Made by a program: the position numbers and the translations under genes | Source of the DNA: Acidimicrobiales bacterium | Lineage (GTDB): Bacteria; Actinomycetota; Acidimicrobiia; Acidimicrobiales; SHLQ01 | Length of the DNA: 64,000 nt | Assembly (NCBI GenBank): GCA_020629375.1 | Contig: JAHDDK010000017.1 | Span: 78 to 64,077 of the forward strand | Reading direction: 5' to 3' | Shown: positions 1 through 64,000 of the stretch, one piece after another | Layout: every line of letters starts with the position of its first letter | Position numbering within the stretch: the stretch's first letter is position 1 | The notes under the pieces: generated by a model | Told to the model about the DNA's origin: nothing | The model's database searches: none | What the model saw: the letters and a program-made list of their open reading frames with translations, nothing else

Positions 1-408
1 GACCGAGGTCCCGTCTGGATTGTCGAGCGAACCAGTGACGTTGCCAAACGAATCATGCTGTGTGATGCGACCAAGGCCGAGGCTGGCGACGAAGTAATCC
101 CCGTCGAATGCGGCCAAGCTGTCGGGACGACGGACCACGTTGTTGGAGGCTTCGGTGCGCCAATCGCCGCCGTCATCGGTGACGATGTAGAGGCCGTCGA
201 ACTGACCGCAGCTCCGTACGGCGATCGCATTGCCGTTGGCCACCATGCGATCGGGCCAATAGCAATCCGGCGTCGAGGAGGCGACCGGGCCAGCAGCTAC
301 GGACTCACCGCGCTCCGCAACGACGAGAGCTACGGCTTCGGAGTCCGGATGAACGAGCCACTCGTCATAGTCGGCACCAACGACGCGTGCGAAGACTCGT
401 TCTGGCAA
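1..408 (-). CDS. hypothetical protein, 3' end outside window (Gly/Asp-rich, beta-propeller-like)
   Basis: Own minus-strand translation: LPERVFARVVGADYDEWLVHPD...CYWPDRMVANGNAIAVRSCGQFDGLYIVTDDGGDWRTEASNN... This frame has higher third-position GC than the listed + ORF 55..474. An in-frame TGA lies at 409-411. The only start candidates are TTG 406-408 or an internal ATG. Confidence 0.3.
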   Translation of the reverse strand, partial: MPERVFARVVGADYDEWLVHPDSEAVALVVAERGESVAAGPVASSTPDCYWPDRMVANGNAIAVRSCGQFDGLYIVTDDGGDWRTEASNNVVRRPDSLAAFDGDYFVASLGLGRITQHDSFGNVTGSLDNPDGTSV

Positions 409-672
409 TCAGACATCCTCGACTCGTTCCTCGACATCGACATTGCCGAGATGAGCAGCTCTTCGAGCGAGTAAGGCTCGAAGAGCCGGACAACGGCTCG
501 TCGTCCACCGCGTGGATCACTCCGGCTTCAGTTCAGCGCGTAGACGTCGATCCGACTGCGAAGTCGATCATCGAGCAGCGATACGCCCACCACGCTGCCT
601 CCGACCGCGATCTGCGGCAAGGACATGACAAGTCGACGGCCATGGCTACGAGAACCAGCGACGCTGCTCGAA

Positions 673-1095
673 TCAGGGCCACACCGTCGGATCGGCGAAC
701 TCGACTTCGATGATCGGGGCCTTGTCGACGAGCAGATCGATCGACTCGCCTTGCTCCCGGTACCACTGCGTCGAGGGGTGCGTCATGATCGCTCGGCGAT
801 CATCCGGATCGGTCACGACGTGGGCAACCGCCTCGAGCTCGGTCGACATCGACTCCTTCAGCCGGAACACGAAGTTGGGATGCGCGGTGAGATTCGCCAC
901 CCAGTCACGAACGTGGCGACCCCGACCACCCGTGATCGAGCCTGCGGTGCCGCAGATGATGATCCGATCGTCGACTCGCATGAACCAGATCTCCGTCGTG
1001 CGTCGGAGGCCGCTCTTCGCCCCCGTCGTCACGATGTCGATGGTCATATCGGTGCGCAAGGCGTCCCGAATCGCCGCCAGGTTGTCCATCACCAA
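673..1095 (-). CDS. deazaflavin (F420)-dependent nitroreductase family protein (DUF385-like)
   Basis: 140 aa. The segment TIDIVTTGAKSGLRRTTEIWFMRVDDRIIICGTAGS resembles the conserved N-terminal core of this small actinobacterial family. Confidence 0.7.
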   Translation of the reverse strand: MVMDNLAAIRDALRTDMTIDIVTTGAKSGLRRTTEIWFMRVDDRIIICGTAGSITGGRGRHVRDWVANLTAHPNFVFRLKESMSTELEAVAHVVTDPDDRRAIMTHPSTQWYREQGESIDLLVDKAPIIEVEFADPTVWP

Positions 1096-1158
1096 AGTCT
1101 GGCATCTCCCGGTCGGCCTGTCTGAAGAGTTTGGTGTCAGGGGCGAGCGCTCATCGGG

Positions 1159-1512
1159 TCAATACGCCTCGAACCGAGCGCTGAGGTCGGCCATGTCGTC
1201 GGGGTCTCCGGTCAGGATGAATGTTCCGAGGCTCGCCGCCACGACGGCGAGATGGGCGTCGACGACATCGGAGGTCTCGGATTCGGCGAGTTTCAAACCA
1301 ACCGGTACCGCATCGTCGAGCGCGTGAATCTCGAAGTTTCGGAGCGCCCTTGCGAGGTTCGCCTGCCGTCCGGGCTGACGCCACACTTGGGCGAGCACCG
1401 GATGGGTGGTGTGGAGCTCATCGTCTCGTTCGAGTGCTCGTTTGATGAGCGCCCACAGGCGCGAGTTCACACGCTCGCCATCGACGATGAACGGGGTTGC
1501 ATCGACGATCAA
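1159..1512 (-). CDS. vapC: PIN-domain ribonuclease toxin (VapC-like)
   Basis: 117 aa. It has the N-terminal MIVDATPFI acidic PIN signature. It overlaps the upstream small antitoxin ORF by 4 bp. Confidence 0.75.
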   Translation of the reverse strand: MIVDATPFIVDGERVNSRLWALIKRALERDDELHTTHPVLAQVWRQPGRQANLARALRNFEIHALDDAVPVGLKLAESETSDVVDAHLAVVAASLGTFILTGDPDDMADLSARFEAY

Positions 1513-1775
1513 CGATCGACCTGTTCCTTCTCAACGCCTTGCCGATCGAGAACGGCATCCGCCCAGTCCAGGTGCGCCTGATCGATCGGGCCGTCCTTGG
1601 CCTCCCAGTCGGCGATGAGATCGAGCATCGCCTGACGACGGCGTCGGCGTTGCACCTGCGCCATCAGCGACCGCTTGATGGCAAGGGTCTTTGTGCCGTC
1701 GAGTTCGACGAGCTCGGCGAGTGCCGCTTGCATCTCGTCGTCGAAGTTGATCGTCGTCTTGACTGCCATACACAT
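1509..1775 (-). CDS. vapB: type II antitoxin (VapB-like, ribbon-helix-helix type)
   Basis: 88 aa. MAVKTTINFDDEMQAAL is a typical antitoxin N-terminus. Its stop overlaps the PIN gene start. Confidence 0.7.
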   Translation of the reverse strand: MCMAVKTTINFDDEMQAALAELVELDGTKTLAIKRSLMAQVQRRRRRQAMLDLIADWEAKDGPIDQAHLDWADAVLDRQGVEKEQVDR

Positions 1776-1802
1776 ATGGTATCGAGGGCATACCTGTATG
1801 GT

Positions 1803-2807
1803 TCAAGTGAGGGTCGGGAGTCGGAGGCTCGAGTTTGCTCCATGATCGAGGGCTGCCGGACCATCCGACCCGAAGCGGTGGAAGCCGGCTGCCGCGACCA
1901 TCGCCGCGTTGTCGGTACACATCGACCGGCTCGGGATGAACGCCTTCAGCCCATCCTCGGCAGCGACGTCGAGTGCTCGCTGCCGTAGCGATGAGTTGGC
2001 GGCCACTCCCCCGGCCAAGCACAGACCCCGGGCACCGGTCTCGGCCATGGCGCGACGAGCCTTCGTGATCAACACGTCGACCACTGCTTCCTGAAACGAC
2101 GCCGCGACGTCGGCCGTGTCGACATCCGGGTTCTTGCGCACATGGTTGACGACCGACGTCTTCAGACCCGAGAACGAGAAGTCGTAACCGTCGTTCTTCA
2201 TGCCCCGCGGGAACGCGATCGCCTGTGGATCGCCCTCGGCTGCAAGCGCATCGATGGCTGGGCCACCTGGGTAGCCGAGCCCGAGGTAGCGGGCGACCTT
2301 GTCATACGCCTCGCCCGCCGCGTCGTCGAGGGTTTGGCCGAGCAAGCGGTACTGCCCGTGTCCCTCCATGAGGACGAGCATCGTGTGCCCACCGGAGACG
2401 AGCAGCGTGATGAGCGGCAACTCGAGGTCCTGATCCTCGAGAAACGCCGAGTACAGGTGCGCTTCGAGGTGATTGACCGCCACGAACGGCCGATCCCAAA
2501 CCAGGGCAAGTGACTTGGCCGTGCTGACGCCGATGAGGAGCGACCCGATCAGGCCGGGCCCGACCGTCGACGCCACCGCCGTGAGGTCGCCGGGTTCGAC
2601 CCCCGCCTCGACCATCGCTTGGGCAACGACGGGCACCATCATCTCGACGTGTGCCCGACTGGCGACCTCGGGGACGACACCGCCGTAGCGGGCATGAATG
2701 TCGATCTGGCTCGACACGACCGACGAACGCACGTCGTGCCCGTCGGCGACGACGGCCGCAGCCGTCTCATCGCAGCTCGTTTCGATTCCGAGGATCAGCT
2801 CCGGCAC
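1803..2807 (-). CDS. tsaD: tRNA N6-adenosine threonylcarbamoyltransferase TsaD
   Basis: ILGIETSCDETAAAVV...HLEAH...GGVAAN motifs are present. The track ORF 1803..3563 was trimmed to GTG at 2805-2807 because the upstream 250 aa are Arg/Pro-rich and overlap rimI. Confidence 0.9.
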   Translation of the reverse strand: MPELILGIETSCDETAAAVVADGHDVRSSVVSSQIDIHARYGGVVPEVASRAHVEMMVPVVAQAMVEAGVEPGDLTAVASTVGPGLIGSLLIGVSTAKSLALVWDRPFVAVNHLEAHLYSAFLEDQDLELPLITLLVSGGHTMLVLMEGHGQYRLLGQTLDDAAGEAYDKVARYLGLGYPGGPAIDALAAEGDPQAIAFPRGMKNDGYDFSFSGLKTSVVNHVRKNPDVDTADVAASFQEAVVDVLITKARRAMAETGARGLCLAGGVAANSSLRQRALDVAAEDGLKAFIPSRSMCTDNAAMVAAAGFHRFGSDGPAALDHGANSSLRLPTLT

Positions 2808-3349
2808 GAAAACACTCCTCCGGCCAGTTCGGTCGACAGTTCGACAGGGTCGGGCCACTCCATCGCGTCGAGTCTGGCGGGCCAGCCGTCGGGTGAGTCG
2901 TCGATGGGCGGCGACCACAAGATCAGCGCGTCGTCGCCGGTGTCGGCGTAGTAGCCGGGGCGTACACCGACGGGTGCAAGCCCGAACGATCGGTACAGGC
3001 CGAGCGCCGCATCGTTGCCGGCGCGGACTTCGAGGGTCAGACCCCGCATCCCCGCCTCGCACGCCACCCGGGCGAGCGCCAACATGATGGTTCGGCCGTG
3101 CCCATGGCCCTGTGCGGCCGGATCGACTGCGATAGTCGACACGTGGGCTTCGTCGGCCAGGAACAACACGCCGCCATGGCCGATCACCCGACCTCGCTCG
3201 ACCACGACGACATGGGTTCGGTCGGGTCCGGTGATCTGATCGATCGTCATCTGCCGCGACCATGCGGTCGGATACACCTGCCGGTCGATGCGTTGAATGT
3301 CGTTGACGTCTTGGAGCTCCGCGTTGCGCAACAACAGCTTCGGGTTCAT
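2795..3349 (-). CDS. rimI: ribosomal-protein-alanine N-acetyltransferase RimI (GNAT)
   Basis: 184 aa with GNAT core AVDPAAQGHGHGRTIM. It sits between tsaB and tsaD as in other actinobacteria. Confidence 0.85.
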   Translation of the reverse strand: MNPKLLLRNAELQDVNDIQRIDRQVYPTAWSRQMTIDQITGPDRTHVVVVERGRVIGHGGVLFLADEAHVSTIAVDPAAQGHGHGRTIMLALARVACEAGMRGLTLEVRAGNDAALGLYRSFGLAPVGVRPGYYADTGDDALILWSPPIDDSPDGWPARLDAMEWPDPVELSTELAGGVFSCRS

Positions 3350-4044
3350 CGGTTGTCCCGGGTTTGCCAGTTGATCTCCGCGTCCGGTTTGCGCAGATAC
3401 AGCGGCTGGATCTCACTCGGCGACACGAACTCCTCGCGGAGGGCCCGGGGATGTGCGAGTTCGACAAGCGACCGAGCTGAAGGGTGCGCCGTCCCCGGTC
3501 CGGCGAAGTCGACACTCGCAACCGGTTCGAACACCTCGCGATAGCGGATCCCGCCGTCACCAACCATCAGCACGTCTTCGCCACCGGCGAGAAGCTCCGC
3601 GGCAAAGTCGTCAGGCTGCCACACCGCAGGCTCGGAGATGCGCTGCACTCCGCCGGGCACCGATCGATACCGGGCAGCGAACACTTCGCCACGACGAGCG
3701 TCGTAGCAGGCGGCGATCTGTTTCGGGCTGTGACGAACGGCGAACGCTCCGAGGTCGAGGCTCGATACGCCAATCATGGGCACGCCGAGCGCATGGGCGA
3801 CCGCCATGGCCGATGCAATCCCGACCCGGAGGCCGGTGAAGAGCCCCGGACCGACGTCGACCGCAACGACGCTGATCTCGGATATCTCGACCCGAGCTTG
3901 CTCGCACACGAAGGCGATCTGCGGCGTCAGGTTCTCGGCATGACGCCGATCCCGCGAACTGTGGGCCGATGCGAGCACCCCTTCGTGTCCGCCGATCGCA
4001 ACGCCGACCTGTGCCGTCGCCGACTCGATGCCGAGGACCAACAT
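3346..4044 (-). CDS. tsaB: tRNA threonylcarbamoyladenosine biosynthesis protein TsaB
   Basis: MLVLGIESATAQVGVAI...AVDVGPGLFTGLRVG. It overlaps rimI by 4 bp. Confidence 0.85.
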   Translation of the reverse strand: MLVLGIESATAQVGVAIGGHEGVLASAHSSRDRRHAENLTPQIAFVCEQARVEISEISVVAVDVGPGLFTGLRVGIASAMAVAHALGVPMIGVSSLDLGAFAVRHSPKQIAACYDARRGEVFAARYRSVPGGVQRISEPAVWQPDDFAAELLAGGEDVLMVGDGGIRYREVFEPVASVDFAGPGTAHPSARSLVELAHPRALREEFVSPSEIQPLYLRKPDAEINWQTRDNR

Positions 4045-4532
4045 CAGCGATCACCGTCGCGCGGCACGTCGAGCACCTTCGCCAGCGCCGACTCTCGAGC
4101 AGCCCACCGAGGGCCAACGGGCACGAACTCGATGAGACGATCGTCGTCTCCCTCTCCGAACGTGAACCGCACCTCGAGGTAGTCCGCAGGCAGCATCGGC
4201 ACGATCACGTCGCCCCACTCGATCAGCACAATCCCGCCCGAGTCCAGGAGGTCTGGGAGGTCGAGGTCGAGCGCTTCGGCCATCTGATCCAGCCGGTACA
4301 CATCGAGGTGATGAAGAGGCAACCGACCCTGATACTCACGGGCCAGGGTGAAAGTCGGACTCGTCATTGGCTCGTCGACGCCGAGCGCAGCGCCGAACGC
4401 CTTCGAGAAGGCCGTCTTGCCGGCACCGAGGTCACCCACCAGCAACAGGACGTCGCCTGCGGCCGCATGCTCGGCGAGCGCTGCGGCGATGCCCGCAGTG
4501 TCGGCAGGGCTGGAAGAGGCGACCAAGAACAT
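4044..4532 (-). CDS. tsaE: tRNA t6A ATPase TsaE
   Basis: P-loop GDLGAGKTAF followed by SPTFTL...HLDVYRL. Confidence 0.85.
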   Translation of the reverse strand: MFLVASSSPADTAGIAAALAEHAAAGDVLLLVGDLGAGKTAFSKAFGAALGVDEPMTSPTFTLAREYQGRLPLHHLDVYRLDQMAEALDLDLPDLLDSGGIVLIEWGDVIVPMLPADYLEVRFTFGEGDDDRLIEFVPVGPRWAARESALAKVLDVPRDGDR

Positions 4533-4545
4533 GTCGCGGCTGAGT

Positions 4546-5460
4546 CTACGGATTCGGGTCCTCAGCCACGGACACGATCGCCCGATGCATCGTCGACGCG
4601 ACCAGCGTCCGAAGGCGACTCATCCCGACGACGTCGAGCGGTTCGGCACTCGGGTCGGCGTGTGAGACGACGACGACCGCGTCCCCGTCGAAGGGCGCAT
4701 GAGCGGGAAACAGCGCACGGGCGAATCCGTCGTGGGCGCCCTCAGCCAAGATTCGGCACTGCGTTTTGGTGAGCGATGCGTCGGTGGCAATCACGCCGAT
4801 CGTGGTGTTTTCGCCAATCGGTGCCGGCGCTGTGGGCCAGTCGAACGATTTGTCGATTTCTGCGGTCAGCTCCACTCCGCCATCTCGGACGATCTCGCCG
4901 AATGCGTTGACGACCACGAGAGCGGCGACCGTCATGCCATCGGTCGAACCCGTCGCGGCCGCGAAGCCCGACGGTTGCGCCTGATCGACACCGCGCCATT
5001 TCGCCGTGGTCGCCCCAGTGCCTCCGCCGACCGCTCCGGGTTCGAAGGTCGTGTCCGCAGTGCGCCACGCAGCCCCGCCGTCGCTCGCGGTCGGCGCCGT
5101 CGTCGAGTCACCGACGCCGAGGTCGTAGATCGACATCCCCACGACGATCGGGACCGGCCCATGCGCGGTCGGGTGACCCAGGTCGGCCGATCGGAGTTCG
5201 GTCATCACGCCGTCGGCTGCGGCCAGACCAAACGCCGACCCACCCGACAAGACAACAGCGTCGACCGACTCGACGCTTCGTCGAGGGTCGAGCAGTGCGA
5301 ACTCACGCGTGGCTGGCGCGCCGCCACGCACCTCCCCCGATGCAACGTTGGGACGATCGAACGCCACCACGGTGCATCCGGTCTTGCCGGCCGGGTCGGT
5401 CGAGTGCCCAACCCGCATCCACGAGAACGGAGAGGTTGCCCGCTGATCGACGTCATCCAC
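4546..5460 (-). CDS. P1/S58 family peptidase (DmpA-like aminopeptidase)
   Basis: VLSGGSAFGL and NTTIGVIATDASL motifs. Confidence 0.7.
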   Translation of the reverse strand: MDDVDQRATSPFSWMRVGHSTDPAGKTGCTVVAFDRPNVASGEVRGGAPATREFALLDPRRSVESVDAVVLSGGSAFGLAAADGVMTELRSADLGHPTAHGPVPIVVGMSIYDLGVGDSTTAPTASDGGAAWRTADTTFEPGAVGGGTGATTAKWRGVDQAQPSGFAAATGSTDGMTVAALVVVNAFGEIVRDGGVELTAEIDKSFDWPTAPAPIGENTTIGVIATDASLTKTQCRILAEGAHDGFARALFPAHAPFDGDAVVVVSHADPSAEPLDVVGMSRLRTLVASTMHRAIVSVAEDPNP

Positions 5461-5487
5461 GGGCTCAGTCTCGCGTGCGGATCGGGA

Positions 5488-6651
5488 TCAGACCCGCTCC
5501 ATACGCCAGGCCTCACGCCAGCCGAGCATCCGGTCGGTGTGGATCACCGAGCGCACATAGATCCGCTCGGCGAGCCAGAGTGCAGCGAGCGCACCCACAC
5601 CGGTGACGAGCATCGAGCCGACGATTTCCCACCAGTCGACCGCGCGGGCCGCGATGCGGCCGGGCATCGCAAACGGGGCTGACAGCGGGATCCACGACAT
5701 GACCTTTGCCGCCGTACCGGTCGGTTCGCCGGCCGCGAAGATCGATGCGAAGTAGCAGATCATCAAGATCACCATGATCGGGCTCAACGTCGACTGGGCG
5801 TCCTCCTGACGAGGAGCGAGCGACGACGCCGCAGCAAACACCGACCCGTACAGGAGGTATCCGAGCAAGAACCACACGAAGGCGGTGCCGATCAGCGTGA
5901 ACGACAACGCTGGCACCGCGTCCGAACCGAAGATCCGTGCCGCGACGATCGACGCTATGGCGAGCACGGCGACCTGGATCACGCCCAGCAGCCCGATGCC
6001 AATGATCTTGCCGAGCAGAAGATCTCGCGCCCGGACCGACGCCAGGACGAGCTCGACGACCTTCGTCGACTTCTCCTCGAAGACCGCCATCATGATGTAG
6101 GCGCCCGTCGCTTGGATGGCGATGAACATCAAGATCACCGACATGAAGGCCACGCGCTCGCGAACCTCCTGATCGGGATCGGCATCGAGTTCTTCGATCT
6201 CGATCCCGCCGGCGGACAGCGCCTGCCCGATCTGCTCTCCGGAGAGTCCTGCGTCGGACAACCCGTTGACCAGGGCGAGCTGCTCGAAGGCCGGCGACAC
6301 GATCGCCACGACGTAGTTGTCGATTTGTTCGAACAGCAACGTCGATCCATCGAGCACACCATCGACATCTCCGGCGACGAGTGCGGCCTCGGCTGCCTCA
6401 CGTCCGGCGAAGGTCTCGAACTCGACCTCTTGATCGTCGAGCTCGGCGATCGATTCGATCGTGGCACTCAGCCGTGGGTCGAGCTCGGTGGTCGAGCCGA
6501 GGCGAACTGGATCATCGCCGCCGAGCGTCGAGCCAAGACCGAAGATTGCGAAGATGATCGCAACCGTGACGATCTGGGCGATCACGAACGGGCGGCTCAG
6601 AATGCGAGTGCTTGCCTCACGGCGGCTCACCAACCGGACGGCGCGATTCAT
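5488..6651 (-). CDS. ABC-2 type exporter permease (NatB-like)
   Basis: 387 aa. It has an N-terminal TM helix, a large extracytoplasmic loop and a C-terminal multi-TM block. It overlaps the upstream ATPase gene by 4 bp. Confidence 0.7.
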   Translation of the reverse strand: MNRAVRLVSRREASTRILSRPFVIAQIVTVAIIFAIFGLGSTLGGDDPVRLGSTTELDPRLSATIESIAELDDQEVEFETFAGREAAEAALVAGDVDGVLDGSTLLFEQIDNYVVAIVSPAFEQLALVNGLSDAGLSGEQIGQALSAGGIEIEELDADPDQEVRERVAFMSVILMFIAIQATGAYIMMAVFEEKSTKVVELVLASVRARDLLLGKIIGIGLLGVIQVAVLAIASIVAARIFGSDAVPALSFTLIGTAFVWFLLGYLLYGSVFAAASSLAPRQEDAQSTLSPIMVILMICYFASIFAAGEPTGTAAKVMSWIPLSAPFAMPGRIAARAVDWWEIVGSMLVTGVGALAALWLAERIYVRSVIHTDRMLGWREAWRMERV

Positions 6652-7586
6652 GACGCCACCTCCTCGCGGCTCGATCCGTTCGAGTGGGCGACCGCGAGTT
6701 CGGTGAAGACGTCTTGGAGCGATGGCAGCCCGTAGTCGAAGCGGGTCACGTCTCCGACGCCGCGTACTGCGGCGAGCGCAGCCTCGAGATCGACCGAATC
6801 AGTGACCGTCAGCGACGCCACTCGACCGTCTTCGATCGAGAGGTGTTCGGGGGAAGCGAACGGAGCGACGGCTGCTTCGAGGGCGGCCGCAGGTTCGGCG
6901 AGCTCGATCTCGAGCGAATGGACTCCGGCCGACCGCCGGACATCGTGGACCGAGCCAGTCGCCACGATCCGGCCGCCGAGAATGATGACCAGCTCATCGC
7001 AGAGCCGTTCGACGAGATCGAGTTGATGCGAGCTGAACAACACGCCGGTGCCCGCCTCGACACGAGCCTCGAGCACGTCTTGCAACGTGTTGACCGCGAC
7101 CGGATCGAGCCCGTTGAACGGTTCGTCGAGGACGAGGAGCTCGGGGTTGGTGCACAACGACACGGCGAGCTGCACGCGCTGCTGGTTGCCGTGGCTCAAC
7201 TTCTCGAGCGGATCCTTCAATCGGTCCTCGAGATCGAGCGATCCCAGGATCTCCTCGGCCCGGGCCGTCGCCGTCTTCCGGTCGACGCCCTTGAGCTCAG
7301 CGAAGTACGCCACCTGCGCCGCGATCGGCATCTTCGGATAGAGACCCCGTTGTTCGGGCATGTACCCGAAGACCTCACGAGTCTTGGTGTCGACCTCGGA
7401 CCCGTTCCACGTGATCGTGCCTGCCTCGGGTGCCACGAGCCCGAAGATCGACCGCATCGTCGTCGACTTGCCGGCGCCATTTGGGCCCACGAAGCCCACC
7501 ATCCGTCCGGCAGGGACATCGAAGGACACATCGTCGACCGCTTGAAGGTCGCCATACCGTTTGGACAGGTTGCGGATTTCGAGCAT
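6648..7586 (-). CDS. ABC transporter ATP-binding protein (NatA-like)
   Basis: Walker A GPNGAGKST, signature LSHGNQQR, Walker B LLVLDEP. Start taken at MLEIRNL. Confidence 0.9.
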   Translation of the reverse strand: MLEIRNLSKRYGDLQAVDDVSFDVPAGRMVGFVGPNGAGKSTTMRSIFGLVAPEAGTITWNGSEVDTKTREVFGYMPEQRGLYPKMPIAAQVAYFAELKGVDRKTATARAEEILGSLDLEDRLKDPLEKLSHGNQQRVQLAVSLCTNPELLVLDEPFNGLDPVAVNTLQDVLEARVEAGTGVLFSSHQLDLVERLCDELVIILGGRIVATGSVHDVRRSAGVHSLEIELAEPAAALEAAVAPFASPEHLSIEDGRVASLTVTDSVDLEAALAAVRGVGDVTRFDYGLPSLQDVFTELAVAHSNGSSREEVAS

Positions 7587-7717
7587 GCAGCAATCATGCA
7601 CGACCGCTGGGGCGTTTCGAATCGGTCCTGGGTGGGTTCGGCTTCAACCGATTGGCGGAGCGATGGTCATCCCCGCGACGGATCCCGGGTTTCTCGCCCA
7701 TCGATACCATTCGAACC

Positions 7718-9067
7718 GTGACCCGTCTCGACTCGCTGGTGCGATCGCTTCGGGCCTCGTCGCGTGCGGTCTTGGCAATCGAGTTCGTCCTGGCGTGTGT
7801 CGCTGTGTTCTACGTGTGGGCCGAGTATCAAGTGTTCTCGAGCGGCGACGTGCGTTTCGGCCCCACCGAACCAGCCGGATTCGCGCTCTCGATGCTGCTG
7901 TCGTGCACCGGCATCGTTGCCACGCTGTTGAGGCGCCGATGGCCGCTCGTGATGGCCGTGCTCGGCCCGGCCACGCTCATTGCGATCCGCGAACTCGACG
8001 TACCCGACCTAACGGTCTCGTCCGTCGTATTGGTCCTCACGCTCTACGCCGCCGGCCGATACGGCCGAGACGACCGCCGAAATGTCGTGCGAGCGATCGT
8101 CGCCATCGCCATGATCGTGGTCGTCGTCCGCGACGCCTGGATCTCGTTCGACCAACTCGACACGCTCGGCGTCACCGTCCGCACCTACCTGTTCTCGATC
8201 AGCCAAGGAATCCTCGTCAACGTATTGCTCCTCGCCATCACGTGGTGGGCTGGCGACGCCGCCCGGAAGCGACACGAACGAGAGCAAGAACTCGCCGCCC
8301 GTTCGATCGAACTCGAGATGAGCCGCGCCGAAAACTCCCGACGGGCCGTCATGGACGAACGTGTCCGGATCGCCCGCGAGCTGCACGACATCGTCGCCCA
8401 CCACGTCAGCGTCATGGGCCTCCAAGCCGGCGCGGCGCGACGGATCGTCGACCACGACCCGGCAGCGGCCACCGAACCCCTGCTCGCCATCGAGGAATCG
8501 AGTCGCGAGGCGGTCGCCGAGCTCCACCGGCTGCTCGGCTTTCTGCGCCGCGCCGACGAAGTCGACCCCGACGGTGTCGGCCCAGACGCCCTCGATCCAA
8601 CACCAGGCCTCGAACGTCTGCCCGAGCTGTGTCGCCAACTCGAGGCGGCGGGACTACGAGTCGACCTCACTGCCACCGGCACCGTTCGGGACCTGCCGCC
8701 AAGCGCCGACCTGAGCGCGTTTCGGATCATCCAGGAAGGCGTCACGAACTCCCTGAAGTACGCCAACGTCGACTCGGTCGAGGTCGACCTCGACTACGGA
8801 GCGGACTCCCTCACCGTCGTGGTGCGCGACCGTGGCCGAGGCGCCGCGGCGGCCACGACAGACGCCGGATCCGGGCAGGGCCTTCGGGGCATGGCCGAAC
8901 GCGTTGCTCTGCTCGGCGGGTCACTCCGGCATGGCCCGAGGACCGGTGGCGGGTTCGAAATCACCGCCGAGCTGCCATGGCATGGGCGCGTCGACCCGGC
9001 GCCTGCCGCTCGACCGGCCGACACCACCGAACCCCAATCCGTGACCGCCAACAAGGACCTCGCATGA
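7718..9067 (+). CDS. sensor histidine kinase (NarL-type, HisKA_3)
   Basis: TM-rich N-terminus, H-box ELHDIVAHHVSVM and an ATPase G-boxes region. The track ORF 7430.. was trimmed to GTG 7718 because the upstream part overlaps the ABC gene. Confidence 0.8.
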   Translation: MTRLDSLVRSLRASSRAVLAIEFVLACVAVFYVWAEYQVFSSGDVRFGPTEPAGFALSMLLSCTGIVATLLRRRWPLVMAVLGPATLIAIRELDVPDLTVSSVVLVLTLYAAGRYGRDDRRNVVRAIVAIAMIVVVVRDAWISFDQLDTLGVTVRTYLFSISQGILVNVLLLAITWWAGDAARKRHEREQELAARSIELEMSRAENSRRAVMDERVRIARELHDIVAHHVSVMGLQAGAARRIVDHDPAAATEPLLAIEESSREAVAELHRLLGFLRRADEVDPDGVGPDALDPTPGLERLPELCRQLEAAGLRVDLTATGTVRDLPPSADLSAFRIIQEGVTNSLKYANVDSVEVDLDYGADSLTVVVRDRGRGAAAATTDAGSGQGLRGMAERVALLGGSLRHGPRTGGGFEITAELPWHGRVDPAPAARPADTTEPQSVTANKDLA

Positions 9068-9708
9068 TTCGGGTCGTGCTCGTCGACGATCAAGACATCG
9101 TCCGCAAGGGCCTCTCGCTCATCATGTCGTCAGAGAGCGACATCGAGGTCGTCGGCGAAGCAGCAACCGGCGAGGACGCCGTACGCCGAGTGGCATCGAC
9201 ACCGTGCGACGTCGTGCTCATGGACGTACAGATGCCGGGCATGGACGGGCTGGAAGCCACACGGCAGATCGTCGCCTCTGGCGCAGACACCCGGGTCTTG
9301 ATCCTGACCACCTTCGAACGAGACGAGTACATCTTCGAAGCGCTACGCGCTGGCGCAGCGGGCTTCTTGCTCAAGAACGCTCCGCCCGAAGAGATCATCG
9401 ACGCGATCCGGATCGTCGCCGGAGGCGACGCCCTGCTCAGCCCCAAGGTCACCAGTCGAGTCATCGATGCGTTTGCCACATCGATGCCCGCCCCGACCGA
9501 ACCACCCGCTTCGCTCGACCAGCTCACCGACCGCGAACACGAAGTGCTCTCGCTGGTCGCCGAAGGCCTGTCGAACTCCGAGATCGCCACCGCCCTGGTT
9601 CTCGGTGAAGCAACGATTAAGACCCACGTGTCGAGCGTGCTGTCGAAACTGCACCTCCGGGACCGCGTTCAGGCCGTCGTTTTCGCCCACCGCCACGGGA
9701 TCGTCTGA
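9064..9708 (+). CDS. response regulator, NarL/LuxR family
   Basis: MIRVVLVDDQ...VLMDVQMPGMDG receiver domain plus a LuxR HTH (LTDREHEVLSLVAEGLSNSEIA). An ATGA overlap links it to the kinase gene. Confidence 0.9.
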   Translation: MIRVVLVDDQDIVRKGLSLIMSSESDIEVVGEAATGEDAVRRVASTPCDVVLMDVQMPGMDGLEATRQIVASGADTRVLILTTFERDEYIFEALRAGAAGFLLKNAPPEEIIDAIRIVAGGDALLSPKVTSRVIDAFATSMPAPTEPPASLDQLTDREHEVLSLVAEGLSNSEIATALVLGEATIKTHVSSVLSKLHLRDRVQAVVFAHRHGIV

Positions 9709-9723
9709 ACTGGCCCTGCGGGA

Positions 9724-10815
9724 TCAGACCCTCAACCTGTCGACAATCCGATCCAGCCGTGCGGCGATCCGGGGCCAGCCGAAGCGGTGCTGCACCTCCG
9801 CGGCGAGACCGGCCGACCGGTGCCTCCACTCCTCGACGTTCTCGAGCGCGTCACGGAGTCGTTCGGCGAGGTCGTCATCGTCGAGCGCCAACGGGTGGTA
9901 CTCGGCCGGGATGACTTCTCGATAGGCGAGATCGTTGGGCAGCAGCGGAATGGCGCCGCTCGCCACCGCTTCGGCAACCGCAATGCCGAAGAACTCGTGG
10001 TACGCCGTCGAAACGACGAAATCGGCAGTACGAAGAAGTTCGAGATAGCGGGGCCTCGGCACCCAACCCCATTCTTCGATGCGATCGGTGTGCCGTTGCC
10101 GCGCCGATCGAAACTCGCGGGGGTCCATACGCGTATTGCGACCGACCACCGCCAACCGCCAATCGAGGTCTTCGATGTCTCGGAGCGCCGAGAAGAAGTC
10201 CTGAGGTCCCTTGTCGTGGTCCCACCGGTGATTCCACAAAATCAGCGGAGACGTGTTCGGTCGGGGATCGGCGTCGACGGACAGCAGGTCTGGAGCAATG
10301 CCGATGGGGACCGTGATCGAACGATCGGAGATCCCCTCGAGCTGCGCTTCGGAGCACACCGCGTGCTTGCGGATCGCGGACGTGGCGATCCGCTGGTGGA
10401 AGTCGCTGTTCCACACGATCGCCTCTGCGGTGAGCAGCGCAGACGTCGTGATCGACGCGAACTCCGACGACGTCGGACGAGGTGACCCGCTCACATCGCG
10501 ATCGGGATAGGCGACGTGATTCTCGTGCATCATCACCATCGACGGGATGGTGCGAAGCTGCGGCACGATCGCCACGAGCTGCGACAGATTCGTCATGCTC
10601 GACGCCACCAACACATCGGGGGTCAGATCCCGTCGGACGATTTCGTCGGCGATGTCGATCGAGGCATGGCGCAACCGATCACGCCACCGATCTCCGGGCC
10701 GGGTGATCGCCGTGAGCTGATGAACGGAGTGCGCTGCCCAGCCGTCCACCCATGCCGCGTGCGAATCGACGAAGTACGGCTCGACGACAAGCACGTCGAG
10801 CGGGTCGCTGGTCAC
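9724..10815 (-). CDS. glycosyltransferase (DUF3524 plus GT1/GT4-type domain)
   Basis: VLVVEPYFVDSHAAWV N-terminal motif and a C-terminal GT-B fold signature (EFFGIAVAEAVASG). Start placed at GTG 10813-10815, which forms a GTGA overlap with the alr stop. Confidence 0.6.
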   Translation of the reverse strand: MTSDPLDVLVVEPYFVDSHAAWVDGWAAHSVHQLTAITRPGDRWRDRLRHASIDIADEIVRRDLTPDVLVASSMTNLSQLVAIVPQLRTIPSMVMMHENHVAYPDRDVSGSPRPTSSEFASITTSALLTAEAIVWNSDFHQRIATSAIRKHAVCSEAQLEGISDRSITVPIGIAPDLLSVDADPRPNTSPLILWNHRWDHDKGPQDFFSALRDIEDLDWRLAVVGRNTRMDPREFRSARQRHTDRIEEWGWVPRPRYLELLRTADFVVSTAYHEFFGIAVAEAVASGAIPLLPNDLAYREVIPAEYHPLALDDDDLAERLRDALENVEEWRHRSAGLAAEVQHRFGWPRIAARLDRIVDRLRV

Positions 10816-11930
10816 GACGACGGGCGATTGATGCGCGGGACCCGTTTCGAGATCGCGCACGTGACTTCATAGCCGATCGTCCCGAGGGTGGCGGCGACGT
10901 CGTTGGCCGTGATCGTCCGGCCTCCGTTGGAGCCAATCAGCGTGACGGTGTCGCCGACCGCCACGTCATCTTCACCGATATCGACCATCAACTGATCCAT
11001 CGTCACGACACCCACGATCGGATGCCGTTTCCCGTTGATCAGGACTCCTCCGCCTCGCAGACCGAGGTCGCGCCGCACGCCGTCGGCGTACCCGATCGGG
11101 ACGGTGGCGATCGTGGTCGGCTTTTCGGCGCGCCATCGATGGCCGTAGCCGACGGCTTCGCCCGCCCCGATCGGCTTCGCGAACGAGACGGCCGATTCGA
11201 GGGTCAGCGCGGGGCGTAGTTCCGCGGCGCCCGCCATCGCTGGATCAGGGTCGATCCCGTACATCGCAATACCGACACGACAGAACATCACATCGTTCGC
11301 TAGCCGACGGATCGTCACCGCGGAGTTGGCGACGTGAACGGGGAGGTCGGCAAGTGCCTCGATGGCACCGAACCGCTCGAGCTGCATCTCCGTGAACGGA
11401 TTGGCCGGCTCGTCACCGACAGGGGCGTGCGTCCACGCCGCCGAGATCGTGACCCCGTTGTCGTCTGCATGGCTCAAGAGCCGGGCAACGTGCTCAGGCT
11501 CCGCACCGACGCGGCGCATCCCTGTGTCGACCACGAGGTGTCCGATCGCCTTCACACCGACGGCTGCGCCGGCCGCACCAAACGCGGCGATTCCTGCCTC
11601 CGTGTACAGCGAAGGGGTCAGACCCCATTCGACCATTGCGGCCATGGCCGTGGGAGGTGGTTCGGACAAGACGAGAACGTCGATCTCGTCGAGACCCGCT
11701 TCACGCAGCTCGATTCCCTCTTCGACGAGGGCGACCGCCAGCCACTCGACTCCCGGGTGTGCAGCCGCGGTCCGAGCCACATCGATCGCACCGTGCCCGT
11801 AGGCATCGGCCTTCACCACAGCGCACAGCGGTGAGGCGCCGGCATGCGATTGCAGTGTCGTGAGATTGGCGGTGATCGCCTCGTGGTCGACGACGCAGCG
11901 GGTCGGACGCAGGTTGGGACCGGATGCCAT
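10812..11930 (-). CDS. alr: alanine racemase
   Basis: PLP-lysine motif AVVKADAYGHG. 372 aa. Confidence 0.9.
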   Translation of the reverse strand: MASGPNLRPTRCVVDHEAITANLTTLQSHAGASPLCAVVKADAYGHGAIDVARTAAAHPGVEWLAVALVEEGIELREAGLDEIDVLVLSEPPPTAMAAMVEWGLTPSLYTEAGIAAFGAAGAAVGVKAIGHLVVDTGMRRVGAEPEHVARLLSHADDNGVTISAAWTHAPVGDEPANPFTEMQLERFGAIEALADLPVHVANSAVTIRRLANDVMFCRVGIAMYGIDPDPAMAGAAELRPALTLESAVSFAKPIGAGEAVGYGHRWRAEKPTTIATVPIGYADGVRRDLGLRGGGVLINGKRHPIVGVVTMDQLMVDIGEDDVAVGDTVTLIGSNGGRTITANDVAATLGTIGYEVTCAISKRVPRINRPSS

Positions 11931-11955
11931 CAGAGGTCAAGGGTACGCTCGACGA

Positions 11956-12534
11956 GTGAATCTCCTGTTGATCCGACACGGCCGCCCCGAGCGCATCGAC
12001 CACGATCCCAACGGCGCCGACCCGGCGCTGACCGACCTCGGGGCCCGTCAAGCCGAAGCGATGGCACACGCGCTCGGCGCCGAGCCGCTCGACGCGATCT
12101 ATGTCAGCCCGCAGCGCCGAGCGATCGAGACCGCGGCTCCTCTGGCGGCATCGCACGGAATCTCACCCGTGGTCGTCGACGGCATCGCCGAGTTCGACCT
12201 TGGCCAGCCGAGCTACATCCCCGGCGAAGAAGCCGGGCCGATGACCGACGACGATCTCACCGCGTTGATCGAGGCCATGACGAGCGACGATTTCGTCTCC
12301 CGTGTACACGCCGGCATCAACCACATCGTCGACGAGAATCCCGGCCGGAACGTGGCCGCGGTCTGCCACGGTGGCGTGATCTCCACGGTGCTCGGTGCGA
12401 TCCTCGACGCACCGGCGGGCACCTACTTCGATGCGCAGTACACGTCGGTCACCCGCCTTCGGGCGAGCCGAGACGGACGCCGATCGATGTTCACCTTCAA
12501 CGAGCACCACTGGCTCAGGGGTCTGGCCCCATGA
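11956..12534 (+). CDS. histidine phosphatase family protein (phosphoglycerate mutase-like)
   Basis: LLLIRHGRPE catalytic RHG motif. GTG start at 11956. Confidence 0.8.
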   Translation: MNLLLIRHGRPERIDHDPNGADPALTDLGARQAEAMAHALGAEPLDAIYVSPQRRAIETAAPLAASHGISPVVVDGIAEFDLGQPSYIPGEEAGPMTDDDLTALIEAMTSDDFVSRVHAGINHIVDENPGRNVAAVCHGGVISTVLGAILDAPAGTYFDAQYTSVTRLRASRDGRRSMFTFNEHHWLRGLAP

Positions 12535-13511
12535 GCGCCGTCGTAGTGATCGGTGCAGGGCTTGCCGGCCTCAGCGCTGCACGGGTCTTGCACGACGCTG
12601 GCCACGACGTCACGGTCATCGACAAGTCCCGAGGCGTCGGCGGACGCATGGCGACCCGGCGCATCGGCGACGCCGTGTTCGACCACGGTGCACAGTTCTT
12701 CACGGTCCGGAGCGGTGAGTTCGGCGCCGTCGTCGACACGGCTGTCGAGGCCGGCGCAGTCGAGGTGTGGTGCCACGGGTTCGATGGACACGACGGCTAC
12801 CCGCGGTACCGGGGAGCTGCAGGAATGACCTCGCTCGCCAAACATCTCCGGACCGGGCTGGCGGCAGACGGCGTCGTCTTTCGACTCGGCGAACGAATCG
12901 AACAGGTCTCGGCCTCCGGCATCGGCTGGAGTCTCAACGCGGTGAGCAGCAGCTATGTCGCCGACGCCGTCGTCGTGACCTCGCCAGCACCCCAGACTCT
13001 CGACCTTCTGGACGCCGGCCACGTGTCCGTCGACGCGGAGCTACGCGAATCGCTCGACTCGATCGATTGGAAGCGGGCGTTTGCGCTCATGCTCGTCCTG
13101 GACGGTCCGTCCGCGATGACTGACGTCGGAGGCGACCAGCGGACCGAACACGATCTGTTCACCTTCGTGGCAGACAACCACCTCAAGGGCATCAGCCCCG
13201 TTCCGGCCCTCACCCTGCACACCAATGGCGAGTTCACGCTCGAGCGATGGGACGACGACTGCGAAGCCGTCCGAGCCGAACTCATCGCCGCTGCATCTCG
13301 GTGGATCGGGTCGGCGGCGGTCGTCGACTCACAGCTCCACGCCTGGAAGTTCGCGGCGCCCCGGCCAGCGCTCGCTCAACCCTTCGCCGAACTGCAATCC
13401 CCAGACGGTGCGCCCCTCCTTCTCGCCGGCGAAGCGTTCGGCGGGCCGAAGGTCGAGGGGGCGTTCCGTTCAGGACTCGCTGCAGGATCAGCGCTCGCAG
13501 ACCGACTCTGA
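12531..13511 (+). CDS. NAD(P)/FAD-dependent oxidoreductase (renalase/amine-oxidase-like)
   Basis: Dinucleotide fold VVIGAGLAGLSAA...DKSRGVGGR. An ATGA overlap links it to the upstream gene. Confidence 0.75.
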   Translation: MSAVVVIGAGLAGLSAARVLHDAGHDVTVIDKSRGVGGRMATRRIGDAVFDHGAQFFTVRSGEFGAVVDTAVEAGAVEVWCHGFDGHDGYPRYRGAAGMTSLAKHLRTGLAADGVVFRLGERIEQVSASGIGWSLNAVSSSYVADAVVVTSPAPQTLDLLDAGHVSVDAELRESLDSIDWKRAFALMLVLDGPSAMTDVGGDQRTEHDLFTFVADNHLKGISPVPALTLHTNGEFTLERWDDDCEAVRAELIAAASRWIGSAAVVDSQLHAWKFAAPRPALAQPFAELQSPDGAPLLLAGEAFGGPKVEGAFRSGLAAGSALADRL

Positions 13512-13544
13512 CCATCCCGACGACCGCCCCGAAAGGCGCCCGCC

Positions 13545-14474
13545 ATGGCCCTCGACCATCTCCAACAAATCCGATACGACGTCGACGGACCGGTCGCCAC
13601 AATCACCCTCGACCGGCCCGACTCGATGAACGCCTTCACGTCTCGGATGGTGCACGAGATGCTCGCAATCCTCGACGAGACCGACGCCGACGATGCCATC
13701 CGTGCCGTGATCATCACCGGAGCGGGGCGGGCCTTCTGTGCAGGAGCCGACATGTCGACCGGCTCCGATACGTTCGAGAAGACCTCGAGCCATGGCGATG
13801 CTCCGGCCGCGGACGACCGCCCGGCGCACGACGAAGACCTTCGCGATCGCGACGGCGGAGGGATCGTGTCACTGCGAATGTTCCAATCGCTCAAGCCGAT
13901 CATCGGAGCCGTCAACGGCGCCGCTGCGGGAGTCGGTGCCACCATGCTGCTGCCGATGGACATCCGACTCGCGTCGACGACCGCCCGTTTCGGATTCGTC
14001 TTCACCCGTCGTGGAATTCTGCCGGAGGCGGCCTCGGGGTGGTTCTTGCCGCGAGTCGTCGGTATCTCTCAAGCACTCGAGTGGGCGTTCCTCGGAGACG
14101 TCTTCGACGCCGAAGAAGCACTGCGCGGCGGACTGATCCGAAGCGTGCACGAACCTGATGCACTGCTCGATGACGCTCGCGAGCTCGCCCTTCGCCTGGC
14201 GTCGAACACCTCATCGGTGTCGGTTGCGATGACCCGTCAACTCTTGTGGCGCATGCTCGGCGAAGATCACCCCATGATGTCCCACCGGATCGAATCCGCA
14301 GCCGTCCCGCAGCTTGGCGCGATGGCCGACGCACACGAAGGCGTGCGATCATTCTTCGAGAAACGGCCACCCGAATTCACGCTCGGCCCATCGGCCGACA
14401 TGCCGGCCATCTACCCGTGGTTCGACGAACCACCGTTTCGGGTCAGCGACGAGCCCGCTTCATCCCCAGAGTGA
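13545..14474 (+). CDS. enoyl-CoA hydratase/isomerase (crotonase) family protein
   Basis: ATITLDRPDSMNAF...ITGAGRAFCAGADM. Confidence 0.85.
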   Translation: MALDHLQQIRYDVDGPVATITLDRPDSMNAFTSRMVHEMLAILDETDADDAIRAVIITGAGRAFCAGADMSTGSDTFEKTSSHGDAPAADDRPAHDEDLRDRDGGGIVSLRMFQSLKPIIGAVNGAAAGVGATMLLPMDIRLASTTARFGFVFTRRGILPEAASGWFLPRVVGISQALEWAFLGDVFDAEEALRGGLIRSVHEPDALLDDARELALRLASNTSSVSVAMTRQLLWRMLGEDHPMMSHRIESAAVPQLGAMADAHEGVRSFFEKRPPEFTLGPSADMPAIYPWFDEPPFRVSDEPASSPE

Positions 14475-15267
14475 TCTCCCGCACCTCGGCGAGGTCGAAA
14501 TCGACGACAACCGGTACGTGCTCTTCGAACCGCAGCGACTTGATCCACGTATCCCGCTGGCCGATCTGCACGCTGCGCAACGCCGGGATCCAGGCCGACG
14601 GCACGAAGCAATAGTCGACGTGATGACCGACTTCCTGCCCGATCGGATCGACCTGAAAGCGGGTTGGCGCCTCCCGCGGATCACCGTGCTCGAGCCCAGT
14701 GAACGCGTGATACGCGCTGACGAGATCATGAGCGTCCAGTAGCGCGACGAGCTCGAGCATGTCGTGGTTCGGGTCGTTGCGATGAAAGATCGGATTGTTG
14801 TTGAAGTCACCGGCCACCACCGTTGGCTTCTTCAGCGTTGTCCGATGGAGCCGAACCATCTGATGCAGCTGTGACGCTGGCGGCTTCGACTTGAAGGTGA
14901 CCTGTGCCTTCTCGTTCATCGCCCAAACCGCGAGGAGGTGATGTCCGACTGGACCATTGACCAGAACCGGAGCGATCCACTCGAGTCGCTGGTCCCAGCG
15001 AGCCCCATCCAGGCGGACGTAGGTCGGAGCAAAGCCGAGAATCCCGAGGCCCCGTTGCACATGGCGACCGACCCACGCCATCGACGAGTGTGAGTCGCGC
15101 CGATGCTTGAGCAGCCGGACCTCGTTCGCACTCCGAGCGGCCACGGCGAGGTCGGCGTCGAGCGCGACGAGCCGCGGGTACTTCCGCTCAAACGATGGGC
15201 CAATCGTCCACACCACGATCCGATAGGTGTTCTCGGGTTTCGGGTCGATATCGATCTCGAAGCTCAC
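14443..15267 (-). CDS. endonuclease/exonuclease/phosphatase (EEP) family protein
   Basis: The C-terminal 274 aa of track ORF 14443..15768 (VVAGDFNNNP...HHVDYCF). Trimmed to GTG 15265-15267 because the upstream part is antisense to a convincing membrane protein gene. Confidence 0.6.
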   Translation of the reverse strand: MSFEIDIDPKPENTYRIVVWTIGPSFERKYPRLVALDADLAVAARSANEVRLLKHRRDSHSSMAWVGRHVQRGLGILGFAPTYVRLDGARWDQRLEWIAPVLVNGPVGHHLLAVWAMNEKAQVTFKSKPPASQLHQMVRLHRTTLKKPTVVAGDFNNNPIFHRNDPNHDMLELVALLDAHDLVSAYHAFTGLEHGDPREAPTRFQVDPIGQEVGHHVDYCFVPSAWIPALRSVQIGQRDTWIKSLRFEEHVPVVVDFDLAEVREITLGMKRARR

Positions 15268-15291
15268 GGTCGTTCTCGCTAGCGTGTCGCC

Positions 15292-15708
15292 ATGGATCGT
15301 TTTGCACGAGGAATCTCGTTGGCGGCCGCACTCGTGCTCGTCTCGAGCGGACTCCGAAAAGTATTCAGCAGCGCGGCACGAAGCGACATGAGCCAAGTCT
15401 ACGAGTTCGGAGATTCGAGCTTCGGCACGTGGTTCTTCCTTCTGGTCGGAGTACTCGAGCTCGCCCTGGGCGCCTTCATCGTGTGGCCACGGACCCGTGT
15501 GCCTGCGGGGCTGGCCATGATGGGTTTCTTCGTTGGCGCATTGCTCTTCAATGTGCTCTTCGCAGTGGATGAGGTACCCGACGGATTGAACGACCCATCG
15601 CAACTCATCGTCGCCGATGTCGTCCTCGGACTCCTCGGCTTGGGCGTGGCCGCCCTTTGGCACCGCCGAGGAGTCGAAACCGACCTCCTCACAAACCCCA
15701 TCACCTGA
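15292..15708 (+). CDS. DoxX-like small membrane protein
   Basis: 138 aa with four hydrophobic helices. It is divergent from the EEP gene. Confidence 0.5.
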   Translation: MDRFARGISLAAALVLVSSGLRKVFSSAARSDMSQVYEFGDSSFGTWFFLLVGVLELALGAFIVWPRTRVPAGLAMMGFFVGALLFNVLFAVDEVPDGLNDPSQLIVADVVLGLLGLGVAALWHRRGVETDLLTNPIT

Positions 15709-15724
15709 GCGGCGACCCAGATGG

Positions 15725-16915
15725 CTACTGGGCGAGCGCGGTCGCAAGGACTTCGGATGCCGCCGCAACGCCAGATTGGCCGATCGGCGCGTTCATCGAT
15801 CGCAATCCGGCCTCGATCACGCCCAACGTGCCGAGGATCATCGGCGGACTCACCATTCCCATATGGCCGATCCTGAATGACTGATCAGGATGCGTCGTCA
15901 TGCCGATGCCGAGGGTCAGACCCCCGCGGTGTTCGCACCGCTGCCGCAACGCGGTCGCATCGATCACTCCGGTGCTGACCGTCGTCACCGCGTTCGATCG
16001 AAACCCCTCCGCGGCGACGAAGCCGATCCCGTCCGGCGTCGACCAGGCCTCGACAGCTGCACGAACCGCAGCGGCGATCACCTCGTGGCGAGCCCAGACC
16101 GCATCGAGCCCGCCTTCGTTGTCGATCAGGTCGAGCGCGACGTCCAGCGCCCGAATATGCGCAACGGGAGGCGTCCCGGAGAACGTGTCGTAGAAGCCAC
16201 GCGGCTCGAGGCGTGGCCCCCAATCGAAATAGCTCGTTGCCGGCGAGCCGGCGCGGCCGCGGTAGGTCTCGATCGCTCGTTCATCGGCCCACACGATGCC
16301 CAGGCCCGGCGGGCACATCAGTCCCTTCTGCGACGCGGAGACCGTGACATCGACGCCCCAGTCGTCCATCAGGTAGGGCTCGCATCCGAGAGACGCAATG
16401 CAGTCGGCCATCAGCAGCGCAGTCGATCCACAAGCATCGAGTGCTCGCCGGATCTCCGACACGTCGTTGCGCACCGACGTCATCGTGTCCGTGTGACTCA
16501 CGAGCACGGCGGCGTAGTCCTCATCGACCATGTCGAGATGCGCCGACAAAGCCTCGGCACCAACCGGCTGACCGAGGTCGGCTGTCAGCGTGTCGACCGT
16601 CGCACCTACCCGCTCGGCGTACTCGCCCCACAAGACGGCAAACCGACCGGTCTCGACCACGAGCACCCGGTCGCCGGGAGCAAGCACGTTCTGGACCGCG
16701 AGTTCCCAGGCCCCATGCCCGTTCGACGTTGCGATGAAGGCCCGAGCCGCGGTGCGGGCGATGGCCGGCAACCGTTCGAGCACTCGATCCGCGCATTCGA
16801 GCAAGTCGCCTGCGTAGATGTTTGGCATTGGCGACGACATCGCGATGCGAACGGCCTCGGGGATCACGCTCGGCCCGGGGATGGCGACCAACTGGGTACC
16901 CGCGGAGAGATCCAT
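15725..16915 (-). CDS. class V aminotransferase (serine-pyruvate/alanine-glyoxylate type)
   Basis: 396 aa with the PLP-Lys region SASQKGLMCPPG. Confidence 0.85.
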   Translation of the reverse strand: MDLSAGTQLVAIPGPSVIPEAVRIAMSSPMPNIYAGDLLECADRVLERLPAIARTAARAFIATSNGHGAWELAVQNVLAPGDRVLVVETGRFAVLWGEYAERVGATVDTLTADLGQPVGAEALSAHLDMVDEDYAAVLVSHTDTMTSVRNDVSEIRRALDACGSTALLMADCIASLGCEPYLMDDWGVDVTVSASQKGLMCPPGLGIVWADERAIETYRGRAGSPATSYFDWGPRLEPRGFYDTFSGTPPVAHIRALDVALDLIDNEGGLDAVWARHEVIAAAVRAAVEAWSTPDGIGFVAAEGFRSNAVTTVSTGVIDATALRQRCEHRGGLTLGIGMTTHPDQSFRIGHMGMVSPPMILGTLGVIEAGLRSMNAPIGQSGVAAASEVLATALAQ

Positions 16916-16973
16916 CCGTCGAGCCTAGGCCTCGTCCGAAAACCGGCACGGTCACTGCTCTAGGCTCCTCGCC

Positions 16974-17480
16974 GTGCTCGAGACCGTTCCGCTTCGACGC
17001 TCCGGCCGAGCGTTGGTCACCACGCCAGCACGCGAGGTCCTCATGGTCAGAGGTGTCGATCCTGCCGACCCGCAACGTGGTGGCTTCTGGTGGACTCCGG
17101 GCGGCGGGGTCGAAGGCCACGAGTCGACGGCGCAGACCGCTGAACGCGAACTCTGGGAAGAAACCGGTCTCCGATCGACGGCCGGTCCGATCGTGCTCGA
17201 ACGTCGAAGTCAGTTCATGTTCGACGGTCGCCCGTTTCGCCAGCACGAGACTTTTCACTGGTTCGTCGTCGAGGAGGCGTTTGTTCCCCAACCTGAGTGC
17301 CTGAGCGAGGTCGAGCAGCGAGCAATCACGGATGTTCGGTGGTTGAGCCTGACCGATGTTTCAGGGCTCGATGAACCGTGTTACCCGCGGTGCCTCGCCG
17401 ATCTCGTGCAGGCCGTCACGAAAGCGGGCGCGCCCAACCCGCCGTGGTTCGAGGAACAGATCGAACCGGAGAGTCAGTGA
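16974..17480 (+). CDS. NUDIX hydrolase
   Basis: Nudix box GGGVEGHESTAQTAERELWEETGL. Confidence 0.8.
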   Translation: MLETVPLRRSGRALVTTPAREVLMVRGVDPADPQRGGFWWTPGGGVEGHESTAQTAERELWEETGLRSTAGPIVLERRSQFMFDGRPFRQHETFHWFVVEEAFVPQPECLSEVEQRAITDVRWLSLTDVSGLDEPCYPRCLADLVQAVTKAGAPNPPWFEEQIEPESQ

Positions 17481-18346
17481 CCCGTTGGGTCGGCCCCCAT
17501 GTTTGCCCGATACTCGGCCGGGGACATGCCGGTCTGGCGTTTGAAGAACTTCGCAAAGTTGCTCGCTTGGCTAAAGCCAAGCTGCCGAGCGATCCACGCA
17601 ACCGAAATTTCGGTGCTTCGAAGCAGCCTCGTGGCGGCGTACGTCACACGAGCATCGATGACTTCCTTCGGCGACTGACCAAGTGTCTCGCGGGTCGCCC
17701 GAGTGAGGGTCCGAGCCGAGCAACCAACGATCTGGGCATAGTCCGCCACAGACCGAGTCGTTGCAAAGCGGAGCTCAAGCTCGCGTCGGAAGTCGGAGAC
17801 GAGTTGCTGGTACACCGCTCGTTCGGGCGAAATGCCATCGTCTTCACCGGCGAGGGCAATCAACTCGAGCAGCACACCCGCGATGCTTGTCCGAAGCCGA
17901 TCTTGTGCTTTGGCTGGCAGTAGCTCTGGCTGAGTTAGCGAAGCGACGAGGGCGTGAGCCACCTCGATCGATCGGCCGAGAACCACGATTGGGCGATGTG
18001 CACGTCGGTCGAACAGACCTGGCGGGCAGACATCAGCCTGGATCGTCAACACCCAGCCATCGAATTGTTCTTCGACAAGCCAGCGGTGAGTGCTGTCGGG
18101 GCGGAGATGAACAACCATGCCGGGCTCGACGCGATGTTCGACACCGTCGACGACGTGAAGCCCCGCACCGGCGGTGAGGACCACGACGACGTGTCCCGAT
18201 GAACGAATCGTCCATCCCTGCCGCGCGTGCGGCGACTCACGGACCTGGCCGATTGGGGTGCAGACCACCGGAGCGGTCGACGCCCCGCGAGCGCGCATGA
18301 CGTCGACAAGATCGATGATTCGATCGTTCGAGACGTCCGAGGTCAT
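17474..18346 (-). CDS. AraC family transcriptional regulator
   Basis: C-terminal double HTH (VADYAQIVGCSARTLTRA...IARQLGFSQASNFAKFFKRQTG). ATG at 18344-18346 is preceded by GGAGG. The track ORF 17474..18691 was trimmed. Confidence 0.85.
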   Translation of the reverse strand: MTSDVSNDRIIDLVDVMRARGASTAPVVCTPIGQVRESPHARQGWTIRSSGHVVVVLTAGAGLHVVDGVEHRVEPGMVVHLRPDSTHRWLVEEQFDGWVLTIQADVCPPGLFDRRAHRPIVVLGRSIEVAHALVASLTQPELLPAKAQDRLRTSIAGVLLELIALAGEDDGISPERAVYQQLVSDFRRELELRFATTRSVADYAQIVGCSARTLTRATRETLGQSPKEVIDARVTYAATRLLRSTEISVAWIARQLGFSQASNFAKFFKRQTGMSPAEYRANMGADPTGH

Positions 18347-18353
18347 GCCTCCA

Positions 18354-18794
18354 CTATTGCGCATTGGATACCCGATCGACCACTGAGGTGACGGCGTTAA
18401 GGGCAGTGCTGTCGAGAATCGCGTTCGGTGACACGCCGAGTACCTCCTCGAGCACATCGAGTGGAGCACCCGACGGGAACCACAACGGGTCCAGGAGATG
18501 CATGCCCCATTCGCCGAATCGGCGCTCGGACACCACAAGATTGGCGTGGCGTTCGATGGAGTGCCGATCGTCGGCAAGGAGGCGACTCCACAACGCATCG
18601 ATCGCCTGTGGAGAACCCTCGATGTACTGGGTGAAGACACCGTTTCGGTGCGTGAGGAATCCCGTAACTCCGTCCGATCGATTTCGGACATTTGCCCGAT
18701 CGGCGAGGGCGCGGAGAGTCGTCACGTCGAGCGGTTGCGGTGAACGGCTCAAGTAGATTCGTGCTACCAACTCGCTGTCGGCCACTACCGCCAC
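18354..18794 (-). CDS. BLUF (blue-light sensing FAD) domain protein
   Basis: The conserved BLUF Tyr (RIYLSRS), Gln (FTQYIEG) and Trp/Met (FGEWGM) are all present. Confidence 0.8.
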   Translation of the reverse strand: MAVVADSELVARIYLSRSPQPLDVTTLRALADRANVRNRSDGVTGFLTHRNGVFTQYIEGSPQAIDALWSRLLADDRHSIERHANLVVSERRFGEWGMHLLDPLWFPSGAPLDVLEEVLGVSPNAILDSTALNAVTSVVDRVSNAQ

Positions 18795-18884
18795 CGTACC
18801 TCAGCGAGACCACGCATCTTCGAAGAACGTGGAGAATCCGAAGGAACTTGGCCGTCTTTGACCTGACTGAGTCGCTTCGAGACC

Positions 18885-18900
18885 TGTGATTTTCATCACA
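18885..18900. promoter_or_regulatory. CRP/FNR-family binding site candidate
   Basis: TGTGATTTTCATCACA is a perfect TGTGA-N6-TCACA palindrome. It lies in the 280-bp divergent intergenic region, 91 bp upstream of the BLUF gene start. Confidence 0.45.
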
Positions 18901-19073
18901 AGAGGAGCACGATGTTCATAGGGCTAGTCACGCCCTTCTGGAACTCAGAAACAACGTCGTTGCGGGCGTCGTTTCGAATCGAGATCCAGAATCCCCCTTG
19001 TCGACTCGGTCGTGTCCAGCCCGCGACCGGGTCGATGAGGGCGTAAAGCGCGAGCGACTAACGTGCGCCGCCT

Positions 19074-20060
19074 ATGCCACAACTCTCCGCGCACGACATC
19101 TACTCGACGGTCCATGAGGCACTTGTTGTCCACGGCGCAAACGAGCCTGCTGCGGCCAGTGTTGCCACTGCGGTAGCCGAAGCCGAATCCCGTGGCAACC
19201 GGATCTGCGGGCTCTACTACGTCGAAAGCTATTGCCAACAACTCGTGACGGGCCGGGTCCACGGTGACGTGACTCCAGATGTCTCTCGACCGAAGCCTGG
19301 CATCATCGCGGTCGACGCACGGTTCGGGTTCGCTCAGGTTGCCTTCGACGCAGGGATCGAACCCGCAGTCGCTGCATCCCAAGAGAATGGCACCGCGGTC
19401 TTAGCAATTGGGCACAGCCACACGTGTACGTCGCTCGGCTATTTCACCCGCAGACTCGCCGAACGGGGCGTCATCGCCCTTGGCGCCACGAACTCCACGG
19501 CGCGAGTGGCACCACCCGGCGGCGCAAGTCGGCTGCTCGGAACCAACCCGATGTCATTCGCCGTGCCGGGTGAGGCTGGCAATGTCGCCATGCTCTTCGA
19601 CTGGAGTACGGCAGCGACCGCGCTCGGCACGATCACCATGGCCGCAGCCGCAGACGACCAGCTTCCACCCGGTCTGGCGATCGACCGAGACGGCGTGGAA
19701 ACGACCAACCCTCACGAAGCTCTCGATGGTTCGCTTCTCTCGGCGGCGGGATACAAGGGTTACGGGTTGGGCCTCATGGTCGAAGTGCTGGCAGCTGCCC
19801 TCACGGGGTCGTTGGCGAGCACCGAGATCCCTCCGCTCAAAGCGCCTGAGGGTCCGCACCACGACATCGGGCAAACCTATCTGCTGGTCGATCCTTCCTC
19901 GTTCGACTCCGGCTTCGGATCAATGATTGCGACCCTGACTGCCTCGGTCGAACGAGATCGTGATGCCCGGGTGCCCGGCACGACCGCGCCCAACACGACG
20001 GCGATCGATGTCCCCGACGAGCTCTGGGCAAAGGTCGCTGCGTTGACAACGAGACGCTGA
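19074..20060 (+). CDS. Ldh_2 family (malate/L-lactate/ureidoglycolate dehydrogenase-like) oxidoreductase
   Basis: GHSHTCTSLGYF...LLGTNPMSFAVPG. Confidence 0.8.
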   Translation: MPQLSAHDIYSTVHEALVVHGANEPAAASVATAVAEAESRGNRICGLYYVESYCQQLVTGRVHGDVTPDVSRPKPGIIAVDARFGFAQVAFDAGIEPAVAASQENGTAVLAIGHSHTCTSLGYFTRRLAERGVIALGATNSTARVAPPGGASRLLGTNPMSFAVPGEAGNVAMLFDWSTAATALGTITMAAAADDQLPPGLAIDRDGVETTNPHEALDGSLLSAAGYKGYGLGLMVEVLAAALTGSLASTEIPPLKAPEGPHHDIGQTYLLVDPSSFDSGFGSMIATLTASVERDRDARVPGTTAPNTTAIDVPDELWAKVAALTTRR

Positions 20061-20071
20061 ACCGCTGAACC

Positions 20072-20108
20072 GGGGTCAGACCCTCCCGATACTGGGGGTC
20101 AGACCCCC
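20072..20108. repeat. REP-like palindrome pair (GGGGTCAGACCC, GGGGGTCAGACCCCC)
   Basis: Two copies lie between convergent genes. The second copy contains the stop codon of the Lrp gene. Confidence 0.8.
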
Positions 20109-20563
20109 TTGTCGGCGAGGACAAGATCGGCCACTGATCGTTCGAGCAAGGTGGAGAGCGCGAGCTGCGACTCGGCCCGGCCGACTTCGGGCATCGAGAC
20201 GATCTGCTGCAGCGTGAGATGAAGATGGTCGTTCGACTTGGCGGCCACTCGACAGAGCAAGTCACTCGATCCGGTCACCACGTGGATCGACAGCACCTCG
20301 GGAGTCGCTCGCAGACGTTGCACGAGCGAATCATGCCCACCTTGCAGAATCGAAAGCGTCGTGAAAGCCACGACCGGAAACCCGGCCTGGGCAGGATCGA
20401 GGTCGGGGCCGAACCCCGTGATCACCTCCTGGTCCACCATCCGACGGAGCCGCGTTTGCACGGTGCCCCGTGCGACACCGGCCACCTTGGCGAGTTCGGT
20501 GATGCTCGCCCGCCCATTCCGGCGCAGTGCCAGAAGAATCGACCGGTCTGTCGAATCGATCAT
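20099..20563 (-). CDS. Lrp/AsnC family transcriptional regulator
   Basis: DRSILLALRRNGRASITELAKVAGVARGTV HTH plus an RAM domain. Start taken at MIDSTD. Confidence 0.9.
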   Translation of the reverse strand: MIDSTDRSILLALRRNGRASITELAKVAGVARGTVQTRLRRMVDQEVITGFGPDLDPAQAGFPVVAFTTLSILQGGHDSLVQRLRATPEVLSIHVVTGSSDLLCRVAAKSNDHLHLTLQQIVSMPEVGRAESQLALSTLLERSVADLVLADKGV

Positions 20564-20704
20564 CTGCGAGGCTCTCCCTGAATCGTCACTGCGCGAATCG
20601 CGCAACCTAGTCAGATCTACTGATCATATCGATCAACTGCATTGCACTGAAGTGTCAATTCGCTCACCGTATGTAACAAGCGGCCAGCCGATACGGAGGT
20701 TCCC

Positions 20705-21337
20705 ATGGCATTTCTGAAGCGAGTCGACCACATCACCTACGCGTGTCGAGCAGGTTCAATCGAGAAGTGGGCCTGGTTCCACATCGAGGTCGAGGGCGGC
20801 ACGTTGATCAACCGCATCGACGATGTTCGACCCGACGATCCCAATGACTCGATGAAGATCTGGTGCATCGACTACGGCGAGTTTGGCGTTGCGCTCATCG
20901 AAGGCATCGATCGAGCCAAGGTGTCGCAGGTCTCCGCCTTCGTGGAGCGGCACGGCGATCATTCGGTCCAACACGTCGCCTTCGACACCTACGATCTCGA
21001 GAAGTTCCAGGAACATATGAAGTCGCTCGGAGGCTCACCTCGAGGCGAGACGCTTGTCCGCAACGACGGCTTCGGTGTGCTCAAGCAGATGTTCGCCCGC
21101 GGCTACGAAGAGGGCAGCGCCGACGAGACCAGCTTCCCCGAATACGTTCAGCGCCCCGGCGCGCAATCTGCCGAGGAAGTCGCCATCACCTTCGCAGAAG
21201 AAACGGGTAAGGGCTTCTACGACCAGGTCGCAGACGCCGTCGATTCGGGAGACACCGAGCCCTTCTTCGACTTCTCCCGCATGCCAACCGACTGGGTCGT
21301 TCCCGAAGCCGAGCCACTCGAGGGCTATCGCGCCTGA
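20705..21337 (+). CDS. VOC (glyoxalase/dioxygenase) superfamily protein
   Basis: VDHITYA...HGDHSVQHVAF is a metal-binding style motif. GGAGG lies upstream of the ATG. Confidence 0.55.
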   Translation: MAFLKRVDHITYACRAGSIEKWAWFHIEVEGGTLINRIDDVRPDDPNDSMKIWCIDYGEFGVALIEGIDRAKVSQVSAFVERHGDHSVQHVAFDTYDLEKFQEHMKSLGGSPRGETLVRNDGFGVLKQMFARGYEEGSADETSFPEYVQRPGAQSAEEVAITFAEETGKGFYDQVADAVDSGDTEPFFDFSRMPTDWVVPEAEPLEGYRA

Positions 21338-22764
21338 CAGAGTCCGGCTCTGGCGGACTCCGCGTCGATCCGAGCTACGTTCCATTCGCGCCAACTCGTT
21401 GTCGAATCGGTCTCGCAGAGGTGCGCCACCATGCGTTCGAAGCGCGAGTTCGGAAGCGGGCGAAGCGCGTCGAGGCGCGTCACGATCTCCGGCGTCGCGT
21501 CTTCGGACAGCCACGACAGCGCTCTCACGCTGATGACCCCGTCGACCTCTCGGGGATGTTCGAAGTTGTACTGCGCGATCCGTTGATCCGGGTTCGACAG
21601 CCCCATCGCGAAAACGAATGCCAGCCAGGCGCACAGCAGCGCCCCCGTCATCCACTCGGCGTCCGGACGAATCTCGTGAATCCGAACGAGCACGAGTCCG
21701 AGAACGATGACGAGCAGGAGTCCGAAACCGAACGACCACCATCGCAACGGAGTCTGGAAGTTCCGCTCGACGTACTCGGCGATCCGCTGAAGCGCGATCA
21801 CATCGATGGCCGCAGCCAGCGCGACCACGAAGGTGGCCAAGCGTCGAAACCGTCGTCGTTCGATAAGGCCCTCGAGTGCTACGTGTCGCCGGAGGGTCAG
21901 GATCAGCACGACGGTGAGCGCCGCCACGAAGAGTAATTGGAAGAATCCCGAGCGGACCTCCGAGCGCCACGCGTCTTCGCTCAGCGGTGCACCAAGCCGG
22001 CCGAGTCGCACGGCGACGAAGACGCCGAACAGTGCGGCGACCGCTCCGAGGACGATCGTCGATTCGATGGATCGGAGTCGACGTCTCGCCGTCGAACCTT
22101 CGGTGGAGCGGCCCAGGTGAACCAGCGCGAAGAGCCCGCCGATCGCTGCGGTAGTGGCAAAGCCGAGCGCGATTCGAGGCGCGGGTAGTCGTCCGATGTC
22201 GACGATCGCCGCGAACACCTCATCGGCGGAAGCGAGCAGGCTCCAGAAGATTGTGACGACGACGAGTGCGAGGGTCAGACCCCGAACGATCACGAATGCA
22301 CTGTCCCCCGGCATCGCCGGTTGGACCAACGTCCCGCGGACCCCGCTGGCCCCGCTGGCTGTCGGGTTCCCCCGCCAGGCACGGAGCGTGCGCCCGATCC
22401 GGTAGTCGAACAGGGCTTGGTTGGTCGAGGTCGCGCTCGACGCGAGAACCACGATGGCCACGCAGCTGGCGACGACGCACCAGGCAAGCCAGCGATTGTC
22501 GCGAACCACGAGGAAGGCGCTCAGCACGGCTCCTGCGAGAAGCACGCTGTTCAATGCACCCTGGTTCTTCTGCCCGGTATGACGGAGGGCCGCGCCGGTT
22601 GCCCCCAGCACTCCGACGATCGCCACAGCCAACCCGAGGCTCGGAACCCACGTTGCCGAAACGGCGACAACCGTGCCCACGAGGACGCTCAGCCAGCGAC
22701 TCGTCACCGAGGTGCTGGGGCCGTCTGCGGCCACTGGCGACTCGGGAGCGTCTACCGACGTCAT
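21325..22764 (-). CDS. polytopic membrane protein (DUF4153/DUF4173-like)
   Basis: 479 aa with more than 10 hydrophobic helices. It is a paralogue of the upstream gene, with a similar C-terminal soluble tail. Confidence 0.55.
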   Translation of the reverse strand: MTSVDAPESPVAADGPSTSVTSRWLSVLVGTVVAVSATWVPSLGLAVAIVGVLGATGAALRHTGQKNQGALNSVLLAGAVLSAFLVVRDNRWLAWCVVASCVAIVVLASSATSTNQALFDYRIGRTLRAWRGNPTASGASGVRGTLVQPAMPGDSAFVIVRGLTLALVVVTIFWSLLASADEVFAAIVDIGRLPAPRIALGFATTAAIGGLFALVHLGRSTEGSTARRRLRSIESTIVLGAVAALFGVFVAVRLGRLGAPLSEDAWRSEVRSGFFQLLFVAALTVVLILTLRRHVALEGLIERRRFRRLATFVVALAAAIDVIALQRIAEYVERNFQTPLRWWSFGFGLLLVIVLGLVLVRIHEIRPDAEWMTGALLCAWLAFVFAMGLSNPDQRIAQYNFEHPREVDGVISVRALSWLSEDATPEIVTRLDALRPLPNSRFERMVAHLCETDSTTSWREWNVARIDAESARAGLCQAR

Positions 22765-22767
22765 GGA

Positions 22768-24330
22768 TCAGTCGCTGCTTGACGAGGTTCGGCGCGGGGT
22801 CGGGCACAGTTCGTCGAGCTCCGACTCGGCCTGGCGGTCAGCCAGGTTCCAGCCCAGCGGGCCGTAGCGAAGCTCGTCGACCGGCTCGTCACAGAGCGCA
22901 CGAAGCATCGCTCCTCGGTGGCCGGCACTCAGGTCGACGAATGCGTCGGCGATCGCGGGTACCGCATCGTTCGACAAACGGGCGACGGTGATGGCATCGA
23001 ACTCGGCCCCCGCATTCGAGAGGTTGTACCGAGCGACCGTCGCGTCGGGATTCATGACGTTCATCGAGAATACGAAGACCGCAGCCGACACCAGGGTGAA
23101 GCCGGGAAACCACGACCGACCCTCAGCGAAGCCGGCGATTGCGACCGCGTACGCCACGATGACGACGATCACCCAGCCGACCCCGGCGATCGACCAGAGC
23201 CTCAGCGGCGTGAGGTCGAAGGATCCCACGTACAGCAGCAATCGCTGAAGAGCCACTGCCGCTATCGCGAGGGTCAGACCCAAGACGATGATGGCAATCG
23301 GACGGAACCGGCAGCGTTCGCCCTCGGCGAGTGGGCGACGAAGTCCTCGTACGGCGCCGACGACCGCGAGGCTGAGCGCAGCAACCCAGACCAGCTGAAA
23401 GAACCCACGTCGGGCATGCTGCGCCTGAGTGAGCCCTTCTGTTTCGAGCACGTGGTCGACGCCGCCCACCGCAACCGCGATCTGGGTGGCGACGAAGCCC
23501 GCAAAGAGGACGGCGAGGCTTCCGAGCACGATCGTGACCTCGACCGGGGCGAAGCCCGAGGGTTTGATGCGCATCTCCTGCGGAGCGGTTTCGTGGGCAG
23601 CGCGGGACAGCAAGCCGAGCAGGGCAACGGCGACGAGGGCCGACAACAGCACGTGTCCGATCATCGATGGCAGGTTGTCGAGAAGCAGCAGGCTGGCGAA
23701 CACGTCGTCGGCGGAGGCGAGAAGTGCACCAAAGACGAACACGACCGGCACCGCGACCAACAGGCCACGGAGAATCGCTGTGCCCTGCCCTCGCTGGGCT
23801 GCCGTTCGAACAAACCGTTGAACCATGTCGATGCCGTACGTCCACTCCACCACCTGCGACCCGGCGTGCGCCACGAAGGCAACAAACGGGAGATCGAAGA
23901 GTCGTCCGCGCTGGGAAAGCCCGACGGCGACGGTCCCCAGAAGCACGATCGCCATCGCCGTCGCTGCAGTCAGTGACCCGGACGATCGGATCGCCAGCCA
24001 TGGCGCAAGGGCAAGCGCGGCGAGCACAAGGACTTTCGACGATCCGGTTTTCAGTCGCCCCGATCCCCACAACCCGCCGGCAAAGACCGCGACACCCAGT
24101 GTGCTGGCCAAGCCGATGACCCCGACCCGAAGGCCGATGTTCAGCAGGAACCCCGCAACGACGACAGCGAGCAGCTCTTTCCAGCCAAGGTCCGGCTTCT
24201 CCGATCGAGCGAATGGGTTAGGTGGGGGCGTAGGCTTCAGGGAGGTGTTCGGCCCCGCAACGCGAACATGGGTTGCGTCGGCCGCCGGGTGTTCCGGGAC
24301 CGGCGGTGGTGGTTGATCAGAGATCGACAT
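22768..24330 (-). CDS. polytopic membrane protein (DUF4153/DUF4173-like), tandem paralogue
   Basis: Start taken at MSISDQ. It has the same helix pattern and C-terminal tail (ARYNLSN...L..LC) as 21325..22764. Confidence 0.55.
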   Translation of the reverse strand: MSISDQPPPPVPEHPAADATHVRVAGPNTSLKPTPPPNPFARSEKPDLGWKELLAVVVAGFLLNIGLRVGVIGLASTLGVAVFAGGLWGSGRLKTGSSKVLVLAALALAPWLAIRSSGSLTAATAMAIVLLGTVAVGLSQRGRLFDLPFVAFVAHAGSQVVEWTYGIDMVQRFVRTAAQRGQGTAILRGLLVAVPVVFVFGALLASADDVFASLLLLDNLPSMIGHVLLSALVAVALLGLLSRAAHETAPQEMRIKPSGFAPVEVTIVLGSLAVLFAGFVATQIAVAVGGVDHVLETEGLTQAQHARRGFFQLVWVAALSLAVVGAVRGLRRPLAEGERCRFRPIAIIVLGLTLAIAAVALQRLLLYVGSFDLTPLRLWSIAGVGWVIVVIVAYAVAIAGFAEGRSWFPGFTLVSAAVFVFSMNVMNPDATVARYNLSNAGAEFDAITVARLSNDAVPAIADAFVDLSAGHRGAMLRALCDEPVDELRYGPLGWNLADRQAESELDELCPTPRRTSSSSD

Positions 24331-24494
24331 GGGTGACCGCACCTCTTCGGCTTGGATGATGAGTTCAGAACGCCGTCCGGTGGGGGAACGCCCACCAACC
24401 ACCACTCAACGTAGTGAAAGGGAGGGTAAAGGTGTGGTGAAAGTGCGATTGCGGTCTTGTGACGGACGTGCGATCCGCAGGAGATCTGGTCGAC

Positions 24495-25700
24495 TCAGAA
24501 GCTGCCGAGACGCTCGACGAGTTCATCGAGACGGTCGAGCTCGGCATTGGCGAAACTCATCCGGATCATCGAGCGATCCTGCGGTGTGAACGCCGTGCCG
24601 GGGATTGCCAACACGCCCTGCTCCAGGATCAGACGCTCGACGACTTCGACTGTCGGTACGTCGTGGCGATGCTCGACCCAGCCGTAGTATGCGCCCGCGG
24701 AGTGCAGCACGAAGCCACCGGGTTCGGCAGCCATGACCGACTCGAACCGACCTTGCTTGGCAGCGATGGCAGCCACCTTGTCGGCACGCCATTCGAGCGC
24801 CTCGGTGAGCCCGGCGTGGACCGCTTCTTGGCCGAGCCTTGGCGCGCAAATCGACACGCAGTCGATGAGCTTGGCCGCCTGGGTGAGCAGCTCTGGCGAC
24901 GCAACGATCGCGCCGACACGATGCCCGGGAATGGCGAAGTCCTTCGAGAAGGAGTGGAGGCTGACCACGGTTTCTCGCCAAACCTCGTGATCGAAGAGCC
25001 CATGCGGGCGACCACCCGGGACAAACGAGCGGTAGGTCTCGTCGACGATCAGGACGACACCGTGAAGGCGAGCCAGATCGGCGTAGGCCGACAGCGTCGT
25101 CTCGTCGATGATGTGCCCGGTTGGGTTGCCGGGCGTAACGACCACGATTGCGCGCGTGCGAGGCCCAATCGCGGCAGCCACCTCATCGACTGTCGCCTCG
25201 ATGCCGTCGGCCGGATCGACGATCGTTGCGCCAACCGAGTCGAGCCCGAGCCACATGTGATGGTTGAAGTACCAGGGAGCGATCAGAACGATGTCGTCGC
25301 CGGGTTCAGCGAGCGCAGAGGTCACCATGCAGAACGCCTGATTGCATCCCGACGTGAGGCAAATGTCCTCGGTGTTCACATCCGGAGTCGCGTCCGTGTC
25401 GGCAGCTCGATATGCCTCTCGGAGCTCGTCAGCGAAGGCCTCCCGGACGTGCGGCAACCCGAGCAGGGGCGCATACCGGCCACCATCGGGGTGGGTGGCG
25501 ACTTCGGCGATCCGAGCAGCGATGTTGGGCGCAGTCGGAAAGCCCGGTGCCCCTTGAGACAGATCGATCAGGGGACGATCGGCTGGTACCTGTTCGAGGA
25601 GGTGCGCATGGGCGCCGATGGGCGAGTCGATCTGGCGTTTGGTGCGTTCGGTCAGGCGCATGTGATCAGCATCCCATGGACGCGATTCGGGCGTCATCAA
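24495..25700 (-). CDS. class I/II PLP-dependent aminotransferase
   Basis: SFSKDFAIPGHRVG PLP-lysine motif. The start could instead be the internal Met at 25661. Confidence 0.85.
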   Translation of the reverse strand: MMTPESRPWDADHMRLTERTKRQIDSPIGAHAHLLEQVPADRPLIDLSQGAPGFPTAPNIAARIAEVATHPDGGRYAPLLGLPHVREAFADELREAYRAADTDATPDVNTEDICLTSGCNQAFCMVTSALAEPGDDIVLIAPWYFNHHMWLGLDSVGATIVDPADGIEATVDEVAAAIGPRTRAIVVVTPGNPTGHIIDETTLSAYADLARLHGVVLIVDETYRSFVPGGRPHGLFDHEVWRETVVSLHSFSKDFAIPGHRVGAIVASPELLTQAAKLIDCVSICAPRLGQEAVHAGLTEALEWRADKVAAIAAKQGRFESVMAAEPGGFVLHSAGAYYGWVEHRHDVPTVEVVERLILEQGVLAIPGTAFTPQDRSMIRMSFANAELDRLDELVERLGSF

Positions 25701-26754
25701 ACGTGAAACCAGCTCCAGGGCGATCAGGGATTGCGAGGTGCCCGTGTTGGGTCAACTCGAGTTCTTCCACGAAGAGCGGCGCGAACCAGTCCATGTGCTC
25801 AACCGACACGCATCCGGGCACGGCTCCGGCGAGGGCCAACGAGTGCTCGGTGAAGATGTGGGTCGAGATGGCGATGTCGTGCGTTGCCGCGTACGCCGCA
25901 GCAACACGGAACTCGCTGTATCCGCCCATGCGCTGCAGGTCGGGCATCAACAGGTCGGCGGCTCGGGCCTCGACGAGGTCGCGGATGCCGTAGCGCGTGT
26001 ACTCGGTCTCCCCGGTTGCGATCGGCACATCGAGCGCCGCTCGGACATCAGCGCTGCCGACACGGTCGTGGGTGACGACCGGTTCTTCGAACCACACGAG
26101 GTCGAACGGTTCGAGGAGGCGGCCGAGTCGGATCGCCGTCTTGGGATCGAACTTCTGATTGGCGTCAGCATGGAGCGCGATGTCTGGACCGATGGCCTCA
26201 CGGACCGCTTGGACACGGGCCACATCATCCACGGGCTTCGGGCTACCGAGGCGAATCTTCATCGCCCGAAAACCCCGATCGACAAACGACTGGGCCTCCT
26301 CGACCAGTTCATCGATCGACTGCGTGAGCCAGAGACCCGAGCTCGCATAGGTCGGAATGGTGACCCGGCAGGACCCCCACAGCCGGTGCAGCGGCATGTC
26401 GAGGTTCTTCCCGACCGCATCCCAGCACGCGACATCGAGCGCCGACATCGCCCCGATCGTCACGCCTTTGTGGCCCGTCGGGTTCAGCGCCGACCACGCA
26501 GCTGCCCACATCCCTGACGTTTCGGTTGCGCCCCGACCGACGACGTGTGCGTCGGCCAAGCCACGAACCATCGCCTCGAATGCGTCGATGCGTTCACCGT
26601 TGATCGTGAAGCAGTAGCCCTGCCCGACCGCGCCGTCGGACGTCCGCACGTCGACGAGAACGCAACCGACCGACGTAATGGAGTGGATGGCTGTTCCGAT
26701 CGGCGTCGGGAGCGACACATCCACCACCCGGGTGTCGACGCGCTCGATGTGCAT
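25666..26754 (-). CDS. enolase-superfamily enzyme (mandelate racemase/muconate lactonizing family)
   Basis: MKIRLG, HADANQKF, WFEEP and GETE metal-ligand motifs. The track ORF 25666..27828 was trimmed to ATG 26752-26754. Confidence 0.85.
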   Translation of the reverse strand: MHIERVDTRVVDVSLPTPIGTAIHSITSVGCVLVDVRTSDGAVGQGYCFTINGERIDAFEAMVRGLADAHVVGRGATETSGMWAAAWSALNPTGHKGVTIGAMSALDVACWDAVGKNLDMPLHRLWGSCRVTIPTYASSGLWLTQSIDELVEEAQSFVDRGFRAMKIRLGSPKPVDDVARVQAVREAIGPDIALHADANQKFDPKTAIRLGRLLEPFDLVWFEEPVVTHDRVGSADVRAALDVPIATGETEYTRYGIRDLVEARAADLLMPDLQRMGGYSEFRVAAAYAATHDIAISTHIFTEHSLALAGAVPGCVSVEHMDWFAPLFVEELELTQHGHLAIPDRPGAGFTFDDARIASMGC

Positions 26755-26759
26755 CCGCG

Positions 26760-27539
26760 CTAGCTCCGGTAGCTCGGGTCGAGTTGGTCGAGCAACCGAA
26801 GCAGAGCCGGCCACTCGTACTTGCCTAGCGGAAAGTGGTCGTACTGTCGCTTCGAGAGTTCCCAGATCTCCTTCGGTCCAGCGTCCAGCTCGAGCCCGGT
26901 CGCATGGGCTTGAAGAAATGCACGGCAGCCGCGGACGAAGTAGTGCATCACCATGAACGCCTCGCCGGGCGTCTCGCCCACGGTCAGGAATCCATGGTTG
27001 CGCATGATGAGCACGCGATTTCCCTCCATGTTCTGCGCCAGGCGGGTCCGCTCGTCGAGCGTGAGCGACAGGCCCTCCCAGTCGTGGTAGCCGATCTCGC
27101 CGTAGAGCATCGCTGTGTCTTGAACGAGATGATCGAAGCCCCCTTTGATCGACGTGATGGCCAACGCCTCGGGGACGTGGGCGTGGAACACGACCTTGTG
27201 TTGCGGGAAGTCGTTGTGGATCGCTGAGTGGATCACGAATCCGGCCGTGTTGACGTCGGCGGGACCTTCGAGGACGTTGCCCTCGGCGTCGACCTTGATG
27301 ATGTTCGAGGCCGTGACCTCGTTGTAGAGCAGGCCGAACTTGTTGAGGAAGAAGTCGTGGTCGCTCCCTGGGACACGCATCGTGATGTGGTTCCAGATCG
27401 TGTCGTCGTACCCGAAATGTGCAGCGAGGCGATACATCGCGGCGAGATCGACTCGGGCCTGCCATTCGGCGCCCGTGAAGCTGCCACTGTTGGTTGCCGT
27501 GAAGTCGTCGGCGGTGACCTCGTCGAGGGTGTCGCTCAT
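26760..27539 (-). CDS. class II aldolase/adducin family protein
   Basis: FVIHSAIH...VFHAHV and RNHGFLTVG motifs. Trimmed from track ORF 26760..27947. Confidence 0.85.
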   Translation of the reverse strand: MSDTLDEVTADDFTATNSGSFTGAEWQARVDLAAMYRLAAHFGYDDTIWNHITMRVPGSDHDFFLNKFGLLYNEVTASNIIKVDAEGNVLEGPADVNTAGFVIHSAIHNDFPQHKVVFHAHVPEALAITSIKGGFDHLVQDTAMLYGEIGYHDWEGLSLTLDERTRLAQNMEGNRVLIMRNHGFLTVGETPGEAFMVMHYFVRGCRAFLQAHATGLELDAGPKEIWELSKRQYDHFPLGKYEWPALLRLLDQLDPSYRS

Positions 27540-28483
27540 GTCTGGTCCTTTGGGTTCGGGTTGGCGTCGACGGGCGCCGGGGCGTCGCCCACGGTGTGCA
27601 GTAGAAGGTCGTTGTGGCGTTCGAGGAGCTGCGCTGCGAGGCAGTGGGCAGCGGTAGAGCCGAACTCGGCTTCGGCCCGAGCGTAGAGCTCCTCGACCGC
27701 CTCGGTGAACGGGAGATCGATGCCGAGGTCCTCGGCGAGTTGCGTGGCGAGCCGCATGTCCTTGGCTGCGTGGCTGAGCGGAAACGAGGCGTCGTATGTG
27801 CCGGCCAGGATTTCGGGCCCGTACACATCGGCGGCGTAGCTGCGCCCAGCAGAGTGCTGGATCATCTCGAGCATCGCCTGGGGTCTGACCCCACCCTTCA
27901 CGCCCAACAGCATCGCTTCGATCAACGTGATCGTCTGCGTGTAGCAAAGCGTGACTTGGGCGATCTTCGCCACGACGCCCGCACCAGGCGGTCCGACATG
28001 GGTGACTCGCTCCCCGATCACGTCGAGTAGGGGTCTGACCCCATCGAACTCATGCTCTTCAGCGCCGACGAAGATCGCCAACGTTCCGGCCTGCGCACCT
28101 TCGGGTCCGCCGGATACCGGCGCATCGAGAACAGTGACACCGCAGTTGGCGCCTTCTTTCCGGATCGCCGAAGCCGTGACCGCGTCATTCGTCGACAGTT
28201 CGATCCACGTTGAGCCGGCTGCCATCACGCCGAGGAGGCCCGACCCTCGCGAATCGCCAAATGCGAGCTCTCGGATCTGTGGAGGCCCAGGCACCGACGT
28301 GAAAACCACGTCGGTGCCCTGCGCCGCTGCTTCTGCGTTGTCCGCAGCCGTTGCGCCGGATTCGACGACACGACGTAGACGTTCCGAATCGAGGTCCGAA
28401 ACAACGAGGTCGTGGCCCGCGTCGATCAGGCGCCGTGCTGCGCCACCTCCGATGTTGCCGAGACCAATGAACCCGATTCGCAT
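27536..28483 (-). CDS. NAD(P)-dependent oxidoreductase (3-hydroxyisobutyrate dehydrogenase family)
   Basis: MRIGFIGLGNIGG Rossmann start. Its stop overlaps the aldolase start by 4 bp. Confidence 0.85.
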   Translation of the reverse strand: MRIGFIGLGNIGGGAARRLIDAGHDLVVSDLDSERLRRVVESGATAADNAEAAAQGTDVVFTSVPGPPQIRELAFGDSRGSGLLGVMAAGSTWIELSTNDAVTASAIRKEGANCGVTVLDAPVSGGPEGAQAGTLAIFVGAEEHEFDGVRPLLDVIGERVTHVGPPGAGVVAKIAQVTLCYTQTITLIEAMLLGVKGGVRPQAMLEMIQHSAGRSYAADVYGPEILAGTYDASFPLSHAAKDMRLATQLAEDLGIDLPFTEAVEELYARAEAEFGSTAAHCLAAQLLERHNDLLLHTVGDAPAPVDANPNPKDQT

Positions 28484-28514
28484 GCGACGGTCTCCCCTCG
28501 GCGGCTCCGGTGGT

Positions 28515-28883
28515 TCAGGGTGCCGATGCTGGCGACGGTACCAACACCGCATCAACAAGATCCTGTTGGGCGTTCGCAAGGATCTTCGCCGTTTCCTTCG
28601 TGCGCGACGGCTTCGTCGCACGCTGGGCGATCACTTCGACGAACGAACGAGTCACTCCGCCGACCTTGGCGTACCGACGTCGAACGCCGCCACGCACGAT
28701 CACTTCATCGCCTTCACCAATCCGCTGGATGACCGCGGAGGGGTCGACCCAACGGACAGGCACCGACCACTTCCCATCAGGCGTATCGGTCGTAACTTCC
28801 CAGTTGAGAAGCACCGTTCCAGACGGCAGCACCGTCTCTCGGGGCTCGCTCGACAACGTTCCCCTGATCACCACGAGATTCAT
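28515..28883 (-). CDS. small OB-fold single-stranded DNA-binding-like protein
   Basis: MNLVVIRGTLSSEPRETVLPSGTVLLNWEVTT is an SSB-like N-terminus. 122 aa with no acidic C-terminal tail. GGAAAGG lies upstream of the ATG. Confidence 0.5.
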   Translation of the reverse strand: MNLVVIRGTLSSEPRETVLPSGTVLLNWEVTTDTPDGKWSVPVRWVDPSAVIQRIGEGDEVIVRGGVRRRYAKVGGVTRSFVEVIAQRATKPSRTKETAKILANAQQDLVDAVLVPSPASAP

Positions 28884-29014
28884 CTCGGGACCTTTCCAAT
28901 GCCGTAATCGGCACATGATGTGACTCGGGGGAAGCTGAGACAAACACTACGAAGCGCCTCTGACAGTCCGTCTGAACACAACCCAGCCCACGCACAGCCG
29001 ACTGCGCAGACTTC

Positions 29015-29161
29015 GGGGTCAGACCCCCACCACTCGACCATCGCCAGTTGGATGTCGGGATTTCGGGGTCAGACCCCGGGATCTCGGGATCTCGGGTCTG
29101 ACCCCAAGCATTGTTCTCTCGCTGCGGAAGAAGCACAGCGGGTCAGTGGGGGTCAGACCCC
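29015..29161. repeat. REP-like cluster, 4 copies of GGGGTCWGACCCC
   Basis: Copies at 29015, 29065, 29094 and 29148. The last copy overlaps the final codons (GSDPH-stop) of the GH1 gene. Confidence 0.85.
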
Positions 29162-30492
29162 GATGCGGGAAGGACGCCCGTCCGTGCGAGTTGCTCGAAC
29201 CACAGGGCGCTCGATTTGGGGATCCGTTCGAGGGTCTCTGGAACGACTTCGACGATCCCAAAGCGCTTCGCGTACCCCTTCGCCCATTCGAAGTTGTCCA
29301 TCAACGACCACGCGAGATAGCCCGCCATCGGAACGCCGTCGTCGATGGCCGACAGGACCGCAGAAAGATGATCGTGAAGGTAGTCGATGCGATCCTGATC
29401 GTGGACACGCCCGTCGGCACGATCGTTGTCGGGCATGGCCGCACCATTCTCCGTGATGACGATCTTTGGCAGTCCGTACTCCTCGTTGAGCCACGTGAGG
29501 AGGCGGTGAAGCGACGGAGCGTGGATCTCCCAATCCATCTCGGTTCGAGGCGTACCGAATGGCAGCTCCTGGCCCACCGCCGAAAGCACCTGTCGGGTGT
29601 AGTAGTTGACCCCTAACACGTCGATCGGCGCAGCGATCACGTCGAGATCTCCGTCCTGCACGACCGATTGATCCCAGCCGAGTGCCTCGACAGTCGCGGT
29701 CGGATACTCACCGCGGCGGATCGGGTGGATGTACCACTCGTTGTCGAACCCGTGCCGGACATCGGCCAATGCGACGTCGGCGGGTGCGTCCGTTGCTGGC
29801 TCGGCGGGCGTGAAGTTGAGCACAATCCCGAGCTCGGCATGGGGTGCGGCCTCGCGAAGCTGTGCGATCGCGAGCCCGTGCCCGAGGAGGAGATGATGCG
29901 CAGCGGCCAACCCCGCCTCGAGATTCGTAGTTCCTGGCGCGTGCTCGCCCGTGACGTGCCCGAGCACCGCCGACACGTACGGCTCGTTGAGCGTCATCCA
30001 CGTCGGGATGCGTTCACCCAACCGTTCGGCCATCACGCGGGCATAGTTTGCGAACGCCTCGGCGGTGTCTCGATTGGTCCACCCGCCACGATCCTGGAGC
30101 GCCTGTGGCAGGTCCCAGTGATACAGCGTCGGCATCGGCGTGATCCCTGCGTCGAGCAGACCGTCGACAATCGCCTCGTAGAACGCCATTCCTGGCTCGT
30201 TCACGGTCCCGGTGCCATCGGGGATCACCTTCGGCCAGGAGATCGAAAACCGATACGTCGACAGGCCGAGCGACGCCATCAACTCGATGTCCTCGCGCCA
30301 TCGATGAACATGATCGCAGGCGACCAGGCCATGGGTGCCGTCTTCGATCCTTCCGGGTTCTGCGCAGAACGTGTCCCAGATTGAGTCTCCCTGTGGAATG
30401 TCGTTGGATCGACCTTCGATCTGGAAGCTCGAGGTCGCGGATCCGAAGAAGAACCCATCCGGGAAACGACGTGGCGTCTCGATGTTTGCCAT
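29143..30492 (-). CDS. GH1 beta-glucosidase
   Basis: FGSATSSFQIEG, TLNEP and ITENG catalytic motifs. Confidence 0.9.
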   Translation of the reverse strand: MANIETPRRFPDGFFFGSATSSFQIEGRSNDIPQGDSIWDTFCAEPGRIEDGTHGLVACDHVHRWREDIELMASLGLSTYRFSISWPKVIPDGTGTVNEPGMAFYEAIVDGLLDAGITPMPTLYHWDLPQALQDRGGWTNRDTAEAFANYARVMAERLGERIPTWMTLNEPYVSAVLGHVTGEHAPGTTNLEAGLAAAHHLLLGHGLAIAQLREAAPHAELGIVLNFTPAEPATDAPADVALADVRHGFDNEWYIHPIRRGEYPTATVEALGWDQSVVQDGDLDVIAAPIDVLGVNYYTRQVLSAVGQELPFGTPRTEMDWEIHAPSLHRLLTWLNEEYGLPKIVITENGAAMPDNDRADGRVHDQDRIDYLHDHLSAVLSAIDDGVPMAGYLAWSLMDNFEWAKGYAKRFGIVEVVPETLERIPKSSALWFEQLARTGVLPASGSDPH

Positions 30493-31568
30493 CAGGCGGG
30501 CCGGGTCGTCGAACCCTCGTAGAGAGGTCCGTGGTCGATGTTGGGAAGCACGTACTTGGCGAAAAGGTCGGCTTCGGCGGCGTGTGTGTATCCCGAGAGG
30601 ATGAAGGCATCGATGCCGATCTCGCGGTATGCATGAAGCTTGGCCAGGACCTGGTCGGGGTCACCGACGATTGCTGCACCTGCGCCGGAACGGGCACGAC
30701 CGACGCCCGTCCAGAGATTCTCCTCGACGAAACCATCGTCTGAGCTCGACTCACGCAACTCGTTCTGGCGGGCAACCCCGGCGGATGCCGTATCGAGACT
30801 CTTCTGGCGGATTTTCTCGCCTTCGTCCGCCTCGAGCTTCGAGAGCAGCCGTTCGGCAGCCGCACGCGCGTCGGATTCGGTCTCCCGGACAATCACGTGG
30901 GCACGAAGGCCGTACTTCAGTTCACGGTCGTAGCCCGCCGCGAGTGCGGTCATTTCCTCGACCGTGCCGGCGACGCCGGCAACCGTGTCGGGCCAGGTGA
31001 GGAAGACGTCCGCATGCTCGGCAGCGGTGTCCTTCGCCGCCGGACTGAATCCGCCGAAATAGAACGGTGGGCAATGGCCGGACACCGTCCGCATCCGAGG
31101 TGGATCAACGACGAGATCGACAAACTCGCCATGGAACTCGACGGACTCGCCGTTGAGCAGCGCCCGGAGCACATGCATCCACTCCCGAGTTCGCTGATAG
31201 CGAGGCGCACTTTCCAACGGTGCCCCAGGGATATCGCTCGAGATGATGTTGATCGTGAGACGGCCGCCGGCCATCTGATCGATGGTTGCGAGCTGACGAG
31301 CGAGCTGCGGCAGCCACATTTCACCCATCCGGACAGCCAGGAGCAGCTGGATCTGTTCGGTATGAGTGGCGATCGCTGCAGCGAAGGACGTGGAATCCAT
31401 GCCGAGCTGGTAGCCCGACGGCAGGAGCACATTGTCGAAGCCAAGCCGGTCAGCTGTGGTGACAATCTCCGAACAGTGTGTCCAGGAGGACTGAAGTCGT
31501 TCTTCAGGGACACCAAGGAACTCGTAGTCGTCGTCGCAGAGTGCTCCGAACCAGCTGATCTCGGTCAC
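30492..31568 (-). CDS. LLM-class (luciferase-like) flavin-dependent oxidoreductase
   Basis: Luciferase-like TIM barrel sequence. GTG 31566-31568 forms a GTGA overlap with the upstream stop and has GAAGGAG 10 nt upstream. A TGATG overlap links it to the GH1 start. Confidence 0.8.
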   Translation of the reverse strand: MTEISWFGALCDDDYEFLGVPEERLQSSWTHCSEIVTTADRLGFDNVLLPSGYQLGMDSTSFAAAIATHTEQIQLLLAVRMGEMWLPQLARQLATIDQMAGGRLTINIISSDIPGAPLESAPRYQRTREWMHVLRALLNGESVEFHGEFVDLVVDPPRMRTVSGHCPPFYFGGFSPAAKDTAAEHADVFLTWPDTVAGVAGTVEEMTALAAGYDRELKYGLRAHVIVRETESDARAAAERLLSKLEADEGEKIRQKSLDTASAGVARQNELRESSSDDGFVEENLWTGVGRARSGAGAAIVGDPDQVLAKLHAYREIGIDAFILSGYTHAAEADLFAKYVLPNIDHGPLYEGSTTRPA

Positions 31569-32467
31569 GGCAGGGGTACTCCTTCGCTCGCTTCGACAAT
31601 GTCGTAGCAATCGTTGCGGTCGAGATGGACATCGGCAGCTGCGATCGCAGCCGTGAGCCTCTCGGGCGTTTGGGTGCCAAGCAGCGCCACGGGCCGCGAG
31701 GGGTTAGCGAGAACGAACGCCGTGGCGATCGTCGCTCGGTCTGTGCCTTCCCGTTCGGCGAGTCGGTCGACGACCTCGAGAAGTTGGGGTCTGACCCCCT
31801 CGCCGCTGAAAAGACGTCCTCCCGCAAGCGGCGACCACGCGAGAGGGACCACGCCGTCACGCATCGAGCGATCGAACGTGCCGTCGCGCATCGGTTGAAG
31901 TTGAACCACGGAGAACTCGGGCTGGGTCGACACAACCGGAGCCGACAGGTGATGGGCGAGCGCGTCGTATTGATCGACAGTGAAGTTGGAGATACCCACC
32001 ATGCCGATCTTGCCGGCTGCAATCAGGCCGTCGAGGGTGTCGGCAATCTGCGCCGGATGGGCGAACATGTCCGGCCGATGAATCTGCCAGAGATCGATGT
32101 GGTCGACTCCGAGCCGCGACAGTGAGGCGTCAACTGCAGCAACGAGGTACTCCGAGCTGGAGTCATAGGGCAGCGGCGGCATGATTCCGCCCTTGGTGGC
32201 CAGCACCATGCGGTCACGGAGCCCGGGAGCATCCGCAAGCACCTGGCCGAGTCGCTCTTCGTTTTGGCCAAAACCGGTACCGCCCCAGTCCAAGCCGTAC
32301 ACATCGGCCGTATCGATGAGGTTCATTCCCACATCGAGTGCGGTTTCGATGAGCCTGTGGTTCGCAGCTGGGTCCTCAGCCGTGAGACGCCAAGTCCCAT
32401 ATCCGAGCGCTCCAACATCAGGTCCGTCGGTTCCGAGCCGACGAGGAGTCATGTCGACGAGAGTCAT
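31565..32467 (-). CDS. aldo/keto reductase
   Basis: GYGTWRL...DTADVYG...LATKGG motifs. Confidence 0.9.
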   Translation of the reverse strand: MTLVDMTPRRLGTDGPDVGALGYGTWRLTAEDPAANHRLIETALDVGMNLIDTADVYGLDWGGTGFGQNEERLGQVLADAPGLRDRMVLATKGGIMPPLPYDSSSEYLVAAVDASLSRLGVDHIDLWQIHRPDMFAHPAQIADTLDGLIAAGKIGMVGISNFTVDQYDALAHHLSAPVVSTQPEFSVVQLQPMRDGTFDRSMRDGVVPLAWSPLAGGRLFSGEGVRPQLLEVVDRLAEREGTDRATIATAFVLANPSRPVALLGTQTPERLTAAIAAADVHLDRNDCYDIVEASEGVPLP

Positions 32468-32535
32468 GGTGGGGCATCCTATGGTCTTCAGTTTCCGACT
32501 GGACCGGCTCCGCCCGTGAGAAGAAAGTTCGTTCT

Positions 32536-33624
32536 ATGAACCATCGCCACATTCGCTACGGGATCATCGGTACCGGGATGATGGGCGTCGAGCACATCTT
32601 GAACATCCTCGCACTCGAGGACACCAGTGTTGTGGCCATCGCCGATCCCGATGCCGGCTCAAGAGACCACGGGCTCGAGGCGGCGGGGGGCGAGGCGCGG
32701 GTTTACGAGGACTATCACGATCTCCTCGCCGACGAGGATGTGGACGCCGTGGTCGTTGTGACCCCGAACTTCACCCATCTCGAGGTCATGCGAGACGTGC
32801 TTGCAACCGGCAAGCACGTGCTCTGCGAGAAGCCCCTTTGCACGACCGCAGCCGATTGCCAAGCTCTAGTCGAGATGGCCGAGGGGTACGAAGGCGTGGT
32901 CTGGGTCGGCCTCGAATACCGGTACATGCCTGCGGTTCAAGCGCTCATCGCTGAGGTTCATGCCGGCACGGTGGGTGACGTCAAGATGGTGGCGATCCGC
33001 GAACATCGCTTCCCGTTCCTCGTCAAGGTGGGCGACTGGAACCGATTCTCGTCGAACACGGGTGGCACGTTGGTGGAGAAGACGTGTCACTACTTCGATC
33101 TGATGAATCTGATCGTCGGTCGACGGCCAGTCCAGGTGTACGCCTCGGGCGCGCAGGATGTGAACCATCTAGACGAGTCGTACGGGGGTCAGACCCCGGA
33201 CATCCTCGACAATGCGTTCGTGGTCGTGGACTACGAAGGCGGGGCTCGGGCGATGCTCGACCTTTGCATGTTTGCTGAGGCCACCAAGGATCAAGAGGAG
33301 CTGTCCGTTGTGGGCAACCTCGGCAAGGTCGACGCTCGGATTCCGACTTCCGAACTGCACGTCGGCATTCGCTCCGGGAAGGGCATCGCGGACATCGGCC
33401 AGGTCGACACGCGTGCGATCACGAACGACGCCATCAAGCACGAAGGCCTCCACCACGGTTCGAGCTATCTCGAGCACGTCGATTTCGCCGCTGCCATCCG
33501 GGGTCAGACCCCAGCCCTAGTGACGCTCGAGGACGGCCTGTGGTCAGTGGCCATGGGCGAGGCCGCACACCGTTCTATCCAGGAGAACCGTCCCGTCCGC
33601 CTCACCGAAATCCTGGGCATCTGA
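32536..33624 (+). CDS. Gfo/Idh/MocA family oxidoreductase
   Basis: IRYGIIGTGMMG Rossmann motif and EKP motif (VLCEKPL). Confidence 0.9.
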   Translation: MNHRHIRYGIIGTGMMGVEHILNILALEDTSVVAIADPDAGSRDHGLEAAGGEARVYEDYHDLLADEDVDAVVVVTPNFTHLEVMRDVLATGKHVLCEKPLCTTAADCQALVEMAEGYEGVVWVGLEYRYMPAVQALIAEVHAGTVGDVKMVAIREHRFPFLVKVGDWNRFSSNTGGTLVEKTCHYFDLMNLIVGRRPVQVYASGAQDVNHLDESYGGQTPDILDNAFVVVDYEGGARAMLDLCMFAEATKDQEELSVVGNLGKVDARIPTSELHVGIRSGKGIADIGQVDTRAITNDAIKHEGLHHGSSYLEHVDFAAAIRGQTPALVTLEDGLWSVAMGEAAHRSIQENRPVRLTEILGI

Positions 33625-33696
33625 GCTTCGTTCACTCCCGAACGGGAGGAACAGGAGATCTGACCAACGAACTTGGAGGACGGCACGAACCGGTCT

Positions 33697-33814
33697 GGGG
33701 TCAGACCCTAACGGACCCCAACCGAGCGGTCGATCGTTCATCGAAACTGCGCCCGACCGGGGTCTGACCCCTGCATCTCCGAACTGCGCCCGATCGGGGT
33801 CTGACCCCTGCATC
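33697..33814. repeat. REP-like cluster, 3 copies, including a ~36-bp tandem duplication
   Basis: Copies at 33697, 33759 and 33797. Units 33743-33777 and 33781-33814 are near-identical (GAACTGCGCCCGAYCGGGGTCTGACCCCTGCATC). Confidence 0.85.
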
Positions 33815-33981
33815 GACCGCGGGCATTTCGCCAGGTTGGGATAACGAGCCGTGTGTACCCGACTAGACAGACACGTCCGCAATGGGCATCCTCGGAGGAG
33901 ATTCGTTATCGCCGTCGTCTGACGTGCCTTCTCGCTGGCTTCGGCTGGCCTTTCACATACGTGCACGTGAGGACACAAACG

Positions 33982-34722
33982 ATGAGACCGCTTCGAATCG
34001 ACTATGACGGCGCCTGGCATCACGCGATGAATCGCGGAGCCGCCCATCAGCCGATCTTTCGGGACGACGTCGACCGGCACACGTTCCTAGGGTTCGTCCA
34101 GAAAGCCGTCGAAAACACCGGTATACGGATCCATGCGTACTGCCTGATGGGTAATCACTTCCACCTTCTTGTCGAATCCGTGGACAGCTCGCTCAGCGCC
34201 GCGATGAAGATCATCGGTCAGGAGTACACACAGTGGTTCAACCGACGCCACGGCCGAGACGGCGCACTCTTCCGCGGCCGATTCACGTCCAAGATTGTGG
34301 AAGACGATGGGCATCGGCGGACGATCGTCGACTACATCCACGCCAACCCCTTCAGCGATCAGACAGCTCGATCCGGATTCTGCTGGTCCAGCTTCGATGC
34401 CTTGAAAGGGCTCATTCGCCCGCCGAGCTTCCTCACAACGAGCGTGGTCGGCCGGATCTTCAGACCCAAGAAGCGCGCTACTCGAGATCGTCGAAACCCG
34501 TGTTCGCCCCACAGAGGACAACACCGACGACCTCGTCCTTCGCAGGCCGGTACATGCCCGCTCGCAGCACAGCCACCGTCGTGGCCACCGCAGGCTCGAC
34601 GAGAACTCGAAAGGTTGTCCAGAGCCAACGACGCGCCTCGAGGACGACCTCATCCCGAACCGTCAGGCCCGCAGCGTCGACCCGGGACAGCGCCTCCCAA
34701 GCTAGCTCACCGATCTGTGTAG
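33982..34722 (+). CDS. REP-associated tyrosine transposase (RAYT; IS200-like Y1/HUH transposase, COG1943 type)
   Basis: MRPLRIDYDGAWHHAMNRG N-terminus, HUH motif NHFHLLV and catalytic-Tyr motif VDYIHANP. The last ~80 codons are Arg/Pro-rich and antisense to the next gene, so the real C-terminus is uncertain. Confidence 0.75.
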   Translation: MRPLRIDYDGAWHHAMNRGAAHQPIFRDDVDRHTFLGFVQKAVENTGIRIHAYCLMGNHFHLLVESVDSSLSAAMKIIGQEYTQWFNRRHGRDGALFRGRFTSKIVEDDGHRRTIVDYIHANPFSDQTARSGFCWSSFDALKGLIRPPSFLTTSVVGRIFRPKKRATRDRRNPCSPHRGQHRRPRPSQAGTCPLAAQPPSWPPQARRELERLSRANDAPRGRPHPEPSGPQRRPGTAPPKLAHRSV

Positions 34723-35461
34723 CCCCGAGCGCATCCGCAGTGACTCCGGAGACTTCCACGTCCACGGGGTGTCCGGCTCGTACGGCCGACGCGTACGCGC
34801 TGGTACGTTCGCCTTCGCATGCGATGATCGCTGGCCCCTTCGTTGACCCGTCACCGTACGAGGCGATAGCGGCACCGCCAGCGAGTCCACCGCCGCCGCA
34901 GGCGTACAAGATGGTGTCCAGCTCACGGCTCGACCTCTCAACCTGGTCGACAAACTCTGTGGTGACTGTTGCAGCACCGGCCATGACGCTCGGATGGTTA
35001 TACGCATGGATGTTTGTCGCCTCAAACCGCTCGACGTGTTCGAGACATGCCTCTAGGGACTCTGAGTAGATCGAGCCAACCTGACGAACGTCAGCACCGT
35101 AGCTGCGGAGCCGATCGACCTTCGACGGGTTCGAGATCGTTGGGACGAAGATTGTCGGGGTCAGACCCCGCTGCTTGGCCGCCCACGCCACCGCAGCCCC
35201 ATGATTTCCACCCGATGCCGCTGCGACCCCGCCCGGGCCGATCTCATTCGTTGCGAGGAAGTTCGTAGCGCCACGAGCCTTGAACGACCCCGAGTGCTGT
35301 AGGTGCTCGAGCTTGAACACGACCGGTGCGCCTGCTTCGAGCCCGAGCTCGTCCCGGCTGACTTCGAGCAGTGGGGTGGATCGGACGACGTTGCGGAGCC
35401 GCAAGCTTGCAGCTCGGACTTCGGCGATTGTCGGAAGAGTCATAATGGATGATTCAACCAT
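34478..35461 (-). CDS. PLP-dependent threonine/serine dehydratase family protein
   Basis: PLP-lysine motif HSGSFKARGA and glycine loop GGGGLAGG. Confidence 0.85.
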   Translation of the reverse strand: MVESSIMTLPTIAEVRAASLRLRNVVRSTPLLEVSRDELGLEAGAPVVFKLEHLQHSGSFKARGATNFLATNEIGPGGVAAASGGNHGAAVAWAAKQRGLTPTIFVPTISNPSKVDRLRSYGADVRQVGSIYSESLEACLEHVERFEATNIHAYNHPSVMAGAATVTTEFVDQVERSSRELDTILYACGGGGLAGGAAIASYGDGSTKGPAIIACEGERTSAYASAVRAGHPVDVEVSGVTADALGATQIGELAWEALSRVDAAGLTVRDEVVLEARRWLWTTFRVLVEPAVATTVAVLRAGMYRPAKDEVVGVVLCGANTGFDDLE

Positions 35462-35530
35462 CCCCTATGCGGGCAAGGGGCGAACCGCAGAAATCGTGCC
35501 CATCGATCGCCGGAAGGCACGCCACAGACC

Positions 35531-35652
35531 GCTCGAACGAGGGTCTGACCCCCGTTCGTTCCGTTCGCTGACTGGCCTCGGTTGCGAGAGCTCGCTGACC
35601 GTGACCGCACGGCTTGGAGGGGTCTGACCCCGTGCAACGAGGGTCTGACCCC
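35531..35652. repeat. REP-like cluster, 3 copies plus one degenerate copy
   Basis: Copies at 35531, 35619 and 35641. A degenerate GGTCAGAC follows at about 35668. Confidence 0.8.
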
Positions 35653-35705
35653 GGGGTAGTCGCCCCGAGGTCAGACTCGACGGATTCTCGAAGCGCGGAA
35701 CTCGT

Positions 35706-36647
35706 TCAGCCCTTGACGGAGCCGGCGAGGAGGCCGCGTACGAAGAATCGTTGCATGCTGAAGAACACGACCAGCGGGACGAATGCCTGCACGAACGCCG
35801 CAGCGGTGAGCAAGTGGTCCGTGTTGTCGAAGTCGCCAGCGAGATTGGCGATGCGGACTGTCGTCGGAACCGACGACTGTGCATCGAGCATGGTGTTCGC
35901 GATCAGGTAGTCATTCCAGGTCCAGAGGAACTGGAAGATCGCGAACGATGCGAGCGCGGGCACAGACAACGGAACCACGAGACGCCAGAACGTGGTGAAG
36001 TGATCGGCGCCATCGATACGGGCTGACTCAAAGACCTCTTTCGGTAGCTGCGAGATGTAGTTGTGCAGCAGAAAGATCGCGAACGGCATGGCGAACCCGG
36101 TGTGGGTCAACCACACCGCCGCCGGGTCCCCGGCGAGATCGATATCCGGCAGAAAGGTCATCGTCTTGTCCGTGAACGGAAGGGTCAGATGCGCGCCTCC
36201 GATGTACAGCCGAAGCAGTGGGATGAGCGCAACCTGTAGCGGAATCGCCAGCAACGACACCGTCGCAATGAAGAGCCACTTCCGCCCCTTGAAGTCGATC
36301 CAGGCGAATCCGTACGCCGCGAATGCTGCGAAGGCGATCGGAATGATCGTCGCTGGCACCGAGATCGCCGCCGACGTGATGATGGAGTCCGTCAGATCGT
36401 TGGTCGATCCGGCGCTCAGCACGTCGGAGTAGTTCTCTACCGTCGCATCGCGCTCGTTGAGGATGTTCCAGAAGGCATCGTTGCGCTGAGCGTCACGGTT
36501 GCGGAACGAGTTGACGAACAAGCTGAAGCTCGGGATCGTCCACACAACGACCAACATCCACAACACCCACGTCGGGATGTCGGCGAGTCGCTGATAGATC
36601 CGATCGCCGAGGCCATTTCCCCCCTGAGGAGCAGTGATCGCTGCCAT
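35706..36647 (-). CDS. carbohydrate ABC transporter permease (MalG-like)
   Basis: EAA-loop region ESARIDGADHFTTFWRLVVPL. Confidence 0.9.
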   Translation of the reverse strand: MAAITAPQGGNGLGDRIYQRLADIPTWVLWMLVVVWTIPSFSLFVNSFRNRDAQRNDAFWNILNERDATVENYSDVLSAGSTNDLTDSIITSAAISVPATIIPIAFAAFAAYGFAWIDFKGRKWLFIATVSLLAIPLQVALIPLLRLYIGGAHLTLPFTDKTMTFLPDIDLAGDPAAVWLTHTGFAMPFAIFLLHNYISQLPKEVFESARIDGADHFTTFWRLVVPLSVPALASFAIFQFLWTWNDYLIANTMLDAQSSVPTTVRIANLAGDFDNTDHLLTAAAFVQAFVPLVVFFSMQRFFVRGLLAGSVKG

Positions 36648-36648
36648 C

Positions 36649-38934
36649 TCAGACCTCCCCCTTCTGCATGTTGTAAATGTTGTAGACCATCACCGGAAGC
36701 ACCGTCAGGAACATGACGACGGCGACCGCCGAGCCCAGACCTCGATTGCCGAAACTGAACGACTGTTCGAACATCTCGTTGGCGAGCACGTTGTTGCCGA
36801 ACTTGCCACCCTGACCGGCGACCTTGACGATGTCGTACACCTTGGTGACCTGCACGATCATCGTCGTGACCACCACTCCGACGGTCGGCAAGATCGACGG
36901 CAAGGTCACGTTGAAGAACGTCTGCGACTCGGTTGCACCATCGACGCGGGCGGCTTCGATGAACTCCTGCGGCACCGCCTTGATGGCTGCGGACAGAATC
37001 ACCATGGCGAAGCCGGTCTGCATCCAGATCAGGATGATCATCAAGAAGATGTTGTTGAACGGCGTGTTCGTGAGGAACAGCACGGTGTCGGGAACGATCT
37101 CGCCCTGCGCACTCGTGGTGTACCCGCCGATGGCACCTGCCAAGAATCGATAGGCGAGAAAGACCACGACCCCGAACATCAACGATTGCGCCGTTGCTGC
37201 TTGGCCATTCTGCAACCGCGTGACTGCCGTGTAGGCCAACGCCGCGGCGATCGCGACGAGGAACACGATGACGAACAGGCGGAGCGAACCCGTCTCTGCT
37301 CCGAGGCCGATCTTGAGGAACAAGAATCCGGCGACGAACAGCAAGATCAACGGACCGGCAAGGGCATCGAGCCGAGGCTTCGATGTCACGACGAAAAACA
37401 GCGCTGCGGCAAGGAAGAGACCGAAGATAACGAAGCCGATTGGCCGGAAGGTCAGCCCCCCGGGAAGGCCAAGTTCGCCGGTCCCCATCTTGCCCAATCC
37501 GACCCAGATGGCATTCAGGACACCGGTCTGGTTCTTACTAATCGGGCGGGCTTGGTACTGCAGACGCCACACGATCGATGCGCCGACGAACGAGATCGCC
37601 ATCGGCATGAAGATCAGCGTCTTGGCTGCGTTCTCACCGACCGAAGAACGGTCCGCAAGAACGGCGATCAATAGCCCAGCGACGGTCGCCACCGTCACCA
37701 CGGTGATCACCCACCAGAGGTTGTTGAAGAACGTGCCCCGAAGCACCGAGAGCGCACCCATCGACAGGATGAACGCGCCGACCGTCAGGAGCCCGACTGT
37801 CGTCGGGTTCCGTTCGAAGCCCGGCTCACCGTTGCGTCGGATGTTCGTCACGAGGCCGATCACGATGGCGGCGACCGCAAGGACGAAGGCGATCCAGAAG
37901 AGCCGAGACGTGAAGAGCGCCGACCATTCGGAGAAGTCAAACGACTGATCTGAGGTGAAGAGTTCGTTGTAGTTCTCGAATCCGACGTAGTCGACCGAGT
38001 CCCGTCCTCGAAGCGACAAGAGGAAGGTGGTGATCGCCGGGACGATCAGGGATCCGAAGAGGAACAGCAGAGCCGGGCCAAGGAAGACCGTGGCTCGAGC
38101 TCGGTTGTCGAACTCCGCCATCGCCTTCGGTCCACGACTGCCGTTCCATGCAATCGCAAGTCCGAGGAGGACCATTGGCACGATCATGCCGATCCAGCGA
38201 CCCGATCCAGCTCCGGTCCACTCGCCGCCTCCCCACGCGCCGTACGAGAAGCCGATCGCTGCGCCGATGAGGGCGGTCGGAATGGGGTTCCGAAGTCGAA
38301 TGACCCCGCCGAGTCCTGCGCCGACGACCGCACCGATGAGGCCGGCCACGTAGTCAAGCGATGGGTAATACCAAACCTTGAGTTTCCAGGCGAGCAACGC
38401 ACCTGCGATAGCTCCCATCGCGACGCCAGCGGCCAATCGCACTTCGCGCTGGGGGATCGATGCGGTGAGATACGAGCCCGCCCCGAAGACAATCGCACCG
38501 ATAACTGGCCATTCGGCATGCCCGAGAAGACCGCCGCCCGAGAACAAATAGAGCGGGTCTTGCGCAGCAAAGATCGGGAGCACCGACAAGGTGCCTCTCA
38601 TGATCCCGAAGAACAAAGCGCCGAACAGTGCCCCGGCGATACCGGCGTACATCGGCCAGCCACGTTTGGCGGACGACACAACCATGTTCGAGATCACCCA
38701 GATCCCGATGCATACGACCACCGAGATGAACACGGTGCCGAGCATGTCGAGCAGCCGCTCGAGTTTGCCGCGATCGCCAACAGCGATTGCGACCCAGACC
38801 ACGACGATCGCCACGGCGAGCATGCCCACGAATTTCGGCACGTTCGTTCTCGCCAGACCGATCAGGCCGAGAACGGCCGATACCCCCAACCCGATGGCGG
38901 TCAGCCCACCGAGCACGGTCAATACGACGCCCAT
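36649..38934 (-). CDS. carbohydrate ABC transporter permease (MalF-like) with long N-terminal and internal multi-TM extensions
   Basis: EAA loop EAARVDGATESQTFFNVTLP near the C-terminus. At 761 aa it is much longer than ordinary ~300-aa permeases. Confidence 0.8.
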   Translation of the reverse strand: MGVVLTVLGGLTAIGLGVSAVLGLIGLARTNVPKFVGMLAVAIVVVWVAIAVGDRGKLERLLDMLGTVFISVVVCIGIWVISNMVVSSAKRGWPMYAGIAGALFGALFFGIMRGTLSVLPIFAAQDPLYLFSGGGLLGHAEWPVIGAIVFGAGSYLTASIPQREVRLAAGVAMGAIAGALLAWKLKVWYYPSLDYVAGLIGAVVGAGLGGVIRLRNPIPTALIGAAIGFSYGAWGGGEWTGAGSGRWIGMIVPMVLLGLAIAWNGSRGPKAMAEFDNRARATVFLGPALLFLFGSLIVPAITTFLLSLRGRDSVDYVGFENYNELFTSDQSFDFSEWSALFTSRLFWIAFVLAVAAIVIGLVTNIRRNGEPGFERNPTTVGLLTVGAFILSMGALSVLRGTFFNNLWWVITVVTVATVAGLLIAVLADRSSVGENAAKTLIFMPMAISFVGASIVWRLQYQARPISKNQTGVLNAIWVGLGKMGTGELGLPGGLTFRPIGFVIFGLFLAAALFFVVTSKPRLDALAGPLILLFVAGFLFLKIGLGAETGSLRLFVIVFLVAIAAALAYTAVTRLQNGQAATAQSLMFGVVVFLAYRFLAGAIGGYTTSAQGEIVPDTVLFLTNTPFNNIFLMIILIWMQTGFAMVILSAAIKAVPQEFIEAARVDGATESQTFFNVTLPSILPTVGVVVTTMIVQVTKVYDIVKVAGQGGKFGNNVLANEMFEQSFSFGNRGLGSAVAVVMFLTVLPVMVYNIYNMQKGEV

Positions 38935-39073
38935 GACGTCTCCCCCCTGAAGTTTTCAATCCGAATCGAGATGCCGGGGACAGGCGGTCTGCCTGTCCCC
39001 GGCTCTCGTCGATCAGATGATCCTGCGACCGATTCGCAGAATCACACAATCACTGGCCCGAAGGCCAGTTGGA

Positions 39074-40570
39074 TCAGCTGCTCGGCCAGCTGGCGTCCAT
39101 GACAGCAGCGGCTTCCTCAACGGTGGTGTCACCGTTGACGAGGGCCGTGCCCTGCTCCCAGAAGGTGCCAGCGCCGACATCGGCGGGCATGAGGTCGGAT
39201 CCGTCGAAGCGGAGAACCTCAGCCTCTTGCATGATCGCAATGAAGCTCTGCTCGAGCGGCGCCCACAGCGAGGTGTCAGCGCTGAGGTTTGCGGTGTTGA
39301 AGCCCGAGAGGACGTCGCCGCCACCCTTGAGCTCCTGCTGTGCGACCTGACGGCGGTCGGCATATACGCCCGAACCGAAGTACTCCATCACGGCCCACAC
39401 CTCGGGACGATCCTCGAATGCGCCGGCGAGCGTGCCGGAGCCGAGCACCGGACGACCCGTCGAACCCTCGGGGAAGTAGAACACGTCAACAGCGGTTTCG
39501 CTGCCGTCGGCGGCGGGAGTGCCCTCCGGGAAGAAGGATGAGAAGAACGACGCCTGGCGGTGCATCATGCAGTCGCCATTGACAAGCGGCTCACCGTTGG
39601 CCTGAAAGGCGGTGGTGGCAATCGAACCACCGGCGGCGAACACGGCGCCCGGCTTGTTCCACTGCTCGAGCACGGCGCTCATTGCGCCGGTGACCTCGGG
39701 GCTTGCGAACGGCAGTTCACCCGTGGTCCATGCGTCGTAGTTCTCGGGCGTGGTGGTGCGGAGCATCATGTCCTCGACCCAGTCGGTGAAGGCCCAACCG
39801 GTGGCGTTGCCGGACTCGATGCCGATGCACCACGGGGTGTTGCCGTCGGCGATCATCTGATCGGAAAGCGCCCACAGCTCGTCGAGCGTGCCGGGGATGT
39901 CATAGCCATTGGCTTCGAATCGGGCTGGCTGGTACCACACGAGCGACTTGAGGTCGTTCTTGTTGGGGACACCGAACTGCGTGCCGTCAACGTTGCCGAA
40001 GCCCATTGCGCCATCGCTCCAGTTCTCGCCGACAGCGGCGGTCACGTCGTCCGGCAGCGGCAGCACGAGGCCATCGCGGGCGAAGTCAGCGAGCTTGCCC
40101 GGCTGCGGGAAGATCGAGATGTCGGGGTTCGAGCCAGCGGCGAGCTGGATGTTGATGTCCGCTTCCCACTCGGCGGAGCCTTGGTAGAAGATCGTCATGT
40201 CGTTCTCGTCGGCGAAGGCGGAGAGCGCTGCGAGCAGCGCGCCGGCTTCGGCTTCGGAACGTTCCGGGCCCGAGACGGTCACCGTGGTGCCGGCGAGCGG
40301 GTTGGCATTTTCATCTTCCATGGCGTCGCTGCCAGCGTCAGCTGCAGCGGCTTCGGCATCGGCAGCGCGGTCTTCGGCGTCGGCCGCTGCGGCCTCTGCG
40401 TCGGCCTGCGCCTGCTGAGCGTCTTCGAGCGCTGCTTGAGCTTCTGCCAAAGCGTCGCTGTCGCCAGTATCGGTGGTATCAGAGGCCGTCGACGTGTCGG
40501 AGCCGCAAGCGGCAGCCACGAGCGCAACGGCGAATAGAGCTGCGAACAGCTTCATCCACTTGCTTCTCAT
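39074..40570 (-). CDS. ABC transporter solute-binding lipoprotein (family 1, sugar)
   Basis: Start MRSKWMKLFAALFAVALVAAACG (lipobox) with AGGAGG upstream. An Ala/Asp/Glu-rich linker precedes the SBP fold. Confidence 0.85.
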   Translation of the reverse strand: MRSKWMKLFAALFAVALVAAACGSDTSTASDTTDTGDSDALAEAQAALEDAQQAQADAEAAAADAEDRAADAEAAAADAGSDAMEDENANPLAGTTVTVSGPERSEAEAGALLAALSAFADENDMTIFYQGSAEWEADINIQLAAGSNPDISIFPQPGKLADFARDGLVLPLPDDVTAAVGENWSDGAMGFGNVDGTQFGVPNKNDLKSLVWYQPARFEANGYDIPGTLDELWALSDQMIADGNTPWCIGIESGNATGWAFTDWVEDMMLRTTTPENYDAWTTGELPFASPEVTGAMSAVLEQWNKPGAVFAAGGSIATTAFQANGEPLVNGDCMMHRQASFFSSFFPEGTPAADGSETAVDVFYFPEGSTGRPVLGSGTLAGAFEDRPEVWAVMEYFGSGVYADRRQVAQQELKGGGDVLSGFNTANLSADTSLWAPLEQSFIAIMQEAEVLRFDGSDLMPADVGAGTFWEQGTALVNGDTTVEEAAAVMDASWPSS

Positions 40571-40638
40571 TTCAGGGGTCCCCTCCTGGTTGGGATTCTG
40601 TGGGAGACGCGGACCTGTACCCGCGCACCGTCGCAAAC

Positions 40639-40652
40639 TGTAAACGTTTGCA
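40639..40652. promoter_or_regulatory. LacI/GalR-type operator candidate
   Basis: TGTAAACGTTTGCA is a near-perfect 14-bp palindrome of the TGNAANCGNTTNCA type, 69 bp upstream of the SBP gene start. Confidence 0.5.
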
Positions 40653-40762
40653 ACGCCGAACGTTACCGCACTGTGTGCGCCCTGTCACACCGCGAGCGCC
40701 AACTTGGCGAACACGCTTCCCGACGACTCATGAACTGAGCCATTTCGCCAAGCTGATCCGGA

Positions 40763-40847
40763 GGGTCTGACCCCGGGTCGTGAGCCCGGGTCGGCCGAGT
40801 CCCTGACCCACGTGTCGACAGGTCGGGGCATGTCAGGGTCTGACCCC
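40763..40847. repeat. REP-like palindromes, 2 copies
   Basis: GGGTCTGACCCC at 40763 and 40836, between the lacI-family gene 3' end and the SBP operon promoter region. Confidence 0.8.
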
Positions 40848-40908
40848 GACCGGCTCAGAGCCCCCACGACCGGACTGGCGAGCTTGCCAGCACGGCTTCA
40901 GAAGATGG

Positions 40909-41949
40909 TCAGCGCCGCTCGCCCACTGTCGAAGCGCGAGGCACGAGTTCGATCCACCCGGGGTCATCGACCAGCCGAATGATCTCGTCGTCCGGAGCTG
41001 CGGCCATCGATGCCAGCAACGCGTCTGCGGCCGCTGCACCGAGTCGTCTATGGGCGAGCCGCAGCGTCGTCAGGTCGACCATCTCCGCGAGCTCATGCCC
41101 GTCGACTCCCACGACGGCGACGTCGTGTGGCCACGAAAGCCCCGCGTCTTGCAGCGCGCGCCAGGCGCCAAGCGCCATCTCGTCGGACATGGCAAAGACG
41201 GCGGTCGGCGGATCATCGAGGCCGAGAAGCTCGGCCATGGCTTCTCGCCCACCAGTAGCGGTGAAGCGACCGGACCGTTCGAGGGTCTCGTCGTAGTCGA
41301 TGCCGAACTCGGCGAGCGCGGCCACATAACCCATGTGGCGGAAGCCCGGCACCGAGAATTCGAGCGGATGATTGGGCTCACCAGAGATCAACCCGATCCG
41401 GCGATGACCAAGATCGAGTAGGTGGCGAGTCGCCTGCCGACCGACTTCGACATCGTCGATCACGACGGACGGAAACGCAGGTGTCGTCGAACCGGCGGTC
41501 ACCATCGGAACTCCCGCTTCGCGCAACAGGCTCGCCTGATCGTCGGAGATGTGGAGATCGATCACGATCACGCCATCGACGCGTTTCTCGATGTGCATCA
41601 GGTCGGCAAGAAACTCGGACCGAGCCTCCGGATCGGCAACCGGTTGGGCGATCGCTTCGTAGCCCTCCGCACGGAGCCGATCGACCGCTCCGGCGATCAT
41701 TCGGGAGAATGACCACCCGTCGAGCTCGGGCGCAGCAATTTGCACCAACTGTGTGCGGCCGGTGGCAAGTCGTGCGGCTGATGGATCGGCGCGATATCGG
41801 AGTTGCCGGGCGACGTCCTCGACGCGCACCCGGGTGCTTTCGGCCACGTTCGGGAGCCCACGAAGTGCCCGGCTGACCGTGGCGACGGAAACACCGGCTT
41901 CGCGAGCGACGTCCTCGATGGACGGGCCGCGCCGGCGTTCGGAAGTCAT
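40909..41949 (-). CDS. LacI family transcriptional regulator
   Basis: N-terminal HTH SIEDVAREAGVSVATVSRALRG plus a periplasmic-binding-fold domain. Confidence 0.9.
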   Translation of the reverse strand: MTSERRRGPSIEDVAREAGVSVATVSRALRGLPNVAESTRVRVEDVARQLRYRADPSAARLATGRTQLVQIAAPELDGWSFSRMIAGAVDRLRAEGYEAIAQPVADPEARSEFLADLMHIEKRVDGVIVIDLHISDDQASLLREAGVPMVTAGSTTPAFPSVVIDDVEVGRQATRHLLDLGHRRIGLISGEPNHPLEFSVPGFRHMGYVAALAEFGIDYDETLERSGRFTATGGREAMAELLGLDDPPTAVFAMSDEMALGAWRALQDAGLSWPHDVAVVGVDGHELAEMVDLTTLRLAHRRLGAAAADALLASMAAAPDDEIIRLVDDPGWIELVPRASTVGERR

Positions 41950-41955
41950 GGGCAG

Positions 41956-43539
41956 TCAGGCGTCCGTGCTCGGTGCGAGCCGGCCAATAATGCCCTCGTC
42001 GGGGTCCAGGGTCAGCGAATCCATCGGCGCATCTCCGCTGCGATACAAGACGGTGCAGTCGAGGTCGAGATCGATCGGCTGGTCGCTGATGTTGGCGGCG
42101 AACAACACGTCATGACGCCGAAACGCAACGACGCTTCGGTCGGGTTCGACCCACTCGAACGGCGCGTGAGCGATCTCTTCGAGTTCGGCGCGCACGGCGA
42201 TGAGTCGGCGATGTCGATGAAGCCACGACGTGGGATCCTCGCGTTGGACTTCGACGGTGTCGGCAGCCGAACGTCCGCCGAATGGCAGCCATGGAGTACC
42301 GGTCGTGAATCCAAAGCCGTCGATCGGCTCCCACGGGATTGGAGTCCGTGTGGCGTCTCTCCCGCTTGCGGCATCACCGTCTTCGCCGATGGGATCGAGC
42401 TTGTCCTCGGGACGCAATTCGGAACTCTCGAGGCCAAGTTCTTCGCCTTGATACAAGAACGGCATGCCGGGAAGTCCCATCAGCAAGACGCAGAACGCGA
42501 GGGCTCGCCGTCGGCCCAGGTCGCCCCGACCAAATCGAGTGACGGATCGGTGTTCGTCGTGGCTGTTCTGGGCCCAACCAAGCCCGGCCGAGATCGAGCG
42601 GATGGGGGTCTCGAACGTCGACTTGATAGACGTGGCAGACCAGTCCATGTGCATCGCGCCGAACCAGAATCCGACGTGGAGCGCGTCGCCGCCCGACACG
42701 AGACGATCGAGCTTGTCGAGACGGTGAAGGTCATAGGTTTCGCCGAGCAGGAGCGCGTCGTACTCAGCGGCGATGCGATTCCACCGTCGGTAGATCTCGA
42801 CCGTTTCGGGTTGGAGAATGTCGTGTTCGTGCTCGAAGGCGTTCCATTGATCCCATCGGAACATCGAGTCATCACACGGTCCGATCTGCGGGTTTGACCG
42901 GAGCTGCTCGTCCTTGACCAGTGCTTGGGCAACGTCGATCCGAAACCCGTCGACGCCTCGGTCGAGCCAGAACCGCAGCACATCGTCGAATGCATCGACG
43001 ACGGCCGGATTGCGCCAGTTGAGGTCGGGCTGAGACGGAAGGAAGAGGTGCAGGTAGTACTGGCCCGACGCCTCGTCGAGGGTCCATGTCGTGCCGCCGA
43101 AGTATCCGACCCAGTTGTTGGGCGGGCCGCCGTCGGGCGCGGGGGCCGCCCAGATGTAGTGGTCTCGGAACGGATCATCGGGTCCGGACTTCGCGCGGAC
43201 GAACCATTCGTGTTGTTCGCTCGTGTGGTTTGGGACCAGGTCGATGATCACCTTCATGCCGAGCTCGTGGGCACGGGCGACGCACGAATCGACCGCATCG
43301 AGATCTCCGAAGAGTGGGTGAACGGCGGTGTAGTCCGCCACGTCGTAGCCCCAGTCGTCCATCGGTGAGGGGTAGAACGGCGTGATCCAGACGACGTCGA
43401 TGCCGAGCCAGGCAAGGTGATCGAGGCGCGACGTCAGGCCACGGAAGTCACCGACGCCATCACCGTCGCCGTCGCAGAACGACCGAATGTAAATCTCGTA
43501 GCCGACGGCGTGATCCCACCATCGGGACATGTGTGTCAT
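41956..43539 (-). CDS. GH13 alpha-glucosidase / oligo-1,6-glucosidase
   Basis: DGDGDGVGDFRG, DLVPNHTS and GFRIDV motifs. Start at MTHMS or MSRWW (43539 or 43530). Confidence 0.9.
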   Translation of the reverse strand: MTHMSRWWDHAVGYEIYIRSFCDGDGDGVGDFRGLTSRLDHLAWLGIDVVWITPFYPSPMDDWGYDVADYTAVHPLFGDLDAVDSCVARAHELGMKVIIDLVPNHTSEQHEWFVRAKSGPDDPFRDHYIWAAPAPDGGPPNNWVGYFGGTTWTLDEASGQYYLHLFLPSQPDLNWRNPAVVDAFDDVLRFWLDRGVDGFRIDVAQALVKDEQLRSNPQIGPCDDSMFRWDQWNAFEHEHDILQPETVEIYRRWNRIAAEYDALLLGETYDLHRLDKLDRLVSGGDALHVGFWFGAMHMDWSATSIKSTFETPIRSISAGLGWAQNSHDEHRSVTRFGRGDLGRRRALAFCVLLMGLPGMPFLYQGEELGLESSELRPEDKLDPIGEDGDAASGRDATRTPIPWEPIDGFGFTTGTPWLPFGGRSAADTVEVQREDPTSWLHRHRRLIAVRAELEEIAHAPFEWVEPDRSVVAFRRHDVLFAANISDQPIDLDLDCTVLYRSGDAPMDSLTLDPDEGIIGRLAPSTDA

Positions 43540-43579
43540 GGACGACCTAACGCAGAGAACAGATCTGGGCCGACTTGAA

Positions 43580-43593
43580 TGTAACCGTTTGCA
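43580..43593. promoter_or_regulatory. LacI/GalR-type operator candidate
   Basis: TGTAACCGTTTGCA differs at one position from the 40639 site. It lies about 41 bp upstream of the alpha-glucosidase start. Confidence 0.45.
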
Positions 43594-43768
43594 GAGTAGT
43601 GCGGCCAACAGTCACACCGACTGTAGATACGTCATCTCCTGGAGCGATCAAGCGCAGCGGGCTCGTGCCGATAGGCGATATGGCGTGGGTTGGTCACAAA
43701 CCCACCGACCAGACCACTCGCGCGGCGTAGTGTTTGAGCCGCACCCAAGATCACGAGGACCACACAAG

Positions 43769-44656
43769 ATGAATCCCGACCAGCTGCGCAAGATCACCGA
43801 CGACATCGGCTTCATCGCCGCTCTCGATCAGAGCGGCGGCAGCACACCCAAAGCCCTCAAGGCCTACGGCGTCGAGGAAGATGAGTACGAGGGCGAAGAC
43901 GAGATGTTCGCCAAAGTGCACGAAATGCGCACCCGTATCATCACGAGCCCGTCGTTCACCGGCGAGCGCGTCATGGGCGCCATCCTCTTCGAGAACACGA
44001 TGAACCGCCAGATTGACGGCATGGACACCGGCGACTTCCTGTGGAACGAGAAGAACGTCGTGCCGTTCATCAAGGTCGACAAAGGCCTCGCCGACGAAGC
44101 CGACGGCGCCCAGGTGATGAAGCCGATGCCCGACCTCGACGATCTGCTGTCTCGTTCGGTCGAGAAGAACATGTTCGGCACGAAGATGCGCTCGGTCATC
44201 AAGCTCGCGAACGAAGTCGGCGTCGGCGCGGTCGTCGATCAGCAGTTCGAGATCGGCCACCAGATCCTCGGACATGGCCTCGTGCCGATCATCGAGCCCG
44301 AGGTCGACATCAACTCTCCCGAGAAAGCCACGGCCGAAGGCCTGCTCCGAGACGCCATCGCCGCCCAGCTCGACACCATCGGCGACGACCAGGTCGTCAT
44401 GCTCAAGCTGACGCTCCCCGAAGAGGCCAACTTCTACGCCGACCTCATCGCCCACCCGAAGGTGGCCAAAGTTGTCGCGCTCTCCGGCGGTTTTGCCCGT
44501 GACGAAGCCAACCGTCGCCTCTCGGAGAACAACGGCATGATCGCGAGCTTCTCGCGTGCTCTTGCCGAAGGACTCTCCGCCAAGCAGAGCGAAGACGAGT
44601 TCGACGCCACGCTCGACGCCACCGTGCAGTCGATCTACGACGCCTCGGCCACCTGA
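43769..44656 (+). CDS. class I fructose-bisphosphate aldolase
   Basis: GFIAALDQSGGSTPKAL and LVPIIEPEV motifs match the ~296-aa bacterial class I FBA. GAGGA lies upstream of the ATG. Confidence 0.85.
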   Translation: MNPDQLRKITDDIGFIAALDQSGGSTPKALKAYGVEEDEYEGEDEMFAKVHEMRTRIITSPSFTGERVMGAILFENTMNRQIDGMDTGDFLWNEKNVVPFIKVDKGLADEADGAQVMKPMPDLDDLLSRSVEKNMFGTKMRSVIKLANEVGVGAVVDQQFEIGHQILGHGLVPIIEPEVDINSPEKATAEGLLRDAIAAQLDTIGDDQVVMLKLTLPEEANFYADLIAHPKVAKVVALSGGFARDEANRRLSENNGMIASFSRALAEGLSAKQSEDEFDATLDATVQSIYDASAT

Positions 44657-44662
44657 TCCCCC

Positions 44663-45631
44663 GTGCTCGACGACGCCGCCCTCGCCCCCGATCCGGATCG
44701 GAGGGCGGCGGTCGAGCGCGCCCTCACGCAGATCGCCGGGCCCGGAGCCGTGCTTGTGGCATCGGATCGTCTCCTCGCGGCCGACGTCGCTCGGAGATCG
44801 TGGGCGGGCGAAGGGTTGAGCTTTGCCTCCCCGCTTGAGCGCGTCGCCAGCGCTGTCGCCACCGATACGGAAGGCATCGATCAGGAGTTCATTGCTGACC
44901 TCGAAGTCCAGGGAATGAACCGCCTCACCTATCTGGAAATTGCGGGCATCGTCGCGCGGCTCTCGACCGTCGATTGGTACGCACGGGGGATCGGCGCCGC
45001 GCCCCCACCGCTCGGCACGCCGTCGGATGAGCCGCCAACGGCAAACGTCGCCGCTGACGCAGCGATCACCGACTCGTGGGTTCCCATGACCTCCGAGGCG
45101 AGCGCACCGCGCACCCTCGACGCCCTTCCCGATGAGGGCGAGGCGCTTCGCTCCCTGCTCGAACCGACGTATATCCCGATGGCGAAGATCGGGGACTGGT
45201 CGGCGGGCGACTCGCTCACGCGACCCCAGATCGAACTCGTCGCATCTCGGACCTCGTATCTCAACGAGTGCTTCTATTGACTGCTCTCCCACGCATACTT
45301 CCTCCGTGAGAGTGGAGCGCCAGCAGGGCTCGACATCGACCTGAAAGCCATCGTCAACGGTACGCCGATCCCCGCAATCGACGGATCGGGCGAGCTGATC
45401 GGTCTCGTCGACGCGCTGGGAACCGATGCGAGCGGCGACGTCAAAGCCGCTCAGGCCGCGTTGACCGATCGCCTGGGCGACGCCGCCGCCGAGCGGGCGG
45501 CCGGCGTGGCCGCCAGCTTTCAGATGATGAACCGAATGCTCGACGCCGTCGGAGCGCCCGTGCGAACCAAACCGCACCTCGTCGACGTCGCCGTCGAGAT
45601 GGGCTTCGACCCCGCCGACCTCACCCGGTAA
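44663..45631 (+). CDS. AhpD/CMD-family (alkylhydroperoxidase-like) protein, candidate selenoprotein with in-frame TGA at 45278-45280
   Basis: The track ORF stops at ...SYLNECFY-TGA. The same frame then continues LLSHAYFLRESGAPAGLDIDLKAIVNG... for 116 codons to TAA 45629-45631. The TGA sits exactly where the second Cys of the family motif N-x-C-x-Y-C-x-x-x-H is expected. Confidence 0.55.
45281..45326 (+). other. candidate SECIS-like hairpin immediately 3' of the in-frame TGA
   Basis: CTGCT (45281-85) pairs with AGCAG (45322-26). CTCC(C)AC (45286-92) pairs with GTGGAG (45312-17). The apical region is about 19 nt. Folded by hand only. Confidence 0.35.
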
Positions 45632-45678
45632 CCGCCTCACGGGTGCCAGCGAACCCGGCGGAGCGTGAGTCGGTGAGT

Positions 45679-45723
45679 GGGGTCTGACCCCTACCGAACG
45701 TTCGTTAGGCGGGGTCAGACCCC
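45679..45723. repeat. REPIN-like inverted pair GGGGTCTGACCCC-N19-GGGGTCAGACCCC
   Basis: The spacer TACCGAACGTTCGTTAGGC contains the palindrome CGAACGTTCG. The element lies between convergent genes. Confidence 0.85.
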
Positions 45724-45765
45724 TGCTCGCCCACACTCGCGATCGCCCGGAGCCCAGCACACCGC

Positions 45766-46665
45766 CTAAGAAAAGCGCTGCTCGAGCTCGACGACCTCGG
45801 GTAGGCCGATGGTGTCGGTGAACTCTCCGAATGCCATGAGCTCATCAACGAACGCCGCCGGAGTGCCGTCGGCGCGAAGCCGACCGAGAAACTCCTGCAT
45901 CGCCCTCGTCGCGGAGAGCAGCGTCCCAATCGGCGCAATGATCATGGCGAAGCCAAGCTCGGCGATCGTGGCGTGGTCGAGCGGCGGCGTCTTGCCACCT
46001 TCGGCCCAGTTGAACAGCAACGGCACGCCCCCGAACTCCGTCGACACCCGTTCGATCTCCTCGATACCTTCGAGCGCTTCGACAAAGAGAACATCAGCGC
46101 CTGCCTCCGCACACGCGTGCGCACGTCGAATCGCCTCGTCGAGGCCATGGGGCGCCCGCGCATCGGTGCGGGCGATCAGCACGAGGTCGGGATCGGTTCG
46201 AGCGGCGGCGGCGGCGCGGACTTTGCCGACCATTTCTTCGTGCTCGACGACCTGCTTGCCCTCCATGTGCCCGCACTTCTTTGGGAGGACCTGGTCCTCC
46301 AAGTGCAATCCAGCCACGCCGGCGCGCTCGTACTCCTGCACCGTCCGAATGACGTTGATCTGATTGCCGTACCCCGTGTCCGCATCGGCAACCACGGGCA
46401 GCCGAACAGCGTCGACGATCCGACGTGCGTTGCCCACCATTTCGTGAAGGCCGAGCAAGCCGACGTCCGGCCGGCCGAGCAGGCCAGCGGATGTTCCGAA
46501 CCCGGTCATGTACACCGCATCGAATCCGGCTTGCTCGATCAGGCGGGCGCCGAGCGCGTCGTAGCAGCCGGGCAAGACCATGGGATTGCGTTCCGACATC
46601 GCCGATTGAAGTGCCGCACGAAGGGCGGGTCGCGGATTGGTCCGTGGAGCGAGGAGGTCGGCCAT
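45766..46665 (-). CDS. isocitrate lyase/PEP mutase superfamily protein (methylisocitrate lyase / phosphorylmutase-like)
   Basis: PGCYDALGARL...ADADTGYG...LEDQV..KKCGH motifs. Start taken at MADLL (46665). Confidence 0.85.
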   Translation of the reverse strand: MADLLAPRTNPRPALRAALQSAMSERNPMVLPGCYDALGARLIEQAGFDAVYMTGFGTSAGLLGRPDVGLLGLHEMVGNARRIVDAVRLPVVADADTGYGNQINVIRTVQEYERAGVAGLHLEDQVLPKKCGHMEGKQVVEHEEMVGKVRAAAAARTDPDLVLIARTDARAPHGLDEAIRRAHACAEAGADVLFVEALEGIEEIERVSTEFGGVPLLFNWAEGGKTPPLDHATIAELGFAMIIAPIGTLLSATRAMQEFLGRLRADGTPAAFVDELMAFGEFTDTIGLPEVVELEQRFS

Positions 46666-46786
46666 GGCAGCTCTTTCCCAGAGGAGTCCGCAGCCGGCCG
46701 AGAACCGCTCTCGCCCCAACCGAATCGTCGGGGTCCGGCGCTCGTCAGACAGTACCCACTTGGCCAGGACGTCTACGGTTCGAGCC

Positions 46787-47422
46787 ATGAGCCAGTCCCC
46801 CACCGACGATTATCGAGCGGCCGGGTTCAACCGTCGGCTCGGTCCAGGCGAACACATCGCCGTCCTTATCGTCGACATGTGCCGGGCGTACTTCACCGAG
46901 GGTTCGCCCCTGAACCTCGCTGACAGAGGACCGGTCGACGCGTGCAACGAGCTTGTCTCTGCAGCACGAGCCGCGCAGGTGCCAGTGCTGTGGAGCCGAG
47001 TGGAGTTCGGCGCCGATCCACTTGAGGCGCCTGGCCGAGTGTTCTACCGAAAAGTGGGCGCCCTCTCCTCGTTCGACGCCGGCAATCCACTCGGCGATTG
47101 GCTCGATGGGCTCGAGCCAATCGAGGACGAAGTCGTGGTGACGAAGACCGGCGCGTCCGCGTTCTTCGGAACGTCGCTCATCGACGAACTCCGGCGCCTC
47201 GACATCGACACGTTGCTGATCGGCGGCGTGTCGACCAGCGGCTGCGTCCGAGCAACGGCGATCGACGCGTGCCAACACGACATCGTGGCGATCGTCGTCG
47301 ACGACGCCTGCGGCGACCGCACGGAAGACATTCATCGTTCGAACCTGTTCGACCTCGATGCGAAGTACGCCGACGTCGAACCGCTTGGTCGAGCTCTCGA
47401 GATCCTGTCGGAAGCCGTCTAG
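46787..47422 (+). CDS. isochorismatase-family cysteine hydrolase (RutB-like amidohydrolase)
   Basis: VLIVDM, VVVTKTGASAFFGT and LLIGGVSTSGCVRAT (catalytic Cys) motifs. Start at ATG 46787. Confidence 0.8.
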   Translation: MSQSPTDDYRAAGFNRRLGPGEHIAVLIVDMCRAYFTEGSPLNLADRGPVDACNELVSAARAAQVPVLWSRVEFGADPLEAPGRVFYRKVGALSSFDAGNPLGDWLDGLEPIEDEVVVTKTGASAFFGTSLIDELRRLDIDTLLIGGVSTSGCVRATAIDACQHDIVAIVVDDACGDRTEDIHRSNLFDLDAKYADVEPLGRALEILSEAV

Positions 47423-47530
47423 AGAGCGTCAGTTGCGGACAGTTCACGTTGTCGTGACGTGTTACGCCCGTCACAGGTAGCCCCGCGCGTGATAGGCCCA
47501 GGGGACGCACCCTCCCGAAAGGCACTTCCC

Positions 47531-48580
47531 ATGGACGTCGGCATCTTCATTCCCATCGGCAACAACGGCTGGATGATGTCGAAGACGGCACCGCAGTACA
47601 TGCCGAGCTTCGAACTCAACAAGGAGACGGCGATTGAAGCCGAGAAGCAGGGCTTCGAGTTCTTGCTCTCGATGGTCAAACTCCGCGGGTTCGGCGGGGA
47701 CACCGAGTTCTGGGATCACAACCTCGAGTCGTTCACCCTGATGGCTGGCCTTGCGGCAGCGACGAACGACATTGGCTTGTACGCGTCGGTGGCGCTCCCG
47801 ACGATGGAACCGGCGATGGTCGCTCGAATGGCGTCGACGATCGACGACATCAGCGATGGACGTTTTGGCATCAACATCGTGTCGGGCTGGAATCAGATCG
47901 AGTACAGCCAGATGGGCGTCTGGCCCGGCGACTGGTACTTCGAGAAGCGCTACGACTACGCGACCGAATACGTGACGATCATGCAAGACCTGTGGTCGAC
48001 CGGTGCGAGCGACTTCAAAGGTGAGTACTTCCAGATGGACGACTGTCGTCTCTCACCGCCTCCCCGGGACAACAAGGTTCCGCTGGTCTGTGCCGGGCAG
48101 TCCGACCGGGGCATGGAGTTCTGCGCGACGTACGGCGACTACCAGTTCATCATCGGCACGAGCGACCTCGACGTTGTCCGAGCTGATGCCGCACGCCTGA
48201 TGGAAGCCGCCGAGAAGACTGGCCGCGACGTTGGGGTCTACGTGCTCTTCCAGATGACGATGGGCGAGACCGACGAAGAAGCCGAGGCCAAGTGGCAGTC
48301 GTACAAGGACGGCGCCGACCTGGAGGCGATCAAGTTCTTGATTGGCGCGGCCGAGATGGACACGGCTGGCGCCACGGCCGACAAGATCGCCGAGATGCAA
48401 CAGGCGTTCAACCTCAACATCGGCGCCATCGTCGGCAGCCACGCCACAATCGCTGCACGCCTCGACGAGGTCGCAGAGATCCCGGGCGTCAAGGGAACGA
48501 TGTGTGTTTTCGATGACTACCCCGTCGCCACGAAAGAGTTCGGCGAGAAGGTCATGCCCCTCATGCAATCCCGCAAGTGA
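47531..48580 (+). CDS. rutA: pyrimidine monooxygenase RutA-like LLM flavin monooxygenase
   Basis: The sequence appears alignable along its length with my recollection of E. coli RutA. Shared blocks: IFIPIGNNGW..S..APQYMP.FELNK and SM.KLRGFGG.TEFWDHNLESFTLMAGLAA. Confidence 0.8.
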   Translation: MDVGIFIPIGNNGWMMSKTAPQYMPSFELNKETAIEAEKQGFEFLLSMVKLRGFGGDTEFWDHNLESFTLMAGLAAATNDIGLYASVALPTMEPAMVARMASTIDDISDGRFGINIVSGWNQIEYSQMGVWPGDWYFEKRYDYATEYVTIMQDLWSTGASDFKGEYFQMDDCRLSPPPRDNKVPLVCAGQSDRGMEFCATYGDYQFIIGTSDLDVVRADAARLMEAAEKTGRDVGVYVLFQMTMGETDEEAEAKWQSYKDGADLEAIKFLIGAAEMDTAGATADKIAEMQQAFNLNIGAIVGSHATIAARLDEVAEIPGVKGTMCVFDDYPVATKEFGEKVMPLMQSRK

Positions 48581-48725
48581 GGGTCTGACCCCAACCTAAC
48601 GAACGTTCGGTAAGTCGGGGTCAGACCCCAACCGAACGCGCGTTAGGCAGGGTCAGACCCCAACCGAACGCGCGCTAGGCAGGGTCAGACCCCAACGAAC
48701 GGCGGGTCGGGAGGGGCCTGACCCC
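48581..48725. repeat. REP-like tandem cluster, 4 copies plus 1 variant
   Basis: Copies at 48581, 48617, 48650 and 48682, with variant GGGGCCTGACCCC at 48713. Spacers are about 20 nt and related to one another (AACCGAACGCGCGTTAGGCA twice). Confidence 0.85.
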
Positions 48726-48728
48726 AGA

Positions 48729-48877
48729 GCGGACAGGGGCCTCCGGCGATCCGCAGCGCGAGCCTCTTGCGAGCCTGCGGCGATAGACAGCAACGATCCG
48801 GCTCCGCCGGTCGTTGCGGACAGGGGCCTCCGGCAATCCGCAGCGCGAGCCTTTTGCGAGCCTGCGGCGATAGTCAG
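48729..48877. repeat. two 62-bp direct repeats (3 mismatches) flanking a GC-rich hairpin
   Basis: Units 48729-48790 and 48816-48877. The hairpin CAACGA-T-CCGGC-TCC-GCCGG-TCGTTG lies at 48791-48816. The second unit ends on the acyl-CoA dehydrogenase stop codon. Confidence 0.8.
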
Positions 48878-50136
48878 TCGTAGCGCGACACTTCGTGGCG
48901 GCCGACGACGAGGTGGTGGACTTCGTCGGGGCCGTCGGCCATGCGGAGCCAGCGTTGGCCCATGTACATCTCGGCGAGTGGGAACCATTGGGAGAACCCG
49001 GCGGCGCCGTGGATCTGCATGGCGTCGTCGACGATTTTGGCGGCCCGTTCGGGGACCATTGCTTTGACGGCCGAGACCCACACCCGGGCTTCGGCGTTGC
49101 CCATCGTGTCCATGGCCTTGGCGGCGCGGAGCACCATGAGGCGCATCGCTTCGATTTCGATGCGGGCCCGAGAGATCATCTCGATGTTGCCGCCGAGGGT
49201 TGCGAGAGGTCGACCGAAGGCTTCGCGGCTCTTACCACGCTCGACCATCATCTCCAGCGCCCGTTCGGCCGTTCCGATCGAGCGCATGCAGTGGTGGATG
49301 CGGCCCGGACCGAGTCGCAGCTGGCTGATCTCGAATCCGCGGCCAGGGCCGAGAAGCACGTTGTCCTTGGGGACCCGCACGTCATGGAACTTGATGTGCA
49401 TGTGTCCATGCGGGGCGTCGTCGTGACCGAAGACCATCATGGGCCCGACGATCTCGACCCCGGGTGTGTCGATGGGGACGAGGATCTGCGACTGCTGCTT
49501 GTGTGGCGGAGCGTCGGGGTCGGACTTGACCATCACGATCATGATTTTGCAGCGAGGGTCGCCGGCGCCGGAGATAAAGAACTTCTGGCCGTTGATCAGC
49601 CACTCCTCGCCGTCGAGCTCGGCGACGGTCGAGATGTTCTTGGCGTCGGACGAGGCGACGTTCGGCTCGGTCATCGCGTACGCCGAGCGAATCTCACCGG
49701 CGAGGAGCGGCTCGAGCCACTGCTTCTTCTGCTCCTCGGTACCGACATGCGCGAGCACTTCCATGTTGCCGGTGTCGGGTGCCGAACAGTTCAGGCACTC
49801 CGACGCGAGACGGTTCTTGCCGAGCTCCCCGGCGATGTATGCGTAGTCGAGGTTCGACAACCCCTCGCCTGTCTCAGCGTCGGGGAGGAAGAAGTTCCAC
49901 AGCCCTTGCTCTCGCGCCTTGGCCTTGACCCCTTCGAGCAGTTCGAGCTGACCGGGCATCCACGCCCAGCGGTCTTCGCGGCCTTCACCCAGCCGGTAGA
50001 ACTCCTCGGTGATCGGGTCGATTTCTTCGGCCATGAACTTCACGACGGCGTCGTAGAGCGGTTGGGCTTTCGCCGACATGGCGAGATTGAGGGCCTCGCT
50101 GCTCGGATCCTCGACGTGCAGACCTGGACGTGGCAT
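48874..50136 (-). CDS. acyl-CoA dehydrogenase (ACAD10/11-like)
   Basis: 420 aa with conserved YAMTEPNVASSD and QIHGAAGFS segments. Confidence 0.9.
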   Translation of the reverse strand: MPRPGLHVEDPSSEALNLAMSAKAQPLYDAVVKFMAEEIDPITEEFYRLGEGREDRWAWMPGQLELLEGVKAKAREQGLWNFFLPDAETGEGLSNLDYAYIAGELGKNRLASECLNCSAPDTGNMEVLAHVGTEEQKKQWLEPLLAGEIRSAYAMTEPNVASSDAKNISTVAELDGEEWLINGQKFFISGAGDPRCKIMIVMVKSDPDAPPHKQQSQILVPIDTPGVEIVGPMMVFGHDDAPHGHMHIKFHDVRVPKDNVLLGPGRGFEISQLRLGPGRIHHCMRSIGTAERALEMMVERGKSREAFGRPLATLGGNIEMISRARIEIEAMRLMVLRAAKAMDTMGNAEARVWVSAVKAMVPERAAKIVDDAMQIHGAAGFSQWFPLAEMYMGQRWLRMADGPDEVHHLVVGRHEVSRYD

Positions 50137-50198
50137 CGGTTCCCCTTTTGGATGTCGTGGTTCGAACGCTACCGCGCATCCGTGGCACGCTCTGAGCC

Positions 50199-51341
50199 GT
50201 GGCCGACCTGATGGATCGTTACCCCTTCATCGACGATCTCGAAGCGCGCGCTCGTCGCCGTCTGCCGCACTTCTCCTGGGAGTACCTCGCGAGCGGAACG
50301 GGCGACGAATCGTCCATGAATCGGAATCGCTCGGCGCTCGGTGAGGTCGTCCTTCAGCCCGAGCTGTGCAAAGGCGTACTCGAGCCGACCACAGACACGA
50401 CGCTCTTCGGTACGACCTATTCGGCGCCCATCGGTATTGCCCCGGTCGGGCTCACCAGCCTGATCTGGCCCGGGGCCGACGCTGCGCTGGCGACGACGGC
50501 CGCCGATGCACGCATCCCGTATGTCCTGAGCACGGTGGCCACCGGTCTGATCGAAGATGCGGGACGCCTCTCGAACGGCATGGGCTGGTTCCAGCTCTAC
50601 CCACCACGCGATCGCGCTCTCCGCCAAGACCTGCTCGACCGTGCGCTGGCCGCCGGGCTGACGACGCTCGTCGTGACTGCGGACGTTCCGTTCGCGAGCC
50701 GTCGTGAACGGCAACGCAAGGCTCACGTTCGGGTCCCTCCGGTCATCGGGCCGCGGGTCATCTGGCAGGCAGCCACTCATCCGGCATGGACAGTTGGCGT
50801 GCTGCGAACCGGCATGCCGCGCTTCCGGACGCTCGAGAAGTACGTCGACGCCAACACGATGAAACACATGGCCGGTTTCGTGGGCGCCAATCTCGGCGGG
50901 TCGTTGTCGTGGGACTATGTCGCTGAGCTCCGCGATGCCTGGGATGGTCCGCTTGTGGTGAAAGGCCTGCTCGATCCGGGCGATGCCCGCAGAGCGGTCG
51001 CCGCCGGCGCCGACGGTGTACAGGTGTCGAACCATGGAGGCCGCCAGCTCGAAGCGGCGCCGGCGGCCATCGACGCACTGCCCCAGATCGTCGACGCGGT
51101 GGGCGCTGACACGGCAATTCTGTTCGACTCGGGGATCCGCTCGGGTGCCGATGTGGCACGAGCGATTGCGCTTGGTGCCGACTTCGTTTTCTGTGGCCGC
51201 GCCTACATGTTCGGCCTCGGGGCACTCGGCGCCGACGGGGCCCAACATGCCCATCGGATCCTGCACGACGGACTCGTCAACGTGATGCATCAGACCGGCT
51301 GCTCGACGCTCGCCGACCTGCGAGACCGCGTCGCCCACTGA
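50199..51341 (+). CDS. FMN-dependent alpha-hydroxy acid dehydrogenase (L-lactate/glycolate oxidase family)
   Basis: [10 protein letters not shown] and [10 protein letters not shown] motifs. GTG 50199 or ATG 50211 as start. Confidence 0.9.
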
Positions 51342-51407
51342 CCGTCCAGAAGGTGTCGACGACGCTCGTCCCGTACTGTTGACCTCGGGCAAACAGGGGG
51401 AACGTCG

Positions 51408-53105
51408 ATGAGTGGGATGCCGTGGCGACAACGGGCTGAGCCGCCGGAGGTGACGATCACCTCGGGACGTCTACGAGGGGCGTGGAAGGACTCGGCGGAG
51501 GTCGCGGTGTTCGCCGGCGTGCCCTTCGCCGCTCCCCCCGTGGGCGATCGGCGATGGAGGCCGCCTCAGGCGGTGGAGTCGTGGACCGGCGTGCGAGCGG
51601 CGACGAAGGAGTCGCCGACGGCATACCAGCGTGCGGCGGGCATGGATGCGTTCATCACGATGCTCGTGAACGGACAGGGTTGGAGCCGTGCCCGAGCGAC
51701 GATGACCAAGACGTTGTTCGACAAGGCGCCACGTCCGAAGGAGAGCGAGGACTGCCTGTACCTCACCGTCCGGACGCCGGACCTGGGCGCCGACGCTCAG
51801 TTGCCAGTCATGGTGTGGATCCATGGCGGCGATCACTCCGACGGGTCGGGGTCTGACCCCTTCTATGCGTCGACCTCGTTGGCGAAGCACGGAGTCGTCA
51901 CCGTCAACATCAACTACCGACTCGGCCTGTTCGGCTACTTCGCACATCCCGAGCTGTCGGCCGAAGGCGGCCGCGGGGTGTCGGGCAACTACGGCACGCT
52001 CGACCAGATCGCCGCGCTGGAATGGGTGCGGGACAACATCTCGGCGTTCGGTGGCGACCCCGACAACGTGACCATCTTCGGCGAGTCCGCGGGTGGCGAA
52101 TCGGTTCTGCACATGATGACGTCGCCCGGAGCGCGCGGGCTCTTCCACCGAGCGATTCCGCAGAGCCCGGCCAACGGCGGCCAGATGATGCATCTCCGCC
52201 GCCCGTTCCTGAACTACGACGCCGCCGAAGATCGAGGGCTCACCTTCGCCGATGCACTGGGCATCACTGGCACTGGCCAGCTCGACCGCCTCCGAAGCCT
52301 GGCGCCCGACGAATTGATGGCGCTGGTTCGTGCCGCTCCGAGGCTCGGCGATCACTACCCCGTGATCGACGGAGAGGTCTTGCCCGAGTCCCCCCTCGCC
52401 GCATTTGCGGGCGGGCGGCAAGCCTCGGTTCCACTGCTCATCGGCTCCAACGCCGACGAAGGAACGTTGATCAAAGCGGCGCTGGACAGCCAGTCGCCGA
52501 TGGTCGAGTTTCGCCATCAGCCGGTCCCAGGAGATGGAGTGCAGCCGGAGATGGCCGAGGCGTTCGGTGACGATCTGGAAGCACTCACCACCCTCTACCC
52601 CGGCCTCGACCACAACGCCGAACGGGCGGCGGTCGACTTCATGGGGGATCACTTCTTCGGGGCGCGCGCCTACTGGTGTGCCCGCCACCATGCAGCAGCC
52701 GGCAATCCGACCTGGCTGTATCTCTTCACTCGTGTTCCGCCGAGCCCGAAGCAGACCGCCGGGGCGTACCACGGTGCCGAGTTGCCCTTCGTCCATGGCG
52801 TCAACATCCCGGTTCTGCCGCTGACAGCTGACGACAAACCCCTGGCCGCCCAGATCCAGGCGTACTGGACGTCGTTCGCCAAGACCGCAAACCCGAACGG
52901 CACCGCGTCGGTGTCGTGGCCGCCATTCGATCCGGCCGACCCCGTGTGGCTCGAACTCGACCACACCATCGAACCGAGAACGGTCGACCGCGTCGCGCAG
53001 TATGAGATCCTCAATCGTCGAACCGAACGGCTGGTCGCGGACATGGCGGAGCTGTCGAATGCTGCGCCGATCGATCTGACCGAGGTCCGCTCGACACAGC
53101 GATAG
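51408..53105 (+). CDS. type B carboxylesterase/lipase
   Basis: PVMVWIHGG oxyanion region and the nucleophile elbow FGESAGG. Confidence 0.9.
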   Translation: MSGMPWRQRAEPPEVTITSGRLRGAWKDSAEVAVFAGVPFAAPPVGDRRWRPPQAVESWTGVRAATKESPTAYQRAAGMDAFITMLVNGQGWSRARATMTKTLFDKAPRPKESEDCLYLTVRTPDLGADAQLPVMVWIHGGDHSDGSGSDPFYASTSLAKHGVVTVNINYRLGLFGYFAHPELSAEGGRGVSGNYGTLDQIAALEWVRDNISAFGGDPDNVTIFGESAGGESVLHMMTSPGARGLFHRAIPQSPANGGQMMHLRRPFLNYDAAEDRGLTFADALGITGTGQLDRLRSLAPDELMALVRAAPRLGDHYPVIDGEVLPESPLAAFAGGRQASVPLLIGSNADEGTLIKAALDSQSPMVEFRHQPVPGDGVQPEMAEAFGDDLEALTTLYPGLDHNAERAAVDFMGDHFFGARAYWCARHHAAAGNPTWLYLFTRVPPSPKQTAGAYHGAELPFVHGVNIPVLPLTADDKPLAAQIQAYWTSFAKTANPNGTASVSWPPFDPADPVWLELDHTIEPRTVDRVAQYEILNRRTERLVADMAELSNAAPIDLTEVRSTQR

Positions 53106-53206
53106 GCGGGCGTCATCGTCGCACTCACGAATCGGCGACTCGACGCGCTCCGCAGGTGGACGTCAGAAATAGCGAGGTCGTCCGATCACACGGACAGCGC
53201 TGCCCG

Positions 53207-53518
53207 TCAGCCGAGGGACCGCAGCGCGGCGGTTACGGCAGCGGCGGCGATGACGACGACGATGAACGGCGCTCGCCGCCACACGAGCACGGCAGCGACC
53301 GCAACTCCGGCGAGGCGGGCGTCGACTTCGATCGTTCTGCCCTGCGCAACCGTCAGCTGCACGATCACGGCCATCACGACGGCGGCCGGCACGAGTCCGG
53401 CCATTCGGGTCAGCTTGGGCTGGCGGTCGAGCCACGGCCCGAGCACAAACGCTCCGACGAGGCGCTGCCCCCACACGCCGATGACGAGCGCGACGATCAC
53501 GGCGACGCTCATCGTCAT
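53207..53518 (-). CDS. azlD: branched-chain amino acid exporter small subunit AzlD-like
   Basis: 103 aa, very hydrophobic. It overlaps the azlC-like gene by 4 bp. Confidence 0.7.
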   Translation of the reverse strand: MTMSVAVIVALVIGVWGQRLVGAFVLGPWLDRQPKLTRMAGLVPAAVVMAVIVQLTVAQGRTIEVDARLAGVAVAAVLVWRRAPFIVVVIAAAAVTAALRSLG

Positions 53519-54201
53519 GACCGACCTCGCACGGGAGCGACGGCAAGCACGGCACCGAAAACGCTGAGGATGATCGGCAGCCCGGCAGGAACAAACGGCA
53601 GCAGACCGAGGCAGATCAATCCGCCGGCCAGACCGGCGACGAACCCGTCGCGTGTTCGAAGAAGATTGCCGATGATCGCTAGTAGCGCGGCAGGAAAGAC
53701 CGCATCGAGGCCGAGCTGCGCCGTGTCACCCACCACGTTGCCCACGACGGTGCCAACGGTGATACCGGAGAACCAGCCGAGCATCATGGCCGCCGTCGTG
53801 CGCCAGAACTCCCGCTCGACTCCCGATGCTGTGGGCTGCTGGATTGCAATCGCGACGTTTGGGTCGAAGGCGTTCAGCGCGGCGAGGGCCCGGCGAGCAA
53901 CCCCGGCCGGAAGCCGGGGCACGAGCGACGTGGTCAGGATGCCGTACCGGCTGGCGACCACCCACCCGGCGACGACGGCCGCCCAGTCGGACCCACCGCC
54001 TTCCCGTACAGCCAGCCAGGCGAACTGCGATGTCGCCGAGAAGATCACAGCCGACGCGGCCAGAGCCCGGCCCGCCGATGTCCCGGCGTCGATGAGCGCG
54101 ACCTGCAACGTGACGCCCAACGAGAAGAACGTGAGCGCCATGGTGGCGAAGTCGATCTTCGAAAGACGTAGTGCGTCGGACGTCGCAGGATTTTGGTCCA
54201 C
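53515..54201 (-). CDS. azlC: AzlC family branched-chain amino acid exporter subunit
   Basis: 228-aa polytopic membrane protein. The AzlC-AzlD gene pairing supports the call. Confidence 0.75.
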   Translation of the reverse strand: MDQNPATSDALRLSKIDFATMALTFFSLGVTLQVALIDAGTSAGRALAASAVIFSATSQFAWLAVREGGGSDWAAVVAGWVVASRYGILTTSLVPRLPAGVARRALAALNAFDPNVAIAIQQPTASGVEREFWRTTAAMMLGWFSGITVGTVVGNVVGDTAQLGLDAVFPAALLAIIGNLLRTRDGFVAGLAGGLICLGLLPFVPAGLPIILSVFGAVLAVAPVRGRS

Positions 54202-54253
54202 TGACCCAGTGGATCACGAAATCGCTCCGACGTCTTCCGGGCAGGTCGGAGAT

Positions 54254-54892
54254 TCAGTCGAGGCGGAGGTCGAAATCGAAGCGGTAATTGCCGACCGGAT
54301 CACCGTTGGGGAAAACCGTCCCGCTGATCGAGATCTCTGTTTGAACGACCTGTCCTCGGGCGCCGAGATACGCGCCGGTTCCGCCGGTCACGACCCGGGT
54401 CGTTACGGCTACTCCATCGCTGGTTGACTCAAGTCCCTGGGTTGTGAGCAGGTCGCCAGGAAACGGATCCGTCTCGGTGATCAGCCCAAAGAGGAACTCC
54501 TGCTGGGTCACCAGGTGAGGATTCGGACGCTGAGGGTGGAGGATGACGTGCCCGCGGCAGAACCATTGCCCGATCGCGCCGTCTGTCGTCGGGATGAATC
54601 CATCACCGGCGATCGTCCCGCCCGGGTAGATCAATCCCTCCAGATAGAAGGGAGATCCACGCAGATCGAACTCTTCGAGACCGGCATCCTCTCCGAGTAG
54701 CTGCGGCATCGGTGCAACGCGACCCGTCTCCCCGATGGGGGCGACGTCGAGCGTCAACATCGACGTCTGAGCTGCGGCGCTGGGCGCCAGTGACAGGCCA
54801 GCACCGACTCCCACCGCTCCTCCGACGGCGGCCCCGAGTCCGAGCGCCGACCTTCGACTCAGCCCCCTCGATGATTCGTCCAGATTGGTCAT
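54254..54892 (-). CDS. Tat-signal secreted protein, allene-oxide-cyclase/dirigent-like barrel (tentative)
   Basis: Twin-arginine signal SRRSALGLGAAV...AAAQ. The C-terminal VTGGTGAYLGARG motif resembles AOC/dirigent-like domains. Confidence 0.45.
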   Translation of the reverse strand: MTNLDESSRGLSRRSALGLGAAVGGAVGVGAGLSLAPSAAAQTSMLTLDVAPIGETGRVAPMPQLLGEDAGLEEFDLRGSPFYLEGLIYPGGTIAGDGFIPTTDGAIGQWFCRGHVILHPQRPNPHLVTQQEFLFGLITETDPFPGDLLTTQGLESTSDGVAVTTRVVTGGTGAYLGARGQVVQTEISISGTVFPNGDPVGNYRFDFDLRLD

Positions 54893-54983
54893 GGTGCTTC
54901 TGCCTTTCTTCTGCTCTTCTCTGGAGTTCTTCGTGCACGACGTTCCGGAGGCGGCGGTCCCGCTCCGGACAACTCATCGGCGA

Positions 54984-57900
54984 TCACGGATCACCGGGTT
55001 CGAGAACTGGGAACGCCGGACAGGTCGACGGAACAGGCTCCTCAGCGACTCCGAACTGCACCCACTCAGCCGCTGTGAGGTTGCGGCCCGCTGCATCGCA
55101 CGCCATCTCGATCCATCGAGACGGGTCGAGGTCCCAGACGAGCCCGTACCCATCCGTGAACGATGTCGCATATCGACCGTCCGAGCTCACGTTTGTCGCG
55201 ACCTCCGGATCGCCCGGTAGTGGTTGTCCGATTGCCATCCCGGTGGCGACATCGAAGACTCGCGGGCGACCATCCAGGTTGGCCACGAGTCGAGACCCGT
55301 CCGGCGTCACGGCGAGCGGGGCGTAGCTCTGAAGGCCGGAGGTCGCTCCGACGAATTCGCGACCCCGAGGTCGGAAGGACGACCCATCACGCTCGGAGAT
55401 CACGCCGTCATCTCCGGCCGTGAACAGCGCATCGCCCGTCGGCGAGAAGCGCACGGCGGTCACTTGACCGTTGCCTTCAGCGATGAGCCGCTCGAAACGA
55501 AGCGTCTTCGCATCGAACGCGGCGGCGCGCCCGTCGGACGCTGCAATGACAACCACCTCGCCACCCGGGTCCAAGGCGAATCCAACGACGTTGTCGGATC
55601 CGTTTGTGGCGAAGTAGTCCGACTCGGCGAGCACCTCACCCGACGCCACGTCAATGAGTTCCACAAGAGGTGGCCCAGGTTGTCCGTAGCCCACGAAGAA
55701 CCGATTGTCCGAAGAATCGAAGAGCCCAGACCACGCACTCTGGCGGTTGACGGTGATCTCGGTCATGGACAGGTCGTCGGCGTCGAGGAGATGGACGCCT
55801 CGAGCGTCGGCGAACGCAGCGGGCCCGAAGACGTCCAGCAGCAACCGTCCAGCCGCGCCGAACTCCACACGCGAGACGAGTGGCTCCAACTCCACAAGTA
55901 CGGCGTTCTGACGCTGACCTTCCATCGAAGTTGCGCGGGTTCCATCGTTCGAGACGAGAAACTCGAAGGGGTCAGACAGCGGAACGGCCCGCGCCACGAG
56001 TCGACGACCATCGAGCGAGAAGACTCGTAATCGCGAGCCGGCGACGGCGAGGGTCTCCCCTGTGGGCGAGATCGAAACGGGCACGCCACCCGGACTCAGC
56101 TCGTCTCCTAGATCGACCTCGCGGTCGGCGGAACTGTCGACCTCCATCGTCCGAAAAACACCCGTCGGCAACCCCAACACGAACATCCCGTCGTGGAAGT
56201 CGAGCCCAAAGCCTGTCCGTCCGCCCGACGTGATCTGCTGCGAGATGCGCAGCTCGCCCACTTGTCTCATGGACCCTGCGTCAACCTCGACGAGGTAGCT
56301 CTCCGTCGCAGCGACGATCGTGTCGTCGGACACCCACCGGATCGTGGTCGGGCGACCCGGTCCTCGACCTTGTGACTCGATCAGCCGCGGCCGGGTGACC
56401 GAAACGTCGCCGATTCTGTCGAGATCGAGATCGTGTACCCGGATCGAAACTCCGCCAGCCGTTGCGACTCGTGTGCCGGTCTGATCGAAGGCAATATCGG
56501 CAACGCCGCCAGGGAAGTCGAGAGGCTCATGCGCCGAGGCGCCAACATCGACGTCCATGGCTTCGAAGTCCGTTTCGGGATGGGCGAGAGCCGTACCAAT
56601 GAGTCTTGGCTGCCCCTGGACGGACCACAGTTCGAGTGTTCCGCGCTCCGTGCCGGCGGCGAGCAACGTTCCGTCGGGCGAGAAGGCGAGGGCGCCGACC
56701 GGCCCTCCGGTGTCGAGGTGCGCGACCACAGTGAGTCTGCGGTCGAAGAGTTGGACCCCGGAGGCAAGGTCGGCGACGGCGATGAGGGCCGAGTTCGACG
56801 ACGACGCGAGGGCACCGCGACTCTGGACCTCCGCGACATGAGCTGTTCCGGCTTCAAGATCGACGAGTTCGACCGTTCCTCGACTCAGCGCTACGACCGC
56901 AGAGGCCCCCACCCAGTCGACGTCGAGAACATCACCTTCTGATCCGTGTGCGCCGAGAAAGGAGCCGAGCCCGACGAGAACCTCGTGGAGCGCACCGAGC
57001 GACTCAGGACCCGGATCTCGTCGGTGCGCTTCAACGGCGAGGAGGAGTGCCGTTTCTCGGTTCGTCTCGACAAGGCGCGCCGCCGACGAGCTCATGCGAC
57101 GTGCATCGGCCACCGTTCGTTCGGCTTCGGCCACGAGTCGTTGATCTCGCTCCCGCCCTTGCGCTCCGATTGCAAAGATCGCAGCTGCGAGGGCGGTCAC
57201 GAGCAGCACAGCTGCAACCCTCAGCGCGTGGCCGAGCCGACGGTTCCGCCCTTCGATGAGCTCGGCGACCGCCCGTTCGGCGGCACGTTCGGCCTCAGCA
57301 GCGTGCGTGCTCGCTTCGATCAGGTCGTGTTCGTCGGCCGAAAGAGTTGCACCCCGTTCGACCAGTTCGACGGCTGATGCGAGACGTGCGCCTCGGATGA
57401 GCTCGGCATCGTCTCGTCCTGCGTCGACCCATGCGTGGGTTCGCTCTGCGATGACTCGCTCCAGACGCAAGTGCTCGAGATCCTCGTCGATCCATTGGCG
57501 AAGTCGTGGCCAACCGTCGAAGAGCGCTTCATGCGCGATCTCGATCGTGGGAGCTCGGGTGAACGGGTCGGTGTCGGTGGTCAACAACCGAGCGTCGATG
57601 AAGGCCTCGATGACCTCCTTCATGCTGGCTGGAACATCTGCGCGTTGCGTCCGACGACGGGTGAGCCGGTCCTCGTATCCCAAGTGCACTAGTCGCCGCA
57701 TGAATCGGCGGAGGCCCGACCGTTCGGCATCGTCGAGATCGTCATGGAGCGCCTCGGCACGTGCTGCCAAAGACGCCATCAACCCGCCGATGCGCTCATA
57801 GGCGTCGAGGGTCAGGACATACGTGCCACTTCGGTCCGCCTCCCGCCAGAGCTCGGACAGACAGAACTGGAGAAGTGGGAGGGAGGCCGTCGCACCGCTG

Positions 57901-60017
57901 GTATCAGCCAGCAACGTGGACACGAGCGCAGCATCGACTCGCCCCCCAGCCAGACGTGCGGGTTGGGTGATAGCGGCTTCGAGGTCGCCCGGCTCCATCG
58001 CCCGAATCGGAACAATGCCGTCCTGGCAGAGCGACCCAAGGCGCGGCCAACGAAGCGCTTCGTCGAAGAAGTCCGATCGCAACGTGGCGACGACTCGTAC
58101 ATCGACCTCGTTGCTGTGGACCATTCGATGGAGTTCGTCGACGAAGGTCTGTGCGTCGACGGGGTGGGCGAGCGTGAAGAGTTCTTCGAGCTGGTCCACG
58201 AGCAGGTTCACGGTCCCGCCGTCGGACGACATTGCCGCGATCCGTTGGACAAGAGGCCCGTGATTCTCGACCGTTTCGATCGATCGAAGTGCGGTCTCGA
58301 GTGCGGCCACCGGATCGGATCCGGGTTCCATCCGGACGATCCAGCCCTCGTCGGATGCGCGTTGCCGTCGGATCGCCGGGAGTACGCCGGCTCGGGCGAT
58401 CGACGATTTCCCCGCACCTGATGGCCCGACGATCACGATGAAGGGGGCTCCGCGACTGAGGCGGGCAACCACCGTGTCGACAGCGAGGCTTCGTCCGAAG
58501 AAGTACCGGGAATCGTGCTCATCGAAGGCTGCGAGGCCGACGTACGGAGTGGTCGACGAGGCCCCTGTCGAGCTGGGTGTCCGCGGGCCGAGCACCGACT
58601 CGATCGTTCGGTGTACATCGACGAGCGTCAACGTGCCCGCGTGAGCCGCCTCGAGCGCCTCTGCCAGACGCCCGTCGATTTCCGGCGTCTGAGGAACGGC
58701 CCCAAGCAGTTGTTTGCCGAGCCGCGCAAACGCACGTGCATCATCCGTCTCGTTGACCGCACGTCCGAGAAGCTGTTGGACACCAATGCCGACGAGCGAC
58801 ACTCGTCCATCGTGGACCCGCACCGAAGATGCGTCGAGAGCGCCATGGAGCTGGCCGTCGGCTGCCGCCGCGAGAAGCACGGATGCGATCGCAGAGAGCA
58901 CCTCGAGAACGTCTCGGCCTTCGCGTCCCTCGATCCACTCCGCGCAGAGTGTCCCCCTGGATCCGCCGTGCACGACATAGATGGCTCCGTGCTCTCGCCA
59001 GACGTCGAGCAGGGGCACGTGCGCAGAGTGGGTGAAGCGCATGAGTCCTCGCGACGCGTGTGCGAGTGATCGAACGACGACGGGGTCGTCAGCGATCGGT
59101 GGCCTCACAATGGTCATCTCGCCGGTTGCATCGATGTGGTCAGCGATGCACGTCCATCGTTCGATCGGGCCCCGCCGTTCGATCAACTCCATGGGCCGAT
59201 AGCAGCGCGTTGGCGGAGTCGTCGTCGCCGTCGACAGCGCCTCGCCCTCCCTCAACGCTCGACCGAATTCCTCGAACTCGGCCGATGGTTCCAGCCCGGT
59301 CCGCTCGATGAGAAGCGACCGGTAGCGATCCAATGCCCGAACCGCATCCGCCGGACCGTGTACTCGCCGCCGAGCAACGAGCTCGAGCCGTCGAAACTCC
59401 TCGGACAGAGGCTCGGCTTCCAGCAGCAGACCAACGCGGGACAGTGCATCTTCAGGGCGGCCGCTTTCGATGCACGTACGCACCTCGAGCACCTGGTGTG
59501 CCGTTCGAATCCCGCGCAACCGGGTCACCTCGACACGGCACCAGGCCCGATCGCCCAAGTCACCGAAGGGCGCGCCGCGCCAGAGCGTCTCGGCGTCTTG
59601 TGACAACGCCGAACTTCGTCGGATGTCTCCCTGATCGAGTGCTTCACGAGCTCGAGAGACCAGAGCGTCGTATCGGGATGCGTCGAACTGCGAGTCGCTG
59701 ATCGTGAGTGTCAGCCCGACGGGTGACGAGACAATCCGATCACCGCCGATCGCCTTTCGGAGCTTGGACACGTAGGTCTGGAGGGTGCGTTCGGCGCGAT
59801 CGGGCGGCACACCGTCCCAAACCGCGTCCATGAGCACCGCGAGCGAGACGGGACGACCGGCATGAGCGAGGAGGCAGCCGAGGAGCACCCGCTGCCGAGG
59901 TCCTCCAATGGCCACCGCCTCCCCGCCTGACTGCACGGCGATGCCGCCGAGAACCCGGAACATCATCCCGGAGCCCACCACCGTTCGAGTCTCACCGGTT
60001 CCACCACCCTCGGTCAA
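54984..60017 (-). CDS. SARP (wHTH+BTAD) / degenerate kinase-like / STAND P-loop NTPase / TM helix / beta-propeller (WD40-like) multidomain regulator
   Basis: MMFRVLGG...LLGCLLAH...YVSKLRKAIG and the WRG..FGDL BTAD region mark the SARP module. Walker A GPSGAGKSS is at DNA 58402-58428. A hydrophobic helix LRVAAVLLVTALAAAIFAIGA is at about 57160-57235. About 720 aa of repeats (FSPDG, SPTG) follow, ending ...ACDAAGRNLTAAEW. The start is TTG 60017 (TTGA overlap with the upstream stop) or ATG 59966. Confidence 0.8.
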   Translation of the reverse strand: MTEGGGTGETRTVVGSGMMFRVLGGIAVQSGGEAVAIGGPRQRVLLGCLLAHAGRPVSLAVLMDAVWDGVPPDRAERTLQTYVSKLRKAIGGDRIVSSPVGLTLTISDSQFDASRYDALVSRAREALDQGDIRRSSALSQDAETLWRGAPFGDLGDRAWCRVEVTRLRGIRTAHQVLEVRTCIESGRPEDALSRVGLLLEAEPLSEEFRRLELVARRRVHGPADAVRALDRYRSLLIERTGLEPSAEFEEFGRALREGEALSTATTTPPTRCYRPMELIERRGPIERWTCIADHIDATGEMTIVRPPIADDPVVVRSLAHASRGLMRFTHSAHVPLLDVWREHGAIYVVHGGSRGTLCAEWIEGREGRDVLEVLSAIASVLLAAAADGQLHGALDASSVRVHDGRVSLVGIGVQQLLGRAVNETDDARAFARLGKQLLGAVPQTPEIDGRLAEALEAAHAGTLTLVDVHRTIESVLGPRTPSSTGASSTTPYVGLAAFDEHDSRYFFGRSLAVDTVVARLSRGAPFIVIVGPSGAGKSSIARAGVLPAIRRQRASDEGWIVRMEPGSDPVAALETALRSIETVENHGPLVQRIAAMSSDGGTVNLLVDQLEELFTLAHPVDAQTFVDELHRMVHSNEVDVRVVATLRSDFFDEALRWPRLGSLCQDGIVPIRAMEPGDLEAAITQPARLAGGRVDAALVSTLLADTSGATASLPLLQFCLSELWREADRSGTYVLTLDAYERIGGLMASLAARAEALHDDLDDAERSGLRRFMRRLVHLGYEDRLTRRRTQRADVPASMKEVIEAFIDARLLTTDTDPFTRAPTIEIAHEALFDGWPRLRQWIDEDLEHLRLERVIAERTHAWVDAGRDDAELIRGARLASAVELVERGATLSADEHDLIEASTHAAEAERAAERAVAELIEGRNRRLGHALRVAAVLLVTALAAAIFAIGAQGRERDQRLVAEAERTVADARRMSSSAARLVETNRETALLLAVEAHRRDPGPESLGALHEVLVGLGSFLGAHGSEGDVLDVDWVGASAVVALSRGTVELVDLEAGTAHVAEVQSRGALASSSNSALIAVADLASGVQLFDRRLTVVAHLDTGGPVGALAFSPDGTLLAAGTERGTLELWSVQGQPRLIGTALAHPETDFEAMDVDVGASAHEPLDFPGGVADIAFDQTGTRVATAGGVSIRVHDLDLDRIGDVSVTRPRLIESQGRGPGRPTTIRWVSDDTIVAATESYLVEVDAGSMRQVGELRISQQITSGGRTGFGLDFHDGMFVLGLPTGVFRTMEVDSSADREVDLGDELSPGGVPVSISPTGETLAVAGSRLRVFSLDGRRLVARAVPLSDPFEFLVSNDGTRATSMEGQRQNAVLVELEPLVSRVEFGAAGRLLLDVFGPAAFADARGVHLLDADDLSMTEITVNRQSAWSGLFDSSDNRFFVGYGQPGPPLVELIDVASGEVLAESDYFATNGSDNVVGFALDPGGEVVVIAASDGRAAAFDAKTLRFERLIAEGNGQVTAVRFSPTGDALFTAGDDGVISERDGSSFRPRGREFVGATSGLQSYAPLAVTPDGSRLVANLDGRPRVFDVATGMAIGQPLPGDPEVATNVSSDGRYATSFTDGYGLVWDLDPSRWIEMACDAAGRNLTAAEWVQFGVAEEPVPSTCPAFPVLEPGDP

Positions 60018-61024
60018 CTGCCCACTTCGGTGAAGAAGTCCCAGGCCACCCGAGCCCCGTCGAGGCCGGAGGTGTCGTACTTCTCGCCGAACCAGCGATT
60101 CTTGAGAACGTCGACGGCAACATGGCGGTGTAGAGCGCCATCAGGACAACCGTCGAAGTCGAACTGGATGCCGAGCTCACCGAAGTCGGATTCAGATGGG
60201 GTGGTGTCACAGCCGACCAGTCCAGCCATCTCCGTGAACGCCTCGAACACCCCCTTGTCGAGAATCTCGTTCACCCCAGGCACCTGCCGGAAATCCGAGG
60301 GCCCGTCTCCTGCATACGGGAAGCCTGGATTGTCGAGGCCATGGACGTGCATGACTGGTGTCGGCACGTCTGGAGTGCACCCGGGCGGAACGTACATGCC
60401 CCCCATCACGTAGGCGGTCTCGATCACGTCCGACGCCCCGCAGATCAGGGTCATCGAGAACATGGCTCCGAGCGCATCACCTGCGATTCGGATTCGATTG
60501 GCATCCACACACCAGTCATCGACGAGTACCGAAGCGAGATCTCGGAAGAATTCGACGTCGTCTCGGCCTTCTTCGTCGAAGTCGGGCACGATCTCCCAGT
60601 TCTTACCGATCGTCAACAAGGCGGGTCCGTCCAGCTCGGTGTCGAGGCCATTCGGATGAACGGAGAGGAAGTTCTCTTCCTCAGACAGCTCGTCGAATCC
60701 CGAATACGAGCGGAATGCGGCGGCGTTGTAGGTCAGCGAATGGAAGGCGACGACTGCGGGTCCCGTCTCCGTTTCGGTCCAGGACTCCGGAACGTGGATC
60801 TCGACGATGTACTCCTTTCCGCCCGACGAAATCACGAGCTCCTGCGAGCCTGTTCGAAGGGATGAACCGCACGCTGGCGGGGCAACCGTTGTGCTGGTCG
60901 TGCTCGTCGTCGACGTCGACGGTGTGATGGTCGACGTCGACGACGCGCTATCTGTCGGGGCCTCGGTCGAACCGCAGGCCGTGGCCAACACAACGATGAT
61001 GATCAGTGCATGCAAACGACGCAT
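60014..61024 (-). CDS. lipoprotein, LpqC/PHB-depolymerase-like alpha/beta-hydrolase fold, probably lacking the nucleophile Ser
   Basis: Lipobox VVLATACG plus a Ser/Thr-rich linker. VVAFHSL...FLSVHPNG resembles the LpqC family. The expected G-x-S-x-G position reads GDALG. Confidence 0.55.
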   Translation of the reverse strand: MRRLHALIIIVVLATACGSTEAPTDSASSTSTITPSTSTTSTTSTTVAPPACGSSLRTGSQELVISSGGKEYIVEIHVPESWTETETGPAVVAFHSLTYNAAAFRSYSGFDELSEEENFLSVHPNGLDTELDGPALLTIGKNWEIVPDFDEEGRDDVEFFRDLASVLVDDWCVDANRIRIAGDALGAMFSMTLICGASDVIETAYVMGGMYVPPGCTPDVPTPVMHVHGLDNPGFPYAGDGPSDFRQVPGVNEILDKGVFEAFTEMAGLVGCDTTPSESDFGELGIQFDFDGCPDGALHRHVAVDVLKNRWFGEKYDTSGLDGARVAWDFFTEVGS

Positions 61025-61137
61025 CGTGGAGTCCTCTCCCTCAGGGCACGGCGTTTCCGTGCTCAGGAGAAGACAACTGCGACGATGTTGCCAATCTGTT
61101 GCAAGCCCAATCCGGGCGTGCTTGCTGGGTGATCAGC

Positions 61138-62967
61138 TCACGAGATGGAGATGACCTGGGGGGACGTGCCGACGTCGACCGAGAAGTCGAATCGTTCACC
61201 GTCGTCGCAGGTCACGGCACGAAGATCGACCGCTCCGGCTGCCATCCGAACCGTTGTCGAAGCACCAGCGGGCAACGTGTCGTCGTCGAGTTCGTCGAGT
61301 CCGTAGTAGCTCGCCCAGTCGTGGCTCCAAAGCAGAAAACAGATCTCGGCGCCGGTGTCGTTGCGCAACTCGACCTCGGTCGAACCTGACACCGGGTCGG
61401 CGGCGACCGTGATCGACTCGCCGAAAAGGGGCTCGTCGTCCACGGCGATCAGCACTTCCCAACCGCCATCGGGGATACCCCCATCGTCCTGAGCACAGAC
61501 CCAGAACCCCTCGCCATCAGCGCCGAAGTCCCAGAGCTGATCGACCAGGGAGTAGTCCTCGACGAGGTCACCGTCGACGAACCACAGCGCCGACCATCGC
61601 ACGCCGTCGGCCATGTCGATCCAGTCGGCACTGAAACACAGTTCGGCAGCTCCGGCTTGCACGATCGCGAGATCGTCAACAGGGAATCCGGCAGTGTCGA
61701 TGCCGGTAGAGAAGATCGGTCGATAGAAGACCGCGTCACTGGGCGACCAATCGCTTCCCGGGACAGGTGTCGAGCGTTCCCACACTCGCTGTGGTGTGGC
61801 GCCATCTGCCTCGGCGAAGAGGCCCGCCGCCAAGGCGATGGGCCGGATGCCATTGATGAACCCGCCGATCGGGACGCACTGGTCGTCGTCGTCGACGGAC
61901 CCGTCGCCGTTCGTGTCGACGAGCACCCGGCAGTCGGCGACTTCGGATCCTTCGCCAGCACTCACCTGCGTGGGCACACCGATCAGGCGTCCGTCGTCGT
62001 CGATGGCCGCACCGCCGGAGTTACCACCGGCGATCGTGGCGTCGGTCTTGATCCATCCCCGGTCGACCGTTCCCGCCGCAGGGTCCTGGGTAAACCCGGA
62101 GATCGACCCGTCGGTGAAGGTGATCGTCTCGCCGCCGATGCCCGGGTAGCCGAGCACCCGGATCCGGTCGCCGAGATCGACGGCGTCGGAATCACCGAGC
62201 TCGATGAACGGGAACGACGCCGCCATCGGCTCGCCGTTGACCGACTCGGCGATCTGGAGGACGGCCAAGTCGAGCGCCGGGTCGACCGCGAGCACGTCGG
62301 CCCGATACACGACCTCGGGCACTTGATCGGCCCGGTCGATGACGCCGATCAGGATCTGGTCGTGCTCGCAGGGCGGTTGCGGGTCGATGACGTGGAAGTT
62401 GGTCAAGATCCGACCGCCAGCCGTCACGATCGAACCAGAACCCGAGCAGCTGGGCCGGCCGTCCTCGTCGGCGACGAGGATCTGGACGGTCGCCCGGGCG
62501 AGTTGCTCAATCGTCGGGGCGACAGGAACAGGTTCATCCGGTTGAACCGTCTCGCTCGAGTTGTCGGCCGGTTCGGTGGTCGACGGCGTCGACGTCGTCT
62601 GTTCGGCAATCGTGGTCGTCGTCGCGATCGGATCTGGAGCAGCGTCGTCGGTCCGACTCGAACGGGTCAGTGCAACGGACACGATCAAGCCAAGCAGCCC
62701 AAATCCAGCCGCCAACGCCACAACGACAAGAACCCAGACACCACCTCTGCCGCGTTTCGGGGATGGAGCGGGCACCGGTCGGACATTCAGCGAGTCGCTC
62801 GGAGCGCCGAACGACGGACCTTGTGGAGGAAGAGGCGGCGGGGTGATCGGACGTTGATCCGCCAAAGGGGTGTGCGGGGCCGGCGGAGGCTGCGGCGGTG
62901 GTGGCGTCGGCGCCGGTCGACCCTCAGGGTCTGGTGGTGGAGGTGGGGGCGATTCGACCATGTCCAT
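61138..62967 (-). CDS. membrane-anchored trypsin-like (S1C/HtrA-like) serine protease with C-terminal unknown domain
   Basis: Pro-rich N-terminus and one TM helix (VWVLVVVALAAGFGLLGLIV). Catalytic triad contexts are TNFHVI, DLAVLQI and GNSGGA. About 230 aa of unassigned C-terminal sequence follow. Confidence 0.8.
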   Translation of the reverse strand: MDMVESPPPPPPDPEGRPAPTPPPPQPPPAPHTPLADQRPITPPPLPPQGPSFGAPSDSLNVRPVPAPSPKRGRGGVWVLVVVALAAGFGLLGLIVSVALTRSSRTDDAAPDPIATTTTIAEQTTSTPSTTEPADNSSETVQPDEPVPVAPTIEQLARATVQILVADEDGRPSCSGSGSIVTAGGRILTNFHVIDPQPPCEHDQILIGVIDRADQVPEVVYRADVLAVDPALDLAVLQIAESVNGEPMAASFPFIELGDSDAVDLGDRIRVLGYPGIGGETITFTDGSISGFTQDPAAGTVDRGWIKTDATIAGGNSGGAAIDDDGRLIGVPTQVSAGEGSEVADCRVLVDTNGDGSVDDDDQCVPIGGFINGIRPIALAAGLFAEADGATPQRVWERSTPVPGSDWSPSDAVFYRPIFSTGIDTAGFPVDDLAIVQAGAAELCFSADWIDMADGVRWSALWFVDGDLVEDYSLVDQLWDFGADGEGFWVCAQDDGGIPDGGWEVLIAVDDEPLFGESITVAADPVSGSTEVELRNDTGAEICFLLWSHDWASYYGLDELDDDTLPAGASTTVRMAAGAVDLRAVTCDDGERFDFSVDVGTSPQVISIS

Positions 62968-63008
62968 CCAGGACCGTAGTTGCTCGCTCCGCTGCGACCT
63001 GCGTCAGC

Positions 63009-64000
<992 letters not shown>

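Follow-up and report, generated by a model that had tools for sequence, protein, structure and literature searches.

What is the short palindrome that recurs both within and between genes in this 64-kb stretch of DNA (hereafter the window), and what keeps it there? The window contains 32 copies of GGGTCWGACCC, compared to approximately 0.05 expected from dinucleotide shuffles, and 18 of the 32 match all 13 bases of the 13-mer GGGGTCWGACCCC. No GGTCWGACC 9-mer in the window falls short of the 11-mer. The mismatch spectrum comprised 32 exact copies, 5 with one mismatch and 13 with two, and no halo of decayed copies was seen, since about 25 copies within two mismatches are expected by chance. Free half-sites were neither depleted nor strongly enriched, and this lends no support to the conversion of half-sites to palindromes. 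The word is also present in more than 10 phyla and classes.

Gene models, generated with a codon-likelihood caller and Pfam, placed 13 of the 32 copies inside 11 Pfam-confirmed genes, and one further copy contains the TGA with which an Lrp gene ends. These copies are given below, along with a neighbour of the Lrp copy and two one-off copies whose orthologous sites are perfect in a syntenic relative.

3034-3044, minus strand: GNAT/rimI (gene 2795-3349, minus), codon 102, CGG GGT CTG ACC CTC, R-G-L-T-L
10620-10630, minus strand: one-off copy GGGTCAGATCC in a glycosyltransferase gene, perfect in the relative
11614-11626, minus strand: 13-mer in alanine racemase (alr; gene 10812-11930, minus), codon 102, W-G-L-T-P
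12519-12529: second one-off copy, perfect in the relative
15913-15923, minus strand: class V aminotransferase (gene 15725-16915, minus), codon 331, G-G-L-T-L
20073-20083: second copy near the Lrp/AsnC stop, 23 nt from the first
20095-20107, minus strand: 13-mer in Lrp/AsnC (gene 20099-20563, minus), its internal TGA being the stop, K-G-V-stop
22272-22282, minus strand: first DUF4153 gene (21325-22734, minus), codon 151, R-G-L-T-L
23271-23281, minus strand: second DUF4153 gene (22768-24330, minus), codon 350, L-G-L-T-L
27880-27892, minus strand: 13-mer in HIBADH-like gene (27536-28483, minus), codon 198, G-G-V-R(AGA)-P
28030-28042, minus strand: 13-mer in the same HIBADH-like gene, codon 148, D-G-V-R(AGA)-P
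29150: GH1 (gene 29143-30492, minus), G-S-D-P within the final five codons, which are not part of the Pfam domain
31786-31798, minus strand: 13-mer in aldo/keto reductase (gene 31565-32467, minus), codon 224, G-V-R(AGA)-P
33185-33197, plus strand: 13-mer in Gfo/Idh/MocA (gene 32536-33624, plus), codon 217, G-G-Q-T-P
33500-33512, plus strand: 13-mer in the same Gfo/Idh/MocA gene, codon 322, R-G-Q-T-P
35157-35169, minus strand: 13-mer in PALP enzyme (gene 34478-35404, minus), codon 79, R-G-L-T-P
51848-51860, plus strand: 13-mer in carboxylesterase (gene 51450-53105, plus), codon 134, G-S-D-P

The word is read as G-L-T in six copies, G-Q-T in two, G-V-R-P in three (all with AGA), G-S-D-P in two and a stop in one. 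The original prediction had listed the same contexts (G-L-T, G-V-R-P, G-Q-T-P, G-S-D-P and K-G-V-stop); its 14 positions were recovered to within 1-2 bases, and the two genes that it called DUF4173-like are DUF4153. AGA was indeed rare, accounting for 26 of the 1289 Arg codons (2%), and three of these 26 lie within the motif. In 3000 synonymous shuffles, with proteins and codon usage held fixed, the mean number of in-gene copies was 0.17 and the maximum 3, compared to the 13 observed. The peptides GVRP, GSDP and G[LQ]T together had 28 occurrences, where residue shuffles predict 12.9 and none of 2000 reached 28. Codon and peptide usage therefore cannot explain the copies.

We compared the sites with the relative, whose proteins share 55-96% amino-acid identity with those of the window, and with added outgroups, using protein alignments of 33, 26 and 16 sequences as well as codon alignments with the relative. 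The comparison covers approximately 100 kb from two related genomes. In the relative, two loci carry 15 copies in about 38 kb, of which 10 are wholly genic and two more contain a gene's stop codon. Between the window and the relative 23-41% of bases differ and synonymous sites are close to randomised, a divergence at which single-event patches and stepwise change cannot be told apart. Six motif sites encode four unchanged residues; five of them keep every motif base and the sixth is off by one synonymous base, whereas only 11.8% of unchanged four-residue windows (264/2244) are fully kept (binomial P ~ 1e-4 for the motif sites). Thus, the relative has all 11 motif bases in rimI (3034), is identical at HIBADH codon 198 (27880) and in the aldo/keto reductase (31786), carries the motif in the class V aminotransferase (15913), differs in alr (11614) by a single synonymous base (ACG for ACC), and keeps all three AGA codons of the motif.

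Some host peptides already fitted the motif, and others were changed by 1-5 residues. GLTP-like peptides are common among alr orthologues, and V-R-P is widespread at HIBADH codon 148 (28030), where the Gly is variable. At HIBADH codon 198, the second site in that gene, the orthologue consensus is GGV[EDQAH]P, indicating that the Arg is derived; it is restricted to the window and its closest relative, and orthologues from genomes with few or no motif copies nearby read GGG GTG CAG CCG, GGG GTC GAA CCG or GGC GTC GAG CCG. Gfo/Idh/MocA codon 217 reads YGGQTPD in the window only, the relative having YDGQASD, and the window state is derived, the outgroup consensus being YDGxx(P/S)D. The codon 322 copy of this gene, which sits in a variable loop, is again present in the window and not in the relative. 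The alignments thus place derived states in the window lineage at three sites, the second one in HIBADH and the two in Gfo/Idh/MocA. Three other copies are confined to the window and align without gaps to the relative, namely PALP codon 79 (QRGLTPT against ERSVRAN, with 10 of 13 bases different) and the DUF4153 sites at 22272 (VRGTAIA in the relative) and 23271 (VLALSLA). At the lineage-specific sites 5-10 of the 13 bases have changed, compared to 18-40% in their flanks. No indel was found at any of the 12 internal in-gene sites in either pairwise codon alignments or multiple protein alignments. The Lrp stop copy (20095) has no motif in the relative, and two flanking genes overlap there. The alignment with orthologues that had been proposed as a check thus revealed other codons at the second HIBADH site where the motif is scarce, and remodelled peptides in Gfo/Idh/MocA and PALP; taken with the in-gene excess, the peptide excess and the retention beyond amino-acid conservation, it upholds the earlier view of a force acting on DNA and not on the proteins.

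The copies between genes, and the transposase gene that lies among them, are as follows.

29015-29161: cluster of four at the GH1 3' end, three intergenic (29016, 29066, 29094) and 29150 in GH1
33698-33808: three intergenic copies (33698, 33760, 33797) upstream of the Y1 transposase gene
33982-34477, plus strand: RAYT/TIRYT-type Y1 (HUH) transposase gene, probably truncated (Pfam Y1_Tnp, E=1.5e-10)
35541-35651: three intergenic copies (35541, 35620, 35641)
40763-40846: two intergenic copies
45679-45723: inverted doublet (REPIN-like), two 13-mers around a palindromic spacer
48581-48724: array of four exact copies and one decayed copy, spaced 37, 32, 32 and 32 nt apart

Copies 33760 and 33797 form a 37-nt direct repeat. 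As single-stranded DNA, the doublet (45672-45730) folds with -20.4 kcal/mol (z = -6.3) and the array (48575-48700) with -37.1 kcal/mol (z = -6.9). Across the 40 kb shared with the relative, no window cluster was matched by a cluster, and the sole recurrence was at the GH1 3' end, where the motif of the relative is read in another frame and serves as the stop of GH1. The relative lacks the whole of segment 33625-34477, the genes on either side overlapping one another there, and has only a 15-nt spacer in place of the 35541-35651 region. The relative has a cluster of its own (13952-14013) with no counterpart in the window.

The three copies upstream of the Y1 gene lie 185-284 nt from its start at 33982. 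The encoded protein has the HUH motif NHFHLL and a Tyr in DYIHANP. Its open frame continues to 34722, overlapping the 3' end of the opposite-strand PALP gene, which is intact. The best match is to the NCBIfam model REP_Tyr_transpos (NF047646), whose cut-off is 80 bits; the window protein scores 51 bits and two homologues 64 and 76. By these scores the Y1 proteins are related to the family, but are not equivalogs. The closest full-length homologues (L210 and L211, 53-56% identity) have inverted motif copies on both sides, at -198, -155 and +19 in L210 and at -258, -198, -143 and +21 in L211, and homologues from Marinobacter, a Comamonadaceae MAG and two further loci (L107, L159) are likewise flanked. 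Y1 proteins flanked by the palindromic form are 33-56% identical to that of the window. Within 170 nt upstream, GGGGT[CG]A[GCA] was found in 53 of 69 more distant homologues, and exactly GGGGTCAG in 42 (approximately 60%), compared to a background of 0.26 per kb. The exact 11-mer was present in only 2 of 80 homologous loci recovered from metagenomes, indicating that the palindromic form is one variant among many. GGGGTCAG fits the consensus published for terminal inverted repeats (TIRs), GGGGWSAS (Di Nocera et al., 2013, PMC3733652; Quentin et al., 2018, PMC6006769), and the published description records full or partial self-complementarity for some TIRs. On these sequence grounds, the word is identified as the repeat or TIR core of a REP/TIR family tied to a RAYT/TIRYT Y1 transposase.

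We therefore favour, with a probability of roughly 0.6, the reading that GGGGTCWGACCCC is a RAYT/TIRYT Y1 repeat core whose genic copies arose by substitution in place and are kept by a force at the DNA level. The conserved transposase-proximal end GGGGTCAG would have been turned into a palindrome. Between genes, the comparison shows this core spreading by true insertion, as inverted doublets and tandem arrays that turn over quickly. Within genes, the 11-13 base core stands alone and was made by base substitutions at constant length, wherever G-L/Q-T, G-V-R-P or G-S-D-P could be accommodated by the protein, at a cost that ranges from synonymous changes alone to the replacement of 1-5 residues and a rare AGA. 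Once present, such a copy is held exactly, in spite of nearly randomised synonymous sites. That a force acts on the DNA, probably as selection or biased conversion, is argued by the full retention of five of the six unchanged-peptide sites against the 11.8% baseline while the intergenic arrays turn over. We infer that the transposase or a partner protein may recognise the palindrome, and that recognition could favour exact copies either through selection or through a bias in repair or conversion, by analogy with the explanation offered for HIP1.

The window's own Y1 gene is truncated, and the transposase is a candidate for this role. Y1 transposases recognise hairpins. Single strands of the in-gene copies have weak folds (-3.4 to -6.7 kcal/mol, z ~ -1.3 to -1.9), and hairpin recognition may therefore not apply to them. 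No Y1-transposase reaction is known to write sequence into DNA without a change in length. It is conceivable, though we would not expect it, that the Y1 repeat system or a coupled host process writes or selects its 13-base recognition palindrome in coding DNA without insertion. Were this true, sites across the genome would be under DNA-level maintenance, REP/RAYT systems would share one continuum with HIP-type iterated palindromes, and either an undescribed sequence-specific conversion mechanism or a chromosome-level function of a domesticated transposase would be implied.

The all-or-none distribution of copies, and the clustering of 5-10 changes within 13 bases at lineage-specific sites, could also reflect molecular drive, in which intergenic copies serve as ectopic templates during replication or repair and short patches overwrite partly similar coding sequence. 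Purifying selection would then filter the outcome, and conserved positions would represent repeated re-conversion without benefit to the cell. In favour of this explanation, the 14 nt GGGTCTGACCCTCG are common to four of the six GLT copies, the terminal repeat of L210 and the intergenic variants 35541 and 35641, but CTC is the most frequent Leu codon anyway (52%). Homology between genic and intergenic copies does not reach into the flanks beyond 13-15 nt, whereas known conversion needs more, and the one-offs at orthologous sites (alr, 10620 and 12519) resemble ordinary point changes. We consider molecular drive unlikely, although it is the strongest of the alternatives.

A second alternative is upkeep by a cognate orphan DNA methyltransferase or restriction-modification system, the transposase link being secondary. 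The model is HIP1 (GCGATCGC) of cyanobacteria, which is reported to be recognised by two orphan methyltransferases (Elhai, 2015, PMC4390886; bioRxiv 10.64898/2026.06.24.733823, 2026), and a perfect palindrome with weak in-gene hairpins would suit a dimeric protein binding double-stranded DNA. The resemblance to HIP1 noted in the original prediction is real: both are short perfect palindromes, over-represented after control for codon usage, genic in all frames as well as intergenic, without a role at the peptide level, and conserved at orthologous sites beyond expectation (Xu, Lawrence and Durand, 2018, PMC5861425; Elhai, 2015, PMC4390886). However, the word is 13 bases here and 8 in HIP1, the phylum differs (sources give the organisms of the homologues as Acidimicrobiales or Acidimicrobiia), and the present word has a mobile-element and transposase partner and hairpin-forming intergenic arrays. 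No methyltransferase gene was seen in the annotated parts of the window or related loci, restriction sites are usually avoided in genomes and not enriched, and dozens of unrelated loci have a conserved terminal repeat of the transposase that agrees with the first 8 bases. Such upkeep is thus improbable.

Slightly less probable still is drive by an uptake sequence, in which competence machinery prefers the word, so that recombination would enrich it both within genes and between them, as with the Neisseria DUS and the Haemophilus and other Pasteurellaceae USS. These sequences also occur about once per 1-2 kb with a substantial genic share (here approximately 40%, in all frames), form hairpins from inverted intergenic pairs and remodel host peptides at tolerant positions, and the excess of perfect over one-off copies would fit. 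Known uptake sequences, however, are non-palindromic, specific to one family and tied to a competence receptor, whereas this palindromic word spans more than 10 phyla and classes and, in several phyla, is linked to a transposase gene. The annotated parts of the window showed no competence gene.

In-frame insertion of repeat units, as in Rickettsia palindromic elements and in the intragenic REPs documented by Di Nocera et al. (PMC3733652), would likewise place palindromic repeats inside functional genes, but those insertions add 7-80 residues and none of the 12 internal sites here differs in length. Gapless alignments refute it for internal sites, leaving it plausible only for gene-end copies: the GH1 and Lrp ends and the one-offs at 5485 and 9721 resemble insertions that replace a C-terminal tail or supply a stop. 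The ancestral-type V-R-P (HIBADH) and L-T-P (alr) might speak for selection on a peptide common to the hosts, or for chance or codon usage, but these explanations are refuted by the shuffle excess, by one DNA word encoding four different peptides, by the rare codon kept in both genomes and by the two frames at the GH1 3' end.

On the favoured reading of a Y1 repeat core, the closest known system is TIRYT/TIRtron (subclass 2.1; PMC3733652, PMC6006769), along with the broader REP/REPIN-RAYT group. The TIRtron has inverted repeats around a Y1 HUH gene with an outer end like that found here, its TIR is also a dispersed family made up of single repeats, inverted doublets and clusters (here 32 copies in 64 kb, with 15 in the relative over about 38 kb), and some repeat ends give stop codons to neighbouring genes. 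REP/REPIN-RAYT systems similarly pair a single-copy Y1 gene with inverted copies (three upstream in the window; both sides in L210, L211, L107 and L159) and with doublets and clusters foldable into long hairpins. REP/REPIN-RAYT repeats are extragenic, whereas about 40% are genic here, and the GTAG/CGTC tag at one end of their hairpin was not conserved beside the core in the 32 aligned copies. Unlike in TIRtrons, the in-gene copies consist of an 11-13 base core produced by substitution and conserved across diverged genomes. The earlier description of the copies as unlike classical REPs therefore stands for location and origin, but not for their nature, the word being the core of a REP/TIR family. 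The TIRtron subclass has a helix-turn-helix domain (HTH_23, HTH_28 or Bac_DnaA_C) in the C-terminal part, a part that the window gene copy, probably truncated, lacks. Full-length Y1 homologues are 228-275 aa, L210 having 262; homologue P0421 has HTH_23, and L210 and L211 have approximately 100 extra residues at the C terminus with no Pfam match.

The word GGGTCWGACCC was found in 32 exact copies in the window (64-65% G+C), compared to 0.05 expected from dinucleotide-preserving shuffles. The full 13-mer, GGGGTCWGACCCC, accounted for 18 of these 32, and all GGTCWGACC 9-mers of the window extended to the 11-mer. The mismatch spectrum comprised the 32 exact copies, five copies one base off and 13 two bases off, against about 25 copies within two mismatches by chance alone; the distribution of copies is all-or-none. 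Genes were predicted with a codon-likelihood caller and every host gene was confirmed with Pfam, which placed 13 copies inside the following 11 genes.

Motif-bearing genes of the window
GNAT/rimI, one copy
Alanine racemase (alr), one copy
Class V aminotransferase, one copy
Aldo/keto reductase (AKR), one copy
PALP enzyme, one copy
Carboxylesterase, one copy
DUF4153, two paralogues, both hosts of the motif
HIBADH-like dehydrogenase, two copies
Gfo/Idh/MocA (Gfo), two copies
GH1, copy in the last five codons

One further copy supplies the TGA stop of the Lrp/AsnC gene. The 18 intergenic copies are all clustered except one, which is separated by 23 nt from the copy that carries the Lrp stop. The reading contexts were GLT (six copies), GQT (two), GVRP with AGA (three), GSDP (two) and K-G-V-stop. 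The gene models and Pfam thus confirmed the 14 coding copies and the contexts listed in the original prediction, and its gene names also held, apart from the label DUF4173, which should read DUF4153.

We shuffled synonymous codons 3000 times, keeping proteins and pooled codon usage fixed, and obtained a mean of 0.17 in-gene copies (maximum 3) compared to the 13 observed. AGA, supposed to be a rare codon used by the GVRP copies, is indeed rare, with 26 occurrences among 1289 Arg codons (2%); the motif contains three of them. The motif encodes three of the four GVRP peptides, two of the three GSDP, six of the 17 GLT and two of the four GQT. Together, GVRP, GSDP and G[LQ]T peptides numbered 28, compared to an expectation of 12.9 under residue shuffling, and none of 2000 shuffles reached 28. 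This excess of about 15 peptides is close to the 13 in-gene copies, indicating that the word has shifted protein sequence; for annotation, it is a warning that "extragenic" repeats can shape proteins.

The origin of the in-gene copies was examined in a syntenic relative (GCA_020629635.1, contig JAHDCX010000004.1), which aligns with the window from about 1800 to 39000; the examination covered about 100 kb in two related genomes. Orthologues share 53-96% amino-acid identity and 23-41% of bases differ, a divergence that masks any clustering of substitutions into single-event patches. Sites named by gene and codon number fell into the classes below.

In-gene sites compared between the window and the relative
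Exact copies in both genomes: GNAT-102, aminotransferase-331, HIBADH-148, HIBADH-198, AKR-224
One base apart, window perfect: alr-102 (ACG in the relative)
One base apart, relative perfect: glycosyltransferase-71 and histidine-phosphatase-188 (window one-off at 10620 and 12519)
Window only: PALP-79, Gfo-217, Gfo-322, one in each DUF4153 gene
Relative only: three in DUF4153, one in amine-oxidase

No gaps were present at the in-gene sites compared codon by codon between the two genomes, nor at the motif sites in alignments of HIBADH (33 sequences), alr (26) and Gfo/Idh/MocA (16), so the internal copies are not insertions. The original prediction had set a peptide conserved across orthologues against one remodelled to fit the motif, and both cases occur, with alr-102 and HIBADH-148 fitted beforehand and HIBADH-198, Gfo-217 and Gfo-322 derived.

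Peptides at five motif sites, in orthologues or outgroups and in the window
alr-102: L-T-P widespread in orthologues; window G-L-T-P; word fitted by pre-existing peptide
HIBADH-148: V-R-P widespread in orthologues; window G-V-R-P; word fitted by pre-existing peptide
HIBADH-198: GGV[EDQAH]P in orthologues; window GGVRP; Arg in the window and closest relative only
Gfo-217: YDGxx(P/S)D in outgroups; window YGGQTPD; derived
Gfo-322: variable loop in outgroups; window RGQTP; derived

In three other Acidimicrobiia-type genomes the HIBADH gene is motif-free, its second site reading GGG GTG CAG CCG, GGG GTC GAA CCG and GGC GTC GAG CCG; two of these genomes have no copy in 21 kb, and the third has two, both in-gene. 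The in-gene copies were born by substitution and afterwards held. A more distant Actinomycetota genome (L209, GCA_039028435.1) carries only two copies in 21 kb, at 12480 and 18030, both in-gene, in an MR_MLE enzyme (NQGLTPK) and a type I phosphomannose isomerase (RGGLTPK). The window orthologues lack the motif at these sites, and the L209 copies are independent in-gene gains. Candidate in-gene copies in a Rectinema locus (L012) were rejected, as the isolated copies there are intergenic once start codons are considered, and the in-gene habit has so far been seen only in Acidimicrobiia-like genomes (the window and loci L123/L206, L209 and L210).

Synonymous sites are near-randomised between the window and the relative, with the same codon at 50.5% of conserved residues, and only 11.8% (264/2244) of unchanged four-residue windows have identical DNA. 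At the six window sites with an unchanged peptide, however, all motif bases were kept in five, and the sixth was a single synonymous base off (binomial probability about 1e-4 for 5/6 against the baseline). All three AGA codons of the motif were also kept in the relative. Retention on this background, together with the 13 in-gene copies against 0.17 in shuffles, supports the proposal that a force acts on the DNA. Intergenic clusters of the window within the shared region, in contrast, had no counterpart in the relative. The intergenic arrays therefore act as mobile insertions, whereas the internal gene copies act as constrained sites. The sole exception is the 3' end of GH1, where both genomes have a copy but read it in different frames, the window ending in GSDPH-stop and the relative in DGV-stop.

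The main point to add to the earlier observation is the identity of the word, as the core of a transposase repeat system. Next to a motif cluster in the window lies a gene for a RAYT/TIRYT-type Y1 transposase.

Features at the Y1 transposase gene
33625-34477: 853-nt segment missing in the relative, whose Gfo/Idh/MocA and PALP genes have a 25-nt overlap
33698-33808: motif cluster
33982-34477 (+): Y1 transposase gene, frame open on to 34722, three motif copies upstream

The frame from 33982 carries the HUH motif NHFHLL and the tyrosine motif DYIHANP, and matches Pfam Y1_Tnp (E = 1.5e-10); its top NCBIfam match is the REP-associated tyrosine transposase model, at 51 bits, under the curated cut-off of 80. 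This copy of the gene is probably truncated, since its tail overlaps the PALP 3' end, which is intact, in antisense orientation and full-length homologues have 228-275 residues. The closest homologues (53-56% identity) have flanking inverted motif copies. In L210, a locus that shares its sample series with the window, copies lie at -198, -155 and +19 of the Y1 gene, with the terminal repeat GGGGTCTGACCCTCTCATTAC; in L211 they lie at -258, -198, -143 and +21, and L212 has decayed versions beside its homologue. L211 (GCA_020357715.1) also has, at 604-793, an array of six irregularly spaced GGGGTCAGACCCGCGCG units (19-85 nt apart), 5.2 kb upstream of its full-length Y1 gene, which is itself flanked by a GGGGTCAGACCCGCGCG unit.

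A scan for two 13-mers 15-40 nt apart, with one genome per species, returned at least 120 stretches. The matches listed included Actinomycetes, Acidobacteriota, Planctomycetota, Alpha-, Beta- and Gammaproteobacteria, Firmicutes, Bacteroidales, Omnitrophota and a spirochaete, and among them the 13-mer was invariant, with genome-specific, self-complementary flanks that are mutually inverted repeats. Clustering of all open reading frames of the 120 motif-bearing loci listed revealed no dominant family. Four of these loci encode a Y1 homologue (E 1e-20 to 1e-26), and in three (Marinobacter, a Comamonadaceae MAG and L107) motif copies directly flank the gene. Inverted 13-mer pairs occurred in more than ten phyla and classes, including Bacteroidales and the low-G+C Firmicutes Jeotgalibacillus, Bacillus and Oribacterium; copies often lay between A and T runs, giving the look of a bidirectional terminator, and isolated singles made up 12 of 347 copies among the matches listed.

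An exact motif beside every Y1 homologue was rejected, the 11-mer being present at two of 80 metagenome loci of more distant homologues. At 53 of the 69 assessable more distant loci, GGGGT[CG]A[GCA] was found within 170 nt upstream (42 exactly GGGGTCAG; background 0.26 per kb), and the reverse complement of this end followed downstream at 29 of 63 assessable loci. The feature common to the homologues is the 8-base end GGGGTCAG, not the whole 11-mer. In the window, this conserved end is followed by ACCCC to form a palindrome, and, as the central base is A or T, the perfect 8-mer is present on only one strand of a given copy. The arrangement of a Y1 gene, an upstream end fitting GGGGWSAS and its downstream reverse complement is the published TIRYT/TIRtron architecture, for which GGGGWSAS is the terminal-repeat consensus (PMC3733652) and which probably equals subclass 2.1, as suggested by Quentin et al. 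(PMC6006769). The word forms the core of the terminal repeat in a family of Y1 transposases, and is a variant REP/TIR repeat belonging to a RAYT/TIRYT system.

As single strands, intergenic copies folded into strong hairpins (-20 and -37 kcal/mol, z about -6 to -7), whereas in-gene copies folded weakly (-3.4 to -6.7 kcal/mol, z about -1.3 to -1.9), and an RNA or terminator role for the latter was therefore dropped. Exact copies would be favoured through recognition of the palindrome by a protein, for which the transposase or a partner protein is a candidate; some relatives of the transposase have a C-terminal helix-turn-helix. From the roughly 100 kb of two related genomes examined, we infer that the maintaining force would be host-function selection, or a conversion or repair bias.

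The in-gene copies may have originated by templated conversion, of which there is a weak hint in 14 nt common to four of the six GLT copies and the L210 terminal repeat. The copies at 3034, 15913, 22272 and 23271 read GGGTCTGACCCTCG, a 14-base string that also opens that repeat (2627-2690 and 3620-3645 in L210) and recurs in the intergenic variants at 35541 and 35641. The sharing may mark sub-families and a templated origin, or may merely follow from codon choice, CTC being the commonest Leu codon. Maintenance of the word by a methyltransferase and its enrichment through DNA uptake are both improbable; they leave the linkage to the transposase unexplained. Simple conversion of half-sites to palindromes is argued against by free GGGGTCWG sites, which were not depleted (5 compared to 2.4 expected).

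Long-standing questions are what benefit REP/RAYT systems bring to the cell, and why some bacteria hold thousands of one short palindrome, such as HIP1 of cyanobacteria. They are hard to address because each system displays half of the picture; this lineage unites an identifiable transposase and terminal repeat with the same word in genes, conserved against codon preference. For HIP1, Xu, Lawrence and Durand gave evidence of over-representation controlled for codon usage and of orthologue conservation (PMC5861425). The in-gene copies here show the same two kinds of evidence, which bears out the likeness to HIP1 drawn in the original prediction. The intragenic REPs and Rickettsia elements in the literature were inserted in frame and lengthen their proteins by extra residues (PMC3733652), unlike the internal copies described here. 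The contrast with classical REPs thus stands for the substitution-derived in-gene copies, but not for the word itself, which belongs to a transposase repeat system as its core. Our literature search found no description of substitution-derived, conserved repeat cores inside genes, and an exact-string search for the word returned only unrelated primers and viral sequences.

An Rfam search of the window at gathering thresholds gave no match. In the array at 48581-48724, motif spacings are 37, 32, 32 and 32 nt, copies of the core are interleaved with a second, imperfect palindrome (CCTAACG...CGTTAGG), and the final unit, GGGCCTGACCC at 48714, has decayed; the doublet at 45679-45723 has a comparable palindrome, GAACGTTC, in its spacer. 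Between the HIBADH-like gene and the motif cluster at 29016-29104, a small conserved open reading frame missed by the gene caller (28577-28883, minus strand) is 67% identical to a gene at 9597-9947 of L123, and has a weak SSB/OB-fold Pfam match (E = 0.005). Two minus-strand genes (5488-6585 and 9724-10860) have TGA stops that overlap one-off copies GGATCAGACCC, at 5485-5495 and 9721-9731 respectively; both genes end on the motif's internal TGA, as do the Lrp gene and the GH1 gene of the relative.

Follow-up and report, generated by a model that had tools for sequence, protein, structure and literature searches.

A short palindrome linked to one RAYT clade recurs at gene ends and inside coding sequences of an Acidimicrobiales-type genome

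Why should one short palindrome be written 32 times into 64 kb of DNA, partly in arrays behind genes and partly within the genes themselves? The window analyzed here (the whole stretch of DNA, 64 kb long, with a GC content of 0.62 to 0.66) had been assigned by a sequence-only reading to a high-GC actinobacterial-type host, which agrees with the Acidimicrobiales-type affiliation of the nearest named homologues. The same reading had singled out the 11-mer GGGTCWGACCC and likened it to REP/REPIN elements. We recovered 32 exact matches at the places it had named; shuffles of the window that keep the dinucleotide composition gave 0.05 on average (maximum, 1), so that its estimate of well under one expected copy stands. 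The full 13-mer accounts for 18 of the 32 matches (56%; 0.00 expected in the window); to call this "most" of them, as had been done, is generous. The comparison with a Markov expectation that had been proposed was carried out on the window with models of order 1 to 5 trained on motif-masked sequence, and these models, together with the shuffles, rule out chance or base composition as the source of the excess. Among all 9- to 13-mers of the window, the motif ranks first in abundance. A general palindrome-making tendency, such as quasi-palindrome correction, is ruled out as well, since no other palindrome exceeds six copies. Nowhere in the window did a sequence reach the gathering score of an Rfam family.

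The motif is present in an all-or-none manner. Thirty-two of the 36 GTCWGAC heptamers in the window lie within the full 11-mer, and near-misses are almost absent: one-off copies number 5, perfect copies 32. One of these, GGGTCAGATCC at 10620 to 10630 in a glycosyltransferase gene, has its orthologue at position 11315 of the related locus L226, where the genic copy is perfect; the two differ by a G-to-A change that replaces Gly with Asp. Two copies of GGATCAGACCC supply stop codons, one for a minus-strand gene (5485 to 5495) and one for a glycosyltransferase gene (9721 to 9731), and GGGTCTGGCCC occupies 12519 to 12529. There is no mutant cloud around the motif in the window. An oriented logo of the 32 copies reveals only R at position -1 and C or T at position +12, with no conservation beyond the 13-mer. 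The palindrome is hairpin capable, one 13-mer by itself folding at -10.7 kcal/mol. The unusual shortness of the unit and its perfect symmetry had been pointed out from the letters alone; the remark was correct, and it is here that the main interest lies.

Seven intergenic clusters had been described as holding 18 copies spaced about 30 to 60 bp. The seven clusters are real; they contain 20 perfect 11-mers (2, 4, 3, 3, 2, 2, and 4, in map order) rather than 18, plus one degenerate copy at 48714, and the measured spacing between copies is 21 to 79 bp. Their placement at gene 3' ends is borne out: with genes called as Pfam-supported open reading frames (a 1,677-amino-acid STAND gene is also included in the window), all seven begin 0 to 75 nt past at least one stop codon, and three (those at 20073, 45680, and 48581) lie between convergent genes. 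Alignment to the syntenic genome L203/L226 identifies the intergenic clusters as insertions. Cluster 1 (20073 to 20106; two copies) separates convergent Ldh_2 and AsnC-type genes, and its second copy provides the AsnC stop codon (20099 to 20101); L226 lacks the cluster, and its two genes share a 24-bp overlap. Cluster 2 (29016 to 29160) has four copies downstream of GH1, the one at 29150 overlapping the final GH1 codons, and at this site L203 has a single copy that bears the GH1 stop codon. Cluster 3 (33698 to 33807) consists of three copies between the stop codon of a GFO gene and the start of a RAYT gene, the upstream REPs of a REPtron; L203 has neither RAYT nor cluster at this site, and L205 has one REP directly after the GFO stop. 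The three copies of cluster 4 (35541 to 35651) occupy a 244-bp gap between a permease stop and a PALP start, a gap that measures 14 bp in L203 and contains no copy there. Cluster 5 (40763 to 40846) has two copies downstream of a LacI-type gene, and the orthologous gap in L203 is likewise without a copy.

The remaining two clusters have in common one inverted doublet of ~45 nt. In cluster 6 (45679 to 45723), a T-form copy followed by an A-form copy, separated by the spacer CCGAACG-TT-CGTTAGG, lies between convergent genes and looks like a REPIN. Cluster 7 (48581 to 48724; four perfect copies and the degenerate one) starts directly after the stop codon of a luciferase-like gene, opens with the doublet and spacer of cluster 6, and continues as a 32-nt tandem array; many arrays in the window are direct repeats. 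The clusters fold into very stable hairpins, with predicted energies of -27 to -83 kcal/mol and z scores of -2.8 to -6.6 in six of the seven, the extremes including cluster 6 (-44.9 kcal/mol; z = -6.6) and cluster 7 (-82.6 kcal/mol; z = -6.1).

A transposase gene lies among these repeats. The neighboring RAYT named by the sequence-only reading is real: a Y1 (HUH) transposase gene with an intact core occupies 33982 to 34722 on the plus strand, just downstream of cluster 3 (Pfam Y1_Tnp, E = 2e-10). Its HxH motif (H59, H61) and Tyr118 are invariant in an alignment of 10 sequences, and its best homologues are 56 to 57% identical over residues 1 to 160. The protein scores 51 bits against the NCBIfam equivalog REP_Tyr_transpos (NF047646), below the cutoff of 80, which marks it as a RAYT-like protein of a divergent clade. 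A single-sequence search of the PDB with it gave no match; a profile search returned TnpA_REP (4ER8) as the best PDB relative (E = 0.005), with the HxH and YIxxNP motifs aligned. Three copies of the motif lie 175 to 285 bp upstream of the gene, and the downstream side has been lost. The conserved core ends near 34476, and the final ~81 codons overlap the 3' end of the PALP gene in antisense orientation. Having lost both the native C-terminal tail and the REP downstream, the window RAYT may be inactive.

The association between motif and enzyme extends well beyond the window. The identical 11-mer was found flanking RAYT relatives (41 to 56% identical) in 13 other loci, namely, L001, L002, and 11 of 80 metagenome loci, with copies on both sides in about eight of the 13 (L001, L002, L123, L133, L143, and others). 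In the metagenome loci the flanking copies are typically ~50 to 370 bp from the matched region, on both sides in about half of the cases; the upstream copies of L144 are ~1 kb away. Neighboring RAYTs are flanked by sister cores, GGTGTCWGACACC and 27-nt double hairpins. In a neighbor-joining tree, repeats with a GTCWGAC core accompany 18 of the 22 members of one clade, compared with 4 of ~60 RAYTs outside it; judged by this tree, the RAYTs flanked by GTCWGAC-core repeats cluster in one clade. Two related genomes have RAYTs that are 53 to 56% identical, at different loci, with the same flanking core, which places the pairing of enzyme and repeat at the level of the clade rather than one to one. 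Pairs of the motif occur in no fewer than 120 genome stretches, which come from many phyla (Firmicutes to Actinomycetota). Across these, the outer bases are G...C in 62% of 338 copies, neighboring pairs are inverted in 104 cases and direct in 84, and the inverted pairs follow the A-then-T order 73 times versus 31 for the opposite order. Only 19 viral contigs carry the motif pair, making a phage origin unlikely. The literature that could be searched held no description of this repeat; GGGGTCTGAC did turn up there, probably as part of cloning vectors or primers.

The 12 copies outside the clusters, on which the sequence-only reading was silent, have a different history. They make up 37% of the total and all lie within Pfam-supported coding domains, in three reading frames. 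In the RimI-type GNAT gene (3034 to 3044, read as RGLTL) and the Aminotran_5 gene (15913 to 15923, GGLTL), the copy is conserved at the orthologous site of L226, perfectly so in the former, while the copy in alanine racemase (11615 to 11625, WGLTP) corresponds to a one-off in L226 with a synonymous ACC-to-ACG change. Two copies in a 3-hydroxyisobutyrate-dehydrogenase-like gene (27881 to 27891 and 28031 to 28041), both read as GVRP, are kept in L203. The copy in an aldo/keto reductase gene (31787 to 31797, GVRPQ) is common to the window and L203 and absent from the outgroups L205 and L206; its gain includes an Arg codon switch from CGG/CGT to AGA, a rare codon. Copies confined to the window are found in the second of two DUF4153 genes (23271 to 23281), twice in a GFO/Idh/MocA gene (33186 to 33196, GGQTP, and 33501 to 33511, RGQTP), and in the PALP gene (35158 to 35168, RGLTP). 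At the first GFO copy, 5 substitutions in the 13-mer separate the window from L203, and the copy is missing from three relatives; at the second, the number of substitutions relative to L203 is 6 to 8, depending on the alignment. The first DUF4153 copy (22272 to 22282) has an orthologue that could not be aligned because it lies at the locus edge, and the last genic copy (51849 to 51859) is in a carboxylesterase gene, read as GSGSDP.

Half of the comparable genic copies (5 of 10) are thus perfect at orthologous sites in L203 or L226, set against a background of about 0.71 nucleotide identity and 0.495 third-codon-position identity in the compared genes. Others are recent gains made by 5 to 8 clustered substitutions that changed amino acids. 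Neither the dehydrogenase pair nor the GFO pair shows an indel relative to PDB homologues, and the absence of indels relative to PDB homologues or orthologues rules out that the genic copies came about by insertion. The alignments indicate that the genic copies arose by substitution and stay letter-perfect under a DNA-level constraint.

We consider it likely that the 13-mer represents the REP hairpin core of a RAYT clade and that a separate, DNA-constrained population of copies resides in genes. GGGGTCWGACCCC would be the conserved apex of a REP hairpin, with a stem of 5 to 6 bp and a 3-nt loop, belonging to one clade of RAYT-type HUH/Y1 transposases of which the window contains a member (33982 to 34722) with three copies just upstream. 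By analogy with E. coli TnpA_REP and the IS200/IS605 paradigm, the motif would fold on single-stranded DNA and be bound by the RAYT, which would cut and rejoin beside it. Short REP or REP-doublet units could thereby enter intergenic DNA, persist mainly just past stop codons, and then expand by local tandem duplication; arrays that are transcribed would yield 3' hairpins of great stability. The bare 13-mer would be what is left of the repeat in this lineage. The genic population would have been generated by clustered substitution with length unchanged and kept perfect by a constraint on the DNA, reflecting either a host function or a RAYT-dependent process. The proposal of REP/REPIN behavior is supported by the RAYT, its 13 flanked relatives, the tracking of one clade, the location at gene 3' ends, and the insertions; it does not explain the 12 of 32 copies that are substitution-born and constrained. 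We know of no RAYT reaction that writes its motif into DNA without adding length.

In an improbable, though not negligible, alternative, the motif is a genome-wide signal comparable to HIP1 (GCGATCGC) of cyanobacteria: a double-stranded site for a host protein (such as a methyltransferase, nucleoid protein, or repair factor) maintained everywhere by selection. The RAYT-adjacent copies would then be secondary, as they would be if the RAYT targeted a host signal already in place or hitchhiked on it. The perfect dyad with its W center, the genic share of 37% in three reading frames, conservation of orthologous positions that extends to synonymous sites and the rare AGA codon, and the all-or-none pattern without a near-miss cloud all suit such a signal. 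HIP1 is likewise a short perfect palindrome, hyperabundant in coding and noncoding DNA, and its conservation at orthologous sites exceeds the background; a HIP1 study (PMC5861425) is reported to show matching overrepresentation and conservation. However, HIP1 is 8 nt long, is accompanied by orphan methyltransferases rather than a flanking transposase, and forms no inserted intergenic arrays, whereas here the intergenic copies come as insertions and tandem arrays and the core goes with one RAYT clade in phyla and at GC contents that differ greatly. In Rectinema, nine copies in 8 kb are all intergenic and lie within a longer REP, and the outgroup genomes that have a RAYT (L002 and L206) are almost devoid of genic copies, which also argues against a general host signal.

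The stability of the hairpins and their position, 0 to 75 nt past stop codons and three times between convergent genes, would suit bidirectional transcription terminators or mRNA 3' stabilizers that evolved in place without mobility. We regard this as very improbable. No T-run follows the clusters, which accordingly fail the canonical intrinsic-terminator pattern of a GC-rich hairpin and T-run, so that the terminator role suggested earlier found no support in this form; none of six terminator-like sites between 29000 and 48999 coincides with a cluster. Such a role also leaves the genic copies and the flanking of RAYT genes unexplained, and it does not account for the same doublet and spacer at two loci or for clusters that are insertions relative to L203 and L226. 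A DNA-uptake-type signal built up by biased uptake and recombination is the least probable of all. The density of about 0.5 per kb, the coding copies in several frames, and the intergenic inverted pairs downstream of genes have counterparts in the Neisseria DUS and the Pasteurellaceae USS. Uptake signals, however, are lineage-specific and nonpalindromic, have abundant one-off variants, and lack a link to a transposase. The same core in many phyla, joined to a transposase clade, argues against this origin, as does the ratio of 5 one-offs to 32 perfect copies; an unsystematic look at the window noticed no competence genes.

Returning to a REP core of a RAYT clade, the system resembles the REP/REPIN-RAYT pairs of E. 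coli (TnpA_REP) and Pseudomonas fluorescens in having a Y1 HUH gene flanked by a usually inverted repeat, a palindrome scattered through intergenic DNA directly behind genes, in part in the form of inverted doublets and arrays, and a distribution that fits one or few RAYT genes versus many repeats. It departs from them in several respects. REPs are usually 20 to 40 nt long, imperfect, and specific to a species or genus, whereas the conserved unit here is a perfect palindrome of 11 to 13 nt common to many phyla; REPIN populations normally have a mutant cloud; and the present copies are divided into 20 intergenic and 12 genic ones, the latter made by substitution. The window RAYT itself is in a divergent clade, below the NCBIfam cutoff and only distantly matched to 4ER8 even with a profile. 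The GTAG/CGTC REP superfamilies, whose hallmark is an unpaired GTAG or CGTC tetranucleotide at one end (Di Nocera et al. 2013, PMC3733652), are palindromes downstream of ORFs that sometimes give the flanking gene its stop codon, and some occur inside genes, as insertions that add amino acids (PMC3733652). The motif shares the downstream location, the occasional stop codon, and the presence in genes; the tag is absent from the ends of the 32 copies in the oriented logo, and the genic copies here leave length unchanged. Neither GGGTC/GACCC nor TCWGAC appears in the text of PMC3733652. Taken as a whole, the motif is best described as a minimal, cross-phylum REP core with HIP1-like behavior inside genes.

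A further, tentative reading, which we think possible rather than probable, is that in this Acidimicrobiales lineage the bare 13-mer REP core has escaped the intergenic compartment, being written in blocks into coding DNA at unchanged length and at the price of altered amino acids and kept perfect there for long periods, either through RAYT- or hairpin-templated correction or through HIP1-like co-option. If so, there would be an undescribed RAYT- or hairpin-dependent templated correction, or a REP core co-opted as a HIP1-like, chromosome-wide host signal, and a whole RAYT clade, possibly a non-REPIN group by 16-mer counts, would have a REP that is too short for such counts and spans phyla.

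The usual picture of REP and REPIN sequences is that of lineage-specific passengers of single-copy RAYTs, located outside genes. One 11- to 13-nt core that tracks one RAYT clade offers a defined minimal candidate substrate for studies of DNA recognition by RAYTs. Which RAYT groups count as having REPINs is decided by a 16-mer frequency criterion (PMC5581495) that probably misses cores this short, so a second look at some "REP-less" RAYT groups may be warranted. Comparative genomics can test the system directly, since the comparison of two syntenic genomes already reveals polarized gains, losses, and insertions. Substitution-born genic copies under purifying constraint link the question of a host role for REPs to the 30-year-old question of HIP1.

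The 64-kb window (GC content, 0.62 to 0.66) contains 32 copies of the 11-mer core GGGTCWGACCC, against 0.05 copies expected from dinucleotide-preserving shuffles, in line with the sequence-only reading, which had counted 32 copies and estimated less than one. The full 13-mer, GGGGTCWGACCCC, is present 18 times versus 0.00 expected. No other palindrome in the window exceeds six copies, and the motif is the most frequent 9- to 13-mer. It is all-or-none here: 32 of the 36 GTCWGAC heptamers and all 32 GGTCWGACC nonamers sit inside the full 11-mer, and one-mismatch copies number 5 (1.7 expected). Under Markov models trained on the window with the motifs masked, about 0, 0.1, 1.5, 15, and 117 copies of the 13-mer are predicted with 0, 1, 2, 3, and 4 mismatches, compared to 18, 16, 4, 12, and 106 observed. 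Once copies are oriented on their central base (A-form or T-form), the consensus is R-GGGTCTGACCC-C, and the flanks of the oriented copies in the window genome carry no further conservation.

Copies are unevenly distributed. Positions 1 to 20000 hold only three, all genic, in the housekeeping tsaD-rimI-alr region, and the other 29 lie between 20 and 52 kb. There are none from 51860 to 64000, and this copy-free last 12 kb contains a 1,677-aa BTAD-nSTAND1-WD40 gene (54984 to 60017). A 21-nt tandem repeat in the solute-binding-protein gene region (40335 to 40411; 3.7 copies, 77% matches) is unrelated to the motif.

The seven intergenic clusters that had been proposed are all present, with 20 perfect copies instead of 18, plus a degenerate one at 48714, and the spacing is 21 to 79 bp, not 30 to 60 bp. 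As had been noted, they follow gene ends: all seven lie 0 to 75 nt after a stop codon, three of them between convergent genes. With Pfam-supported ORFs as gene context, cluster 1 (20073) is downstream of Ldh_2, with the stop codon of an AsnC-type gene falling within it; cluster 2 (29016) is downstream of GH1, cluster 3 (33698) of GFO, cluster 4 (35541) of an ABC permease, and cluster 5 (40763) of a LacI-type regulator. Cluster 6 (45679) is flanked by an unnamed ORF and PEP mutase, and cluster 7 (48581) directly follows the stop of a luciferase-like gene, with an acyl-CoA dehydrogenase opposite. Predicted folding energies range from -27 to -83 kcal/mol, chiefly through copy-to-copy pairing; six of the seven folds stand out from shuffles (z = -2.8 to -6.6), and that of cluster 5 is indistinguishable from them (z = -0.6). 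None of the seven has a hairpin-plus-T-run terminator pattern, and an Rfam search of the window returned no match. When transcribed, the arrays may act as 3' hairpins. The T-form strand includes TGA, and the motif supplies stop codons: the AsnC-type stop (20099 to 20101) and a GH1 stop in a syntenic relative (L203, 6562 to 6564) lie within it, and two one-off copies, GGATCAGACCC, provide the stops of two minus-strand genes (5488 to 5490 and 9724 to 9726).

A RAYT (REP-associated Y1, or HUH, transposase) ORF with a Pfam Y1_Tnp domain occupies 33853 to 34722, with a likely start at 33982, and three motif copies lie 175 to 285 bp upstream of the gene. It scores 51 bits against the NCBIfam model "REP-associated tyrosine transposase", short of the 80-bit cutoff. 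Among 2,917 homologues, the best are 56 to 57% identical over residues 1 to 160; the HxH motif (H59, H61) and Tyr118 of YIHxNP are invariant in the RAYT alignment, and the best solved relative of the family profile is E. coli TnpA_REP (4ER8; E = 0.005). By analogy with TnpA_REP and IS200/IS605, the protein would bind single-stranded DNA hairpins and move REP units. The last 245 nt of the ORF (34478 to 34722) overlap the convergent PALP gene, with the stretch past residue ~165 antisense to the PALP 3' end, and similarity to other RAYTs stops about where the overlap begins. The gene thus seems to be truncated at its 3' end, its native tail and any downstream REP being missing.

The closest named homologues of the window proteins belong to Acidimicrobiales or Acidimicrobiia MAGs. 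One assembly, GCA_020629635.1 (L203 and L226, on a single 305-kb contig), is syntenic to window positions 1 to 44 kb, with protein identities of 52% to 96%, mostly 60 to 90%. There, GFO and PALP overlap or abut, with neither RAYT nor cluster; in place of cluster 1, there is a 24-bp overlap of Ldh_2 and AsnC; and the PALP-permease gap is 14 bp, compared to 244 bp and three copies in the window. This relative has its own clusters at sites that are empty in the window. Clusters 6 and 7 open alike with an inverted doublet of ~45 nt (motif, CCGAACG-TT-CGTTAGG, motif), followed in cluster 7 by a 32-nt tandem array. Intergenic copies thus enter by insertion and then multiply in place, as expected under the REP/REPIN model.

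The motif also accompanies RAYTs elsewhere. In L001, a locus whose RAYT is 56% identical to that of the window, there are copies at -198, -155, and +19 from the gene, and the motif caps a longer hairpin, GTAAT...GGGTCTGACCC...ATTAC; L002 (53% identical) has copies at -258, -198, -143, and +21. In both, the downstream copy is inverted. A scan of metagenomes for RAYT relatives returned 80 loci, 11 with the 11-mer, typically ~50 to 370 bp from the matched region and, in about half of the 11, on both flanks; at one locus (L144), the upstream copies are ~1 kb from the match. Other metagenome RAYT loci carry sister cores built on the GTCWGAC heptamer, namely GGTGTCWGACACC, and 27-nt hairpins, GGTGTCAGACCC-nnn-GGGTCTGACACC. 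In a neighbor-joining tree of RAYT cores, one clade, to which the window, L001, and L002 belong, has 22 members, and 18 of them carry such heptamer repeats (11-mer or sister cores); among the roughly 60 RAYTs beyond this clade, only 4 do. The reverse scan, for two motif copies 8 to 38 nt apart with one genome per species, found pairs in at least 120 genome stretches. Those listed come from Firmicutes (GC content, 0.34 to 0.46), Bacteroidales, Planctomycetota, Acidobacteriota, Gemmatimonadota, Omnitrophota, one spirochaete, Proteobacteria, and many Actinomycetota; among them, the outer bases are G...C in 62% of 338 copies, with A...C second, an asymmetry shared with the window, and A-form then T-form is the preferred order of neighbors (73 to 31). 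The pairs of low-GC genomes are inverted and fold into long hairpins. Only 19 viral contigs had a pair. We conclude that one RAYT clade probably has a REP hairpin whose conserved apex is the 13-mer and whose lower stems are lineage-specific; in the window's lineage, the lower stem is almost gone.

In a more distant relative (L205, 7818 to 7858), a lone REP with a lower stem, CACAATG-GGGTCAGACCC-CATTGTG, lies immediately after the GFO stop, the position of the window's REP cluster and RAYT. Two RAYTs of the same clade (L123, 640 to 1305; L002, 10001 to 10828) share one locus adjoining ftsX-ftsE-prfB-secA, which suggests vertical inheritance there; those of the window and L001 are at other loci. 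The window's alanine racemase is 100% identical in L227, from the same run as L001 (Logan SRR14415274), and the RAYTs of the window and L001 (P0002) share only 56% identity. This may mean that the window's organism has a second, divergent RAYT with the same motif on its flanks, or that L001 derives from a co-occurring relative.

The remaining 12 copies lie within Pfam-supported domains, in genes for a RimI-type GNAT, alanine racemase, Aminotran_5, two DUF4153 proteins, PALP, a carboxylesterase, a 3-hydroxyisobutyrate-dehydrogenase-like protein (two copies), an aldo/keto reductase, and GFO (two copies). Three reading frames are used, giving GLT (6), GVRP (3), GQTP (2), and GSDP (1), and alignment to solved homologues revealed no indels at four sites. 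Ten have an alignable L203/L226 orthologue: five have no mismatch in either genome (RimI, Aminotran_5, both dehydrogenase copies, and the reductase), the alanine racemase copy is one-off in L226 through a synonymous change, and four are found only in the window. With motifs masked, the two genomes have identities of 0.79, 0.85, and 0.495 at first, second, and third codon positions; we calculate that an 11-mer evolving neutrally would remain intact with a probability of about 0.02, so that five perfect copies in ten are far beyond chance. Over the full 13-mers of three shared copies (both dehydrogenase copies and the reductase), 38 of 39 positions are identical. Conservation of the genic copies is at the DNA level. 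Polarization with the outgroup loci L205 and L206 shows an origin by substitution. The reductase copy dates from the common ancestor of the window and L203; its gain converted G[M/I]R[N/A]E to GVRPQ and the Arg codon from CGG/CGT to AGA, which accounts for 22 of 607 Arg codons here, 3 of them within motifs. Both GFO copies are gains of the window lineage alone, through 5 and 6 to 8 substitutions confined to the 13-mer, at the cost of amino acid changes. Decay is also seen: at 10620, the window has a one-off version of a genic copy that is perfect at the orthologous site in L226. The nine copies found in 8 kb of Rectinema all lie between genes, within a longer REP, and genic copies are almost absent from the outgroup loci; genic spread is thus a trait of the window lineage rather than of the repeat family. 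L123 has the 15-mer GAGGTCTGACCCCAT, a one-off version of the 13-mer, twice, in prfB-like and secA-like ORFs (3745 and 4225), and so genic copies may exist in a second Acidimicrobiia lineage.

The REP/RAYT interpretation advanced from sequence alone accounts for the 20 clustered copies but is incomplete for the other 12. For these, the lack of near-miss copies favors either a one-step templated event or retention by very strong selection. They are unlike the genic REPs reported earlier, which are insertions that add residues (PMC3733652). Their nearest described parallel is HIP1, a cyanobacterial palindrome reported as over-represented, conserved in genes, and of unknown function (PMC5861425). 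We found no description of the core as a bacterial repeat in the searchable text of REP/RAYT papers or elsewhere; the survey that decided which RAYT groups are associated with REPINs relied on the frequencies of flanking 16-mers (PMC5581495), a criterion that would probably overlook a core of 13 nt whose flanks vary. Specialists would find two things surprising: that phyla share a REP core, and that its genic copies behave like HIP1.

Follow-up and report, generated by a model that had tools for sequence, protein, structure and literature searches.

The transposase locus in the 64-kb stretch of Acidimicrobiales DNA analyzed in this study (hereafter the window) is probably the remnant of a “TIRtron”, a truncated secondary copy in which the core of a TIRYT gene survives together with the flanking repeats on its 5' side, in a lineage that has multiplied the repeat. 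The window copy was inserted between two convergent genes and would later have suffered a 3' deletion, leaving the catalytic core followed by 85 meaningless codons.

A conserved Y1/HUH core with a non-homologous tail

The reading frame 33982..34722 on the forward strand is present as described in the first-pass annotation, and its translation contains MRPLRIDYDGAWHHAMNRG, NHFHLLV and VDYIHANP as quoted there. The HMM search proposed in that annotation returned Pfam Y1_Tnp (PF01797) with a score of 41.7 bits, as compared to a gathering score of 23, with residues 13-121 of the ORF matching model positions 7-120 of 121. The best homologs show 56-57% identity and align only to amino acids 1-161, and every column that is invariant in an alignment of 13 homologs is retained in this core. 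The AF2 model has pLDDT values above 90 for amino acids 10-160, and its top match in a Foldseek search is E. coli TnpAREP (4ER8, E 1.7e-7), with further matches to ISDra2 and IS608 TnpA (E-values from 1.7e-7 to about 1e-4). A phmmer search with the single ORF sequence against PDB found no transposase and a family profile was needed; the profile of the homolog family matches TnpAREP 4ER8. The following features were recorded for the gene and its downstream neighbor:

33982..34464, forward strand: conserved Y1/HUH core of the putative TIRYT-type transposase gene, amino acids 1-161 (homology, GC3, Pfam)
34156-34164, forward strand: HUH motif, H59-F60-H61 (sequence)
34333-34350, forward strand: catalytic-tyrosine motif YIHANP, Y118 (sequence)
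Amino acids 135-137 of ORF 33982..34722, forward strand: WSS serine motif (sequence)
34465..34722, forward strand: non-homologous read-through tail (85 codons) that overlaps the 3' end of the PALP gene in antisense, not a real domain
34478..35461, reverse strand: neighboring gene for a PLP-dependent enzyme (PALP; Pfam PALP, 4.5e-60)

No homolog aligns convincingly to the tail at 34465..34722, and homology ends at about residue 161. The GC content by codon position is 0.59/0.44/0.76 in codons 1-161, which is coding-like, and 0.74/0.71/0.49 in the last 85 codons, which is a non-coding pattern. The pLDDT values of the tail are below 50 at residues 164-198 and 218-236 and nowhere confident, and ORF 33982-34722 was left uncalled by the gene caller of an identical Logan contig. 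The homologs are 185-340 amino acids long and many of them carry PF08299 (Bac_DnaA_C) or PF13384 (HTH_23); in a tblastn search with four full-length homologs, the C-terminal helix/HTH of the relatives was found in no frame and at no place in the window. On the evidence of these sequences, the 246-aa ORF should not be annotated as an intact transposase.

Syntenic relatives and the putative history of the window copy

The genes adjoining the Y1 gene code for an oxidoreductase and a PLP enzyme, as identified with Pfam. The syntenic positions in two relatives, L164 (oxidoreductase 84% identical) and L084 (74%), are empty sites with no Y1 gene, where the two stop codons overlap by 25 nt or stand 7 nt apart. 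The two empty sites show that the window copy was inserted after the nearest sampled relatives had branched off, as the following segment:

33625..34477, no strand: lineage-specific inserted segment (repeat cluster and truncated gene) between two convergent genes; empty sites in L164 and L084

The PALP protein ends with GANTGFDDLE* in the window, as compared to GANTTFDHFDDPQGLEKTS* in L164, and its tail is thus shortened at the junction with the Y1 gene. We infer from this junction that a deletion probably removed the 3' part of the Y1 gene, including the C-terminal helix/HTH and the 3' repeat, and trimmed the end of the PALP gene. That no inverted terminal repeats are visible, as previously noted, is correct for the window copy but not for its relatives, which carry them, and the 3' repeat has here apparently been deleted. 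The accompanying remark that there is no second transposase agrees with our data, in that the window gene has no tnpB partner.

Full-length relatives were identified in the order adh / Y1 gene / ftsX-ftsE-prfB-secA in four samples; the Y1 proteins at this locus are 46-66% identical to one another, and all of these loci are palindrome-rich. The window copy is located elsewhere, and the copies in the window, L002 and L004 differ from one another in genomic context; the identity among Y1 copies is 44-68%, so they are not near-identical. The first-pass annotation had taken the window gene for the obvious candidate mobilizer of the palindrome, a role that is doubtful for a truncated copy whose insertion is missing in two syntenic relatives. 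The enzyme active in the source genome is more likely a full-length paralog, for example of the adh/ftsX-locus type, than the truncated copy, and the truncated core may retain residual activity.

Probable assignment to the TIRYT type

The tyrosine motif Y---NP defines class 2 of the TnpAY1 proteins, which are TnpAREP-like, while Y---Q defines class 1 (PMC6006769). The ORF contains Y-I-H-A-N-P and belongs with class 2. An NCBIfam scan of the ORF (E<=0.01) listed REP_Tyr_transpos alone and no IS200 model, and the score to this equivalog (NF047646) was 51 bits, below the cut-off of 80. The earlier classification as a RAYT is therefore retained in the sense of a RAYT-like class 2 Y1/HUH protein (Y---NP, best structure 4ER8) and abandoned in the sense of a canonical RAYT.

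Genes of the TIRYT or “TIRtron” type are flanked by inverted repeats with the outer motif GGGGWSAS (PMC3733652). TIRYTs have been equated with subclass 2.1 of TnpAY1, and C-termini of the Bac_DnaA_C or HTH_23 type have been described for subclass 2.1.2 (Quentin et al., 2018; PMC6006769). On the upstream side of the window gene, this motif is represented by GGGGTCAG at 33697 and, at positions 33759 and 33796, by copies on the opposite strand; there is no downstream repeat, and the window copy has no C-terminal extension or HTH. The gene thus appears to fit a 3'-truncated derivative of the TIRYT type (subclass 2.1) and not an intact member, an assignment to subclass 2.1 that was made by architecture, motifs and flanking repeat. 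No Actinobacteria are included in Di Nocera et al. (2013; PMC3733652), and Actinobacteridae were reported with subclass 1.1 only by Quentin et al. (2018; PMC6006769).

We consider it unlikely that the gene is a canonical, functional RAYT, that is, a single-copy domesticated mobilizer of a REP/REPIN family. Such a gene would be expected to show the intact HUH and tyrosine motifs, the retained invariant columns and the structural similarity to TnpAREP that were observed; there is also only one Y1 gene copy in the 64-kb window, the conserved 161 amino acids are close to the length of the entire 165-aa E. coli enzyme, and the palindromes are abundant, lie at gene 3' ends and occur as inverted pairs and as arrays that resemble REPINs and BIMEs. 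However, the score of 51 bits falls short of the cut-off of 80, and no GT[AG]G foot or other conserved flank was found around the 13-mers in the window. A single palindrome copy folds as ssDNA with only -4 kcal/mol (z -0.95), which is not the stable hairpin of REPs, and the inverted repeats that a REPtron has on both sides are located upstream only in the window, while the relatives have them on both sides. Moreover, the clade matches TIRYT/subclass 2.1, the gene is truncated with no downstream repeat, the insertion is recent and absent in two relatives, the full-length relatives are situated at a different conserved locus, and a third of the palindromes are intragenic.

Distribution of the palindrome in the window

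Three GGGGTCWGACCCC copies were found 174-285 nt before the ATG, in agreement with the first-pass annotation, and in the closest relatives the upstream copies are located 74-290 nt before the start. The repeat features recorded in the window, none of which was assigned to a strand, include the following:

33697..33709: upstream copy 1, GGGGTCAGACCCT, with one mismatch; forward GGGGTCAG (GGGGWSAS), 285 nt before the ATG
33745..33814: a 33-nt sequence present twice as a direct repeat (33745-33777 and 33782-33814; period 37)
33759-33771 and 33796-33808: exact GGGGTCTGACCCC, one per 33-nt unit
35540..35652: second cluster, with 3 copies, in a 244-nt gap (9-14 nt in syntenic relatives)
45679..45723: inverted palindrome pair with a 19-nt spacer, REPIN-like; as ssDNA -21.9 kcal/mol, z -5.3
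48580..48725: five-copy array (period 32) in which the copies take turns with another, imperfect palindrome, CCGAACG(CG)CGTTAGG

In the predicted ssDNA fold of the region 33745..33814, copy 1 pairs with copy 2 (-29.7 kcal/mol, z -3.3). When the 5' leaders of the Y1 genes in the window, L002, L003 and L004 were aligned, nothing was conserved apart from the palindromes. Scans for sigma-70 promoters and intrinsic terminators in the region 33500-34800 gave no hits, nor did searches of the window with Rfam (gathering thresholds) and for tRNAs.

In total, 34 palindromes with at most one mismatch were identified in the 64 kb, as compared to 0.15 expected from dinucleotide shuffles (largest count 2). 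About 20 copies are located in intergenic regions, which make up about 11% of the sequence, and are clustered at gene 3' ends, while about 13 are intragenic according to a crude gene map. The repeat family of a canonical RAYT is abundant and extragenic; the abundance and the intergenic copies of the palindrome are in accordance with this description, and the intragenic copies are not. The density in the loci seen is 0.5-1.5 copies per kb. The syntenic segment of about 10 kb contains 11 copies in the window and 2 in L164, and these numbers, together with the gap of 244 nt as compared to 9-14 nt, argue for a putative spread of the palindrome by insertion into intergenic DNA.

We rejected the adjacency of gene and palindrome within the window as evidence for a link between them. 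Palindromes are present in 7 of the 29 intergenic gaps, always by a gene 3' end, as counted on a crude GC-frame gene map that may have overlooked genes in some of the empty gaps, and a palindrome cluster in the gap of the Y1 gene is thus unsurprising. It is the comparison across relatives that ties the gene to the palindrome.

Association of gene and repeat across relatives

We compared the flanks of the homologous genes, as the first-pass annotation had recommended, and found the core of the palindrome on either side of the gene in no fewer than ten other Acidimicrobiia loci. The exact core GGGTCWGACCC flanks the gene on both sides in L002, L003, L004, L026, L045 and L068, and the core with at most one mismatch does so in L168, L169 and L170; L006 has a compensated variant, GGTGTCAGACACC. 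L026 and L068 contain no copies in 16-20 kb apart from the two at the flanks of the gene. Across 75 homologous loci from several phyla, a forward GGGGWSAS motif lies no more than 300 nt upstream of the gene in 39 and an inverted one at most 300 nt downstream in 30; 26 loci have both, with about 0.04 expected per locus. The first 8 nt of the palindrome, GGGGTCAG, are the conserved repeat at the flanks of the clade's genes across phyla, where the repeat takes the form GGGGTCAGGTCTTG, and many of these phyla do not have the palindrome family. In the closest subclade every locus seen is palindrome-rich, as compared to 3 matches in 602 kb from more distant relatives, the loci of which were chosen via a housekeeping-type gene. 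Judged by these comparisons of sequence, the palindrome is the terminal repeat of the TIRYT family itself, which in this lineage of Acidimicrobiia appears to have become the self-complementary 13-mer GGGGTCAGACCCC.

Alternatively, the adjacency may be incidental and the palindrome a motif that the host maintains and that builds up everywhere without involvement of the Y1 gene. It might then serve as a terminator or in a structural role, act as a signal of the protein-binding or uptake type, or result from a bias of methylation and repair like the one proposed for HIP1 of cyanobacteria. The location of the copies in 7 of 29 gaps, always by a gene 3' end, is compatible with this idea, as are the coding copies (about 13), which arose as substitutions and not as insertions and are conserved down to rare codons. 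L164 moreover has 8 palindromes and no Y1 gene in the 21 kb seen. However, an incidental association is rather improbable given that the only copies in 16-20 kb bracket the Y1 gene in L026 and L068, that the first 8 nt of the palindrome are the flanking repeat of the clade in many phyla without the palindrome family, and that the loci of the closest subclade are all palindrome-rich, with the 3 matches in 602 kb of other relatives.

An autonomous IS200/IS605-type insertion sequence of the ordinary kind, complete or fragmentary, would agree with the Pfam name of Y1_Tnp (“Transposase IS200 like”), the insertion relative to syntenic genomes and the differing contexts of the window, L002 and L004 copies, but is scarcely credible in view of Y---NP in place of Y---Q, the lack of an IS200 model in the NCBIfam scan at E<=0.01, of tnpB and of LE/RE-type subterminal hairpins, the inverted-repeat flanks in relatives, the 44-68% identity among copies and the single syntenic locus in four samples.

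Palindrome copies inside genes

The intragenic copies (about 13 of 34) are gap-free patches of 13 nt that alter amino acids, and their conservation at the nucleotide level includes rare codons. Four exact palindromes in the vicinity of the Y1 gene, none assigned to a strand, serve as examples:

31786..31798: in an aldo-keto reductase gene, coding for GVRP with a rare AGA codon
33185..33197: in the Gfo/Idh/MocA oxidoreductase gene, coding for GGQTP; no indel
33500..33512: in the Gfo/Idh/MocA oxidoreductase gene, coding for RGQTP, in the conserved C-terminal AIR....VTLEDG
35157..35169: in the PALP gene, coding for RGLTP; no indel relative to orthologs

The aldo-keto reductase gene of L164 contains the identical 13-mer, and AGA accounts for 3% of the arginine codons. 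At the codons corresponding to 33185..33197, L164 has GAC GGT CAG GCA TCG. In-frame insertion, as described for REPs (PMC3733652), was rejected for the intragenic copies, since all four that could be compared with orthologs are gap-free. Insertion can thus not explain these patches, and a second process is needed. Orthologous 13-mers in L164 match the palindrome at 8, 7 and 3 of 13 positions by hand count, and there was no consistent pattern of near-match precursors among them. The GGQ motif of RF2 was also rejected as the cause of the copy in prfB, which is located about 140 codons upstream of GGQ.

No described REP or TIR mechanism accounts for length-neutral copies in conserved and essential genes. 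One tentative possibility, which we regard as doubtful, is that the TIRYT repeat spreads in two ways, by intergenic insertion of small units and by a length-neutral, template-like overwriting of about 13 nt within genes, for which nick-induced short-patch conversion or a repair bias centered on the recognition site of the enzyme would be candidate processes. If so, the palindrome would act like cyanobacterial HIP1 with an identifiable, dedicated HUH enzyme, and a testable mechanism for writing hyper-abundant exact motifs into coding sequences would be available. Should the intragenic copies prove to be enzyme-dependent, they would form a link between REP-type elements and iterated motifs of the HIP type.

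Proposed mechanism and implications

To our knowledge, the TIRYTs (subclass 2.1) are the second largest RAYT-like group and none of them has been characterized biochemically; binding and cleavage of the repeat are for this reason derived from distant relatives. The enzymes of the clade would be Y1/HUH single-strand nucleases and strand-transferases related to E. coli TnpAREP. Acting in the manner of this protein and of IS608 TnpA, the enzyme would bind the repeat on ssDNA, cleave beside it via a 5'-phosphotyrosine intermediate and rejoin the ends. Short repeat-bearing units may thereby spread to intergenic sites by the 3' ends of genes, where they would accumulate as pairs and arrays. Mobilization of the palindrome by the enzyme is thus a plausible scenario, modeled on these relatives. 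In the study by Quentin et al. (2018), no REP-like sequences were found near subclass 2.1 genes (PMC6006769), so that for this subclass the link between enzyme and repeat is one of genomic association.

The lineage adds the following features. The GGGGWSAS end seems to have turned into a perfect palindrome, which has multiplied until it occurs about once every 1-2 kb; a full-length gene persists at a single syntenic locus in divergent genomes, as has been described for domesticated RAYTs; and there are decaying secondary copies, such as that of the window. The lineage offers a natural system for asking whether TIRYTs mobilize repeats, and would extend RAYT/REP-type biology to Actinomycetota.

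Comparison with known systems

The closest resemblance is to the TIRYT/TIRtron systems (PMC3733652; PMC6006769), which share the Y1/HUH domain, Y---NP and the serine motif, long relatives with Bac_DnaA_C or HTH_23 C-termini, and a gene bracketed by inverted repeats with an outer end that fits GGGGWSAS (GGGGTCAG). Some of the published TIRs are also self-complementary and belong to moderately abundant families with dimers and clusters, for example that of ORF1152 in S. maltophilia K279a (PMC3733652). The differences are that the window copy has no 3' repeat and no C-terminal extension, that the host belongs to the Acidimicrobiia, that its repeat forms a perfect palindrome of 13 bp, lacks any additional conserved flank and has many length-neutral coding copies, and that full-length orthologs share one syntenic locus.

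The RAYT/TnpAREP systems (YafM, PDB 4ER8; Pseudomonas RAYTs) and their REP, BIME and REPIN sequences have in common with the present locus the fold and the catalytic motifs, the position of the gene between inverted repeats in relatives, repeats at gene 3' ends with hairpin-capable inverted pairs and arrays, and an apparent vertical inheritance at a fixed locus. They differ from it in that our protein scores below the equivalog cut-off, and in that there is no GT[AG]G guide, the hairpin is weak (-4 kcal/mol) and intragenic copies are present without insertion. The TnpA proteins of IS200/IS605 elements (IS608, ISDra2) share the HUH/Y1 fold and presumably the same chemistry of ssDNA cleavage and ligation, whereas the gene studied here has Y---NP, no tnpB and inverted repeats in place of LE/RE hairpins, and is not multi-copy in the DNA seen.

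Finally, cyanobacterial HIP1 (PMC5861425; PMC4390886) and the DUS/USS uptake sequences are likewise short exact motifs. They too are vastly over-represented inside as well as outside coding sequences, impose themselves on codon and amino acid choice, and show nucleotide-level conservation. The palindrome differs from these motifs in its length (13 bp as compared to 8), in its strong enrichment in intergenic clusters and in its identity to the terminal repeat of a dedicated HUH enzyme gene.

A truncated Y1 transposase gene

The open reading frame at 33982-34722 (+) was present with the translation quoted in the first-pass annotation, and its product, the window protein, scored 41.7 bits against the Y1_Tnp model (gathering score 23), with nearly the whole Pfam model covered. 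The core of the protein belongs to the Y1 family and carries the two motifs of the active site, as read from the translated sequence:

34156-34164, +, HUH motif H59-F-H61
34333-34350, +, catalytic tyrosine within YIHANP

The best homologues in a collection of 5.8 billion proteins are only 56-57% identical to the window protein. REP_Tyr_transpos was the sole NCBIfam model listed for it, with 51 bits against a cut-off of 80, and no IS200 model was found in that scan at E<=0.01. The only transposase matched in the PDB by the family profile was E. coli TnpAREP (4ER8; E 8e-4, sequence search), which was also the top match in a fold search (E 1.7e-7), with the ISDra2 and IS608 TnpA proteins ranking behind. 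The tyrosine motif has the form Y---NP, which marks class 2 (TnpAREP-like) enzymes, whereas Y---Q marks class 1 (IS200) (Quentin et al., 2018, PMC6006769). According to the same study, subclass 2.1 corresponds to the "TIRYT" of Di Nocera et al. (2013, PMC3733652), and subclass 2.1.2 is defined by long proteins with Bac_DnaA_C or HTH_23/28 C-termini. TIRYT genes are flanked by terminal inverted repeats that mostly share GGGGWSAS, not by GTAG-REPs (PMC3733652, PMC6006769). The earlier classification as a RAYT stands in so far as the enzyme is RAYT-like (class 2 Y---NP motif, 4ER8 as top match), but its type is that of a TIRYT and the NCBIfam cut-off for RAYTs is missed.

The Y1 gene of the window is truncated. 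Homology to the relatives, which are 185-340 aa long, is confined to residues 1 to ~161. The GC content of codons 1-160 follows the pattern of a coding sequence (0.59/0.44/0.76 at codon positions 1/2/3), as compared to 0.74/0.71/0.49 in the final 87 codons, which are the antisense of a bona fide gene for a PLP-dependent enzyme, PALP (34478-35461, -; Pfam PALP, 4.5e-60). In the AlphaFold model, pLDDT is >90 at residues 10-160, and the tail is nowhere confident (<50 at 164-198 and 218-236). Beyond the end of homology, the relatives have a conserved helix (Y..FV) and many also a Bac_DnaA_C or HTH_23 domain, of which no remnant was found anywhere in the 64-kb window. The gene caller left the open reading frame uncalled on an identical 9.3-kb Logan contig (L001). 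The junction between the Y1 and PALP genes was located within 34465-34480, and the PALP C-terminus reads GANTGFDDLE* in the window and GANTTFDHFDDPQGLEKTS* in the closest relative. We infer from these sequences that one deletion took the 3' part of the Y1 gene, the downstream repeat and the last PALP codons. The core that survives is close in length to the whole 165-aa E. coli TnpAREP, with an alignment spanning 163 columns, and may therefore have kept some catalytic activity.

Linkage of the gene to the palindrome

The three palindrome copies claimed upstream of the gene were found 174-285 nt before the ATG:

33697, GGGGTCAGACCCT, copy 1
33759 and 33796, both GGGGTCTGACCCC, copies 2 and 3, one in each unit of a 33-nt direct repeat (period 37)

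Adjacency within the window alone says little; it is the comparative evidence that ties the gene to the palindrome. The 13-mer GGGGTCAGACCCC starts with GGGGTCAG, which matches GGGGWSAS. We surveyed the flanks of homologous genes at 75 usable loci, which came from a scan with a single genome for each species, and the inverted flanks were also sought by an independent search. Forward GGGGWSAS was located within 300 nt upstream at 39 loci, most commonly at -51 to -54 or about -81, and inverted GGGGWSAS within 300 nt downstream at 30 loci, with both sides occupied at 26 of the 75 (expectation about 0.04 per locus). The consensus of the flanking repeat across phyla is GGGGTCAGGTCTTG, and in the Acidimicrobiia the palindrome itself serves as the flanking repeat. 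The core GGGTCWGACCC is present on both sides of the Y1 gene at six loci (L002, L003, L004, L026, L045, L068) and, when one mismatch is allowed, at three more (L168, L169, L170). At L026, on a complete Acidimicrobiales chromosome, and at L068, no copies other than the two that bracket the gene occur within 16-20 kb, and the association therefore does not result from general abundance. The proposed tie between gene and palindrome was thus borne out in the Acidimicrobiia, where the same core brackets the homologues, and at the level of sequence the link is both family-wide and lineage-specific.

The Y1 gene at L006, from an Ilumatobacteraceae MAG (2226-3122), has the flanking inverted repeat CGGTGTCAGACACCTGTTGCAGCT, whose core GGTGTCAGACACC is a doubly compensated palindrome: it differs from GGGGTCAGACCCC by two changes that compensate each other. 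This suggests that self-complementarity is maintained. When the Y1 matches at L026 and L045 were extended in-frame to the next stop, which is not an annotated gene end, they read ...RGLTP... and ...RGSDP... near the end; at these two loci the gene may run, at its 3' end, into the downstream terminal repeat.

The palindrome family in the window

The window (64% G+C) contains 34 matches to the palindrome at <=1 mismatch, as compared to 0.15 expected, of which ~20 are in the ~11% that is non-coding. On a crude gene map, palindromes occupy 7 of 29 intergenic gaps, each adjoining a gene 3' end, and none of the 7 divergent 5'/5' gaps. A single copy forms a weak hairpin (-4 kcal/mol), and no sequence common to all copies was found outside the 13-mer. 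The intergenic forms include direct doublets, for example copies 2 and 3 ahead of the Y1 gene, and two larger arrangements:

45679-45723, inverted pair, single-stranded DNA hairpin of ~50 nt (-21.9 kcal/mol, z -5.3)
48580-48725, array of five copies, period 32, alternating with the imperfect palindrome CCGAACG(CG)CGTTAGG

The inverted pair is similar to a REPIN as a single-stranded hairpin; its 19-nt spacer is itself palindromic, and it is situated between convergent genes. A sub-family of palindromes has the companion motif CGAACG/CGTTCG (7 occurrences close to palindromes, 2.1 expected), which is also found beside the copies at 35540 and 45679-45723.

History of the window copy

From the names of its closest relatives, the source appears to be an Acidimicrobiales/Ilumatobacteraceae-like bacterium. 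The window and two syntenic loci, L164 (GCA_020629635.1) and L084, share the gene order glycosidase, luciferase-like, aldo-keto reductase, oxidoreductase (+), PALP (-) and permeases, with oxidoreductases 84% (L164) and 74% (L084) identical to that of the window. In both relatives the Y1 gene is absent and the convergent stop codons overlap by 25 nt or are 7 nt apart. Comparison with these two empty sites therefore identifies the 853-nt segment at 33625-34477 as a derived insertion. The gap at 35462-35705 is 244 nt long with three palindromes, as compared to 9-14 nt in L164 and L084. Over the syntenic ~10 kb, the window has 11 palindromes and L164 has two, both shared, and 602 kb from more distant relatives, retrieved by way of the oxidoreductase, yielded 3 matches. 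By this comparison, the intergenic clusters have expanded by insertion. Gene packing is very tight in L164 and L084, and all extra window DNA at 33625-34477 and 35462-35705 is palindrome-bearing. A separate hairpin at 33632-33656, GTTCACTCCCGAACGGGAGGAAC, directly follows the oxidoreductase stop codon; it lacks a T-run, was missed by the terminator scan and may be the oxidoreductase terminator.

One conserved locus, adh(-) / Y1(+) / ftsX-ftsE-prfB-secA(-), is shared by four full-length genes (P0001, P0007, P0009, P0011) from four different samples. They belong to the same subclade as the window gene, with proteins 46-66% identical mutually and 52-57% to the window protein. Each is repeat-flanked, and the surrounding DNA has 0.7-1.5 core matches per kb (11-mer, <=1 mismatch). 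Conservation at one locus is what has been described for domesticated RAYTs with vertical inheritance. Another full-length gene, at L002 in a sister sample, is in a third genomic context. The Y1 gene of the window appears to be a decaying secondary copy. It is a remnant, truncated and of recent insertion, and not the "obvious candidate mobiliser" that it had been taken for.

Palindromes inside genes

The window has about 13 intragenic copies (8 exact), most of which are read as [RGW]-G-[QL]-T-P in the frame xGG-GGT-C[AT]G-ACC-CCx:

31786-31798, in the aldo-keto reductase gene
33185-33197 and 33500-33512, in the oxidoreductase gene
35157-35169, in the PALP gene
3033, 10619, 11614, 15912, 22271, 27880 and 51848, further intragenic copies

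No exact copy arose in 30 trials each of whole-codon and synonymous-codon (protein kept) shuffles. All four copies that could be compared with orthologues aligned without gaps and consist of clustered substitutions, not insertions. Three of the four are new in the window lineage, with 2-5 aa altered within five codons and conserved surroundings:

SYGGQTPDIL in the window, VYDGQASDIL in L164, TYDGARSDIL in L084
AIRGQTPALVT in the window, AIRNATPAKVT and AIRKGIEAKVT in relatives
KQRGLTPTIFVP in the window, RERSVRANIFVP and RRAGHAATIFVP in relatives

The aldo-keto reductase copy is an identical 13-mer in L164, including the rare AGA (3% of Arg codons). These alignments demonstrate a length-neutral origin of the compared intragenic copies.

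Near-palindromes were also observed at the same codon position of the release factor 2 gene, prfB, at L168 (13166), L169 (13106) and L170 (10732), reading ATG GGG TCA GAC CTC with a rare TCA; the L003 sequence differs there. At these three loci, secA and ftsX contain further copies, and a single DUF1996 gene of L169 has five. Even essential genes carry copies. A palindrome overlaps the last codons and stop of a glycoside hydrolase gene in the window (29149-29161) and L164 (6558-6570), with different C-terminal residues; the repeat may have remodelled gene ends. In the coding part of the whole window, near-matches with exactly three mismatches number 6, as compared to codon-shuffle means of 15-17, and exact and one-mismatch copies are in excess. 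The apparent deficit could reflect conversion of near-matches, or a shuffle artefact.

Comparison with known systems

By analogy with IS608/ISDra2 TnpA and E. coli TnpAREP, the enzyme would bind the repeat on single-stranded DNA and cleave it through a phosphotyrosine intermediate, and such binding and cleavage would disperse the repeat units. No biochemical study of any TIRYT was found in the literature searched. The intragenic copies are accounted for by no transposition mechanism and are the main unexplained feature; their length neutrality is the basis for a tentative reading with a second, non-insertional spread. REPs described inside genes are insertions that add 20-30 residues to the protein (PMC3733652), whereas the intragenic copies in the window are not insertions. 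The kind of system is already known, a TIRtron with a repeated, self-complementary TIR family; the new elements are the phylum of the host, the density of the repeat, the conserved synteny of the main locus and, most of all, the intragenic copies that leave gene length unchanged.

Follow-up and report, generated by a model that had tools for sequence, protein, structure and literature searches.

The gene considered here occupies positions 44663-45631 (+) of the window, by which we mean the whole 64-kb stretch of DNA that was analysed. Its open reading frame starts at a GTG codon (44663) and ends with the residues ...ASRTSYLNECFY, followed by a TGA at 45278-45280; past this codon, the same frame continues through 116 sense codons (LLSHAYFLRESG...DPADLTR) up to a TAA at 45629-45631. 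An earlier account of this DNA, made from the letters alone and referred to below as the preliminary description, had placed both stops at these coordinates, and our reading of the window sequence confirms them. The features of the locus, all of which are on the forward strand, are as follows.

44663-45631 (+): complete gene of a putative selenoprotein, with a GTG start, the candidate selenocysteine (Sec) codon as residue 206, a TAA stop and a product of 322 aa

44663-45112 (+): helical N-terminal domain peculiar to the family (about aa 1-150), which matches nothing in Pfam and is covered by an AF2 model of aa 1-205

45179-45577 (+): AhpD/CMD-like catalytic core spanning the candidate Sec codon (about aa 173-305), from matches of profile A2 to PDB proteins over profile positions 150/189 to 303-304, Pfam CMD and TIGR01926

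45233-45292 (+): active-site segment E191-x11-C203-F-Y205-U206-L-L-S-H210, with the AhpD-type proton-relay residues

45278-45280 (+): UGA probably read as Sec (U206), replacing the second Cys of C-x-x-C, from TGA conservation in homologues and the Cys aligned to it in PDB proteins

45298-45317 (+): probable bacterial SECIS hairpin, CUUCCUC [CGUGA] GAG(U)GGAG, with 7 bp, a single bulged U and, at 45305-45309, a loop of 5 nt

The two sides of the TGA have a GC3 of 0.78 (before) and 0.81 (after), and thus both look coding, as had been suspected from the high third-position GC downstream; the stretch past the TGA also contains 5 and 1 stops in its two other frames. Past the TGA, 60 codons go by before the frame offers any start codon, a TTG at 45461; a GTG follows near 45506. 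The preliminary description, according to which no in-frame start with coding potential appears until about 45504, thus comes close to the position of the GTG but leaves out the earlier TTG. At the other end of the gene, the N-terminus MLDDAALAPDP aligns with the N-termini of homologues. As anticipated for standard gene callers, the protein collection holds the window gene solely as a 205-aa truncation (P0001). The same sequence with the same TGA was recovered in two independent sequencing runs, and TGA is the stop codon of 13 of the 17 confidently identified genes in the window, which indicates that the codon has not been globally reassigned.

The 322-aa product, with Cys substituted for U, reaches 186.3 bits with the NCBIfam model NF041238 ('AhpD_rel_CFYUT', alkylhydroperoxidase-related (seleno)protein, an equivalog model with a curated cutoff of 175). 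This HMM search of the readthrough product, which the preliminary description had proposed as a check, aligned residues 62-303 with profile positions 74-338 of 357 and so covered both sides of the TGA. Since the score lies just 11 bits over the cutoff, the protein represents a divergent branch, apparently from Acidimicrobiia. Pfam CMD (PF02627) matches the joined product at aa 180-219 with 22.3 bits, just under the gathering score of 23, and each half searched separately gave no Pfam family match; TIGR01926 matches aa 137-300 with 37 bits (cutoff 81.8), and TIGR00778 reaches 22 bits against 27.8 bits with the single sequence. The similarity is clear with profile A2, built from seven readthrough homologues, which found the PDB entries 6k40 (E 1.5e-12), 2oyo (1.5e-10) and 2pfx (2.9e-10), and also 2prr. 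The N-x-C-x-Y-C-x-x-S-H of these proteins aligns with N-E-C-F-Y-U-L-L-S-H, and a Cys is aligned to the TGA codon in all four. The AhpD/CMD motif with Sec at the second Cys, as first proposed from the letters, is thus matched in residues and has the spacing of known AhpD proteins.

The family itself has been catalogued before. It is the family that the Sargasso Sea survey of selenoproteins entered as 'hypothetical protein 1' in 2005, from four Sec sequences in which the CxxU motif is conserved and a SECIS was predicted (Zhang, Fomenko & Gladyshev, 2005; PMC1088965). PMC13188914 likewise lists it with the CxxU selenoproteins, and CxxU selenoproteins of the AhpD-like type rank with the most abundant ones in marine data (PMC2398784). 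The statement in the preliminary description that AhpD-like proteins are among the families with Sec-containing members is borne out by both the NF041238 model and the Sargasso Sea entry.

Conservation of the TGA was examined in a scan of species-representative genomes, which yielded 528 relatives, the best 80 of which were tabulated for the Sec codon. The site is TGA in 77 of these 80, TGC in one (L039, codon at 1015) and TCG in two (L081 and L088). The 80 relatives are mostly Acidimicrobiia/Acidimicrobiales metagenome-assembled genomes, with a few from Pseudomonadales, Kiloniellales, Acidobacteria and Caldilineaceae. In a collection of 5.8 billion proteins, 42 homologues (28-55% identity, 183-240 aa) were found in the truncated form; all 21 of the 42 that were read in sequence end in ...N-[E/D]-C-F-Y, and at all eight loci with DNA the stop is TGA, with 115-158 sense codons after it. 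In 87 of 87 homologous loci, the TGA has 95 or more open codons behind it, and the motifs U-x-x-[SAG]-H, L-R-x-S and F-Q-M-M-N-R are conserved past it. Relative to the window gene, substitutions per site at codon positions 1/2/3 amount to 0.45/0.44/0.57 downstream of the TGA and 0.44/0.39/0.60 upstream; the third position is in excess, and the values of the two halves are similar.

The C-terminal 116 aa were also compared with 1.84 billion cluster representatives, giving 107 matches. About 90 of these are post-TGA fragments of 54-160 aa, many of them with a spurious start placed at the Met of 'MLRxS'; nine are full-length and carry Cys (four: P0052, P0083, P0132 and P0153), Ser (three), Gly (one) or Val (one) at the position in question. 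The conserved TGA and the Cys forms together establish that Sec/Cys pairs exist in this family, with the TGA form predominant. Homologues were expected to bear Cys or Sec opposite the TGA and to cover both halves, and this was found, with TGA in 77 of the 80 tabulated relatives and Cys in L039 and the four full-length Cys forms. A minority has replaced Sec by Ser, Gly or Val and not by Cys (the TCG codons of L081 at 3104 and L088 at 3582; P0048, P0070, P0118, P0085 and P0092). P0085 additionally lacks the first Cys, implying that the redox function has been lost in some lineages.

Downstream of the TGA, a short hairpin at 45298-45317 recurs across the family. If the U of UGA is numbered 1, the family hairpin has a 5-nt loop at positions 28-32 (CGUGM or AGUUG) closed by UGCUC/GAGCR, and the homologues tested have the same fold at the same position. 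Among 83 sequences, the closing 3 bp are paired in 95-100% and the inner five pairs in 81-100%; in the loop, G29 is invariant and U30 is conserved in more than 90%. The stem core UGCUC/GAGCR is almost invariant and overlaps the conserved peptide M/F-L-R-A/E-S. Synonymous codon choice points to a constraint at the nucleotide level: Leu at the eighth codon after the TGA is CTC in 80 of 81 cases (background 43%), Arg at the ninth is CGT in 60 of 67 (background 12%), Ser at the ninth is AGT in 15 of 15 (background 6%) and Ser at the eleventh is AGY in 76 of 76 (background 25%). Pairing also depends on the register, with 68% of cells paired in the observed register versus 29-52% when the partner is slid. 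Moreover, the Arg codon is CGG, and U30 hence missing, in three of three non-Sec relatives, as against CGT in 62 of 69 Sec forms. The Ser forms L081 and L088 retain a perfect 8-bp hairpin owing to the compensatory change C27G/G33C, and likewise lack U30.

Thermodynamic measures are more modest. The window hairpin folds with -5.3 kcal/mol (z -1.0), a stability equalled by 35 of 200 shuffles, and the hairpins of homologues range from -4 to -13.7 kcal/mol. In comparison with synonymous recodings, the family mean z is -0.96, as opposed to -0.21 and -0.17 in two control regions; for the window itself, the hairpin core arises in 1.4% of synonymous recodings, and the hairpin is no more stable than 65% of them. 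RNAalifold returned no consensus structure from the 83 sequences, and the near-constancy of the stem bases leaves little true covariation. A longer fold, of 81 nt around the TGA, did not surpass shuffled sequences (z 0.09); it is the short hairpin alone, and not the 81-nt fold, that is meaningful. No SECIS model was matched in Rfam, whether the whole window was scanned at the gathering threshold or the surroundings of the TGA at permissive settings; the coverage of bacterial SECIS elements by this database is poor (Actinomarina preprint, 10.64898/2026.04.03.716425). The hairpin agrees with the published definition of such elements (PMC1088965), under which the UGA is immediately followed by a stem-loop whose small apical loop includes a G. 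The search for a SECIS after the TGA suggested in the preliminary description has accordingly led to an element with a G-U loop, weak stability and little covariation, which on these sequence patterns is probably the SECIS of this gene.

The machinery for Sec insertion was sought as well. Neither selA, selB and selD nor a tRNA-Sec was detected within the 64-kb window by motif searches for SelA/SelB/SelD, ARAGORN and Rfam. The SelA/SelB/SelD motif search of 89 homologue loci returned nothing but an EF-Tu-like P-loop in L025, and ARAGORN identified no tRNA-Sec at 86 homologue loci. Elsewhere in the class Acidimicrobiia, selA, selB, selC and selD are present in 84 of 84 complete Actinomarina genomes (order Actinomarinales; preprint 10.64898/2026.04.03.716425), and the phylum Actinobacteria has a long-standing place among those rich in selenoproteins (PMC1794560).

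Three other explanations of the in-frame TGA deserve consideration. The one that survives best, at a probability we regard as slight, is that the UGA is translated but not as Sec, i.e., that Cys or Trp is inserted by near-cognate readthrough, by a Cys-charged tRNA(Sec)-like tRNA or through lineage-wide reassignment. Natural recoding of Sec codons to Cys via unusual tRNAs is reported in some bacteria, which lends this explanation a precedent, and the 64-kb window holds no Sec machinery; against it stand the use of TGA to end 13 of 17 confident window genes, the conserved hairpin with its G-U loop, a signature of SelB-dependent decoding, the cataloguing of the family as a Sec family and the occurrence of Sec machinery in the class Acidimicrobiia. 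Very improbable is a pseudogene or a sequencing or assembly error that turned a Cys codon (TGC/TGT) into TGA and truncated the protein at 205 aa. TGA differs from TGC and TGT in one base, the sequence apparently comes from a metagenome-assembled genome and databases have just the 205-aa product; an accident of this kind, however, would not recur as the same TGA in 77 of 80 species-level homologues and two sequencing runs, leave the downstream frame of all 87 loci open and conserved or constrain the synonymous sites of the hairpin. Finally, the division into a 205-aa protein and an independent downstream protein of about 56-116 aa, which is exactly how gene callers split the locus, can practically be dismissed, as it is the joined product and neither half that matches Pfam, the AhpD core and the PDB alignments cross the TGA uninterrupted, the window offers no start codon for 60 codons past the TGA, and the full-length homologues with Cys, Ser, Gly or Val at this site are undivided.

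We therefore regard it as highly probable that 44663-45631 (+) is one gene of the AhpD-related family NF041238 in which the in-frame TGA encodes Sec. This was the central proposal of the preliminary description, and the family model, the 77 TGA codons among 80 relatives and the hairpin all lend it support.

The part of the protein ahead of the AhpD-like core is specific to the family. An AF2 model of aa 1-205 (pLDDT 91, pTM 0.89) consists of seven helices and a loop at about aa 110-155, and a Foldseek search of the PDB with this model gave no match (best E 1.6). The N-terminal profile weakly matches the post-CxxC helices of 2oyo (E 0.014) and 6k40 (E 0.024) through residues of about 121-189, and a comparison of the N- and C-terminal halves by hhalign was not significant (E 0.39). 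In some relatives, such as P0038 (L009) and P0153, the N-terminal domain contains a second CxxC (CSLC and CGFC), at a place where the window protein reads '...ADVARRSWAG...', which is a hint that the domain derives from an AhpD repeat that was once active. From such sequence traces, a second AhpD-like repeat, now degenerate, is a plausible but unproven identity for the N-terminal domain.

The gene follows a class I fructose-bisphosphate aldolase gene (43529-44656, +) that ends 7 nt before the selenoprotein start. The longest open reading frame of the aldolase has about 80 extra N-terminal residues compared with the NF003784 profile, whose match begins at residue 81, and its true start is probably internal. 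Adjacency to the aldolase is confined to the closest relatives (L005, L006 and L015; three of 86 loci). Downstream, at 46637-48580 (+), lies a flavin monooxygenase of the RutA type, with 507.7 bits for TIGR03612 (cutoff 498.3), beside an isochorismatase/RutB-like hydrolase; this pair, 1-2 kb from the selenoprotein gene, looks like a partial pyrimidine-utilisation-like cluster. Across the 86 loci, no gene neighbour is conserved in the family, including the RutA-like, RutB-like and PEP-mutase neighbours, and the gene context consequently gives no hint at the substrate. A link to the peracid-producing Rut enzymes was considered and dropped because the RutA/RutB-like neighbours are not conserved. 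No ahpC gene is adjacent to the selenoprotein gene.

Other parts of the window were surveyed for comparable cases. A second selenoprotein was rejected, as the four same-frame pairs of open reading frames joined by a single TGA turned out to be complete independent genes. For example, tandem DUF4153 paralogues at 22768-24405 (-) and 21325-22764 (-), of 545 and 479 aa, share a frame, and the second ATG stands directly after the first TGA; as either one spans the full Pfam model, they are two genes in their own right rather than one readthrough product. The window also encodes, at 54984-60017 (-), a SARP-like STAND regulator of 1677 aa with Trans_reg_C, BTAD and nSTAND1 NTPase domains and WD40 repeats. 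Five forward-strand open reading frames at 56376-59069, all in one frame and with a GC3 of 0.72-0.83, have no family match and were discarded as antisense shadows of the 54984-60017 (-) gene.

In M. tuberculosis AhpD, the second Cys attacks AhpC, and Sec in the window protein would thus sit at the nucleophilic position. The residues around it are those of the AhpD proton relay: alignment A2 shows no variation at E191, C203, Y205 or H210, and the spacing E-x11-C-x-[H/Y]-C-x3-H is identical in the window protein, PA0269 and M. tuberculosis AhpD. The relay consists of Glu36, Cys48, Tyr50, Cys51 and His55 in PA0269, and of Glu118, Cys130, His132, Cys133 and His137 in M. tuberculosis AhpD (PMC3141380). 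The following mechanism can be proposed. The UGA at 45278 would be recoded to Sec upon recruitment of SelB.GTP.Sec-tRNA(Sec) by the hairpin at 45298-45317, which lies within the F-L-R-E-S-G codons and presents G29-U30 in its 5-nt apical loop. The resulting protein, to judge from its family, would act as an AhpD-type thiol/selenol oxidoreductase, in which U206, the second residue of the C-x-x-C pair, is the likely nucleophile and would be activated via the E191/Y205/H210 relay. Its selenolate may attack an oxidised substrate or partner, and a C203-U206 selenenylsulfide would then form and be resolved by a cellular reductant. The probable job of the enzyme would be the reduction of a peroxide or of a peroxiredoxin-type partner; by analogy with the family, we moderately favour such a peroxidase-type redox role.

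The window gene is an unannotated, somewhat divergent (CFYUL) member of a known selenoprotein family, and its annotation should be one 322-aa selenoprotein in place of a 205-aa hypothetical protein and an orphan fragment; the same split error affects roughly 90% of the entries of this family in public protein collections. The gene further implies that an apparently Acidimicrobiia genome uses Sec, and this genome should hence hold selA, selB, selC and selD and need selenium. Its near-invariant hairpin offers a clean, family-specific SECIS example for a class whose SelB is reported to be divergent. The family and its use of Sec were described in 2005, and the locus opens no new biological question. 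A bolder view, which we offer as a speculative and rather unlikely one, is that Acidimicrobiia harbour a family almost obligately dependent on Sec (TGA in about 90-96% of lineages), with an unusually invariant SECIS (UGCUC-CGUGM-GAGCR) locked to the conserved peptide M/F-L-R-A/E-S and a confidently modelled N-terminal domain of no structural relative; the protein could then be a distinct enzyme and not an AhpC partner, and the SECIS could set the recognition rule of a divergent Acidimicrobiia SelB.

Several known systems can be set beside this locus. The SECIS of E. coli fdhF has loop bases G23-U24 and a bulged U17. Like that element, the window hairpin is embedded in the coding sequence shortly past the UGA and has a small apical G-U loop, and the bulged U in its 3' arm is a further likeness; unlike it, the window hairpin has a 5-nt loop with G-U at +29/+30 and not +23/+24, i.e., six nucleotides farther from the UGA. 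Among Cys-containing AhpD structures (M. tuberculosis AhpD, 1knc/1gu9; Pseudomonas aeruginosa PA0269, 2o4d; and 6k40, 2oyo, 2pfx and 2prr), the five relay positions are shared with the window protein, as is probably the helix-turn-helix motif of the active site, whereas the latter has a predicted Sec instead of the second Cys, an N-terminal domain without a structural match and no adjacent ahpC. The AhpD-like selenoproteins of COG2128/TIGR01926 ('AhpD-like 1' of the GOS and Sargasso data; PMC2398784, PMC1088965) resemble it in superfamily, CxxU motif and marine/metagenomic distribution, but are single-domain proteins of about 180 aa, in contrast to the additional N-terminal domain of about 150 aa found here. 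Shared with the NF041238 family are the CxxU motif in which Sec comes second, the length of about 320-360 aa, the N-terminal extension and a SECIS-like hairpin directly after the UGA. In departure from the 'CFYUT' of the family name, the window protein has Leu and not Thr after Sec (CFYUL), and the residue at this position among 82 TGA-bearing relatives is Leu in 52, Val in 19, Thr in nine and Met in two.
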